DNA of 43,544 nt from Gemmatimonadota bacterium (GCA_038128265.1 JAYPJE010000035.1:1-43544); one strand, 5' to 3'; counted from the first letter of the stretch, positions 1 through 43,544 are shown. Notes: generated from the sequence alone by a model not told the origin. Made by a program: numbers and translations.

Positions 1-1
1 C

Positions 2-1048
2 GCCCACGCTGAACGGCACGGAGTACGAGAACAGCGATCGCTCGCCCTGCGTTACACTGACAGAAGCTAGGCCCTCTGTGACGGTTTCAGGCAGTTTTTT
101 ATTGAGGCTAAAGCCCGCGCGGCGACCGGGTGGAATCGACAAGATCTCTATCCGCTCTAGCGCGTCGGCAATGCTGACCGAAAACGTCAGTTCGACGGGC
201 TGCTCGGTCGGGTTAAAGGCGTATAGGTCGATGGCGGCCGTGCCGTCGGTAGCCAGATTCGGAATGCTATCCATCGTCATCTGCACCGAAGGGGTCTCGT
301 CGACCAGCGTCATCAAGTTGAATCCGTAGGGATCGAGATAGGGACCGCGACAGGGAATGCGCGCCTGCATCCAGGCTGGGAAGTGGTTTATGCCGAGCAT
401 CATGCGCCACTGGTCGCCGGCCTGATGAGGTCCGTCCAGTTCGAAATCCTCTGGCGTGGCGCGCATCTCCATTTCCCACCAGCGGCCGCCGTCGGGCGCT
501 GTGCCCGGATCGGTCAAACGGGCTTGGATCTCAAACTGGGGATTCCAGCTTTTAAACTGCTGGCCTAGCGCCAGGCGCGACGTGTCGCCGATAAAGCCGA
601 GGGCGTTGAGAAACCACTTGTAGGCGTTGGCCTTGTTGCCCGCCGGCACGTTGGCGCCCATCGGATGCCAGTTGAGCTCGAGGCCGGCGTCCCACACGTA
701 GGCTAGCCCCTGCGACCGACCTGCCGTTACGGCCGGTTTGTGCCCTGGCTTGATGTAGGTGCGGGCCGCAAAGTAGAGGTGATCGGGATCCCAGCCCAAA
801 TAGAACGTGGTGGGTCGCGGCAGGAGCGGTTTGCTCATATCGGTCGACTGGTCGGCCACGCCGCTGACGGCCAGCGCCTCTTGCCACTCGGTTGCGTTAA
901 TGGCCCCGTCGATAACGGGTGCTTGGCGCATGCGCGTGACGGCGAAGGAGGGCACCTCTATGAGCGCCTCATCGGCTCCTGCTGCTATGGTGAAAAGCAG
1001 TGCGCTCAGCGCGAGCAGACTGCGACGAAGATGTGTGCTCATATACAT
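2..1048 (-). CDS. Secreted carbohydrate-active protein with N-terminal CBM9/DOMON-like sugar-binding domain (runs off the left edge; possibly a glycoside hydrolase)
   Basis: Not in the ORF track (no stop inside the window). Manual translation from ATG 1048 (GGAG upstream; alternative ATG 1042): MYMSTHLRRSLLALSALLFTIAAGA-DEALIEVPSFAVTRMRQAPVIDGAINATEWQEA...TTFYLGWDPDHLYFAAR...WEMEMRA. This gives a signal peptide followed by the CBM9-like 'PxIDG...W' and 'WDxxxLY' motifs. Lies 26 nt downstream of the co-directional dioxygenase. Confidence 0.75.
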   Translation of the reverse strand, partial: MYMSTHLRRSLLALSALLFTIAAGADEALIEVPSFAVTRMRQAPVIDGAINATEWQEALAVSGVADQSTDMSKPLLPRPTTFYLGWDPDHLYFAARTYIKPGHKPAVTAGRSQGLAYVWDAGLELNWHPMGANVPAGNKANAYKWFLNALGFIGDTSRLALGQQFKSWNPQFEIQARLTDPGTAPDGGRWWEMEMRATPEDFELDGPHQAGDQWRMMLGINHFPAWMQARIPCRGPYLDPYGFNLMTLVDETPSVQMTMDSIPNLATDGTAAIDLYAFNPTEQPVELTFSVSIADALERIEILSIPPGRRAGFSLNKKLPETVTEGLASVSVTQGERSLFSYSVPFSVG

Positions 1049-1074
1049 GTGGCGTCTCCGTGCCGGATGCAGAT

Positions 1075-1899
1075 TTAATCCGTTCTCAGGCCAACGTGAT
1101 CGATGGGCTCGTCGGTGAATGCGACGTTGTGGTCCAACGGACCTTCGGGAAAAGCCGCTTCGCAGCCCGTGCCAAACTTGAGAATGCGACCTCGCTGGAG
1201 CCAGCCGATATTGTGGACCATGGCGATCATATGGCGCGGTCGATCGGCGCAGTTGGGCATGCCGCGATGCCACAGCCGCATGTCGCGAATCAGCACGCTG
1301 CCCTTGCGCGTATTGCCGCGGACGGGCGGAACGGTCGCGCGCCGCGCTGCTTCGGCTTCGGCGCTGATGACCGAGCCAAAGGTCGGGTCGAGATGCGAGC
1401 CGGGCCATAGCTCGATGCTGCCGTTGTCTTCCGATACGTCGTGCGGTGCGATATTGACCACCAGGCTAGCAGCCGGATGGGCCACTGTCAAGTTGGGCCA
1501 CAGGTGGTCCACGTCGCGGTGCAGCGGCTGCGTTTGGCTGCCGGGACAGTTGGTATTGCCGCTGTAGAGGCCGTTGAAGAAGCGATCGCCGAGCATGGCC
1601 TGACTGACCTGTACGACGAATGGATTAGCGACGATATCGCCAAAGACAAAGGGTGCAAAAGGTGGGGGGCCCAGCATGAGGTGACCGGGCAGTCCGCCGG
1701 CGCCGCTCCACTGCTTGGCATCGTACAGCAGCTTTGCATCTCGATCCATCTGTTCGTGCAGCTGCCCCAAGTGGTCGTGGGCAACGATGTCTTCTATGAC
1801 GACGTAGCCGTCTGTCTGCAGGGCCGCCAGCGCCTGGGCGAGGTGGGCCGGAGACAGCTGTTGGCTGGCGCGTTCGTCTGTGTCGAGCGCAATGTACAT
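1075..1899 (-). CDS. Phytanoyl-CoA dioxygenase family Fe(II)/2OG dioxygenase (KanJ-like)
   Basis: DGYVVIEDIV start motif, QPLHRD (HxD), NGSIELWPGSH, GSVLIRDMRLWHRG (distal His), RPRHM. Confidence 0.9.
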   Translation of the reverse strand: MYIALDTDERASQQLSPAHLAQALAALQTDGYVVIEDIVAHDHLGQLHEQMDRDAKLLYDAKQWSGAGGLPGHLMLGPPPFAPFVFGDIVANPFVVQVSQAMLGDRFFNGLYSGNTNCPGSQTQPLHRDVDHLWPNLTVAHPAASLVVNIAPHDVSEDNGSIELWPGSHLDPTFGSVISAEAEAARRATVPPVRGNTRKGSVLIRDMRLWHRGMPNCADRPRHMIAMVHNIGWLQRGRILKFGTGCEAAFPEGPLDHNVAFTDEPIDHVGLRTD

Positions 1900-2092
1900 G
1901 GCTGTTCCTTCTGTACGCTGACGGCAGCGGGAACGGCCGTTTGCAGGCAGCGCACGTCGTTGGTTTACATGGTCAAAGTTGAAGGTGCGTATGCGATAAC
2001 GCGGTCCGCAGCTAATATAGGCTTATCGCTCGCGCGACAAAGTGCTACATTTGTAGAGTGGAACGGATTTGATTTTAAAAGGCGGCTATCAA

Positions 2093-3709
2093 ATGGCACA
2101 CAAAAAACGTCCAAAGCGTATCGGTCTACTGCGACCGATGGATATCGAGCCGGATGTATGGGAAGCACTCAACGCGGCAAAGCGCGGTCAGACGCGCCGT
2201 CTGCAGCAGCTGCTGGCGCGCGACAAGAAGCTGGCCGTGGCGGAGTATTGGTATACGCAGCCGCTGCATTTTGCTGTGCGCGAAGGCCGTACGACAACAG
2301 TGGAAACGCTGCTGGCCAGCGGTGCGGACTCGACGTGGGTGCGCTATGGCCACGAAGATCTGGTCGTCGTGGCACGCGATCGCGGTCACGAGCGGGTTGC
2401 ACAGCTGCTCGAGGCGGATCGTCTGTTACACAACGTGCAGCAGACGAGTCAGGTCCACGTGGCGGCGCGGCGCGGTAACGTCAGCGCGGTGAGCGCGGCG
2501 CTGGCCCAAGATCCGGCTGCGATCAGCCGGGGCGATGAAGAGGGCTCGACGGCGCTGCACCACGCCGTTGAATGTGGACACCGCGCGCTCGTGACCTTTC
2601 TGGTTCAATGCGGTGCGCCGATTGATGCGGTGCAGCGCGGTAGCACGCACGACTGGTACCGGCCGCGCAACCAGCGACCGCTCGATACGGCGATGCGCCA
2701 GGGAGATCACCAGACGGTTGGGCTATTGCTGGGACTGGGAGCCGAGTACACGCTGGACGCGGCCGTATTTTCGGGTGATAGAACGGCGGCGCGTGCGCTG
2801 TGTCGACTCGGCAAGCAGCGCGCCCGCTACGGCGCCCAAGCGTTGATTTTTGCGACAAAAGCCGGAGACGAAGCGCTCGTGCGCCTGCTATTGAAGGGCG
2901 GAGTGCACCCGACCCAACCCGCGCAGGGCGCCCCCCGCGGTGCGGCGCTGTGGCACGCTGTGGCGGCGGGGCACGAGCGCATAGCCGAGCTCCTTTTGCA
3001 GCACGGCGCGGATCCCGAAGCGTGGATTGAGTCGTCTGGATCACCGCTGCACCGGGCCAAAGAAGAGTCGATGAAGTCGCTACTCTATCGCTATGGCGCA
3101 CGCCCTAAGTCTGCGGCGGACTTTGTATTGGAAGATCAGATCGACGCGGTTGCCGCGCTGGCCGAGCGCGATCCGCAGGGAACGTCTATTTCAGGCTGTG
3201 GGACGATCTACACCTTTGTCATTGCCTTCGACAAGCGGGCGATTTTCGACGTGCTGTTGGCGCAGGGCGTCCCCGTGCCACCCGTCGTCAACTCGTGTCG
3301 CTCCTACCTGTGGCGCCGGCCCGACATGACGAAAAGCCTGCTGGAGGTCGGCATGGATCCCAACTTGCCCAACTGGCAGTGGACCACTCCGCTGCACGAG
3401 CTGGCCCAGATCAATCTGATGGATGCTCGCCGCGCCCGTTCCGCCCAGCGCGGGGAGCACGACCTGCGCGAAGAAAAAATGGATCTTTTCGTTGAATTTG
3501 GCGCCGACATAGAGGCGATAGACGAAGAGTATCGCTCAACGCCGCTGGGTTGGGCAGCGCGCAGCGGTCAGGAAGACGCCGTGCGATGGCTGCTGGCACG
3601 CGGGGCCGACCCCAACGGGGGCGAAGATTGGGCGCGTCCGCTGGCCTGGGCCGAGCGGCGCGGACACGCCTCGATCGCGCGCGCGCTGCGCCGGGCTGGC
3701 GGTCGGTAA
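2093..3709 (+). CDS. Ankyrin-repeat protein
   Basis: Multiple ankyrin motifs: QPLHFAVREG, STALHHAVECGH, AALWHAVAAGHERIAELLLQHGADP, STPLGWAARSGQ, RPLAWAERRGH. ATG 2093 (AAAGGCGG upstream) preferred over TTG 2069. Confidence 0.9.
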   Translation: MAHKKRPKRIGLLRPMDIEPDVWEALNAAKRGQTRRLQQLLARDKKLAVAEYWYTQPLHFAVREGRTTTVETLLASGADSTWVRYGHEDLVVVARDRGHERVAQLLEADRLLHNVQQTSQVHVAARRGNVSAVSAALAQDPAAISRGDEEGSTALHHAVECGHRALVTFLVQCGAPIDAVQRGSTHDWYRPRNQRPLDTAMRQGDHQTVGLLLGLGAEYTLDAAVFSGDRTAARALCRLGKQRARYGAQALIFATKAGDEALVRLLLKGGVHPTQPAQGAPRGAALWHAVAAGHERIAELLLQHGADPEAWIESSGSPLHRAKEESMKSLLYRYGARPKSAADFVLEDQIDAVAALAERDPQGTSISGCGTIYTFVIAFDKRAIFDVLLAQGVPVPPVVNSCRSYLWRRPDMTKSLLEVGMDPNLPNWQWTTPLHELAQINLMDARRARSAQRGEHDLREEKMDLFVEFGADIEAIDEEYRSTPLGWAARSGQEDAVRWLLARGADPNGGEDWARPLAWAERRGHASIARALRRAGGR

Positions 3710-4020
3710 GGCTACCCTGTGCCACTTAAAACCGCTGGAAAGAGAGCGCAGTGCAAAAAAACCTTGACTAAACTCATAGGATGTCGTAAGGATAATGCGA
3801 TTTTTCTTCTGACACACTCGTGTCCCCCGAATGGCGCATCTCTCGACGTGTCGCACCGTGTTTTGGGGGGTGTGGATTGGGTGCTGCGATCTGGGTGAGC
3901 GCTGTTTTAGACCCCGGGAAAGGAGAGTAATACCGCAACTAAAGAGCTATATCTATAAGTTTTTAAACCTTTTACGTAGTATTTTTTCTCACGACACTAA
4001 AGAAAGGTGGGTATTCGCAG

Positions 4021-5952
4021 ATGAGAATACTGTCCAAACTTTCCCTCGTGTTTGCAATGGGTTTAGCTGCTGCGGTTTCCGTTAACGCGCAGTTCCTGCA
4101 CATAGGAAATCCCGATCTCCAGCTCCCAGATATGACGAGCGGAGGCAAGCCCGTAACGCTAGAGATCTCCGGTCTCAGCGATATGACCAACTACACGTTT
4201 GGCGGTGCGGATTTAGAGATTCCGTTCACCCTGAACGGCAGTGGAGCAACGGTCTGGCTCATCATCTATACGGATGGTTATAAAGCACCGTTCACCATCC
4301 GCGGTGAGGGTCCGGGTCCGTACCAGGATCCAGAGCACAACACCCCGGGCTGGAACGTGGTTGCCGGGACCGATGTCTTGGTCTACAAGTCCCCCGGCCA
4401 GCGCTTTAATGAAGGCGAAAACTCCATCGTCTGGAACGGTCGCGACATGTCCGGCAACGTAGTCGAGCGCGGATCGTATCAGATGTTTCTCGCCGCGTTT
4501 GACGACGAGGCCACGCCCCATATCGTGGGCGCCGCGGCTCGCCAGTTTGGCAGCGGTCAGACCATCTACATCAACCCATCGCGCGGCGAGTTCGTGAACT
4601 TCACGGGCGAAGTCGCCAACATGGAGAATGATTGGATTGCCGCCGGTATTGATGCATACGACCTAGTCGACAACCAGTCTGTTGTGGACGCCTGCGGCGA
4701 CCGCGAAGGATGTCCGACGGGTATGCTCAGCGCCACGCCGCTCAACGGCAGCATGACCGAGTGGATTGGCAACCATCGCGGCGGTGGGTTCGGCTGGCTC
4801 TATCGCTACCAGTACAACTGGGACACGCGCCAGATCACCATGCACGAAGATTGGGGCGAAGATGCCGGCGCCGAGTTTGGCGTGCTGAATCTTCAGGACG
4901 TCCTTCCGGGTCGTCAGTATGCCTCTACGACAAACCCAGAGAAGACCGTCGTGTATGCTACGGCGGGCGTCGCGGGCACGGTGAGCAAGATTGCCGCGTA
5001 CTCGATAGAGAGCGGTTCGCTCTTGGGCGAGTGGGATCTGACGGACATGTTCCTCTACGATAACAACGGCAGCGATCGTTCGGGTGGTCCCGGAACGATG
5101 GCCCGCTTTTACAACGGCGAGCCCGATCCGGCCGGTATAACTCTGTCGGGTCACCACACCTCGCTGACGGTTCGCTTGGACTATGAGGGCAACGTCGTGT
5201 ACATGAACCGCAACGGCGACGGATACGGCGACTCGCGCACCTTTTCCGAGGGCACGTTCGGCGACCTCGAATACGGCCACACGGAAGCACCGGCGTTCAA
5301 GTACTCGCTGTACTCCACCAAGTGGGGTTGGGTTACCAACATCGAAGCCGGTTCGAATACGACGCAGAACGGTTTCGTGTTGGGCGAGGACGGTTCGGGC
5401 CTGTTCCACTTTGAGCCCAAGAACATTCCCACCAGCTGGCCGCAGTACAACATCATCGTTGATGAAATGGACGGTGATTGGGACGGCGTGTATATGAGCA
5501 TCGGCGGTTTTGGCGATGCGGCAGCGGCGAACGACTTTGTTCCGGTGCCAGAGGAAGGTGCGTTGGCCATACTGTCGCACTATCCGATCGTGCACATGCC
5601 CTACGACCAGAAGCGCGCCCTATTGGGCGAGCCCGCGACGGCGGTTTACGAATTGGAAGGCGCAGCGTTGCCGACGGCGTACGAGATCAGCGATGCGGCT
5701 CCCAACCCGTTCAACCCCGAAACGTCGATCAATTTCTCGCTGCCCTGGGATGCTCCCATTCTGGTTGAGATCTACAACACTCAAGGCCAGAAAGTGCGCA
5801 CCCTGCTCGACGATCGCATGAATGCGGGTGAGTTCCGCATTTCTTGGGATGGTCGTGACGACAGCGGCGCTCAGGTCGGAAGCGGTATGTATATGTATCG
5901 CGTCCAGGCGCCGAACCTGAACGTCACGAGGAAAGTCACGTTGTTGAAGTAG
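4021..5952 (+). CDS. Exported surface protein with N-terminal FlgD-Ig-like domain and C-terminal FlgD-Ig/T9SS type A-like sorting domain
   Basis: Signal peptide (MRILSKLSLVFAMGLAAAVSVNA-Q). C-terminus PNPFNPETSINFSL...IYNTQGQKVRTL...WDGRDDSGAQVGSGMYMYRV...RKVTLLK. Second copy near the N-terminus (IPFTL...WNGRDMSGNVVERGSY). RBS AAAGGTGG. Confidence 0.85.
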   Translation: MRILSKLSLVFAMGLAAAVSVNAQFLHIGNPDLQLPDMTSGGKPVTLEISGLSDMTNYTFGGADLEIPFTLNGSGATVWLIIYTDGYKAPFTIRGEGPGPYQDPEHNTPGWNVVAGTDVLVYKSPGQRFNEGENSIVWNGRDMSGNVVERGSYQMFLAAFDDEATPHIVGAAARQFGSGQTIYINPSRGEFVNFTGEVANMENDWIAAGIDAYDLVDNQSVVDACGDREGCPTGMLSATPLNGSMTEWIGNHRGGGFGWLYRYQYNWDTRQITMHEDWGEDAGAEFGVLNLQDVLPGRQYASTTNPEKTVVYATAGVAGTVSKIAAYSIESGSLLGEWDLTDMFLYDNNGSDRSGGPGTMARFYNGEPDPAGITLSGHHTSLTVRLDYEGNVVYMNRNGDGYGDSRTFSEGTFGDLEYGHTEAPAFKYSLYSTKWGWVTNIEAGSNTTQNGFVLGEDGSGLFHFEPKNIPTSWPQYNIIVDEMDGDWDGVYMSIGGFGDAAAANDFVPVPEEGALAILSHYPIVHMPYDQKRALLGEPATAVYELEGAALPTAYEISDAAPNPFNPETSINFSLPWDAPILVEIYNTQGQKVRTLLDDRMNAGEFRISWDGRDDSGAQVGSGMYMYRVQAPNLNVTRKVTLLK

Positions 5953-5972
5953 CTCTGCTACTTGTTTGCATG

Positions 5973-6008
5973 ATAAGCCACCGGTGTATCCGTACGCCGG
6001 TGGCTTAT
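5973..6008 (+). terminator. Strong intercistronic stem-loop (leaky terminator or mRNA-stabilising hairpin)
   Basis: ATAAGCCACCGGTGTA-TCCG-TACGCCGGTGGCTTAT: 16-bp stem with one G.U pair and a UNCG-type tetraloop, followed by TATTACT rather than a clean U-run. A small second hairpin AAGTAGC-TCT-GCTACTT (5947-5963) spans the stop codon. Confidence 0.75.
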
Positions 6009-6031
6009 TATTACTGATAGGAGGACTGCCG

Positions 6032-8128
6032 TTGCACTGGGTTCGATTCGCCTTTGTACTTGCCGCTGTATGGGTGATGAACGCACGGGCAGAACAGCAG
6101 GTGGTTACCGCCTGGCCGACGACGACGAACTATCTAGGATTTATTGATTTTGAACAGGCGATAGACGGTCGCATACACGTGTTGATCGGGGGGCAGTACG
6201 CGCTCTATTTGGACGGTGAATTAGTCGGCGAGGGCGACGGCGGTGCTGGACTGGCTTCCTACGAGGTCTCGTTTTCTCGAAATACGAACAATATAGCTCT
6301 CGTAGTGGAAGACGAAGGCTTTCCCAATTCGTACGGATATTTTCTTGCCGTTGAAACGGAAGAGGCGCTGGTCGTCGCTTCGCCCAGCGATCGGACGTTT
6401 CCCTGGTTTTGGGCCGATTTTCCACTGCAAAATGAACCGGGTGCCGATTGGATGGAGCTGAGGTCCAATCGCTTGGACCGACACGAGGAAGACGGACAAT
6501 CGGTGACCTGGACGCCCGTGCAGGAAGGCTCTCTGTCGGGTGGCGCGTTTGCCGAGGTGCCGGGCTTGGACGCGGACGTCAGGAGTTTAGCTGGGTACCC
6601 AGGAGGCGCCGACGGCGGACGGGGCGGTCTGCAGCTGCGCTCGTTCAAGGGCGTTAACCTCGCGCTGGGCTCCTATTCTGCCGATCCAAACCTGGTAGAC
6701 GGCGATATAAATACCTCCTTTAACTTTCGAAGGGGCGCATCGGCGCTGCTGCAAAGCGCGCAGACGGATTTGGGCCGGCTGGTGCCCATAAGCAAGGTGC
6801 GCGTCCTGACCGAGCCCCCTTCTCGAGGAACGTTTGAAGACGTCTCGCTGCGGGGCTACAGCATATTTGTGAGCAAGGACGGCGTCGACTTCATTGAGGT
6901 CGGGTCCGCCAATAACATCGTCAATTTTCAGGAGACAACCGTCGAATTCCCGACGATTGTCGCGCGGCACGTTCGCCTAGTGGCGACGGATTTTTCAACG
7001 CGCGACGCGTCGCCTCGCGTGGGCGAAATGGAAGTTTACGGCGATGGCGTAGGTGCGAGCGGTCTCTATACGTCGCCTCCCATGAACCTAGCCGATGGCG
7101 CACCAATAAATTTTCGGGCCGTGCGTGCCTATGGCGAAGTGCCCGACCAAACGGATATGAAGCTGCGCTTTCGCACGGGCAACGACGGCGTCCTTTGGGA
7201 AGAGTGGTCCCCGTGGCAGGCGGCCAGCGCGTCGGGACTAGACGTGGCCGAACCGCGCAGCCAACTTCAGTTTCAGGTCCTGATGGACTCGCGCGACGTG
7301 CTGGTTTCGCCGCGCTTGGATAGCCTACATATCGAGTACGACGCAGAGATTATTCCGGCCCGGGGCGCGCAGTCTTGGATTGCTCCGCTGCAGGTGCCGA
7401 TTGGCCAGGACGTCGACTTTACCTATCGGCTGCAAATCGAGATGGAAGGCGCTGAGGGCGAGGGCGTCGAGCGTGTTGCCGTACTGACGCAGTGGCCGGC
7501 CACGGTCGACTGGAATGCGATCACCTCTACCGGCGCAGCCAGCGTTGACCTGGAGCGATCCTACGCAACCGACGATTCGCTCGTCGTACACTTTTCGCCG
7601 CCTATCGCCGAGACGACGGAGCTGACGATTCCATTTACCAGCCGTCTGCTCTCGGCCAAGCATCGCTTTTCGTCGTTTCTCTTTTCCCCCCAGTCGTCCA
7701 ACCCGCTCAAAACAGACGAGCGCGGTGGCGTAGACGAGGAGAGTGGTGAGTCGTTTGCGGTAACCGTGACGACCGACGATTTCGAAATTCCCATTCTCCA
7801 GGACGTCGAGGTTAGTCCTGCGATTGTCACGCCCAATGGGGATGGCATTAACGACAGCGCGTCGCTGCGCTTCACGCTAGGTCGGATGGAAAATGCCACC
7901 CTTCGGTTGGAAGTATATACCATGTCGGGTCAGCGCGTGCGCACACTTTCATACGAGGGGATAAATGCAGGCCGCTACGGCGGCTGGGGCTCCTCTTCTC
8001 TAGTGCGTTGGGACGGGCGTGATGACGCGGGCCACCTGGTCACTCCCGGCGTTTACGTGTATAAACTGGTCGTTGAGCTAGATCCGACTGAACGCGCTTC
8101 GGTAGGGTCAATCGGCGTAGCTTGGTAA
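6032..8128 (+). CDS. Exported protein with discoidin/F5-8-like domain and C-terminal FlgD-Ig / gliding-motility-associated (CHU_C, type B CTD-like) domain
   Basis: TTG 6032 follows AGGAGG and gives a signal peptide (LHWVRFAFVLAAVWVMNARA). NLALG..NLVDGD...TDLGRLVPISKVRV...YSIFVSKDG...ARHVRL...EMEVYG is the discoidin pattern. C-terminus VSPAIVTPNGDGIND...VYTMSGQRVRTL...WDGRDDAGHLVTPGVYVY. Confidence 0.8.
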   Translation: MHWVRFAFVLAAVWVMNARAEQQVVTAWPTTTNYLGFIDFEQAIDGRIHVLIGGQYALYLDGELVGEGDGGAGLASYEVSFSRNTNNIALVVEDEGFPNSYGYFLAVETEEALVVASPSDRTFPWFWADFPLQNEPGADWMELRSNRLDRHEEDGQSVTWTPVQEGSLSGGAFAEVPGLDADVRSLAGYPGGADGGRGGLQLRSFKGVNLALGSYSADPNLVDGDINTSFNFRRGASALLQSAQTDLGRLVPISKVRVLTEPPSRGTFEDVSLRGYSIFVSKDGVDFIEVGSANNIVNFQETTVEFPTIVARHVRLVATDFSTRDASPRVGEMEVYGDGVGASGLYTSPPMNLADGAPINFRAVRAYGEVPDQTDMKLRFRTGNDGVLWEEWSPWQAASASGLDVAEPRSQLQFQVLMDSRDVLVSPRLDSLHIEYDAEIIPARGAQSWIAPLQVPIGQDVDFTYRLQIEMEGAEGEGVERVAVLTQWPATVDWNAITSTGAASVDLERSYATDDSLVVHFSPPIAETTELTIPFTSRLLSAKHRFSSFLFSPQSSNPLKTDERGGVDEESGESFAVTVTTDDFEIPILQDVEVSPAIVTPNGDGINDSASLRFTLGRMENATLRLEVYTMSGQRVRTLSYEGINAGRYGGWGSSSLVRWDGRDDAGHLVTPGVYVYKLVVELDPTERASVGSIGVAW

Positions 8129-8155
8129 ACGATATTGAATAACTGCCACAGGTCA

Positions 8156-10828
8156 ATGCGATCACAGACGTTTGTCCTGTTCGTCCTAGGGCTGCTATGC
8201 GCCCCGCTGTCGGTCGATGCGCAGTTCCTTTCGCGCGACTTCCGCGACCTTTGGTCGAACGAGGTCTTCGAGAACTACGGAACGGCCGGCTATAGGGACT
8301 ACGACTACGACGAGGAAAATCGGCGCTTTGACTACTTTGGCGATTTGCTTATCGACGGCGTAGACATCGTACGCTACAGCGAAATTCGCCGCGACCAGCT
8401 TGGCATACCGGGTAGCTACGAATCGCGCAACGCGCGCTACGATCGCTTTTTTGACAAGCTGATTATATCCAACGAGGGGTTTGGACCTTGGTCCACGCGC
8501 CTGATCATTGGCGACCATATCCGCACGTTCTTCACCCCGATGACGCTCAACCTGCCCAGGTTTAACGGCATTCGATGGGATGGGGCCTCAAAGAAGAATC
8601 GCTTCAGCCTGCTCACCTCGCAGCTAACGGATCCCATCTTCGTTCCCTCCAACACGAACATCGACCAGAGCTTCGAAGACCGGCGCATCTTCGGCACGTC
8701 TATTTTTGCAGGGCATTGGGAAAGCCAGATAGGTAGCATCCTGAAAATTGGGAGCAGCTACGTAAACACGCATCGCTACGATGCCGAGTCGAGCGGACGG
8801 GTAAACAATCTGAAAGGCGTTATTCCCCGCGTCATGGAGAACGGCCTGCGCAAAGTGTACGTGTTCATATCCGACGACTCGCCGGAAGAAGACGCAAACG
8901 GGGCGCGCCTGCACGAGTTAACCCTTAGCGTGGGGGGGCGCCAGGTCGAACCGATTCGAGTGAGTCGGGTGGACAATCTGTTGCAGCAGCTGCCCGTTAC
9001 CAAAGACGTTTCCAGCACTGTGCTGCTGAGCCCGAATGAGATAAACTACCTGAGGAAAAACAGATCGTGGATTCGCGGCGTGATAGAGGCCAGCAACCAG
9101 CCGTTTTTCAAGGCGCTCATCTCGGAGGTTACCGCGCCGCTGGCCCAGATGCCCACGATTGCAAGCCCCGAAGCCGTCAGCGGAACCGATCTCATCATAT
9201 ACGAGTACGATCTGCCCGATACCACCGCAAACATTCAGTTTGAAGCGGTCGTCGCCAACGACTACAGCATAGATGTAGTCGGCGCGATGCGCGTCCCCAC
9301 CCTGGCATCGGGCGACGACGACTTCTACTACGACTGGTATAACGCGAGCCGGGCGATCGGCAATCCGACGTCTTCTAGCAATACGCGTCGCATACGCTTC
9401 AGCTATGGATTTCCAACGGGTATTTCAATTGTTGGCGTGAATTTTGAATCGACGATCGCCGGGTTTTCAGCCAGCGGGGAGTACACGCGCAGCACGCGCT
9501 TTTTCCAGGCGCCCGCGCTGGGCGGTCAGCAACACCAGCGCCAGGCTTCGGCGCTGTACGTCAACGTATCGCGCGAGATCGGCGACCGGGCTTTGCTGGG
9601 GCTTGAATACTTTGACGTGCCGCACGACTATCGAACGGACTTCTCCATTTTTGAACGGTCGAGCCGTGGCCCCACGCTCAGCGGCAGACTCTATGCGCCG
9701 TTCAATATGGTCGAGGACAACGACGACCTAGACCAGTGGCCCGACCGAATAGAGCACGAAGATCCGCTCATGCCCTACCAGCGCTCTCTTGCGCAGGGTA
9801 ACGGTGTCTACCCCGGCTTAGATCCCGATGCCGATGGCGTGCTCGACTTTGACGTCGACCGCGCGGGCGGCACGGATGCGTACCAGCCGTTTATATCCTA
9901 CTACGCCGAGCCGCCGGAGCTCGTCTATGGAGACGACTTCAACAACAACGGCGTGGCCGACTTTCGCGAAAACGACAACCTGCCGGACTACGCCTACCCG
10001 ATAGACCACAAGGGGCTGCACGCCTTTGCGCGCCACAGCTGGTCCTCCGGCGTGCAGGTTCGCCTGGGAACGTACCGAGTGCGGCGCAAGGCGATGGGGG
10101 ACAAAAACGAAACTACTTACACAGAGGGCAGCTACGCCCGCGAGATAGGCCAGCTGGGCACCGTCCAAATGCACCATCGAATTCGGTGGGTCGAAGACTC
10201 AATTGGCAACACGATTTACAACACGAATCCCTCGACGCTGCGGCCCGATGCCCTGCAAAACAGGAACAGCCTGAACAACCTGACCTACGTGGAAGCCAAC
10301 CTGCAGCCGACACAGGGCGTTGTTACGCGCCATATTGCCTCGGTTAACCACATTGATTTGCGGGGCGATATTCTGGCAGATCCGCTGATGGCAAAGCCGG
10401 GCTCCACGCTGCAGGCGACGCTGGTCAACAAGGTCGGCTGGACCTACGCACGCGGCCGACTCAGCGTGTACCCCCAGTTTAAGCACATCTTCCAATACGT
10501 GAAGTACCCGGAGCGGTCTGAGCCCTATCGAAAGCGCCACTGGCTCATGCCCATTCTCCGCGCCGATTGGCAAATCGGTCCGAAGACCAAGATCCGCACC
10601 GGCCTGCAGGGGCTGCCGTTCTTTGCGGAAATGTCGCGCGACCTGGCGGCTCCAGACCAGAACTTTGATCGATCGACCTACACCATCTTCGGTCAGAACA
10701 ACAGCAACTATCTGGGATATGACCTGTCCATACTGATGGGCCTGTATCGGACAAAGCAGGAATACACGAATACGGCTCGTCCCAGCGTCGGGTTTGTAGA
10801 ATACTTTTTTCGCGTGCTCATAGGGTAA
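8156..10828 (+). CDS. Large exported hypothetical protein, predicted outer-membrane beta-barrel family, paralog 1 of 3
   Basis: Signal peptide (MRSQTFVLFVLGLLCAPLSVDA-Q), many amphipathic aromatic-rich beta segments, Asp-rich loops (EDNDDLDQWPD, PGLDPDADG, DDFNNNGVAD). Collinear motifs shared with the next two genes. Confidence 0.7.
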   Translation: MRSQTFVLFVLGLLCAPLSVDAQFLSRDFRDLWSNEVFENYGTAGYRDYDYDEENRRFDYFGDLLIDGVDIVRYSEIRRDQLGIPGSYESRNARYDRFFDKLIISNEGFGPWSTRLIIGDHIRTFFTPMTLNLPRFNGIRWDGASKKNRFSLLTSQLTDPIFVPSNTNIDQSFEDRRIFGTSIFAGHWESQIGSILKIGSSYVNTHRYDAESSGRVNNLKGVIPRVMENGLRKVYVFISDDSPEEDANGARLHELTLSVGGRQVEPIRVSRVDNLLQQLPVTKDVSSTVLLSPNEINYLRKNRSWIRGVIEASNQPFFKALISEVTAPLAQMPTIASPEAVSGTDLIIYEYDLPDTTANIQFEAVVANDYSIDVVGAMRVPTLASGDDDFYYDWYNASRAIGNPTSSSNTRRIRFSYGFPTGISIVGVNFESTIAGFSASGEYTRSTRFFQAPALGGQQHQRQASALYVNVSREIGDRALLGLEYFDVPHDYRTDFSIFERSSRGPTLSGRLYAPFNMVEDNDDLDQWPDRIEHEDPLMPYQRSLAQGNGVYPGLDPDADGVLDFDVDRAGGTDAYQPFISYYAEPPELVYGDDFNNNGVADFRENDNLPDYAYPIDHKGLHAFARHSWSSGVQVRLGTYRVRRKAMGDKNETTYTEGSYAREIGQLGTVQMHHRIRWVEDSIGNTIYNTNPSTLRPDALQNRNSLNNLTYVEANLQPTQGVVTRHIASVNHIDLRGDILADPLMAKPGSTLQATLVNKVGWTYARGRLSVYPQFKHIFQYVKYPERSEPYRKRHWLMPILRADWQIGPKTKIRTGLQGLPFFAEMSRDLAAPDQNFDRSTYTIFGQNNSNYLGYDLSILMGLYRTKQEYTNTARPSVGFVEYFFRVLIG

Positions 10829-10831
10829 GAA

Positions 10832-13630
10832 ATGACGGAGCGCTCTATTCGCCAATTTATAGCGATGCTGCTGGTCGCGGTCTCTACGGGACCGGTCGAT
10901 GCCCAGCTGCTGTTTCGCCAGGGCGAGCCCTACACCAACTATGCGTTTGAAGGGTACCGCGCCTATGAGTCGTTGATTTTTGGTCGGACGCGCTCGCCCC
11001 AGTTCGACAATTTGGGGCAGTTTGTCATGAACGGCGTCAGCGTATACGAGCTAAATGAGTACCGGACGATCAGTCCCGTTCCCGGCAGCATCATAACAAA
11101 GCCCGGCGTGTACGAGAGTTATCTCAATCGGTTGGTAATATCCGGCGACAACTATTCCGGCGTGAATACCAAGCTTATTATCGGTGATCGCATACGCGCC
11201 AAGTTTACCCCGCTCACGCTCGACTTGGCCGCAATGAACGGACTGAGGTGGGACTCCAACTTTAAGAACGGCTCCGTCGTCCTGCTTGCCTCGAGGGTTG
11301 ATAAGCCCATTTTCGAGGCGGTGCAAAACGCAGACAACGGCATACACGGCGATGAGAAGTCCGAATTTCGTCCGCGTTGGAGCACCTACCTGCTCGGCGG
11401 CGATATTCGCACGCAGCGCGGCGGGCTGGATGCCGGCGTTACGTGGGTAAACCAGTACAGGACAGACAGCTTCAAGTCGCTCGACGAGTCGACCTACAAG
11501 GGCACGCTGCCCACTACGGGGCGCCCGCCGGAGTGGATTGTCGTCCGCGTCGCCGACCAGACGCCAGACGATTTGAGCGGCGTGCATATACGGCGCGCTA
11601 AGATGCGCATTAACGGCGTGCCGGTCGATCACCTTTTGGCTCCCTATGACAAGCTCAACCCCGACGAATACACGCTCACCGTAACGGAGCATGTTGGCGA
11701 ATTGCTGATACCGCCCGTGCGGCGCGACAACAGCAGTGACTTGGTTATTGAGTTTCCCCATGCCGAGCCGTCTCCGGAGGGGCTGTACTCGGTGCAGGGC
11801 GATGAAAGTGCGCTGTTTTGGTTCAGGGTGCCCGGATACGTTACCGCGATGTCCGACACGGCGATGGTCGATAAGGTGTCCATCGACTTTGACGTGTCGG
11901 GTGATTACACCATCGAATTAGCCGAGGTATTCAACGGTGCCTCGGCCAATCCGGCGACCTATTTCTATCGGGCGGCTTACGCCGATGGCAATCCCAGCGA
12001 CGGCTATTTCGAGCGGGTGCGCGTGCGCTACGGTCGGCAAACGGGGCGCACGCTGCTGGGCGGTCACTTCAACTTGGACCTGAAGGGCTTTATGCTGCGG
12101 TCGGAGTACGTCCACAACTTGTCTTTTAGAGCCTACCCCTCTCTGATCACCACAAACCTCAAGCACCGGACGCAGCACAGCAATGCGTTCTTTGTGGCGC
12201 TAAAGCGCGACTGGCAGAAGGTTAGCTTTGGGGCAGAGTACTTTGCCGTTGGCGATAACTACTCGACCGGGCTAAGCGTGCAGGACGACGATTACCGGAG
12301 CTACTTCCAGTTCCTAACCAGCCCGTTTATATATCCGACGAACTTTAACGAGCCGCGGCTCCCCGACGAAGTCGAAGGCGAACGCCCGGCGCCTACCAAC
12401 ACGATCGAGTTCAACTCCGTCGACGACAACGACGACAAGGATCCATTTCCCGATAGCTATTTTCTGCGCAAAACGACGAACCTGGTGACGGGTGGCCGGT
12501 TTATAGAAGATCCCGACGGCGTATTTCCCGGCTTGGACTTAGACCTGAACGGCCGACCCGACATAAATGAGAACGACAATAGGATTCCCGATTACTTCGA
12601 GCCGTTTTTGCTCTACCGCGTAAACCCCGATGCATATGATTTCGGCGAAGACATGAACAACAACGGGGTTATTGACGAGCGGGAAGACGACGACGAGCCC
12701 GACTACCCGTACGAAGTTGGCCAGCGGGGGTGGAACCTCTTCAGCCAGTACAGGCCGACCCCGTATAGCTTGCTGACGGCGGGCTACCACCACACGCGAG
12801 CCCTTGCACTAGGCGACGAGGCGCGGACGGCGTACGTGCGCCTGGAGTACGAGCGCGATATCCCGTTTTGGGCCAAGGTCAAAGCGGTGGGTCGCACGAA
12901 GCGGGTGCACGACGACATCGAGGATAGAGTCTTTGGCTTGGGCCGCAGTCCGATTTACCTAGAACCCGAGCCGATCCCCCTCTTCGCGCTCACGGACGAA
13001 GAGCTGCGGAACCCGCTGGGCGTGGCCGTGCTGCAAGACGATCCCATGCTGCTGCGTAACAGCTGGCTGCACACGATCTATGCAAAGGCGACATTTACGC
13101 GCTTTGAAAACATCAGCGCGGAAATCAGCGTAAAGCGGGAAACCAACCATCAGCAGGCGACTTCGCTGCAGCCCGGCAATGTCATCTCCGATTTGGCGAT
13201 TGTATACAAGGCGCAGCACCTCTGGAATCCTTGGAAAGAGCTGCTCGTTCGCTCGCAGGTAAAGTGGTTGCACCGCCGTCTATTGGACGACACGGAGCAG
13301 ATAGCCTCGGTGAAGGAGCACTACGTTTTCCCCATACTGCGCTTGGAGTATCCCGTTTCCGATCGCACGTCGGTTAAGCTGGGCGCGCAGGGGGGGCCGT
13401 TATTGCCGAGCATCTATCGCAACCGGGTGAGCGACGGCGTCGATTTTGACAGCCGCGTCTACTTGGCTCAGGTAAATAACACGTCGACGTACTTGGGTTA
13501 CCAGGTCAACGTGAACCTGGGATACGAACGCCGATTTAGGGAGTTTTTGTCCGAAGATCGCAGTCAGCAAAACACGGATTACTCGCGCATCTTTCTCCGA
13601 GTTATAGCGGGCTTGAGGCCGCTGTTTTGA
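10832..13630 (+). CDS. Large exported hypothetical protein, predicted outer-membrane beta-barrel family, paralog 2 of 3
   Basis: Signal peptide (..AVSTGPVDA-Q), motifs IIGDRIRAKFTPLTL, DDNDDKDPFPD, GVFPGLDLDLNG, GEDMNNNGVIDERE, NTSTYLGY, C-terminal Phe. Starts 3 nt after the previous stop. Confidence 0.7.
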   Translation: MTERSIRQFIAMLLVAVSTGPVDAQLLFRQGEPYTNYAFEGYRAYESLIFGRTRSPQFDNLGQFVMNGVSVYELNEYRTISPVPGSIITKPGVYESYLNRLVISGDNYSGVNTKLIIGDRIRAKFTPLTLDLAAMNGLRWDSNFKNGSVVLLASRVDKPIFEAVQNADNGIHGDEKSEFRPRWSTYLLGGDIRTQRGGLDAGVTWVNQYRTDSFKSLDESTYKGTLPTTGRPPEWIVVRVADQTPDDLSGVHIRRAKMRINGVPVDHLLAPYDKLNPDEYTLTVTEHVGELLIPPVRRDNSSDLVIEFPHAEPSPEGLYSVQGDESALFWFRVPGYVTAMSDTAMVDKVSIDFDVSGDYTIELAEVFNGASANPATYFYRAAYADGNPSDGYFERVRVRYGRQTGRTLLGGHFNLDLKGFMLRSEYVHNLSFRAYPSLITTNLKHRTQHSNAFFVALKRDWQKVSFGAEYFAVGDNYSTGLSVQDDDYRSYFQFLTSPFIYPTNFNEPRLPDEVEGERPAPTNTIEFNSVDDNDDKDPFPDSYFLRKTTNLVTGGRFIEDPDGVFPGLDLDLNGRPDINENDNRIPDYFEPFLLYRVNPDAYDFGEDMNNNGVIDEREDDDEPDYPYEVGQRGWNLFSQYRPTPYSLLTAGYHHTRALALGDEARTAYVRLEYERDIPFWAKVKAVGRTKRVHDDIEDRVFGLGRSPIYLEPEPIPLFALTDEELRNPLGVAVLQDDPMLLRNSWLHTIYAKATFTRFENISAEISVKRETNHQQATSLQPGNVISDLAIVYKAQHLWNPWKELLVRSQVKWLHRRLLDDTEQIASVKEHYVFPILRLEYPVSDRTSVKLGAQGGPLLPSIYRNRVSDGVDFDSRVYLAQVNNTSTYLGYQVNVNLGYERRFREFLSEDRSQQNTDYSRIFLRVIAGLRPLF

Positions 13631-13641
13631 CAGTTGCTAAC

Positions 13642-16600
13642 ATGGTAAAGAATTCGCCAAATAGAAAAATCGGGCTGCCCGTCCGGTGGCTTTTGCACTG
13701 TGCCTGTGCGCTCGTGCTGCTGGTTGGTGATGGGGTAGCTCAACCCGCGGCGAGCGGCAGCACAGAGGCGACGGAGGAGATTGGGGCGCAGCGGGTGCTG
13801 GGTAGCAGCGCTTTTCTGGGACGCTTTACCGATGAGTATACCAACTGGGGCGATGTAGACTATCCCCGTCAGATTGGCATAACGAGCAACTTGAGAAACT
13901 ACTACAGTCTGATGGGAGACCCTCTCGTATACGGGTCTGAGTCCATTCGGTGGGTGGAACGGCGCGGGCTGGGCGTCCAGCGCTTTGCCGGATCGGGGGG
14001 GTCGCAGCTGAGTGAGAGTTTGGCGCACGGCCAGAGCGGTTCCAGCTACGCGCGCCTGTTCAACTACGTCGTTGTGGGGACGGATGGAACGGACGATTGG
14101 CAATCGCGGTTTATATACGCCAACGAAATACGCACGCGCCTCACTCCGCTGACGCTGAAGATGTCCAACCTGAACGGTCTGCGCATCGACGTGGGGTCAA
14201 AGAAAAACAGTTTTTCCGCGCTCTTTTCTCGCCTACATGCGCCCATCTACTCGTCCGGTCGGGAAAACGACCAGAACATCAAGGCGAAAGCGATGCTCTG
14301 GGGAGCCCACTACGAACGGCACGTCGGTTTTATGAACTTCGGCGCTACGTTTGTAAACGCTCACCAGTACGAACCGATGATGGAGCAGAAGGCGCTGTCG
14401 ACGAAAGGGGTCCCGGGCGCCATGCAGAATGCGCCCGCGATGTTGGCCCTGCGCATTTCCGATGATTCGCCTACGGACGGCAAGGGGGGCGTGGTTATTC
14501 ATTCGGTGAGCGTGCGGGTCAACGGCGTAGTGCGCCCGGAGGTCGAACCGTTTATCGTGCGTCTGAGCAAGCGCGGCGACGAACGGCAGAGCTATATAAC
14601 GGGCCGGTTGCGCAGCGGAGAGCGCAAGCCCCTGCCGCCGTTGGCCAACGACTATCAGTCGATCAACCGCGGCTCGTCGTACAACACATACGATCCGTAT
14701 ATCAACTACGCGGCGTTTGACGTAGACGTCTACTACCGCGGATATGAATTTCCCTTTTGGATTGATCACCTCTACTATCGCGACTACAAGCTGTACGGAC
14801 CAGAACACGTGATCAACCAGAGCCGCGTAGAAAATGAGGGGGAAGCGCCCGTCGTCGTAGATGAAGAGTTCGCCCATGAGCTGGTCGAAGAGTCGGGCGA
14901 CTTTGGTTTTGCGACAGCGGCGGACCTGCCTCAGGCATTCGACGGAGAAGAGTATGCCATGCTCTACGTCGACCTCGAACCGCTCGGCGAGTTTATCGAG
15001 TCGGTCGAAGTCGACCTATCGCTGGCTAACGACTATCACGTCGAGCTATCTGAAATTGATATCTCGGGAACGGCGCCCAATCCAACGCGCTCAAATTACC
15101 GCGAACGCTATCGCTACGCGACGTACTTTCGCACGGTGGCAAGAGCAGAGGGCAACCCCCAAGACGGCACGCCGAAGCTCGTTCGCGTAAAAAGCGGTGT
15201 ACCCACCGGCCTCAGTCTGTATAGCCTAAACGCGCACGGCGTGCTGCACGGATTCGAAATAAATGCCGAGTTCAGCCGCAGTAGGAGCTTTTTCCAGTAC
15301 GCAAGCGGCATTCCACAGCCTCGGGTGTCGCTCGATGAGCTGAGCATCAACGCTTTGCAGCGCGAAACGATGCCGGGTGGAAGATCCTCTATAAACGACA
15401 ACGCATTTTACCTGACCGTAAAGAAAGATGCCGAACGCTGGGGCTTCGGTGCGGAGGTCTTTTCCATCGGCCCCCACTACACGACGGAGTTTCGCAGCTA
15501 CATCGGACGCGACGAACGGGATACGTCTGGCAATCCCATCGCCTATAACAACACGATGATTCACCGGCTCATAGAGGACAACGACGACGACGACCGCTAT
15601 CCGGATAGCTGGTACAACAACGCACCGAGCGGACTGCAGGGGCAGTCGGACGTCGACGGCGTATTTCCGGGTCTGGACGAGGATAAAGACGGCATCCCCG
15701 ACACGAATAGAAACTTTAACGCCGTGCCGGACTACCAAGAGCCGTTCCTGATGTATACGGCCGATCCGCCCGTTTACGATTTCGGCGAAGATGCCAACCA
15801 CAACGACGTCATTGATGCGCGCGAGAACGATATTGTCGCCGACCTGCCATACGACATCGATACGCGCGGCTTTCACACCTATTTGAGCATATGGCCCCTG
15901 CGCGGCATGAGCGTGACGCTTGGGTTGAAAGACACGCGTCAAATTGCAGGCCCAGCTCCCGACAGGTCGCTCTACTCGCGCATTGGCTACGCGCGGCAAA
16001 TACCTTCGCTCGGCAACTTTTTAGCGAGTGCTTCAATAGAGCGCATAGAGGATGGGATTGAGGACGAGCTGAGCGTATACAGCGACCGCGTTCTGACCAT
16101 TGCCGAGCAGTTTGAGCTCGACTTTGCCGGTCTACAGCGCAACATCAAGGTGGCGCCCTTCCTCGAGGGACCGCGCGAGGATCCCATGCTCTTTCTCAAC
16201 AGCACGCGCGGGCGCATTTACATCGATACGAAATGGGGTGGTGCAAGCTCTGCGTGGAAAATTCGCAACAAAATCAAATACGAAACCAACAACCAGCACG
16301 AGGGCAAAGTATTTGACGGCAGGCTGCAGGAGGGCCGTCGCCTCAACCGCTGGACGATGGTTAACGCCTTTGACTACCAGTGGCAACTGAGCGAGCGCGT
16401 CAGCCTGTTTTCGGGTATAAAGATGCGCTATCGCCGCGAGTGGAACAGCGCGGATGAAGGGGACATTACCCGCGAAACGCACACCATTCCCATAGCAAAG
16501 CTGCAGTATAGGCTGACCGAGCAGACGCGCTTTCAGCTCGGCGTGCAGGGCTTGGGTTTCGCTCTTCCGTACCGGGTGAATGATTCCGCTGATTCGGACA

Positions 16601-16791
16601 ACACGTTTCAACAATTTGATGCCGTGGCGATGGTGTCGAACAATTCGAAGTACTTTGGCTATGTCGTCTCTACAAACGCCGGCATTAGTCACAGGAATAA
16701 AGAGTACAAGAACAGCGAGATAGGACTAACTGGTGACGAAGAGTTTGTCGCTGCGTTTGTCAACGTCATCGTGGGATTTGAGGCAGAATAG
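13642..16791 (+). CDS. Large exported hypothetical protein, predicted outer-membrane beta-barrel family, paralog 3 of 3
   Basis: Signal-like N-terminus (ATG 13642; TTG 13627 overlapping the previous stop is an alternative). Motifs IYANEIRTRLTPLTL, EDNDDDDRYPD, GVFPGLDEDKDG, GEDANHNDVIDARE, NNSKYFGY. Confidence 0.7.
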   Translation: MVKNSPNRKIGLPVRWLLHCACALVLLVGDGVAQPAASGSTEATEEIGAQRVLGSSAFLGRFTDEYTNWGDVDYPRQIGITSNLRNYYSLMGDPLVYGSESIRWVERRGLGVQRFAGSGGSQLSESLAHGQSGSSYARLFNYVVVGTDGTDDWQSRFIYANEIRTRLTPLTLKMSNLNGLRIDVGSKKNSFSALFSRLHAPIYSSGRENDQNIKAKAMLWGAHYERHVGFMNFGATFVNAHQYEPMMEQKALSTKGVPGAMQNAPAMLALRISDDSPTDGKGGVVIHSVSVRVNGVVRPEVEPFIVRLSKRGDERQSYITGRLRSGERKPLPPLANDYQSINRGSSYNTYDPYINYAAFDVDVYYRGYEFPFWIDHLYYRDYKLYGPEHVINQSRVENEGEAPVVVDEEFAHELVEESGDFGFATAADLPQAFDGEEYAMLYVDLEPLGEFIESVEVDLSLANDYHVELSEIDISGTAPNPTRSNYRERYRYATYFRTVARAEGNPQDGTPKLVRVKSGVPTGLSLYSLNAHGVLHGFEINAEFSRSRSFFQYASGIPQPRVSLDELSINALQRETMPGGRSSINDNAFYLTVKKDAERWGFGAEVFSIGPHYTTEFRSYIGRDERDTSGNPIAYNNTMIHRLIEDNDDDDRYPDSWYNNAPSGLQGQSDVDGVFPGLDEDKDGIPDTNRNFNAVPDYQEPFLMYTADPPVYDFGEDANHNDVIDARENDIVADLPYDIDTRGFHTYLSIWPLRGMSVTLGLKDTRQIAGPAPDRSLYSRIGYARQIPSLGNFLASASIERIEDGIEDELSVYSDRVLTIAEQFELDFAGLQRNIKVAPFLEGPREDPMLFLNSTRGRIYIDTKWGGASSAWKIRNKIKYETNNQHEGKVFDGRLQEGRRLNRWTMVNAFDYQWQLSERVSLFSGIKMRYRREWNSADEGDITRETHTIPIAKLQYRLTEQTRFQLGVQGLGFALPYRVNDSADSDNTFQQFDAVAMVSNNSKYFGYVVSTNAGISHRNKEYKNSEIGLTGDEEFVAAFVNVIVGFEAE

Positions 16792-16794
16792 GCC

Positions 16795-19700
16795 ATGAGT
16801 TTAGCACTTCTCGTCGGGTTGATTACGGCAGCGGGCGCCGTGCTTTCGTTTCGCGCACCAACGGAACAGGAGCTGATTGCCTCTTTCACAGAGGCGCAGC
16901 GCTTTTACGCGGAAGGTGCGTACGATCAGGCCATAGATCGCTATCGCGAAGTGTCCGTCGTGCGGAGTCGCGTTCTGGATGCAGAAACCATACAGGTCGT
17001 GGTCGGCGAAGATCACTATCCCGTTCAAGAGGCCGCCCTTTACCAAATGGGCAATGCCTACAACAAGCGATTTTCAGACTACCGCAGCTTCTCGCAAAAT
17101 GACCTGAGCCGAAGCAGCGAGTACCTGCAGCTCGCCGACAGCTCGTATGTGCAGTCCGTCGACTCTTTTGAAAAGGTTATTCGCTCTGCCTCGAGCAAAG
17201 AGCTGAAAGGGCTGGCACACGGCCGGCTTATCGAAACGCATTTCGAAGCAAAGAAATACGAAGACGTCGTTAGTGCGTCGCAGCGTTTAATCGACGAGTA
17301 CGGCGCTGACGACTATGCTCTGCCCGGCTTCTACAACTTGGGTTGGGCCCACTACGAAATGGGCGATTACAACGCCTCAATAGAGGCATTTGTCGACTTG
17401 GTTGAAAACTACCCCAACGGCTATCGCACGGATCGCAGCCTGTTCCAAATAGGCGAGTGCTATTTGGCCATGGACGACTGCGGTTCGGCCGTAGAGTACT
17501 ATCAGCGCCTCGTCCAGCGACAGCGCATAGACGAGCTGTCAGAGGACCAGCTGGCTGCCATGCAGCGCGAGAAGCTGGCCGGCCTAGTAGACGAGACGGC
17601 GTTAGAGCTAGCGGCAAAAGCCGAGATTCGCACGGCTACATGCTATGGCAAGATCGGCGAGTACGAAGCGGGCGTGGCGTCATTCCGCAGGGTCATAAAG
17701 AGCTTTGCAAGTGAGCGGACGCTCGTCGAGGAGGCCTACCTGCGCCTGGCCGATATGTACGAGCAGCGCGGCGATCTAGACGAGTCGGTGCGCACCTACC
17801 GCGAGGCAATTGATATTTCCTCAGATCGCTCTCTGCGGGCGCGCATCCAATTTGCGCTGGCGGAGAAGCTCTTTTCTCAAAAGCAGTACGAAGCCGCTCT
17901 GTCAGAGTTTCGGGTGTTTATACAGGGTTACGGCGACATGGCTAGCAGTGTGGGGTTTCCCCTCGACCGAGTGCACTACCGAATGGGTAATAGCTATCAG
18001 CAGCAGGCCCAGTTGCGCATGGAGGAGGGCGACAGGGCGGCGGCGGAGCCATTTCTAATGCGGGCAGTCGCCTATTACGACACCATTCTACAGGAACAGA
18101 ACACGCCCTATAAGTGGGAGTCGCTGTTTAACAAGGCGTATGCCCTGCAGACGGTGGGCGGAGCCGACAACGAGCGTTCCGCCGAGCGGGCTTACCGGTC
18201 TCTAATAGACGAAGCCGGTGAGTCCTATGCCCAGAGGGCGCTCTTGCAGCTTTCGGAGCTGAGCTTCCAGCGCGGCGAGTACCGCCTCTCAGACTCTCTG
18301 GCCAACCAGGTTCTCGTCCTCTTCCCCGATGCGGCGGGGTTGGACGATGCGTATATGCGGCGGGCACTTGCACTGCAGAGTATGGGCCAACACGAGGATT
18401 CCATTGGCGAATTTCTACGCGTAGGCAGCGATTCGCGACACTATACGAGCTCTCGCCTGGGCGCGGGCCACCAGCTGCTGGAACAGAGCCAGTACGAGCA
18501 GGCTCTGGCGATTCTGACAGAAGGCATGAGCGGCGCGGATGCCCAACAGGGATATAGCTTCCTTTACCTGATTGGACAGGCCCATTCGGCAATGGGCCAT
18601 TGGACGCAAGCCATACAGGCCTATGGCGAGCTGATTGAGTCCGATCCGGAGAGTGAGCTCTTGGTTGCATCTCGCTTGGCTAGGGGCAATGCCGCCCTTT
18701 CAGATGATCGCTTGGCGCTGGCCGAAAGCGACCTGAGCTGGGTTGTCGACAACGTGACGGACCTAGAGAAAATTCGCTATGCGCGCGAAACGCTCATTTT
18801 GCTTCTCCTCAAAGAAAACCGCTCGACCGATGCCGTCGAGCTGCTGGAGAGCATGTCGAACAACGAGGCCAAGCCGCAGGAGCGAGCCGAGCTGCTGAGC
18901 CGCATTATGGACTCCTACTACGCCGAGGGGCGATGGGAGGAGACGGCCCAGATGGCCAGGCGCATTCTCGCCCTTGCGTTTGAAGACCAGCCCTCGGCGG
19001 AAAGGCCGTACGGCCTGCGGGAAAAGGCGCTGTTTATACTTGGAGAAATTTTAGTTCGCACGTCTGATAGCACCGAAGGCGTCAGCACATTGCAGCAGTA
19101 CGTGGAGCAGTTTCCATCGGGTCGCTTTGCCGTGAACGCCAAGCTCAGCCTGGCAACCATTGCCTTTTCACAAGGAGACTTGGAGGCGGCAAAGAGCCAG
19201 CTGACAGAGGTTCAGAGCGAAGAGCTGACGTCTGAGCAGCGCTTTCTCGTGACCTACTATCTGGCGAATACGCACTATAGCTTGCGCGAGTTTACAGCGG
19301 CCCACGCGCTGTTCGAGCAGATGGTTGCCGATCACCCCGACCACGACTCGGCCGACGCGCTGTACTTTGGGCTGGGCGAGTCAAACTATCAGCTCGGTCG
19401 TTTTCAGGAAGCGATCGATGCGTACGGCGTGCTGCTGACGACGTATCGCGATAGCGACAACGCCGATGATGCCCTCTACAATATGGCGTGGTGTCTGATT
19501 GAGTTGGAACGCCAAGAAGAGGCGATGGAACGGTTTGGCCTATTGCTGGAGCGCTATCCCGACAGCGAGTTTGCACCGTCCGCCCAGTTTACCTTTGGCG
19601 ACTATGCCTACAACGCCGGGCAGTACAAGCAGGCGCTCGAAGCCTACTCAATTGTGGAAGAGCGCTACCGGCGCTCGACCGTTGCCCAACAGGTGCCCAA

Positions 19701-20031
19701 GTTAAAGAAAGAGCTCACGGAAGCCATTGCCTACGAAGCCTATGAAAAGGGGCTAGCGCTTATGGACTCGGCCGAAGTGGGCAACCGGTTGGAATTTTAC
19801 GAAGAAGCCATTGATGTATTTGAAGAAATTATAGAAGAGTACGACGGCACAGAGAGCGCCTTGGGTGCCCTCAGCAATATGGGAGTGTGCTTGGAGGGCA
19901 TCGGCAAGTGGAACGATGCCGTTCGCGTCTACGACCAGGTTATTGAACTGTACGAGGCAGAGAAGGCAACGCGCGATGCGTATCAGTTTGCCCGATCTCA
20001 TCGCGATTGGATCATGGCCTCACGGCTCTGA
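16795..20031 (+). CDS. Large tetratricopeptide-repeat (TPR) protein with N-terminal signal/anchor (BamD/YbgF-like repeats)
   Basis: Hydrophobic N-terminus followed by many TPRs of the 'ALYxxG..Y..A...F..LxxxYP.S' type (ALYQMGNAY, GFYNLGWAHY, SLFQIGECY, ALYFGLGESNY, ALYNMAWCL, AQFTFGDYAY, ALSNMGVCL). Confidence 0.9.
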   Translation: MSLALLVGLITAAGAVLSFRAPTEQELIASFTEAQRFYAEGAYDQAIDRYREVSVVRSRVLDAETIQVVVGEDHYPVQEAALYQMGNAYNKRFSDYRSFSQNDLSRSSEYLQLADSSYVQSVDSFEKVIRSASSKELKGLAHGRLIETHFEAKKYEDVVSASQRLIDEYGADDYALPGFYNLGWAHYEMGDYNASIEAFVDLVENYPNGYRTDRSLFQIGECYLAMDDCGSAVEYYQRLVQRQRIDELSEDQLAAMQREKLAGLVDETALELAAKAEIRTATCYGKIGEYEAGVASFRRVIKSFASERTLVEEAYLRLADMYEQRGDLDESVRTYREAIDISSDRSLRARIQFALAEKLFSQKQYEAALSEFRVFIQGYGDMASSVGFPLDRVHYRMGNSYQQQAQLRMEEGDRAAAEPFLMRAVAYYDTILQEQNTPYKWESLFNKAYALQTVGGADNERSAERAYRSLIDEAGESYAQRALLQLSELSFQRGEYRLSDSLANQVLVLFPDAAGLDDAYMRRALALQSMGQHEDSIGEFLRVGSDSRHYTSSRLGAGHQLLEQSQYEQALAILTEGMSGADAQQGYSFLYLIGQAHSAMGHWTQAIQAYGELIESDPESELLVASRLARGNAALSDDRLALAESDLSWVVDNVTDLEKIRYARETLILLLLKENRSTDAVELLESMSNNEAKPQERAELLSRIMDSYYAEGRWEETAQMARRILALAFEDQPSAERPYGLREKALFILGEILVRTSDSTEGVSTLQQYVEQFPSGRFAVNAKLSLATIAFSQGDLEAAKSQLTEVQSEELTSEQRFLVTYYLANTHYSLREFTAAHALFEQMVADHPDHDSADALYFGLGESNYQLGRFQEAIDAYGVLLTTYRDSDNADDALYNMAWCLIELERQEEAMERFGLLLERYPDSEFAPSAQFTFGDYAYNAGQYKQALEAYSIVEERYRRSTVAQQVPKLKKELTEAIAYEAYEKGLALMDSAEVGNRLEFYEEAIDVFEEIIEEYDGTESALGALSNMGVCLEGIGKWNDAVRVYDQVIELYEAEKATRDAYQFARSHRDWIMASRL

Positions 20032-20048
20032 TAGAAAAGTGTGCATAG

Positions 20049-21275
20049 ATGAACACGCGCTTTAGTTCGCCCAGCGACTCAATAAGTCTCAAACACCTAC
20101 TTCGGGATACGTCTCGCTATACCGTTTGGGGATTGCTGTGTGCGCTGGCACTGGGAGGAGGACTGACGCTATACATGATTCTCTCCCAGGACAAGAAAGA
20201 GGCGCCGCCGCCGGCGATCACCCGGCTAATTATCCGCAAGCCGCGCTCTTCCAAAGCGTTTGTCCTGAAAAAACAGCGCATACAGCCGCGCGCGATGACA
20301 AAGAAAATGACGTCTCTGACGCCACGCGTGCAGATGCCCGCTGCGCAAAGCGTTGCCGGTATATCCTCGATTGGCAGAATCGCGACGTTCGACTACAACG
20401 TCAGCCCCGACGTAAAACTCGACCTGAACGCCGGCGATGTCGATTTGTCGGCCGCGGTTATAGCAGGGACTAAAGAGCCGGAAAAGCGCATAGCCATGCG
20501 CGAGGAGCTGATCGATCTAAAGGCGCTGGACACGGGTAAATACAAGGGGCTGATCATACAGGATCCATCCGATCGCCGCAGCGTAAAAGGCTTTATTTAT
20601 TTGGGTACGGCCTGGGCTAACGACCTCGAGCCGACCTTTGATAGCGCCGCTAAGGCCATTCCAAACCTGGTTGATGCGCTCAACAAACAGACGGGCATAT
20701 CGGCACAGGTTGACGCCCACCTGTTTATCGATTCACAGGAGCTATTTCGGACGCCGTTTGTCTACTTGACGGCGCAGGAGGCGTTCGAGTTGACCGAGCG
20801 CGAGATCGAAAATCTCGGTGAATACCTGCGTCGAGGGGGTTTTATTTTCGCCGACAATGCCAATCCTACTGCCGAGTATAGTCAAGCAGAAGCATCGTTG
20901 CGCAAGGTTTTTCGCGATGCGTTGAGGTCGCAGGGCGTGCTGCAAGTCATTCCCAACAACCACCCGATTTACCACACGTTCTACGATTTTGACGGGCCCC
21001 CTGTTGGCTCGGAGCTGGAAGTGCCCGACAGCGGCGGTCAGCGCGGGTTGGAAAACGTCGTAATAGCCCAGCAGTCCTATAACCTCGAAGGCGTGTTCTT
21101 GGGCGATCGATTGGTCGCTATTTACTGCGACAAAGGCTATGTGCACACGTGGGCGCGCAACTTTGGCAACGAACCCCAGCTGCGCTTTGGCATTAATGCT
21201 GTCGTCTTTGCCTTGACGCAGCAGGGCTCCATCGCCCAACAGCAAATCGATTTCTTCAGTCAACGAAGCGAATGA
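20049..21275 (+). CDS. Membrane-anchored DUF4159 domain protein with TonB-like N-terminal architecture
   Basis: Single TM (VWGLLCALALGGGLTLYMILS), Pro/Lys/Arg-rich linker, then the DUF4159 signature: LFRTPFVYLT...LTEREIENLGEYLRRGGFIFADN...IPNNHPIYHTFYDF...LEGVFLGDRLVAIYCDKGY...LRFGINAVVFALT. Confidence 0.8.
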   Translation: MNTRFSSPSDSISLKHLLRDTSRYTVWGLLCALALGGGLTLYMILSQDKKEAPPPAITRLIIRKPRSSKAFVLKKQRIQPRAMTKKMTSLTPRVQMPAAQSVAGISSIGRIATFDYNVSPDVKLDLNAGDVDLSAAVIAGTKEPEKRIAMREELIDLKALDTGKYKGLIIQDPSDRRSVKGFIYLGTAWANDLEPTFDSAAKAIPNLVDALNKQTGISAQVDAHLFIDSQELFRTPFVYLTAQEAFELTEREIENLGEYLRRGGFIFADNANPTAEYSQAEASLRKVFRDALRSQGVLQVIPNNHPIYHTFYDFDGPPVGSELEVPDSGGQRGLENVVIAQQSYNLEGVFLGDRLVAIYCDKGYVHTWARNFGNEPQLRFGINAVVFALTQQGSIAQQQIDFFSQRSE

Positions 21276-22063
21276 GAGAATTGGGTATGAAATACCTGTG
21301 CGTGTTATGCGTAGTATGGCTCAGCGGCTGTCAGAGCGTATTTAACCCATCCCTATCCATTTACCACAGCGAGTTGTACGCTGCAGAGGAGGGTCTCGAC
21401 ACGTCGTCCGAGCTCATACTGGCAGCCCGACAAAACGGCAGCTATACGTCGGAAGACGCTGCTTCCATAACGTTTGCCATGGAGGGACTGCGCATAAAGG
21501 TGGAGCCCTTGAGCGACGACCAGCTGAACGCGCTATTCCCACAGGATTCGGCAAAGGGGCGCTTTTCGACCAATCCCTATACGTATGGAGATTGGATCGA
21601 TCCGCTAAAGGGATATCGCCCCAAGCGGTTCACCGTGTTTCGCGTGACCGTCGTCAACGACATTTACGCGAAAGTGCTCTTGGATCCCATAAAGTCCTAC
21701 CTGCTGACGGATCAGGGAGAGAAGCTGTACGCCTTTGGCATTCCCGCATCCGCGCCCTACGAGAGTTTTGAGCAGTACTATCGCGGTCTGCGCGGACAAA
21801 GCGGCAATGAGTTCTATCGCTTCGACCTGCGCATGGGCAACGTGCGCAGCTCGGCCTACTTGGAAGACCAGCTCGTATTTAAAGGCGAGAGCTACAGCGG
21901 CCTGATTGCCTTTAGGCCGCTGCAGGACAAAGTAGAGTCCGTAGAGATGGTCTTGCGCGACTTCATATTCAAGTTCGATGCTTCGGGACAGCCACTTGAG
22001 TCGCTGGATGTGGCCCTGTCATTTGAGCACGCGGTCGAGCTGCTCCCAGCGGAAACGGACTAG
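21272..22063 (+). CDS. Hypothetical lipoprotein
   Basis: Lipobox VVWLSG-C after MKYLCVLC (alternative start 21287). ATGA overlap with the DUF4159 stop. Beta-rich C-terminal part (FTVFRVTVVN...SGLIAF). Confidence 0.75.
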   Translation: MRELGMKYLCVLCVVWLSGCQSVFNPSLSIYHSELYAAEEGLDTSSELILAARQNGSYTSEDAASITFAMEGLRIKVEPLSDDQLNALFPQDSAKGRFSTNPYTYGDWIDPLKGYRPKRFTVFRVTVVNDIYAKVLLDPIKSYLLTDQGEKLYAFGIPASAPYESFEQYYRGLRGQSGNEFYRFDLRMGNVRSSAYLEDQLVFKGESYSGLIAFRPLQDKVESVEMVLRDFIFKFDASGQPLESLDVALSFEHAVELLPAETD

Positions 22064-22064
22064 C

Positions 22065-22952
22065 GTGGCGGCATTTCTCTTTGCGAGCGTGCTGCTCTGC
22101 GCGTGGCCGAGCCTTGCCAGCTTGCCGCCCGTTCGCGTCGCTTTGCTGCCCTTTGATGACCAGGCTGGCTTTCAGGGCGCGTGGAAATTGGCCAGCGATG
22201 TTCCAAAGCTACTGGGGGATTATTTGCAGGACATACCGGGCATCGCCGTCGTGGCGTCGGAAACAAATACCCGCACGACGGGAGACCTGGCCGAGATGGC
22301 CAAGCAGTGGCAAGGGATCGCAGCGCAGCTCGATGTGGATGTGCTCATACGCGGCCGCGTAAGCAAGTTTGGCGTTCGCCGCACCGTGGCTGGCGACCCC
22401 AATACGTTTGGCTATAAATCGTATACGCACAGTGTTAAAATAGACGAGATTGAGCTGATCGATGGAAAGTCGGGTTCGATCCTGTCCACGTTGGACGTCA
22501 AGAAAGATTCGGTAGAACGCCCGATCGACTTTAGCCTATTCGGCAAGCCCAACGTGCAAGACCGGGAATTTCGAGAACTTCTGTCCGCAGAATTTGCGTC
22601 GGAAAAGTTCTTTGCCCTAACCTTTGGCCAGCACGTGCAGAGCGTGTTCGGAGAACTGAGCCAAGCGATCGCCGATTCGCTGCTCGGGCGAGCGCCTATC
22701 GCGCTGCGAGAGGATGCGAAAGTGCTAGCCGTTGACGGGGTAGAGATATATCTGAATATCGGCAACGGCGACTTGGTCAGGCGGGGAGATATTTTTTCCG
22801 TTCTGCACAATGGCCAGCACGTTGGTGCCGTGCAGATAGAGGAGATCATAGGTCAACACCTGTCAAAGGCTGCTGTCATTGACAACGAACGTCCAATACA
22901 GACGGGGTTGAGTTTGGGGGCGCGTTTAGTTCCAGGCGAGACGAAAAACTAA
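22065..22952 (+). CDS. Exported protein with CsgG/TolB-N-like alpha/beta domain and FlgT C-terminal-like domain
   Basis: GTG 22065 gives a signal peptide (MAAFLFASVLLCAWPSLA). VRVALLPFDD...LASDVPKLLGDYL...LDVDVLIRGRVSKF, then KVLAVDGVEIYLNIG..DLVRRGDIFSV...VGAVQIEEI...LSKA. Confidence 0.6.
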   Translation: MAAFLFASVLLCAWPSLASLPPVRVALLPFDDQAGFQGAWKLASDVPKLLGDYLQDIPGIAVVASETNTRTTGDLAEMAKQWQGIAAQLDVDVLIRGRVSKFGVRRTVAGDPNTFGYKSYTHSVKIDEIELIDGKSGSILSTLDVKKDSVERPIDFSLFGKPNVQDREFRELLSAEFASEKFFALTFGQHVQSVFGELSQAIADSLLGRAPIALREDAKVLAVDGVEIYLNIGNGDLVRRGDIFSVLHNGQHVGAVQIEEIIGQHLSKAAVIDNERPIQTGLSLGARLVPGETKN

Positions 22953-22998
22953 ATCGTGAGGGCGGCTGCTGTCCGCCCAAAGCAAGGAGTGAATCACT

Positions 22999-23733
22999 AT
23001 GTTGGAAATTATTCAAAGCGGTGGCCCACTGATGATACCCCTCATCGTTTGCGGCTTGCTATCTGTCTGCCTGTCCATAGAGCGATTCCTCGTTCTAAAT
23101 GCCTTGCCAAGCGCCGAACAGTCCAAGGAAGAACTGGAGCAGATTGAAGCGGCGCTGCTGCGCGAGGGACAGCAGTCGGCGGTGCAAATCTGCGAAAGCG
23201 GCAAGGGCGTACTCAACTTTGTCTTTGCCTCGCTGCTAAAGCGCTACAATACGCTCATAATCGAACAGGAAGAATTCAAGGCGACAAACGAAGAGATCAT
23301 CAAGCTGGGAGAAGGCGGCGGCAGCGGCGAAATGGGCCGGTTTCTGGTTATGCAAAAAGAGATTGCCGATATGAAGGACGAACTTGTCATACAAACGGAA
23401 GAGTCGGCGCGCACATACTTAGGCAAGCACTTACCCATTATCAATACCATCGGCAATATCGCGCCGCTCATCGGCCTGTTGGGCACGATAACCGGTATGA
23501 TCGTCGCTTTTGAATCGATTGCCGCTTCTGGCGCTGGAGACCCCAAAGTCGTTGCTGGCGGTATTTCTCAGGCGCTGGTTACTACGGCGACGGGCCTTAT
23601 CGTGGCGATTCCGTCCATTGTCTTTTATCGCTACTTGGCGCGAACGGCCGACCGTTCGCTAGAGCGCGTAGAGGCCTATGGCCACGCCTTTGCCAATGCG
23701 CTCATCATGTCGGGCCGAAAGGCGAGCGCGTAG
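22999..23733 (+). CDS. exbB: MotA/TolQ/ExbB proton channel family protein
   Basis: GGPLMIPLIVCGLLSVCLSIERF; TIGNIAPLIGLLGTITGMIVAFESI...VAGGISQALVTTATGLIVAIPS. RBS AAGGAG. Confidence 0.95.
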   Translation: MLEIIQSGGPLMIPLIVCGLLSVCLSIERFLVLNALPSAEQSKEELEQIEAALLREGQQSAVQICESGKGVLNFVFASLLKRYNTLIIEQEEFKATNEEIIKLGEGGGSGEMGRFLVMQKEIADMKDELVIQTEESARTYLGKHLPIINTIGNIAPLIGLLGTITGMIVAFESIAASGAGDPKVVAGGISQALVTTATGLIVAIPSIVFYRYLARTADRSLERVEAYGHAFANALIMSGRKASA

Positions 23734-23743
23734 GAGAATCGGT

Positions 23744-24157
23744 ATGGCCAGGCACCGCATCCGCAGAGCTCGCAGCTTTTCCGAAGACGGCGAGCCCGAT
23801 ATGACGCCCTTGATCGACTGCGTATTTCTGTTGCTCATCTTCTTTATGGTGACGACGGTCTTTCTGCAGACAAAAGGGCTTGAAGTCGATATGCCGGCAG
23901 ACAGTCAGGCCGAGGAAGAGAAGAAGAAAGATATTAATGTGGCCATTGATCAGTACGGCAAAATTCAGATTGGCGGACAGGACGTCGCCCGCGAGGCGCT
24001 GCAGGAAAAGCTCAAACAGGCGGTCGAAGAAGCAAATAACGACAACATCATTATCCAAGCCGATGGGGAATGCGTTCAGAAAGATGTCGTCTACGTGGTA
24101 GACAGTGCTCGGCAGGTGGGCATTGAGGGTATTGCCTTTGTTCAGGAAAAAGAGTGA
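23744..24157 (+). CDS. exbD: Biopolymer transporter ExbD/TolR, copy 1
   Basis: DMTPLIDCVFLLLIFFMVTTVF, IIIQAD, VVDSARQVGI. ATG 23744 with AGGAG RBS. Confidence 0.95.
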   Translation: MARHRIRRARSFSEDGEPDMTPLIDCVFLLLIFFMVTTVFLQTKGLEVDMPADSQAEEEKKKDINVAIDQYGKIQIGGQDVAREALQEKLKQAVEEANNDNIIIQADGECVQKDVVYVVDSARQVGIEGIAFVQEKE

Positions 24158-24166
24158 GGTCGCACC

Positions 24167-24598
24167 GTGGCAAAGAGAAGCTTGGCCGAAGAAGAACAAG
24201 GACTCAACCTAACTCCGCTGATCGACTGCGTGTTTTTGCTGCTCATATTCTTTATGGTAACAACGGTTTTTAAGCAGCCCTACACGCTGCAAGTGCAGCT
24301 GCCTGAAGCGACGAAGGCCAGCCAAATAGAAGAGAAAAAGCTGGTGGGGACGGTGACGATCGACGGGCGTGTAGAAATCAATAGAAATCTAGTTACTAGC
24401 GGAGAGCTCGAGTCCGTTTTGCTGCGTGAAAAGCAGGATACGGGCAGCTTAACGCTCATACTGAGAACCGATCAGCAGACGCGGCACAAGCACATGTTAG
24501 AAATGCTCGAAGTGGCTAAGCGGGTCGGCGTGGAAAAGATCGTGTTGGCGACGGATGACCAGCAGGTGGAAGTCGCAGCGGGAGTAACCGGCGACTAG
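24167..24598 (+). CDS. exbD: Biopolymer transporter ExbD/TolR, copy 2
   Basis: NLTPLIDCVFLLLIFFMVTTVF, VQLPEA, LILRTD, AKRVGVEKI. GTG start with GAGG RBS. Confidence 0.95.
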   Translation: MAKRSLAEEEQGLNLTPLIDCVFLLLIFFMVTTVFKQPYTLQVQLPEATKASQIEEKKLVGTVTIDGRVEINRNLVTSGELESVLLREKQDTGSLTLILRTDQQTRHKHMLEMLEVAKRVGVEKIVLATDDQQVEVAAGVTGD

Positions 24599-27500
24599 AG
24601 CTGGCCAACGGCCGAAGCGGCTCTTGCGTGTGTGGGGTCGAGCGAGAGAATGTACTTCCACTGCGCTAGTGCGCCCTGCTTGTCACCCTCGGCGAGCAAC
24701 ACCTGGGCCAGCCCATCGCGGGCGTCAATGCTATTGCCATCGTTTTCAATTACCCGATTAAACAGCTGTTTGGCCTGATCGAGATTGCCCACCATGGCGT
24801 ATGCCATAGCCAAATTCGTATTGATAATATCGTGCCGCGAGTCGATGGTCAGAGCGAAGGTATATACGGCAATCGAGCGCTGAAATTCCCCAATGCGAAA
24901 ATAGGCCTGGGCCAGATCGAACACGGCCAGGCCAAACGTTTGGTCTAGCGCGCAGGCTCGCTCGAAAAAGCGGATGGCCTCGTTTACGCGTCCCTCGAGC
25001 ATATGCAATTTGCCGAAGCCGTGGTATGCCGGCGCATACAGAGAGTCTAAACGATTGGCTGTTGCAAAGTGCCGCGCAGCGGCCTCTTTGCGCCCCTGCT
25101 CTACGTAGGCCAGCCCCAGCAGGGCATGTGCCCGCGTGCTGTCTGGAAAGAGTGCAACCTTTTCCCTGAAGCGCTCGACGCTTTCTTGCAGCGGCTGCAG
25201 GCGCGTGAAGTTCTGGTTGGCGACGGCGGCCTGAGCGGAGTTTCCCAGCTGGGCAAAAACGCGCGACAGGTGCAAATGGGGGGCGGGCTGCCAGGGCGCC
25301 AGTCGCGCGGCCGATGTGAAGCTGGCCAGTGCCCCGGTTGGGTCATTGGAACGCATGTGGGCCAAGCCCAGCCAATTGTGCACTTCCCAGTTGAGCGAGT
25401 CGACGCGTGCGGCGTGCGCAAAGGCCTCCCTTGCCTGTTGAATTTGGTTTAAGCTCAAATAGGCCTTGCCGAGCAAGGTGTGGGCATCGCTGTTATTGGG
25501 CGCCGATCGCGTTGTTTCTGAGAGGATGTCGACCGCTCGCTGGTAGTCGCCCATGCCCTGAAAAAATACCATGGCGAGATTGACCTGCAGCGCGGGGTTT
25601 TGCGGGGCTAAGCGCACGGCGCTTTCGAGCATCTTCCTAGCCGCATCATACTGTCCCTGGTCATACAGCGTTTGTCCGGCGCGGGCAAAGTCCGTTGCGC
25701 TCCAATTAGACCGATCGACCGCCTGCTGTTGGCTTCCCGCCGGGCGCGCGGCGCGCGGGGTGCTGTCGACCGCAGGCTCTTCCATGCTGCGTGCATCGAC
25801 CACTTGGTTAAAGGAGAGCGGGCGCCAATCTCCCTGTTCGTCAATGCGGATGTATGTCTGGCTGGGTAGGTCCGTTAGCACGTGCACCTGGCCGGAGGGC
25901 CAGAAGACCGACAGGGTATCGAGGCGTTCGTCGGGTCGCAAGCCAAAGACGAGACGCGGATCGCTCTGCGCCTGAAAGCCGCGTCCTCTATTGACGTAGC
26001 GCGTCCGCGTAGTGCGGTTCGTTTTCACAACGACGCGGGCGCCAACGCCATCGCGGTTGCTCTGCATGCCGGTCAGCTGCACGCCAATCCAGCTGTTTGC
26101 GCGCGGCGTGTCGTTGCGCAAAAGATCCGGCGTATCGTTGAGGTTGTTGATAACGATATCTAGGTCGCCGTCGTTATCGTAGTCAAACACAGCGCCACCG
26201 CGGCTGACTTTTTCAACCTGCCATCCAGGTCCGCCGTCGACGGGAGTGTACGTGCCGCCGTCGTTTCTATACAGCAGGTTTTTCTGTGCATAGTGCAGCC
26301 CATCGGGCAGCTGCTCGAGTTGTGGATAAATGTGGCCATTGGCCACGTAGAGGTCTAGGTCGCCGTCGTTATCAAAATCGAAGAAGCGGGTAGACCAGCC
26401 CAAATAAGGGCGCACGACGCTGCCGAGTCCGGCGGCATAGGTGCGGTCGGCAAAGACGCCCGTTCCATCGTTTAGGTAAAGCGTGTTCACGTCGTCGGAA
26501 AAGTTGGTGACGACGATGTCGATATCCCCGTCGTCGTCAAAGTCGGCCGCATCTACGCCCATTCCAGCCTGGGCGCGGCCCTCTTCGCTATAGGCGAGTC
26601 CGGCTTCAATGGCCCGCTCCCGAAAAGTCCACTGTCCGATGTTCTCAAAGAGTAGATTGCGCTCGGAGTCGTTGGCAACGTAAATGTCTAGGTCCGCGTC
26701 GCTGTCGACATCTGCAAAGACGACGCCGAGCGCCGGCAGCGAAAAGTCGCCAATGGGCGTTTGCGCGCTCACGTCGACAAACGCGTTGTTACCCCTATTT
26801 CGATACAGCCGATCGCTGCTGCTGATCATGCCCTGCGGGCCGCAAAATGTGTCCAATCCTTTGTAGCTGCACTTGAGCGGCCCCGTCGGCGGATGATCGA
26901 AATCAAACGCCACGTAGTTTGTGACATACAGGTCGAGCAGACCATCCCGATCCAAATCGCCAAAGGCGGCGCTGGCCCCCCAGGCCGAATCCGCCACGCC
27001 GGCCTCTGCGCCCACTTCGCTAAACGTGGCGTCACCCTCGTTGAGGTATAATCTGTTTTTCCCGAGGTAGGTTACATACAGATCGACGTCGCCATCATTG
27101 TCCGTATCGCCGACGGCGGCGCCCATGCCCCAGCCAACGGACACGAGGTCAGCTGCCGACGTCTGGTCGCTGAATGTGCCATCTCGGTTGTTGATATAGA
27201 ATCGTTGGCTGGTCGCTACGTCGGGCGGCGATAGCCTGTTGCCGCCAACCAAGAAAAGGTCCAAGTAGCCGTCGGCATCCGCGTCGAAGACGGCGACGCC
27301 CGCCGACATGGTTTCGCCGATATAGCCTTGTTCGGGGCTGCCCGAAACGGTTTGCTCCACAATGCCAGCGCGCTCGCTGACGTCGACAAATCGCGCAGCA
27401 GGCGTCGAACTCACATCCACTGGCCGATCCTGATCGGCTGTGTGTGACGGCTGTGTGTCTGCGGCGTTTGACTCCGGTGGGTCGGGCTTTTCCTGCGGCC

Positions 27501-27615
27501 CGGCACAGGCCAAAAACAGCATCTGCGAGAGGGCGAAGAGCACACCCGCGAACGTGCGATAGCACCCGGGGCGGTGAGCTGAAGGGAAAGACGGTTTACG
27601 GAGAGCGCGGATCAC
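24595..27615 (-). CDS. FG-GAP/ASPIC-UnbV (CRTAC1-like) beta-propeller lipoprotein with C-terminal TPRs
   Basis: Lipobox FLA-C; repeated DxDxDGxxD(L/I)Y motifs (DADADGYLDLF, DTDNDGDVDLY, DLDRDGLLDLY, DFDDDGDIDI, DFDNDGDLDLY, DYDNDGDLDI); ASPIC motif SNRDGVGARV..FGL..VFWPSG; TPR tail. Confidence 0.9.
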   Translation of the reverse strand: MIRALRKPSFPSAHRPGCYRTFAGVLFALSQMLFLACAGPQEKPDPPESNAADTQPSHTADQDRPVDVSSTPAARFVDVSERAGIVEQTVSGSPEQGYIGETMSAGVAVFDADADGYLDLFLVGGNRLSPPDVATSQRFYINNRDGTFSDQTSAADLVSVGWGMGAAVGDTDNDGDVDLYVTYLGKNRLYLNEGDATFSEVGAEAGVADSAWGASAAFGDLDRDGLLDLYVTNYVAFDFDHPPTGPLKCSYKGLDTFCGPQGMISSSDRLYRNRGNNAFVDVSAQTPIGDFSLPALGVVFADVDSDADLDIYVANDSERNLLFENIGQWTFRERAIEAGLAYSEEGRAQAGMGVDAADFDDDGDIDIVVTNFSDDVNTLYLNDGTGVFADRTYAAGLGSVVRPYLGWSTRFFDFDNDGDLDLYVANGHIYPQLEQLPDGLHYAQKNLLYRNDGGTYTPVDGGPGWQVEKVSRGGAVFDYDNDGDLDIVINNLNDTPDLLRNDTPRANSWIGVQLTGMQSNRDGVGARVVVKTNRTTRTRYVNRGRGFQAQSDPRLVFGLRPDERLDTLSVFWPSGQVHVLTDLPSQTYIRIDEQGDWRPLSFNQVVDARSMEEPAVDSTPRAARPAGSQQQAVDRSNWSATDFARAGQTLYDQGQYDAARKMLESAVRLAPQNPALQVNLAMVFFQGMGDYQRAVDILSETTRSAPNNSDAHTLLGKAYLSLNQIQQAREAFAHAARVDSLNWEVHNWLGLAHMRSNDPTGALASFTSAARLAPWQPAPHLHLSRVFAQLGNSAQAAVANQNFTRLQPLQESVERFREKVALFPDSTRAHALLGLAYVEQGRKEAAARHFATANRLDSLYAPAYHGFGKLHMLEGRVNEAIRFFERACALDQTFGLAVFDLAQAYFRIGEFQRSIAVYTFALTIDSRHDIINTNLAMAYAMVGNLDQAKQLFNRVIENDGNSIDARDGLAQVLLAEGDKQGALAQWKYILSLDPTHARAASAVGQL

Positions 27616-27638
27616 GGCTTATGCTAGGTACGAGTGGG

Positions 27639-28409
27639 CTAATGCGAGTCAACGGGTGTTGTAGAGAAGGTTACAATGCCAAAGCGATCTGGAGCGTGAA
27701 ACTGCGGCTTGGGACGCAGGGTGTTCGACCACGTAGCATACTGGAGGTTGATGTCGCCGCCGGTCCTGTAGAGGTTGAGGCGCCACGGCTGGCCCTGCTT
27801 GGGTGGGATATCCGGCGCAAAGGGCTCGAACACGGATAGCGGTATGGCGACTTCCATCGTCCAATAATCGTCCACGTCGGACGTGTCGTTTATGGTACCT
27901 GCGATGTGACTGGCGACCTTGATGCCGTCGGCGTTCCACCGGCTGCTGCGCTCCATATGGGGCGAGCGGTCGAGTATGGTAGTAATCGCGTTGAACTCAA
28001 AGTTAAAATAGTTTTCGACGCGCGCCGTATCCGGTGCGATAAAGACCTCGACGCAGTCGTCCCTGGAAACGGGGTCGTCGCGCTGCGTGAGATGGGAAGA
28101 TATAAACGCGTCATAGGCCGTAAAGAAAACGTATAGGTAAGAGCGGTCCCACAGCATCCGCACTTCCGTCCGCTCTTTCTCTCCGCCCTCAAACCAGGGG
28201 TAGGAGAATTCGTCGATAACGGGTGCTTGCTGCCAGGCCGGTTCCGTCCACAGGCCGTCGATGCGAATCGAGTCGGTTACCGAATAGATTTCGTACGTAG
28301 GCAGCGGGAATTCCGCTTGAGCGAATGACGCTGTGTTAGATAGGAACAGGCAGAGTAGCGCGGCGCGGGCGATGCGCATCGCCGTGCGTGCAGGGTCCGA
28401 TAGATGCAT
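27639..28409 (-). CDS. Secreted carbohydrate-binding family 9-like (DOMON-like) protein
   Basis: Signal peptide; IDGLWTEPAW, TEVRMLWDRSYLYVFF, DDCVEVFI, YFNFEFN, WTMEVAIPL, WRLNLYR, FHAPDRFG. Confidence 0.85.
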   Translation of the reverse strand: MHLSDPARTAMRIARAALLCLFLSNTASFAQAEFPLPTYEIYSVTDSIRIDGLWTEPAWQQAPVIDEFSYPWFEGGEKERTEVRMLWDRSYLYVFFTAYDAFISSHLTQRDDPVSRDDCVEVFIAPDTARVENYFNFEFNAITTILDRSPHMERSSRWNADGIKVASHIAGTINDTSDVDDYWTMEVAIPLSVFEPFAPDIPPKQGQPWRLNLYRTGGDINLQYATWSNTLRPKPQFHAPDRFGIVTFSTTPVDSH

Positions 28410-28416
28410 ATGGGCG

Positions 28417-29244
28417 CTATCCTTTCACGGCTCCTGCCGTCATGCCTTTGGTGAAGAAGCGCTGGGTAAAGAGAAAGAAGAGCACCGTTGGAACGAGTGC
28501 GATAATGGAAGCCGCAGAGATGTAGCGCCAGTTTACGCCAAAGACGCCCTGCAGGCTGGCCAGCCCGAGTTGCAGCGTGTAGAGGTCGCGGTTTTTCAGC
28601 ACGATCAGCGGCCATATAAAGTCGTTCCACTGTGCGACAAAGGTGAAGGCGGCCAGCGTTGCCAGCGCCGGTTTGACAAGCGGAATCATAATGCGAGAAA
28701 AAATGTGCCAATCGGAGCACCCGTCTATGCGGGCGGCGTCTTCGAGGTCCTTGGGAATCGTCGAAAAGGCTTGGCGAAGCAGGAAAATACCAAAGGCATT
28801 TACGGCGACGGGCAGGATGACGCCGGCGTAGGAATCGACCAGGCCAAGCTTTAGCGTGACGATAAATAGCGGAATTAACAGCACCTGAAAAGGCACCATG
28901 GTGGTTGCGAGAACGGCGTAGAGAATAAATTGGCGACCGCGAAAATGCATGCGGGCCAGGGCAAATCCAGTCATTGAAGAGAGCAGCAAGTTGATTGCAA
29001 CCGTGGCAATGGCAATGTAAAACGTGTTGTACAAGTACCGCATAAAGGGCAGTATATCCCACGCCTTGGCAAAGTTGCTCCACACGATGGGGTCGGGAAT
29101 CCACTGGGGAGGAAAGGCGAATAGGTCAGCCGATTCTGCCTTGAGCGCGGTGGATAGAAGCCATGCGAAAGGGGCCAGCAGCAGCACGGCAATACCGAGC
29201 AGCGCACAGTATAGCAGAACGAGCTGGACGGTTCGGTTGTTCAT
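28417..29244 (-). CDS. Carbohydrate ABC transporter permease (MalG/UgpE type)
   Basis: EAA loop IPKDLEDAARIDGCS; WNDFIWPLIV; QRFFTKGMTAGAVKG. Confidence 0.95.
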   Translation of the reverse strand: MNNRTVQLVLLYCALLGIAVLLLAPFAWLLSTALKAESADLFAFPPQWIPDPIVWSNFAKAWDILPFMRYLYNTFYIAIATVAINLLLSSMTGFALARMHFRGRQFILYAVLATTMVPFQVLLIPLFIVTLKLGLVDSYAGVILPVAVNAFGIFLLRQAFSTIPKDLEDAARIDGCSDWHIFSRIMIPLVKPALATLAAFTFVAQWNDFIWPLIVLKNRDLYTLQLGLASLQGVFGVNWRYISAASIIALVPTVLFFLFTQRFFTKGMTAGAVKG

Positions 29245-30176
29245 TTGCTGTCCCCGTCCAAATCGCCTCCTGCAAAGCGAAAATTGACGTACGACAAGAG
29301 CAGGATAATGCAGAGCAGCAGGAGAGATACAGCGGCCGCATAGCCGACTTCGAGATATTTAAAACCGAGGGTGTAGATGTAATAGGACAGCAGATTCGTG
29401 CGGTGAAAGGGCCCGCCACCCGTCATGACGTACACTTCGCCAAACGTTCTCAGTGAGGCAATCGTGGCCATAATACACACGACGAGCGTGTAGGGGCGAA
29501 CCGCCGGCAGCGTCACGTGCCGGATGACGTTCCACCGGTTGGCGCCGTCCACTTGGGCGGCCTCTTCTAACTCCTTGGGAATGCCCTGCAGGCCAGCCAG
29601 GTAGATGATCATGTAATAGGGCGAAGCCTTCCACAGGGTCACCACGGCGATGGCGACCAGGGCGATTGCCGGCTCGGAAGCCCAGAGCGCATCGGTCTCG
29701 ATGCCAAAGGCGCTCAAGATGACGCTGGGCAAACCGCGCGTATCGACGAGCCACGACGTCCCGCTCAGCCCTAAACCTTGCAGCGTTGCATTGAGCAGCC
29801 CATCGGCGTTATACACCCATTTCCACACGATGCCAGCGACCACGATAGAAGTCACTACTGGGATGTAGTACGCCGTGCGAAAGAGATGAACGCCGCGTAT
29901 GGAGCTATTGACCAACAGGGCGAGTGCAAAGGAAATAACGGTGATAGACGGGACTACGATCAGCGCGTAGAGCAGCGTATTGGCCAGAACGCGCCAGAAC
30001 AGCTCGTCGTCCATGGCGCGCCGAAAGTTGTCTAAGCCGATGTACTCGGGCGCGTTGAAAAGGTTGTACTTATGCAGGCTAAGCCAAAAGGTATCGACGA
30101 GCGGGTAGGCAAAGAATACGGCCAGGAGCAGGAGGCCGGGTGCCATGAATGCGTAGGGAGAATGTCGGTTATACAC
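29241..30176 (-). CDS. Carbohydrate ABC transporter permease (MalF/UgpA type)
   Basis: YIGLDNF, FRTAYYIPVV, YLAGLQGIPKELEEAAQVDGA, VYVMTGGGP, GYAAAVS. Confidence 0.95.
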   Translation of the reverse strand: MYNRHSPYAFMAPGLLLLAVFFAYPLVDTFWLSLHKYNLFNAPEYIGLDNFRRAMDDELFWRVLANTLLYALIVVPSITVISFALALLVNSSIRGVHLFRTAYYIPVVTSIVVAGIVWKWVYNADGLLNATLQGLGLSGTSWLVDTRGLPSVILSAFGIETDALWASEPAIALVAIAVVTLWKASPYYMIIYLAGLQGIPKELEEAAQVDGANRWNVIRHVTLPAVRPYTLVVCIMATIASLRTFGEVYVMTGGGPFHRTNLLSYYIYTLGFKYLEVGYAAAVSLLLLCIILLLSYVNFRFAGGDLDGDSK

Positions 30177-30194
30177 GTAGCGTAGACCTCGGGC

Positions 30195-31508
30195 TCACTG
30201 ATACGCCAGCAGGTGGTTCCATTTGCGCTCCACGCGTTGGAGGGCGCTTTCGATGCTCTGTTTGCCCGCCATAGCCTTGGCAAACTCCTCGTACAGCACG
30301 TCTTCCATGCGGCTCCACCCCGTCACATCGGGCGGTGTCACGACAAAGGAATTGTCGATATCTCCGTATGAGAAGAGATTGGCCCGGTCTGCCAGCGTGA
30401 CGGGCTCGCGCTGAAAGTAGGGACTGGCCGCTGCTTCCTTGGTCGAGGGTAATATGGCCACCTGGCGGCAAAACTCAAGCTGGTTGGCATCGTTGGTAAC
30501 AAATAGGGCAAAATCTACGGCGCGCTCAACGTGAGCAGACATTCTGGGCACGACAATGGCCTGACTGTTGGCGGGAACGCGCCCCAAGCCTCCGCGCGGC
30601 TGGGGCGCAGGCTGGGCTACCCGCTCAAAAGACTGGTCGAAGTAGCGCGTAATCCACCCGCCGGAAAATGGGAACATCGCCGCACGCCCTTCGATAAACC
30701 AGTTTACGTCATCGCGATGCGACGCAGCCAGCGCTTCGGGGGGTATCGTGCCGTTTTGATACGCGTCGACCCACTTTTGCAGTATGGCGGCAGCGGCCGG
30801 GTCATTGATGCGCGTCTTGCTGCGATCCTCGTTGAACAGCGGCCAAAAGCCGTCTATGTGCAGGAGGGCCCACGGTGGCGTGCCCAGTGAAGGGTGCAGG
30901 CGCCAGGAAACGCCGTATTTTCCCGTTTGTTCATAGATTTGCTGGCCCATTGCCAGCATTTCATCTATCGTAGTGGGAGGCCGCTCGGGATCGAGGCCTG
31001 CGCGCTCAAAGAGCGCCTTGTTATACCACAGCATGGAGACGCCCGTATACCAGGGAATGACGTAGTTGCGCCCCTGGTATTGGCCGATGCCGCGCCAAAA
31101 GTTTTCGAAGCGCCTGTCGCGCTCTTCTGCCGAAACGAGAGAATCCATGTCGGCGAGGACGCCGAACTGAAGAAATCGGGGTAGGTCGTAAATGTTTACA
31201 ACGTCGGGAGGGGTTCGCCCCACCAGCGCGGCAAGGAGTTTTTCCGAAACTTCGCCGCCGCTTACGTCCACCCACTTAATCCGCACCCCGGGGTTTTCGG
31301 TCTCATAGGTCTGGATCATGCCGTTGATGTAGTCGGCAAAGGCGTCGCCCAACGCAATGGTCCAAAACTCGATGGTGATCTCTTTGCTGGTGTCGGTCTC
31401 GGAGGAGGCACAGCCGAAACAGCACAGGCAAAGGAGGAGTATAGCTATGTTGCGCAAGGCGCGAATAGGGCGAGCGAGCACAGCGCGGTGGGATCGGAGT
31501 GTGAGCAT
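30195..31508 (-). CDS. Sugar ABC transporter substrate-binding lipoprotein
   Basis: Lipobox CCFG-C; ITIEFWT, YETENPGVRIKWV, PPDVV, LWYNKALFERAGLDPERPPTT, FIEGRAAM. Confidence 0.9.
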   Translation of the reverse strand: MLTLRSHRAVLARPIRALRNIAILLLCLCCFGCASSETDTSKEITIEFWTIALGDAFADYINGMIQTYETENPGVRIKWVDVSGGEVSEKLLAALVGRTPPDVVNIYDLPRFLQFGVLADMDSLVSAEERDRRFENFWRGIGQYQGRNYVIPWYTGVSMLWYNKALFERAGLDPERPPTTIDEMLAMGQQIYEQTGKYGVSWRLHPSLGTPPWALLHIDGFWPLFNEDRSKTRINDPAAAAILQKWVDAYQNGTIPPEALAASHRDDVNWFIEGRAAMFPFSGGWITRYFDQSFERVAQPAPQPRGGLGRVPANSQAIVVPRMSAHVERAVDFALFVTNDANQLEFCRQVAILPSTKEAAASPYFQREPVTLADRANLFSYGDIDNSFVVTPPDVTGWSRMEDVLYEEFAKAMAGKQSIESALQRVERKWNHLLAYQ

Positions 31509-31703
31509 ATTCTACGCAATATACGGGGCAACGGAAGAGCCGGCAACGCGTTGAAGTGCGTCTTTAAATGCGAGACGCATACGGTGAGTGTGCAGGCGAA
31601 AGAGGTGTGGGGAAGTAGGACGGATAACGGTCGAACGCAAAGAGGCCAACAAACGGATTGTCATCTGAGAAAGCACGTGCACCAGACACGGGGAGAACGC
31701 ACT

Positions 31704-34079
31704 ATGCTGAAATATATTCTCGCTATCGCGTGGTTAATGGTCGCAAGCGCGCCGGTTGCATCGCAGCCGGCGTATGGTCCGGGCACGTTTGCCCTCACGC
31801 CGAAGCGGGAGACGACGCTGCAACCGGTCAGCGTGCAGGTCCCACCGGAGTTTGACCACCTGCCCCGGGACCTGACTCTAAACCTGCCGCCGGGCTTTTC
31901 GGCCAGCGTCTTTTCGGCGCACGACTTTAACCGTCCGCGCCTGATGGCTTTTGACGCGCGCGGCGTTCTGCACGTTGCCGATATGAACAACCGCCGCATT
32001 GTCGCCCTGCCAGATGCCGACGCCAACGGCGTGGCCGATGCCGCAATAACGATTGCCGATGGATTTCAGCGCGCTCATAGTCTGGCGTTTATGGGAGACG
32101 CCATGTTCGTGGGTGATCGCCACCAAATCGTTCGCTATCGAGATGTCGACGGCGACGGCACCTATCGCCAGCGGGAGGTCTTCGCCGACAATATTCCATC
32201 GAGCGGCAGCCACTCCACGCGCACGATTGTTTTAGACGAGAAGAACGGCAAGGTCTATCTGTCGGTGGGATGGCCCTGCGACATGTGCCGTTACAACGAG
32301 CCCGAGCGAGGGGTCATTCTAGAGTTCAATATGGACGGCACCGGCCGGCGCGTCTTTGCCAGCGGCGTGCGCAATGTGATCGGTATGGCGCTTCACCCGG
32401 AAACAAACCAGCTCTGGGGCACCAACAACGGACACGATAAAGAGGGCACCGGCATTCCGCCGGAGTGGGTTGATATTATCCGCGAGGGCGGGTTTTACGG
32501 CGTTCCGCTGGCCTATGGCTACAGGTCCTACATCGACTTTACGATTCCCGAGTACGCCAACAATCTGCCGCTTTCTCGCGAGGACTCACTGCTCGTCGGG
32601 CGCATGGAACGGCCCGTTGCCCTGCTGCCGGCCCACACTGCACCGATGGGCATCCACTTTTATGAGGGCAATTTATTTCCAGCACGCTACCGATCAGCGG
32701 CATTCGTAGCGCTGCACGCGGGCCATGCTAAACTGGCGCCTTCGCCCGGCTACAAGGTTGTAGCACTATTTAGCAAACCCGATGGATCCGAAGCATACAG
32801 AGAGGATTTTGTCACGGGATTTCAAACCGGCACGGAAATGGAAGACGTGTGGGGGTTTCCCGTAGGTATTACAACGGATAGCGCGGGCCGCATGTACGTA
32901 TCGAGCGACCTAAATGTGCACGCCATTTTTCGCATTGACCACAGTCCCATAGTGGCAAGAGCCCAATTTGAAGTGGCCGATTCAGTCTATGCGGGATCCG
33001 AATTTCGCCTCAAAGTCACTGTGGGAATAGAGCGGGCACTCCCCGGCGGAAATCCGCCTGAAGTCGTGGCCGATCTCAGTGCGTTTGGCGGTTCCAACGC
33101 AGCGCCTCTCGCGCGCGTAGGCGACGGCGAGTACGCGCTCACGGCTACGTTAAACGCGGGCGTTATCGGCGGTGTAAAGACGGTTTCCGTGCGTGTAAAA
33201 CAGGGTGACGGCAGCAACGAGCACGAGATTCGCTATCCCCATACGCTGGTCGTGATGCCGCCCCAACGCCTGGCCGATCGCATTGTTTTTGACGACGTGC
33301 TGGGCGAGGGATGGCGCGTTGAAAACAAAACGTGGTTGGAAAAGTTGCCCGCCGATCTGGGTGAGGACGGCATCGTATTTGGCGGCGAGCGCTCGGCCGC
33401 TTTCCGCGTCATGGACGGCGATTGGGACTGGGTCGTGCGCTTTCGCCCGGCAGAAACGCTCGAGACGGTGGGCTATGAGCGCCTGCGCTTTGCCGTCAAT
33501 TTAGACCGCATGTTCCATCCTCGTCAAAAGGCGCCGACATTTTCTATCTACATGGGAGAAACGCTCTACGATCTGTTCCGCAGCGGACTCGTCGATACGG
33601 CAAAAGTCGGCTGGCAGGAAGTCGACATTCCCCTGGGCGCGTTCCAGCAGGTGGAAAGGCTCGGAGAAATTAGTTTCTCTGGCAATTTTTCCGGGCGATT
33701 CTACTTGGACGAAATACGGCTAGTCGGCGGTGAAGTTATCACAGCCGTTGCAGAAACCACGAGCGGTGTGCCGCACGCTCTGCAACTCAAACCAAGCGTG
33801 CCCAATCCGTTTAACAGCGGCACGCTCATTCGCTATTCCGTTCCGGCCGATCTGCAGGTGTCGATGGATATTTTTAATGCGACGGGTCAGCGCGTCGTTA
33901 AGTTGGTGCGCGCCATGCGCCGCGCGGGCGATTATCAGGTTCACTGGGATGGAAGAGACGAGCGCGGCAATGACGTGGCATCGGGTGTATATATATGTCA
34001 GCTGCGCGTAACGGGACGTGGGCTGCGTGCAGCGGAGGGGCTGCAGGTGCGCACGCAGAAGCTATTGCTCGTTCGCTAG
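31704..34079 (+). CDS. Secreted PQQ-dependent sugar dehydrogenase (sorbosone dehydrogenase-like propeller) with Ig/CBM-like domains and C-terminal FlgD-Ig/T9SS-like sorting domain
   Basis: ATG 31704 (GGAG RBS), signal peptide; LPPGFSASVF, RPRLMAF, FASGVRNVIGMALHP, LWGTNNG, GGFYGVP, AHTAPMGIHFY, PVGI..DSAGRMYVS; C-terminal PNPFNSGTLIRY...WDGRDERGNDVASGVY...QKLLLVR. Confidence 0.85.
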   Translation: MLKYILAIAWLMVASAPVASQPAYGPGTFALTPKRETTLQPVSVQVPPEFDHLPRDLTLNLPPGFSASVFSAHDFNRPRLMAFDARGVLHVADMNNRRIVALPDADANGVADAAITIADGFQRAHSLAFMGDAMFVGDRHQIVRYRDVDGDGTYRQREVFADNIPSSGSHSTRTIVLDEKNGKVYLSVGWPCDMCRYNEPERGVILEFNMDGTGRRVFASGVRNVIGMALHPETNQLWGTNNGHDKEGTGIPPEWVDIIREGGFYGVPLAYGYRSYIDFTIPEYANNLPLSREDSLLVGRMERPVALLPAHTAPMGIHFYEGNLFPARYRSAAFVALHAGHAKLAPSPGYKVVALFSKPDGSEAYREDFVTGFQTGTEMEDVWGFPVGITTDSAGRMYVSSDLNVHAIFRIDHSPIVARAQFEVADSVYAGSEFRLKVTVGIERALPGGNPPEVVADLSAFGGSNAAPLARVGDGEYALTATLNAGVIGGVKTVSVRVKQGDGSNEHEIRYPHTLVVMPPQRLADRIVFDDVLGEGWRVENKTWLEKLPADLGEDGIVFGGERSAAFRVMDGDWDWVVRFRPAETLETVGYERLRFAVNLDRMFHPRQKAPTFSIYMGETLYDLFRSGLVDTAKVGWQEVDIPLGAFQQVERLGEISFSGNFSGRFYLDEIRLVGGEVITAVAETTSGVPHALQLKPSVPNPFNSGTLIRYSVPADLQVSMDIFNATGQRVVKLVRAMRRAGDYQVHWDGRDERGNDVASGVYICQLRVTGRGLRAAEGLQVRTQKLLLVR

Positions 34080-34326
34080 GCGCTACTCGACTTCTATTTC
34101 CACACTGCGCACGACCCGGTTGCCTCGACAGCGTTAGCCAGCCGTCCCAATGCGTTGTCAGGCCAGCGCGCTGCCCGCACTCTTTGCTCCAGGCTGCCGT
34201 GACCGGCCCGTAGGCTACATGCAAATAGATAGATTGTGCCGTTACACTGAAGCGCCTTGGGATGGGAGGCGTCCAATTGCACGTGTCCGTTGGAGCGTGC
34301 AGCAATTCCTTTTGAGAAAGAGATAC

Positions 34327-36795
34327 ATGAGTCCTTTTCGCGTGCTCCCGTTGTTGCTGTGGGCGCTGTGCTCGGCCGGAAGTGCCGATCCGGTCGCTTC
34401 CCAATGGAGCACGCCTCTGCAGGAGCGCGCGTTGCCGCCGCTGCCTTACAGCATAAAAGACGCCGTCGTCGGCCGCAGCAACGGCGCGCTGATCGTCGCC
34501 GGCGGCACCGGGGAGGACGGCGCGCCGAGCGCAGCGGTCTTTGTCCTCGAAGACGGCGCGGAGGCTTGGCGCGCGCTGCGCCAGGAGTCTCCGCTAATGG
34601 CAGCGGCCTTTTCCACCGTAGGGGATGCCGTCGTCGTCGTTGGCGGGCGAGACGGGGGCGGTGCAACGGCGCGGTGCCATGCTCTGCGCTACGTCGACGG
34701 TCAGTTGGTGCAGGCGCCTCTACCCGACCTGCCGGTGCCCCTTTACCACGCCGGCTTGGCCGCCATAGGTGATGTGCTGTATGTGGTGGGAGGACTCGGC
34801 GCGGACGGACGTCCCGTAGACGAAAACTTTCTCTCGCTAGACCTGAAAAACGCCGCTTCGTGGACGGTTCTACCGCGCTGTCCACTGCGGGGTCTGCATC
34901 GACCCATTGTCGTCGCGCAGGCCGAAGACGTGCTGGTCTTTGGCGGTCCGCAGCTGGTGGGCGGCGCCATGCGCCACAGCACGGATTCATGGCGCTATCG
35001 GCCCCAAGCGCTCGATGCGACCACGCAGCGGGGTTGGCTCGACATGAGCGACTTTCCGGCGCCGTGGTATCGGGCGGCGGCCTTTGCCACGGGACAGTCG
35101 CACGTTATGCTGCTGGGCGGTCCACCCGGCACCGAGCTGAGCGAGCGCATCGTCGTCTACCACGCGATTACTGACGCCTATGCAATCAACGCGGCTTGGA
35201 GCGGCGACGTCGCGCTGCCCGTTGCCGTGCGCGACGGAAAAGAGACGGTCTATCTGGTTGGCACCGATCGCGCGCTGCGCGCGGACCTGCAGCCCACCAA
35301 CAGGCGGCTGCACGCGCTTGACTACGCCGTTATAGCGCTCTACTTAGCTGCGATTTTAGGCATTGGGCTCTTTTTCGCACGGCGCGAAAAGACGACGCAG
35401 GACTTTTTTCTCGGCGGGCGCCGCGTGCCCTGGTGGGCCGTCGGCATCAGCCTATACGCCACGGGCACCAGCGCCATCAGTTTTATGGCCATACCGACCA
35501 AGGCGTGGACTACCAGCACGCTCTACGGAGTTGAGGGGTTGGTGGGGCTGCTCGGCACGGTGGCCGCCGCCTACTTGGTCATTCCCATCATACGTCGTCT
35601 CGACGTTACCTCGACGTACGAGTATTTGGAGCGGCGCTACAACGCCTGGCTGTGCATGTGGGGTAGTGGGCTCAATATCGTCTTTCAACTGGCCGGGCGC
35701 ATGAGCGTAGTGCTGTTGCTGCCCGCGCTAGCTCTATCGGCGGTGACGGGCGTCCCGGTGCTGCCGATCATAGCTGCGCTGGGGGCCTTGGCCACGGTAT
35801 ACACGGTAGCCGGGGGACTGTCGGCGGTGATTTGGACGGACGTCATACAGGTCGTGGTGCTACTAGGTGGGGCACTGATGGCCTTTCTGGTTATGATATT
35901 TGGCAGCGAGGGGGGCGCTTCTGGCTGGCTGCAGATCAGTCTGGACTATGAAAAAATCCGCCTGGCCGACTTTTCTTTCGACTATGCTCAGCCGGTGATT
36001 TGGATCGTGATGCTCAACGCCCTATTGCACGTTGGCACGGCGACGTCCGACCAGGTGATGGTGCAGCGCGTGTTGGCTACGCCAGACGTCCGCAGCGCGC
36101 GGCGCTCATACCTGACGCTGGCTCTTATCGTGCTGCCCGGCAGCCTGCTTTTCACCTTTTTGGGCACGGCGATGTTTGGCTACTTTCGCTTCCATCCCGA
36201 AATGCTCGATCCGACGATGGAAAATATTCACGCGCTGCCGCTGTTTATCGTCTACGGCCTGCCCGACGGCGTATCAGGGCTGGTCATCGCCGGCCTGTTT
36301 GCCGCATCGATGTCGAGCTTGGATTCCAGTATGAACAGCGTCTCGACGCTGCTGGTCACGGATTTTTACCGCCGCTTTCGACCGCACGCCAGCGACGCAC
36401 AGCGGCTGGCACTGGGCAAGTGGCTCACCGCGGCGGTGGGTGTCTTTGGCACGAGTGCGGCGCTGCTGATGGCGACGACGGAAATCAAGTCGATGTTCGA
36501 TATGTGGAGCCAGCTGGTCGCGCTGATTCTGGGCGGCTTTGGCGGCGTCTTTGCATTGGGTATGTTTACGCGCCGGGCTAATGGGTGGGGTGCGCTGCTG
36601 GGCGCAGTGTCGAGTATCGGTATCACTGCGGCGGTTAAGGCGTACACCGACATACACTTTATGGCCTACGGTGCAGTGGCAATCATCGCCTGCATCGCCA
36701 TAGGCTACGTCGCCAGTTTGATCCTGCCGCACCGAGCGGTAGATCTGGATGGCCTGACCATTTATACGATGCGCGAAGAGAGAGAAACGGTGTGA
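34327..36795 (+). CDS. Sodium:solute symporter (SiaT-like) fused to an N-terminal periplasmic Kelch-repeat (NanM-like) domain
   Basis: ATG 34327 gives a signal peptide; Kelch motifs LIVAGG, VVVVGG, LYVVGG, VLVFGG, VMLLGG; SSS motifs DFFLGGRRVPWWAVGIS, YEYLERRY, YTVAGGLSAVIWTDVIQ, DQVMVQR, GLVIAGLFAASMSSLDSSMNS. Confidence 0.9.
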   Translation: MSPFRVLPLLLWALCSAGSADPVASQWSTPLQERALPPLPYSIKDAVVGRSNGALIVAGGTGEDGAPSAAVFVLEDGAEAWRALRQESPLMAAAFSTVGDAVVVVGGRDGGGATARCHALRYVDGQLVQAPLPDLPVPLYHAGLAAIGDVLYVVGGLGADGRPVDENFLSLDLKNAASWTVLPRCPLRGLHRPIVVAQAEDVLVFGGPQLVGGAMRHSTDSWRYRPQALDATTQRGWLDMSDFPAPWYRAAAFATGQSHVMLLGGPPGTELSERIVVYHAITDAYAINAAWSGDVALPVAVRDGKETVYLVGTDRALRADLQPTNRRLHALDYAVIALYLAAILGIGLFFARREKTTQDFFLGGRRVPWWAVGISLYATGTSAISFMAIPTKAWTTSTLYGVEGLVGLLGTVAAAYLVIPIIRRLDVTSTYEYLERRYNAWLCMWGSGLNIVFQLAGRMSVVLLLPALALSAVTGVPVLPIIAALGALATVYTVAGGLSAVIWTDVIQVVVLLGGALMAFLVMIFGSEGGASGWLQISLDYEKIRLADFSFDYAQPVIWIVMLNALLHVGTATSDQVMVQRVLATPDVRSARRSYLTLALIVLPGSLLFTFLGTAMFGYFRFHPEMLDPTMENIHALPLFIVYGLPDGVSGLVIAGLFAASMSSLDSSMNSVSTLLVTDFYRRFRPHASDAQRLALGKWLTAAVGVFGTSAALLMATTEIKSMFDMWSQLVALILGGFGGVFALGMFTRRANGWGALLGAVSSIGITAAVKAYTDIHFMAYGAVAIIACIAIGYVASLILPHRAVDLDGLTIYTMREERETV

Positions 36796-38330
36796 AGGGC
36801 ACGGGAAGGAATACGCGAATCTTAGCTAAGAGCCTAGCTGCTATTGCTCCATCGCTGCTCTTTTTAATTGCCCTCGAGCTAGTCTGCCTGTGGTGGGAAA
36901 AACGCGATCCGCCGTCGATAGAGCTCCCGCAGTTACCGCTTGAATTTGCTGCTAAAAAGCCGGACGAGATTCGCCTGCTATTCTACGGCGGCTCTACAGT
37001 AGCAGGTCAGCCGTTACCCGAACTGGGTTTTCGCAAGCAGATGCAATACTACTTTTCAAGAGGTGTAGATGCTCGCGCGGATCGCCATTTCACATTGGCA
37101 AATTTCGGCATGGTTAGCGCGAGTTCGACGTACGTGATTTATCGCATGGAACAGACGCTACGAAAGAGCGAGGGTGATGTGGCTGTCGTGATGACAGCAC
37201 ACAACGAATTTCTTTCCAATACGGACCTAGTCCGCGACGAGTATGCACAGCTACTGGCTATACGCGAGCAATTTTTTCGCTTTGCCCTGCTCCGACGGGC
37301 TCAGCGGTACGTCAATCGCTACTATCTAGCGCGGCGTCCCGAATTTGTACAGGGACGGGAATTACAACCCTTTGACCGAACCAGTGAGCGTTTTAGGCAA
37401 CGCATAGAACTGTTCCGTGATAACATAGAGACCATAGTTGATATGACGCGTGCAGTGGGCATGCCACTGGTCTTGTGCACGATGCCTTCCAACGTGCGGG
37501 ACTGGCCTCCCTCGCGTAGCGGCGGTGGTTTTGTTTACAGCGATACGTCCTATGCCAACGTGCTGCGGGAAATGCACCGAGGCTTACAAGCTGGCGCTAG
37601 TGAACGCGTGCGCGATGCGTCACGTGCGCTATTGGCAGACCGGTCTGATGATGCACTTGCAATGTACTATCTCGGCAAAGCACAGTGGGCATTGAGTGAG
37701 GGAGAAGAAGCAGCGCAATGGTTGCAACGCGCTAAAGAGTCAGATCCGTTTCCCTTCAGGGCGCTTGACGAGTTGAACGATATTGTGCGCGCTCAGCGGG
37801 GTCGGGATGGCGTTTTTGTAGTTGATATCGACGCCGAATTTAAACGCGCTGCTGAAGGAGGCCTGCCCGGGCTTGAGCTCTTTGCAGACAACTGTCACCC
37901 TTCACCAATGGGTAATTTTTTGATTGCTAGAGCTCTTATTGAAGAATTGCGTAGCATGGGTTTAGTTGAAGACAGTGAACATCCAAAAGTAGCAGATATG
38001 GATAACTTTCTGCGTGCAACTGGGGCACAAGATCCTGCGCTGCAGGTGAGGTACTACCTTGAGAATGCCCGCTATGCCATGAAACCGCCATTTTTTAATT
38101 TTGCGGGCGCACGCTGGAATTTGAAAGAGGCGCTCAAGCGCGATAAGAAAAACTGGCATGTGTGGGCGAATATGGCGACGATTTCATTGTTAGATGGCGA
38201 TGTAGCGACTGGGCGACAGGAGTTGACAAAGGCATATCAACTGCGCGGCCAGCGCTTTGACCTCGATGATCGTTCCGCACACCCGTTGCTGCGCGAAGCG
38301 TTGGAACAGGCCGGATTACAGGTTGAGTGA
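36792..38330 (+). CDS. Membrane-anchored SGNH/GDSL hydrolase-like protein with TPR segments
   Basis: N-terminal TM (LLFLIALELVC); SGNH blocks LFYGGST, NFGMVSASS, VMTAHNEF, FADNCHPS; TPR-like AMYYLGKAQW. GTGA overlap with the symporter stop. Confidence 0.75.
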   Translation: MKGTGRNTRILAKSLAAIAPSLLFLIALELVCLWWEKRDPPSIELPQLPLEFAAKKPDEIRLLFYGGSTVAGQPLPELGFRKQMQYYFSRGVDARADRHFTLANFGMVSASSTYVIYRMEQTLRKSEGDVAVVMTAHNEFLSNTDLVRDEYAQLLAIREQFFRFALLRRAQRYVNRYYLARRPEFVQGRELQPFDRTSERFRQRIELFRDNIETIVDMTRAVGMPLVLCTMPSNVRDWPPSRSGGGFVYSDTSYANVLREMHRGLQAGASERVRDASRALLADRSDDALAMYYLGKAQWALSEGEEAAQWLQRAKESDPFPFRALDELNDIVRAQRGRDGVFVVDIDAEFKRAAEGGLPGLELFADNCHPSPMGNFLIARALIEELRSMGLVEDSEHPKVADMDNFLRATGAQDPALQVRYYLENARYAMKPPFFNFAGARWNLKEALKRDKKNWHVWANMATISLLDGDVATGRQELTKAYQLRGQRFDLDDRSAHPLLREALEQAGLQVE

Positions 38331-38461
38331 AACGCACCGGCGCGTCCGTGCGACGGTATAAAAATTTGGCAATCAATAATGCATGTACACTCAGTAACTC
38401 ACGAGTCGCCAAGCGAAATCCGTATAGCCATTAGTTGTTCACATCGGACGAAAGGAACACC

Positions 38462-39091
38462 ATGAATACGCTCGAACTCACACCTCCTGCCGGCGCCGTG
38501 CGCCTGCTCAATGACGACCTAAGTAACTGGACGACGCGCGACGGCCAGCCGACCGGCTGGCGCCTCGAGGACGGCGTTGCACACGTGGTTCCCGGAACCG
38601 GCGACATAATGACGAGAGAGCGCTTTACGGACTTCTACCTGCACCTCGAATTTCGCTGTCCTGACATGCCGGAAGCCACCGGACAGGCCAAGGGCAACAG
38701 CGGCGTATTTCTCCAGGGGCGCTACGAGATTCAAGTGCTCGACTCCAGCGGGTTCGCCGTGCCGGGCAAGGGCGACTGCGGGGCAATCTACAACCAGTTT
38801 GCGCCGTTGGTTAATGGCTGCAAGGCCGCGTTGGAGTGGCAGACCTACGACGTTTTTTTTCGCGCACCGCGCGAGGGAGAGCACGTCGGGCCGCGCCTGA
38901 CGGTGCTGCACAACGGACTGCTTATTCACAACAACGTAGAGCTGCCCGGAGTGACGGGCGCGGCGCTCGATGAGGAGATATATGCGCCGGGTCCGCTGCT
39001 GCTACAGGACCACAGCGATCTGGTGTGCTATCGAAATATTTGGGCGGTGGAACTGCCGCTGAGCGGATCGGAGACCTACGAACCCAGATAA
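38462..39091 (+). CDS. DUF1080 / 3-keto-disaccharide hydrolase family protein
   Basis: DFYLHLEFRCP, GNSGVFLQGRYEIQVLDS, CGAIY, WQTYDVFFRAP, TVLHNG, GPLLLQDH..VCYRNIW. ATG 38462 with AAGGA RBS. Confidence 0.92.
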   Translation: MNTLELTPPAGAVRLLNDDLSNWTTRDGQPTGWRLEDGVAHVVPGTGDIMTRERFTDFYLHLEFRCPDMPEATGQAKGNSGVFLQGRYEIQVLDSSGFAVPGKGDCGAIYNQFAPLVNGCKAALEWQTYDVFFRAPREGEHVGPRLTVLHNGLLIHNNVELPGVTGAALDEEIYAPGPLLLQDHSDLVCYRNIWAVELPLSGSETYEPR

Positions 39092-39101
39092 GCAGGGCGC
39101 A

Positions 39102-39575
39102 CTAGTCGGCAGCGTTTTGCGACAGGCGCTCGATGACGGCTAGCGCATCACCGCTATGGCGGCGCGCGAAAAGAGCCGAGTCGAATACGTGCCGCACAAT
39201 ACCTTGCCGATCGATGACAAAGGTTATGCGGCCCGGTAGCAGGCCCCACACCTTGTCGACGCCGTAGGCGGCGCGAAGGGCACCGTCGGCGTCGCTGACG
39301 AGGGGAAAGGGCAGGTCGTGGTGCTGGGCAAAGCGGCGATGGCTATCGCCCGAGTCGGCGCTGACGCCAACGACGGCCGCGCCGGCTTCGACAAAGTCGG
39401 CGTAGTCGTCGCGGAATGCGCAGGCCTCGGCCGTGCAGCCGGGCGTAAAGTCACGCGGATAGAAAAACAGCACGACGGCACCCTGCTCCAGCAGTTCTGC
39501 CAAGCGGAGCACGGTGCCGTCGTGCGTTTCGGTGCTGAAGTCGGGCGCCTGCGCGCCGACGGTTAAGGCGCCCAT
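39102..39575 (-). CDS. bcp: Peroxiredoxin Bcp/PrxQ
   Basis: APDF, VVLFFYPRDFTPGCTAEACAFRD, GRITFVID. Confidence 0.93.
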   Translation of the reverse strand: MGALTVGAQAPDFSTETHDGTVLRLAELLEQGAVVLFFYPRDFTPGCTAEACAFRDDYADFVEAGAAVVGVSADSGDSHRRFAQHHDLPFPLVSDADGALRAAYGVDKVWGLLPGRITFVIDRQGIVRHVFDSALFARRHSGDALAVIERLSQNAAD

Positions 39576-39576
39576 C

Positions 39577-40017
39577 TCAGATGGTTACCTGGCGATCCAT
39601 GCAGTAGAAGTTGTTGTCCGTCTCCTGAATTTCCACCTCGATGTGGTATTCGATACCCTCGCCGGGAAAGAGCTTGGCCAGCAGGTCGACCGCTTCGTTC
39701 AGACAGTAGAGTGCGACATTCTCTACGCTGGGGTTTTCGCCGGGTATGACGACGACGCCCTGCGGATCGAATACTTCGGGCTGTTGAAAAAGGGTATCGC
39801 GCGCGCTGATAAGCATCTTGTGATCGAGAAATTTGAAGATGCCCTTGAGGGCGCCAAAGTCGACGGTCATATCGAGTTTTTCATGGCGGGGAAAGCGCTC
39901 GGCTCGCACGGTGAAGCGACCCCTCCAAGTATGGCCGTGCACCCAGGCGCATTTGCCTTCGTAGTCGAGCTGGCGATGTCCGGCGTGAAAGTGGCTGTGT
40001 GCTCGTATCGTCTCCAT
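39577..40017 (-). CDS. queD: 6-carboxytetrahydropterin synthase / 6-pyruvoyl-tetrahydropterin synthase family
   Basis: FHAGHR, CAWVHGHTW (CxxxHGH), VDFGALK, LDHKML, NPSVEN, QET. Confidence 0.85.
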   Translation of the reverse strand: METIRAHSHFHAGHRQLDYEGKCAWVHGHTWRGRFTVRAERFPRHEKLDMTVDFGALKGIFKFLDHKMLISARDTLFQQPEVFDPQGVVVIPGENPSVENVALYCLNEAVDLLAKLFPGEGIEYHIEVEIQETDNNFYCMDRQVTI

Positions 40018-40024
40018 AGTGCAC

Positions 40025-40627
40025 CTAATCCAACATCGAAACGGCTTGGTTGCGCAGGTCGGCGTCTGTCTTGAAGTCGCCGGTGGCCACGCGGGTACGC
40101 GTAGAAGAGCAGGCGTCGCGCACGCCGCGCACGCGCATGCAGGTGTGCTCGGCGACGAGGTCGACCAACACGCCGACGGGGCTGAGGCGCATCATCACCT
40201 CGGCCGTTTCGGACGTGATCCGCTCCTGGATTTGCGGGCGCTTGCACAACTCGTTGACCACGCGCGAAATCTTCGATAAGCCTGTAATTTGCTCGCCCGG
40301 CAGATAAACCACCTGGGCCGTGCCAAAGAAGGGTAGCAGGTGGTGTTCGCAAAAGGCGGAGAAACTGCAGCGCACGGATACCAGGCCAGGGTTGGCCGGC
40401 GCGTCAAACGGCTTCAGGTGCTGCGCCGCGTCTGCGATGGGATCTTCGCTGTGGTTGAAGTGCTCCAAGTGGACGCGGGCAACGCGCTGCGGCGTCTCTA
40501 GCAGACCATCGCTCTTCGTATTGTGACCGAGCATGTGCAACTGCTCGCGGATCAGATCTTCGTACGCATTTACTGCGAGTGTCGTGCCGTTGGTGCCGTT
40601 GATACCGTTCGTCTGCGAGGCGATCAT
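40025..40627 (-). CDS. folE: GTP cyclohydrolase I
   Basis: GLLETPQRVAR, FCEHHLLPFFG, GLSKISR, RPQIQER, AEHTCMRVRGV. Confidence 0.95.
   Translation of the reverse strand: MIASQTNGINGTNGTTLAVNAYEDLIREQLHMLGHNTKSDGLLETPQRVARVHLEHFNHSEDPIADAAQHLKPFDAPANPGLVSVRCSFSAFCEHHLLPFFGTAQVVYLPGEQITGLSKISRVVNELCKRPQIQERITSETAEVMMRLSPVGVLVDLVAEHTCMRVRGVRDACSSTRTRVATGDFKTDADLRNQAVSMLD
40583..40612 (-). repeat. Short 9-nt imperfect tandem repeat in the folE 5' end (T-N-G-I-N-G-T-N-G-T)
   Basis: Plus strand GTGCCGTT-G-GTGCCGTT-G-ATACCGTT, period 9. Confidence 0.6.
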
Positions 40628-40662
40628 GCGCTTTCTCCAGGATAAAGGGGTTTCTGGCCGAG

Positions 40663-40690
40663 AATATAGCGGCTATGGGACGAGTGTCAA
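40663..40690 (-). promoter_or_regulatory. Putative sigma70-type promoter of folE-queD-bcp
   Basis: Minus strand TTGACA-N16-TATATT (or N18-TATTCT) with an A/T-rich tract upstream; GGAG RBS before the folE ATG. Confidence 0.65.
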
Positions 40691-40902
40691 TGTTTTGTAC
40701 ATATAAAAATTAGACAATAAGCGTACATAATCGAGACAAACATACTGTGTGGGCTGTGATCCGAAACGGTATGACTTCTGCTGCACGCGTCGTTTGCCCT
40801 TTGGTCTAGCTCAATTTCTTCGTTTATCTTGCCGTGGTGCGCGGCCATTGCCTAAGTTACGTCACGCACTCCAGCACATATACTTGCCGACGGAGGTCAG
40901 CC

Positions 40903-41679
40903 TTGATAGAAGAGAGCCAAGTCAACGCCTTTGCCGAACTCGGCGCCGTAACGATTGACACGCCGCTCAGCGCAGCGGACATAGCTGGGGCTCGTGCGGC
41001 GGTTGGGCGCCTGCTGCCCTTCGATGCAGCATCCGGTCGCTACCGCTACTCGGCCACCTGTAGCTACTACGAAGAAGAGCTGCTGGACATCATACAGCAC
41101 CCCTTTTTTGAAGAGGTGGCCTGCCGGGTGCTGCGCGCCGATGCCGTGCGCTTTTTTCAGACGGCGATTTTGGCGACCTATCCCCAGCCCGAAGCCGAAT
41201 TTTCCTATGACCAGCACGTCGATCTGCAGTACGCCTTGTCCGACTTGGAGGCGACGCCGCGGCGCGTGGTCTGCACCTATTTTCTGTGGCTGACAGACGT
41301 TAATGAAAAGCGTGCGCCGATGATGTGGCGACCCGGCAGCCACAGGCCGCTAGCGCAGGCGTGGCAGGAACAGGAAGCGCTGCGCGACCAGATCCCGCGC
41401 GTTATTGGCATCAAGATGGACGACCTGCCAGCACTGGATTTCGTCCAGCCGCAGCCGCTGCTGGCGCGCGCTGGACAGGCGACCGTGCTCAGCACGGCCA
41501 TGGTGCACGGTGCCTCGCTCAACGTCGACCACGACGCGCGCATGGCGCTGGTGATGACGTTTACGGCGGCTGGCGTGCGCGTCAGTCTACCCGAGGCGCA
41601 GCAGCGCACCAAGGATGCATACGACGCCGAGCTGGGCGGGCGGCTGCGCCCGGAGCGCGCGCATTTGGTGGGCCGTTGA
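40903..41679 (+). CDS. Phytanoyl-CoA dioxygenase family Fe(II)/2OG dioxygenase
   Basis: TTG 40903 after GGAGG; QHVD (HxD), FLWLTDV, WRPGSH, AGQATVL..MVHGA, DARMAL. Confidence 0.85.
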   Translation: MIEESQVNAFAELGAVTIDTPLSAADIAGARAAVGRLLPFDAASGRYRYSATCSYYEEELLDIIQHPFFEEVACRVLRADAVRFFQTAILATYPQPEAEFSYDQHVDLQYALSDLEATPRRVVCTYFLWLTDVNEKRAPMMWRPGSHRPLAQAWQEQEALRDQIPRVIGIKMDDLPALDFVQPQPLLARAGQATVLSTAMVHGASLNVDHDARMALVMTFTAAGVRVSLPEAQQRTKDAYDAELGGRLRPERAHLVGR

Positions 41680-41680
41680 C

Positions 41681-42295
41681 TCAGTCGCGCGTGCGAAACC
41701 AGCCAGTTAGGCTCATGCGCTCGCGCGCGGACGGCAGCACTTCATGGTGGATGAGATTGCTCAGGAAACAGACGAGCGTGCCCCCCTCGGGATAGACATC
41801 CTGATAGAACGTCTCGTCGCTCGGGTCGGTGTAGAGGCGCAGGGCACCGCCTTCTTCTGCACGCCACTCGTTGTTCAGATAGAGGATGCAGGACACCTTG
41901 CGGTAGGCTACGGCGCGGAACTGGTCTAAGTGGCGACGGTAAAAGGCGCCGGGGGGATAGACCGTCAAGTGGCCTTCAAATTCGAAAAGGCCCAGGTATA
42001 ATTCGCTATTGATCGCTAGTCGCAGAGATTCCAGTTGGATCAGATAGTCCTTTTGGGCCGGGCTGGCATCGCTCTCGTCTAGCCAGAGCACGTGGTCGCC
42101 GCGCACTTCCGGCCGCAGGTGCCAGCCGTCGCCGCTGCCGACGCCGGCTGGACGGAAGGCGCGCTCGTTCCAAGCTGTTCTGCATTCGGCGGCCAGCGCA
42201 TCAACCTGCTGCGCAGAGAGAAATTGGGGTAGGATACACCAGCCCGGATCGGCTAGCGACTCGGCGATGGGCGCATAGCGCTCAGGCGTGCTCAT
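41681..42295 (-). CDS. 2OG-Fe(II) oxygenase (SM-20/EGLN prolyl-hydroxylase-like)
   Basis: VRGDHVLWL, YPPGAFYRRHLD, ILYLN..W...GGALRLY, HEVLP...RMSLTGW. Confidence 0.92.
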   Translation of the reverse strand: MSTPERYAPIAESLADPGWCILPQFLSAQQVDALAAECRTAWNERAFRPAGVGSGDGWHLRPEVRGDHVLWLDESDASPAQKDYLIQLESLRLAINSELYLGLFEFEGHLTVYPPGAFYRRHLDQFRAVAYRKVSCILYLNNEWRAEEGGALRLYTDPSDETFYQDVYPEGGTLVCFLSNLIHHEVLPSARERMSLTGWFRTRD

Positions 42296-42440
42296 AGGCG
42301 TTGCTATGGCGCACTAGGCAGCGCCTGCCGGCGAGGGGAGCCGTTTTATAGGCCTCTGAAGTAGAGAGAAAAATACGCGCTCAAATGGCTCTTGTCGACT
42401 ATCGAGCGCGCATGCGATAACTCAGCAACGGGAGAGAGCA

Positions 42441-43355
42441 ATGCAAGTACTCGACGCGCGAAAAATATGGGACGAGGCGCCGCACAACGCCTTTACGGAT
42501 TTAGTGCATTTCAAGGGCCGTTTTTTCTGCGTATTTCGCGAGGGAGAGGGGCATGTCTCGCCCGACGGGGCGCTGCGCGTTATCGCCTCATCCGACGGGG
42601 CGACCTGGGAGTCCGCTGCGCTGATTACCTCGGACCATTCCGACTTGCGCGACGCCAAGATCACGGTGACGCCGAGCGGACAGCTCATGCTGTGCGGCGC
42701 CGAAGCGCTGCACGATCGAAGCGTGCATACGCACCAGTCCCTGGCGTGGTTTTCCAGCGATGGCTCCCTCTGGAGCGAGCGCGTGGAAATTGGCGATCCC
42801 GACATATGGCTCTGGCGCGTTACCTGGCACCGCGGCGTGGCCTACGGTATGGGCTACGGCTGTGGGGAAGACCATCGGCGGCTGCGCTTTTATCGCAGCG
42901 AAGACGGCCATCAATTTCGCTCGCTTGGCGACTATTTTACCAGGGGTGACTACGCCAATGAAACATCTATCGTCTTTGTAGGCGATACGGCCCACTGCCT
43001 GCTGCGCCGCGACGGCGATGGGGCTACCGCGATGATCGGCACGGCCGCCCCGCCCTACAGCCACTGGTCTTGGAGGGATCTCGGCGCGTACTTGGGCGGG
43101 CCGCATATGCTGCTCCTGCCCGATGGGCGCTTGGTCGCTGCCGTGCGCATTCGCTTTGGCGCTGACGATCAACGGCGCACCGCGCTGGGCGTGATCGACC
43201 CGCAGGTCGGTTCCTTTCGCGAGGTGTTGGCACTGCCCTCTGGCGGCGATACGAGCTATGCTGGCATGGTGTTGCACGACGATAGGCTGTGGGTCAGCTA
43301 CTATTCTTCGCACGAAGAAAAGACGTCCATCTACCTGGCCACCGTGGCGTTTTAA
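42441..43355 (+). CDS. BNR/Asp-box beta-propeller, exo-alpha-sialidase-like protein
   Basis: HNAFTDL...FREG, Asp-boxes SSDGATW, SSDGSLW, RSEDG; GGDTSYAG; WVSYYSSHE. GGAG RBS. Confidence 0.8.
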   Translation: MQVLDARKIWDEAPHNAFTDLVHFKGRFFCVFREGEGHVSPDGALRVIASSDGATWESAALITSDHSDLRDAKITVTPSGQLMLCGAEALHDRSVHTHQSLAWFSSDGSLWSERVEIGDPDIWLWRVTWHRGVAYGMGYGCGEDHRRLRFYRSEDGHQFRSLGDYFTRGDYANETSIVFVGDTAHCLLRRDGDGATAMIGTAAPPYSHWSWRDLGAYLGGPHMLLLPDGRLVAAVRIRFGADDQRRTALGVIDPQVGSFREVLALPSGGDTSYAGMVLHDDRLWVSYYSSHEEKTSIYLATVAF

Positions 43356-43391
43356 CTCTGTCCAGCAAAGGCCCTCAACAGGAGCAATTGG

Positions 43392-43544
43392 ATGAGTGAA
43401 GGTCTGTTCGGTATCACTGAGGAGCGAGACGTAGATGTGCCCATGCGCGACGGCGTGCTGCTGCGCGCCAACGTATTCAGGCCGGCGGGCGATGGGGCAT
43501 TTCCCGGCTTGTTGCTGCGCACACCCTACGGCAAGCCGGCGGGC
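43392..43544 (+). CDS. CocE/NonD family hydrolase (N-terminal part, runs off the right edge)
   Basis: Not in the ORF track. Manual translation MSEGLFGITEERDVDVPMRDGVLLRANVFRPAGDGAFPGLLLRTPYGK matches the VPMRDG..L...RP...P....RTPY motif; AGGAG RBS. Confidence 0.85.
   Translation, partial: MSEGLFGITEERDVDVPMRDGVLLRANVFRPAGDGAFPGLLLRTPYGKPAG

Follow-up and report, generated by a model that had tools for sequence, protein, structure and literature searches.

The window, a stretch of 43,544 nucleotides labelled Gemmatimonadota bacterium (GCA_038128265.1, JAYPJE010000035.1:1-43544), carries on its + strand 12 open reading frames, g1 to g12 (Table 1). They are as co-directional and tightly packed as the preliminary description had it: with two starts revised, the successive gaps measure 13, 6, 3, -4, 3, 17, -4, 1, 46, 10 and 9 nt. 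The g9 start most likely lies at 22065, moved from 21978 (the Atlas copy begins at residue 30, and orthologs are 301-316 aa long), and that of g11 at 23744, moved from 23678 (ortholog length 137-141 aa). Families were assigned to the 12 proteins by Pfam and NCBIfam profile searches; these found no Plug, TonB_dep_Rec, TonB_C, TolB, Pal or flagellar structural family among them, bearing out the initial statement that genes for a TonB-dependent receptor, a TonB C-domain, TolB, Pal and flagellar parts are missing.

Table 1. Genes of the cluster; positions are counted from the first nucleotide of the window.
Gene	Coordinates	Strand	Product
g1	4021..5952	+	643 aa, exported; C-terminal tail T9SS type A / FlgD_ig
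g2	5966..8128	+	720 aa, exported surface protein; discoidin/CBM32-like lectin domain; CHU_C/FlgD_ig-type T9SS tail
g3	8135..10828	+	897 aa, giant outer-membrane barrel, motor-linked subfamily; g4 paralog
g4	10832..13630	+	932 aa, giant outer-membrane barrel (AF2 model, structural matches)
g5	13627..16791	+	1054 aa, giant outer-membrane barrel (paralogy, synteny, tree)
g6	16795..20031	+	1078-aa TPR protein; hydrophobic N-terminal segment; presumed periplasmic scaffold
g7	20049..21275	+	cytoplasmic N-tail, one TM helix, basic/Pro linker, DUF4159 head; TonB-like putative force transducer
g8 (LIPO8)	21272..22063	+	lipoprotein, short form; start overlaps g7 stop by 4 nt
g9	22065..22952	+	exported; LpoB/CsgG/FlgT-like by language-model features only
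g10	22999..23733	+	ExbB/TolQ-family motor subunit; PF01618
g11	23744..24157	+	ExbD/TolR; conserved TM Asp, motif PLID
g12	24167..24598	+	second ExbD/TolR; TM motif as in g11

The last three genes encode proteins of motor families: g10 belongs to MotA_ExbB (PF01618, 1.5e-29), g11 and g12 to ExbD (PF02472, 7.7e-31 and 3.6e-27, respectively). The two ExbD proteins are 38% identical, and in both the PLID motif with the TM Asp is located in the TM segment. The best NCBIfam scores of g10-g12 are to TolQ/TolR models, each under the cut-off (86 bits to TolQ for g10). The genome has three motor modules of the type giant TPR-ExbB-ExbD(-ExbD)-DUF4159, g6 paralogs adjoining the other two and a mannobiose-phosphorylase-like gene adjoining one, as well as a single canonical set, TPR-ExbB-ExbD-ExbD-TonB_C, on contig C20. 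The variant loci parallel the canonical one, which argues for paralogy to Ton.

The putative transducer, g7, combines a single TM segment with DUF4159 (Pfam, 1e-30). A SHLS-type His is found in the TM segment of 29 of the 42 g7-family members; g7 of the window has Gly in its place, which counts against a Ton-type reading. The basic, Pro-rich region that follows the TM segment in the family resembles that of the genome's own TonB, and hhalign of the g7 family against the N-terminus of this TonB lends modest support (E 1.6e-4, probability 51%). Judged by sequence, the g7 family appears to be anchored by a TonB-type TM helix. The TonB C-terminal domain (PF03544, TIGR01352) is absent from all 12 proteins, g7 included: the g7 head matches DUF4159 and no VWA model in Pfam, and its closest solved structure is that of an uncharacterised protein, 4i66_A (E 2.1e-23). 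DUF4159 has been assigned to a glutamine-amidotransferase-like clan (PMC4702930).

The lipoprotein g8 has the lipobox LSGC and matches no Pfam or NCBIfam family. It is the neighbour of g7 in every locus where both are called, and 4 of the 34 g8-family members, all of which retain the lipobox Cys, are fused to DUF4159. Relatives encode long g8 forms with a C-terminal extension that matches NF033768 in 15/15 (best 69.9 bits, cut-off 40) and TIGR01352 in 14/15; the domain is of the AgmX/PglI-GltG/GltJ TonB C-domain subtype in all 15, and a profile of the extension matches solved TonB C-domains at 8e-7. Against the Ton-type reading stand the absence of a TonB C-domain from g8 of the window and the lack of any NF033768 match in the window genome, which is 84% complete. 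g8 occurs in motor modules and barrel cassettes alike. The likeness of g9 to CsgG/FlgT proposed at the outset persists as a lead from a language model (LpoB/CsgG clusters at 0.92-0.94) but has found no family support, g9 having no sequence match in Pfam, NCBIfam or PDB. The TPR protein g6 scores 189 bits on TIGR02795 (tol_pal_ybgF; cut-off 90.1), scored over five stretches of repeated TPR_6 units of the CpoB/YbgF type.

The three large proteins g3, g4 and g5 are paralogous, as first described (BLASTP 3e-68, 2e-68 and 1e-38). g3 and g5 match no Pfam or NCBIfam family, and g4 alone has a sub-threshold match to SlpA_C (PF21620, 27 bits vs a cut-off of 35). The AF2 model of g4 (pLDDT 82.7, pTM 0.82) is a large barrel; an insert near residues 530-630 is rich in Asp and resembles Ca-binding sequences. 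Its top structural match is SlpA, 8ae1_A (Z 14.9, 379 residues aligned, rmsd 8.5), and Foldseek places SDBC/SlpA at 1e-8; the SlpA match exceeds many unrelated barrels by just 1-2 Z, and the matches of this model would indicate only a large outer-membrane barrel. PF07715 and PF00593 match none of the three proteins, while the same models find nine Plug ORFs elsewhere in the genome. The AF2 model supports the earlier view of large beta-rich proteins as barrels. Neither a Plug domain nor a TonB box could be shown for the barrels, which counts against Ton-type import.

The barrels are not private parts of a three-barrel complex, as the preliminary description had proposed: the genome has 24 copies, mostly in cassettes with proteins bearing type IX secretion system (T9SS) tails. 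A T9SS-tailed gene lies within three same-strand genes of 21/24 barrels, compared to 157/3555 background genes, and 19 of the 24 are far from any motor module. With 24 barrels to three motor modules, the arrangement resembles a single energiser shared among many clients. In the tree, the midpoint root leaves 21 of 22 motor-linked barrels together on the same side, and they form a deep clade of their own; g3 orthologs in synteny share 50-54% identity.

The exported FlgD-Ig/CTD surface proteins of the initial account turn out to carry T9SS tails, sub-threshold in g2. g1 matches FlgD_ig (61 bits) and the type A tail TIGR04183 (31.9 bits vs a cut-off of 23), its N-terminal ~540 aa matching no family. 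g2 matches F5_F8_type_C (44 bits), and its discoidin/CBM32-like domain at residues 239-342 matches PDB CBM32 modules of NagH/NagJ (E 0.0012); the type B tail, CHU_C, scores 25.1 bits, under the cut-off of 27, which g2 paralogs exceed with up to 36.9 bits. The g2 family comprises 53 genes in the window genome, 31 of them without a nearby barrel, and in same-family synteny a g1-like gene stands upstream of the g2-like gene.

No T9SS core part (SprA, PorU, PorV, GldK/L/M/N) is encoded in the window cluster; SprA, PorU and PorV are encoded on contigs outside the window. GldL and GldM models find no match in the genome, an absence rendered uninformative by a control sample in which the GldM model misses 56 of 80 SprA-positive genomes, the barrel being present in just 4 of those. 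A ~315-aa PorV/PorQ/PorP-family gene (E 1e-15 to 1e-25, all below the family cut-off) lies between tailed protein and barrel in 5/5 loci tested, labelled KSB1, Kryptoniota, Zhuqueibacterota, 'Bacteroidota' and Latescibacterota. A gene of this family occupies the same position in L068 and in the C37 module; the window cluster has no PorP-like gene. These loci show the ancestral cassette, whose PorV/PorP-family barrel beside the tailed protein suits anchoring no less than import. CBM9-like proteins, a sugar ABC binding protein and permeases adjoin 3 of 15 scanned loci and the window cluster; like the CBM32-like domain and the mannobiose-phosphorylase-like gene, they speak for a nutrient context. 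Against it, and unlike in classical PULs, no glycoside hydrolase family was found among 97 scanned neighbours of barrel paralogs.

Synteny of the cluster is preserved throughout Latescibacterota, and it also turns up in MAGs bearing the labels KSB1, Kryptoniota and Zhuqueibacterota, the order barrel-TPR-motor-transducer-lipoprotein being conserved across several phylum-level labels. Among 121 sampled Latescibacterota genomes, 70 have both the barrel and the g7 families, two g7 alone, one the barrel alone and 48 neither; in another phylum sample, of 101 genomes, the long form of TM-DUF4159 is confined to the four that have the barrel. ExbB is seen in 13 and ExbD in 10 of 68 barrel loci. By synteny and co-occurrence, the linkage is beyond chance and the genes constitute one conserved, co-inherited system; the conserved linkage of homologs, set out earlier as a check on the proposal, was thus found.

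The analysis shows the gene identities, a predicted barrel fold, the TonB-like anchor of the g7 family, the domain fusions, the synteny and the co-occurrence; the physical contacts, transport direction and substrate that we infer from them are as follows. ExbB, presumably a pentamer, and two different ExbD would form an inner-membrane motor driven by the proton-motive force. g7 would dock to this motor via its TonB-like TM anchor, its basic, Pro-rich linker spanning the periplasm, and its DUF4159 head would engage the g8 lipoprotein; because g8 itself bears a TonB C-domain in relatives, the pair may act as a 'split TonB'. Beneath the outer membrane, the TPR protein g6 and LpoB/CsgG-like g9 could act as a scaffold for the g7-g8 connection, and force would reach the giant SlpA-like barrels, the three operon barrels as a resident core and the 19 cassette barrels as clients. 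T9SS-delivered, lectin-like g1, g2 and their paralogs may catch glycans or other polymers, to be imported via the barrels. That force of the Ton type is transduced to the outer-membrane module is quite probable; import through the giant barrels as the purpose of the system is a tentative suggestion. A bolder reading would give Latescibacterota and allied uncultured FCB phyla a third mode of energised transport across the outer membrane, a 'split TonB' powering ~30-strand barrels loaded by T9SS-anchored lectins, which would replace SusCD/TBDT-type polymer import or also convey lectins on the surface; this bolder reading is rather doubtful.

The same parts could serve T9SS-linked anchoring or propulsion: lectin-like proteins with type-B-like tails would be held by PorP/PorV-like and/or giant barrels, and ExbBD, acting via g7/g8 and the TPR protein, would release, position or move them laterally, in analogy to SprB-SprF driven by GldLM or to Agl-Glt focal adhesions. 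The match of one TolQ-like and two TolR-like genes to the AglRQS count suits this explanation, as does the gliding subtype of the long-g8 C-domain. It would also account for the tailed genes beside most barrels, although 31 of the 53 g2-like genes have no barrel nearby, and for the PorV/PorQ/PorP-family gene of the five loci, a gene that the window cluster lacks. g2 paralogs above the CHU_C cut-off fit too, given published evidence for binding of type B cargo to PorP-like proteins (PMC9143113) and for a link between SprF and a periplasmic track that moves (PMC12635249). SprA, PorU and PorV are present without recognisable GldL and GldM, but the control deprives the missing GldLM of weight; anchoring would hardly need a ~30-strand barrel, and the adjacent sugar transporters suit uptake better. 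We regard this explanation as unlikely.

Less probable by far is envelope maintenance of the Tol-Pal kind, with the motor, TonB/TolA-like g7, CpoB-like g6, LpoB-like g9 and lipoprotein g8 tethering or stabilising the outer membrane or coordinating peptidoglycan synthesis in phyla without recognisable Tol-Pal. That variant transducers or tethers exist where Tol-Pal is unrecognisable has been argued (PMC12204202), and the sub-threshold TolQ/TolR scores of g10-g12, the above-cut-off YbgF match of g6 and the language-model position of g9 near LpoB/CsgG are in keeping with this role. On the other side, the YbgF match arises from many TPR_6 repeats in a very long protein; the cluster encodes no TolB-like, Pal/OmpA-like or peptidoglycan-binding domain, and three paralogous modules per genome, closely tied to multi-copy barrels and lectin-like cargo, would be unexpected for a housekeeping tether. 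It is similarly improbable that there is no single machine, i.e., that an energiser operon paralogous to Ton and a PUL-like cassette of barrel and cargo genes are co-regulated neighbours without direct g7/g8-barrel coupling. The 19 barrels distant from motor modules and the few barrel loci with ExbB or ExbD are what such neighbours would show; by contrast, the gene order kept across phylum-level labels, the deep clade of motor-linked barrels, the strict co-occurrence in two samples and the presence of g8 in both settings argue for coupling.

Latescibacterota are widespread, uncultured polymer degraders. In the available account, large-substrate transit across their outer membrane is only guessed at, by way of porins and a few TonB receptors (PMC4454575). 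The operon links a proton motor to a 24-member giant-barrel family and >50 lectin-like surface proteins, and is a concrete candidate for the principal path of uptake or surface handling in these bacteria. The fusions amount to experiments of nature in rebuilding TonB-type transducers from parts: DUF4159 is joined to a TonB-like anchor or to the lipoprotein, and a TonB C-domain to the lipoprotein. DUF4159, which has a solved structure and no assigned function, thereby gains a testable role.

Among known systems, Agl-Glt shares with the cluster one TolQ-like and two TolR-like genes (AglRQS), TPR giants, outer-membrane barrels and a surface adhesin. The window barrels exceed GltA/B 3-4-fold in size, the window cargo is T9SS-tailed, and we know of no Glt counterpart of DUF4159 or g8; the AgmX/PglI-GltG/GltJ C-domain resides on the relatives' long g8, not on window proteins. 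None of the Agl-Glt equivalog models in NCBIfam reaches its cut-off on the 12 proteins, and GltA/B/H/K/C/D/E and CglB yield no Glt equivalog match at E<=0.01, with a weak TPR match to Tgl only. The Tol-Pal parts TolB beta-propeller and Pal have no Pfam/NCBIfam match in the 12 proteins. With T9SS type B cargo and its PorP/SprF anchors, the system has in common a tailed protein gene beside a PorP/PorV-family barrel and, as proposed, barrels coupled to a motor-driven periplasmic structure; its motor is ExbBD rather than GldLM, it has no GldK/N-like ring gene, and neither the giant barrel nor DUF4159 belongs to T9SS. The cluster is not fully accounted for by T9SS, Tol-Pal or Agl-Glt; a full match to such a system was what the preliminary description had named as refuting its proposal. 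Deinococcus SlpA/SDBC, which the g4 model resembles most closely in structure, is 8-12% identical in sequence, and no SLH (Pfam) or coiled-coil part was detected in g4.

The FCB-group operon FSU_2396-2403 of Fibrobacter succinogenes encodes OmpA, two TPR proteins, ExbB, two ExbD and a TonB-family protein; it is up-regulated on cellulose, and proteomic data connect it with an outer-membrane complex that binds polysaccharides, for which a role in driving uptake by the operon has been suggested (PMC6851124). The arrangement TPR-ExbB-ExbD-ExbD-transducer is common to both, whereas the transducer is a TonB-family protein there and a DUF4159 protein here, and no giant barrel is reported in the accessible part of that account. 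In 2025, a 'new class of force transducers' was predicted in Proteobacteria, PVC, Bacteroidetes and Rhodothermaeota, with TPR, tolQ-like and two tolR-like genes and a SHLS anchor joined to a non-TonB head of vWA fold (PMC12204202). The motor-transducer core resembles this class: TPR, tolQ, two tolR and a transducer with a presumed SHLS/His-type anchor, a disordered linker and a globular head are shared, the parts being permuted in the window and in the published order in relatives L068, L070 and L104, and the head is classified differently, as DUF4159 here and as a vWA fold there. The accessible text mentions no giant barrels, lipoprotein adaptor, T9SS cargo or Latescibacterota; the early label 'undescribed' would hold for the barrel/lipoprotein/T9SS-cargo module, which we have not found in print, but not for the motor-transducer class.

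Ton itself shares the motor families, the type of transducer-family anchor and the principle of few energisers for many barrels, and the canonical set in the window genome is likewise preceded by a TPR gene. Where Ton has a TonB C-domain on its transducer, relatives of the window have it on a separate lipoprotein and the window lacks it; the head is DUF4159, the barrels are larger and show no signature of Plug or TonB_dep_Rec, and two proteins are additional, the TPR protein of 1078 aa and the LpoB/CsgG-like one. The parts listed at first, i.e., motor, transducer, TPR scaffold, barrels and surface proteins, are supported by family assignments and the AF2 model, but the claim that they were built independently has to be abandoned: the TonB-like anchor of the g7 family and the TonB C-domain on the relatives' g8 argue that the system is a paralogous elaboration of Ton.

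Operon g1–g12 consists of 12 ORFs on one strand, separated by successive gaps of 13, 6, 3, -4, 3, 17, -4, 1, 46, 10 and 9 nt after revision of two starts: that of g9 because the Atlas protein begins at residue 30 and orthologs are 301-316 aa long, and that of g11 because orthologs measure 137-141 aa. Searches of the 12 proteins against Pfam and NCBIfam revealed no Plug, TonB_C, TolB, Pal or flagellar structural family. Thus, the preliminary description was right to portray the locus as co-directional genes with short or overlapping gaps (-4 to 46 nt) lacking these families, and its list of parts holds for g1–g8 and g10–g12; the CsgG/FlgT-likeness that it ascribed to g9 stands as a lead, LpoB/CsgG/FlgT resemblance coming from language-model features alone. 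PDB sequence searches with g3 and g9 yielded nothing useful, and an Atlas look-up of g8 returned unnamed clusters only. Neither promoter (5 vs 9.0 +/- 3.5) nor terminator (17 vs 20.2 +/- 5.2) scans rose above shuffled sequence.

Genes of the operon, its surroundings and selected related loci
Feature	Coordinates	Strand	Content	Source
Operon g1–g12	4021-24598	+	12 ORFs	
g1			FlgD_ig/type A T9SS tail	Pfam + NCBIfam
g2			discoidin domain, CHU_C/FlgD_ig tail	Pfam + NCBIfam
g3, g5			no family match	Pfam + NCBIfam
g4			SlpA_C match only, sub-threshold	Pfam + NCBIfam
g6			TPR	Pfam + NCBIfam
g7			single TM segment, then DUF4159	Pfam
g8			lipobox present	
g9	revised start 22065	+	no family match	Pfam + NCBIfam
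g10			MotA_ExbB	Pfam
g11	revised start 23744	+	ExbD	Pfam
g12			ExbD	Pfam
Ankyrin-repeat gene	2069-3709	+	546 aa; immediately upstream of operon	
Convergent gene set	24595-31508	-	1006-aa FG-GAP/UnbV_ASPIC + TPR protein; CBM9-like protein; sugar ABC transporter (two permeases, binding protein); 4-nt overlap with g12 stop	
Tailed dehydrogenase-like gene	31488-34079	+	863-aa glucose/sorbosone-dehydrogenase-like (DUF7133/GSDH) protein with FlgD_ig T9SS-type tail	
Propeller-symporter ORF	34150-36795	+	881 aa; N-terminal Kelch/NanM-like (sialate mutarotase-like) beta-propeller, sodium:solute symporter	
Third motor module, contig C37 (L011)	35071-41669		PorV/PorP-like barrel, 1079-aa TPR, ExbB, single ExbD, 452-aa DUF4159 transducer (two hydrophobic segments at its N-terminus); contig ends without a giant barrel	
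Small genes, relative L060	14234-15191		two genes between TPR giant and motor/transducer	
Small genes, relative L068	12387-13508		as in L060	

The mutually paralogous g3, g4 and g5 belong to a family of predicted giant barrels. Modelled with AF2 from an alignment of 48 sequences (A1), g4 has a mean pLDDT of 82.7 and a pTM of 0.82, consists almost entirely of long antiparallel strands, and matches only outer-membrane barrels in Foldseek and VIA-align comparisons. The top match is Deinococcus SlpA/SDBC (Foldseek E 1e-8; 8ae1_A, Z 14.9, 379 residues aligned, rmsd 8.5), trailed by HasR, AlgE, LptD, MtrB, SprA, ushers and porins by 1-3 Z; because so many unrelated barrels score this close, the structural match points to no family. 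Assignment of g4 to SlpA was dropped given its sub-threshold SlpA_C score, as was the idea that the barrels are ordinary TBDTs, the Plug family not being found in the cluster. Conservation peaks in an Asp-rich, Ca-binding-like insert at residues ~570-630. A profile search of 1.84 billion entries returned 1024 cluster representatives at E<=1e-3, 698 of them at E<=1e-10.

Among 42 aligned members of the family of g7, the proposed transducer, a basic/Pro region after the TM helix is conserved and 29 carry a His within the helix; this His is present in the C7 and C37 paralogs and missing from g7 of the window and from the orthologs nearest to it. The pattern resembles that of the source genome's own TonB, and an hhalign match of family columns 29-69 to TonB residues 14-56 (E 1.6e-4, probability 51%) is suggestive, though not strong, evidence that the two anchors are related. 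The head matches a solved, uncharacterised structure, 4i66_A (E 2.1e-23); Pfam places DUF4159 in a glutamine-amidotransferase-like clan on structural grounds (PMC4702930), and the literature searched offered no function for it. In several genomes of the phylum sample, TM-DUF4159 genes also occur in tandem arrays, with up to ~15 matches per genome (e.g., G012 C200 and G032 C347).

The start of g8 precedes the g7 stop by 4 nt, and the lipobox Cys is invariant in 34 members of the g8 family. The window encodes the short form; long forms (398-468 aa) bear a C-terminal domain that matches the AgmX/PglI C-terminal domain NF033768 in 15 of 15 aligned (best 69.9 bits, cut-off 40), GltG partially in 15, TIGR01352 tonB_Cterm in 14 and GltJ in 9, and whose profile matches solved TonB C-domains at 8e-7. 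The "missing" TonB C-domain thus exists in the wider family, carried by the lipoprotein. An hhalign comparison of the g8 family to the source genome's TonB gave no match (probability 0.4%); the matching domain is confined to long forms, and no TonB C-domain of this type was found in the source genome, which is 84% complete. Across 88 loci, short g8 occurs with g9 in 9 and without it in 11, and long g8 without g9 in 21; the single locus with long g8 and g9 is probably an ORF-calling artefact. Four g8-family members (L122, L131, L137 and L142, from MAGs labelled Kryptoniota and 'Bacteroidota') end in DUF4159, and such fusions argue that g7 and g8 act together.

The genes travel together. MAGs with a Candidatus Latescibacterota label account for the named homologs of g4 and g7, apart from some labelled Gemmatimonadetes or Myxococcales. 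In a sample of 121 genomes of the phylum, g7 matches are found in 72 and the barrel profile in 71: 70 genomes have both, two g7 only (weak, E ~2e-12), one the barrel only, and 48 neither, the latter comprising all 44 genomes of families f2, f3 and f4 plus a few from other families; these genomes are related, so the co-occurrence shows co-inheritance and does not amount to a statistical test. Barrel, TPR giant and transducer are found together in 10 of 20 regions around g7 homologs, and barrel, TPR and DUF4159 in 28 of 68 barrel-profile loci on one-genome-per-species contigs; a tailed gene lies in 52 of the 68 loci. Within the same family the order runs from a g2-like gene through three barrels and the TPR gene (then two small genes) to DUF4159, g8, g9, ExbB, ExbD, ExbD; more distant genomes start with a g2-like gene and a ~315-aa barrel, go on to one or two giant barrels, the TPR gene and a pair of small genes, and end with ExbB, ExbD, ExbD, DUF4159 and long g8. 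The small genes, one DUF5683-like (~190 aa) and the other ~130-150 aa without family, are present in most relatives and absent from the window's genus. The full core also occurs at loci labelled KSB1, Kryptoniota and Zhuqueibacterota. Among 101 genomes of a second phylum, four encode the barrel, and exactly these four have a long, TM-type DUF4159 protein (249-260 bits, ORFs of 475-566 aa); a further 67 have only a short, stand-alone DUF4159. The expectation of a single system with kept synteny and co-occurrence is therefore sustained: g1–g12 is a real, conserved and uncharacterised system.

The source genome (4.29 Mb, 102 contigs) encodes 24 paralogs of the g3–g5 family, 53 g2-like genes plus 36 others with the g1 tail as best match, 8-9 g8-like lipoproteins and 9 Plug-containing ORFs. 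It has three motor modules (giant TPR, ExbB, ExbD(s), TM-DUF4159), on C35 (the window), C7 and C37, and one canonical TPR(379 aa)-ExbB-ExbD-ExbD-TonB_C locus, on C20. In a midpoint-rooted FastTree phylogeny of 55 barrels, read without inspection of support values, 21 of 22 motor-linked barrels (the window's three, two on C7 and those with other phylum labels) fall on one side; the other comprises 23, among them every one of the source genome's 19 cassette barrels, i.e., those away from motor modules. Most cassette barrels share a conserved N-terminal extension of ~45 aa, which motor-linked barrels lack. A T9SS-tailed gene lies at most three same-strand genes away from 21 of 24 barrel genes vs 157 of 3555 other genes. 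A scan of 97 of the 124 listed barrel neighbours found recurrent discoidin-bearing tailed proteins, LRR proteins, g8-like lipoproteins, CBM9-like proteins, SurA-like PPIases, FG-GAP/UnbV_ASPIC proteins, TPR proteins, DUF6785/6784 membrane proteins and sugar ABC parts, and no glycoside hydrolase families. The FG-GAP/ASPIC, TPR and SurA-like genes recur near cassettes on other contigs too. In the window, the propeller-symporter ORF is an unusual enzyme-transporter fusion, and the two ORFs preceding the ankyrin-repeat gene match no family.

The evidence best supports a Ton-type force-transduction system, for which we infer all contacts as well as the transport direction and substrate. ExbB/ExbD would drive g7, whose DUF4159 head would partner the lipoprotein g8, the two making up a split TonB in those cases in which g8 bears the C-domain; scaffolding would fall to the TPR giant and g9, and the giant barrels would be the target of force. 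Energised import is a tentative assignment of function, somewhat short of an even chance: the balance tilts toward it because three motors face 24 barrels, the client barrels share the N-terminal extension, g2 has a CBM32-like domain, and sugar ABC, SSF and CBM9 genes adjoin.

Close behind import, and unlikely if taken by itself, is a T9SS-linked role in anchoring or propulsion, favored by the gliding-type TonB C-domain and a PorP-like neighbor: the ~315-aa gene between the tailed gene and the barrel matches PorV/PorQ and PorP/SprF at 5 of 5 further loci (E 1e-15 to 1e-25; 57-89.6 bits, under the cut-off of 90), as do its counterpart in L068 and the gene beside the C37 module. SprA (605 bits), PorU (656 bits) and a PorV-family protein (260 bits) are encoded elsewhere in the source genome. 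GldL and GldM models found no match in this genome, four near-complete relatives, the 121-genome sample or five other carriers. We discarded the argument that, GldLM being absent, this motor must drive the T9SS: in the second phylum, PF12081 detects GldM in 24 of 101 genomes and SprA is found in 80, so the model also misses 56 of 80 SprA-positive controls, only four of them barrel-bearing, which makes the GldL/GldM misses uninformative. Where SprA occurs without a GldM match, GldM may have diverged beyond the model's reach in most SprA-bearing lineages, or else those lineages power the T9SS differently. A Tol-Pal-like tether and a mere neighborhood of genes with no coupling are each improbable, well below import and anchoring or propulsion.

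The literature searched contained no description of a module of barrel, lipoprotein and T9SS cargo. The machine had been proposed to be independently built; this did not hold, and the system is a variant of the Ton/Tol/Agl-Glt kind. Its motor-transducer core fits the class of SHLS-anchored transducers predicted by Williams-Jones et al. (2025; PMC12204202), except perhaps in its head, which is DUF4159 here. The cellulose-induced OmpA-TPR-TPR-ExbB-ExbD-ExbD-TonB cluster of Fibrobacter (PMC6851124) provides a functional parallel.
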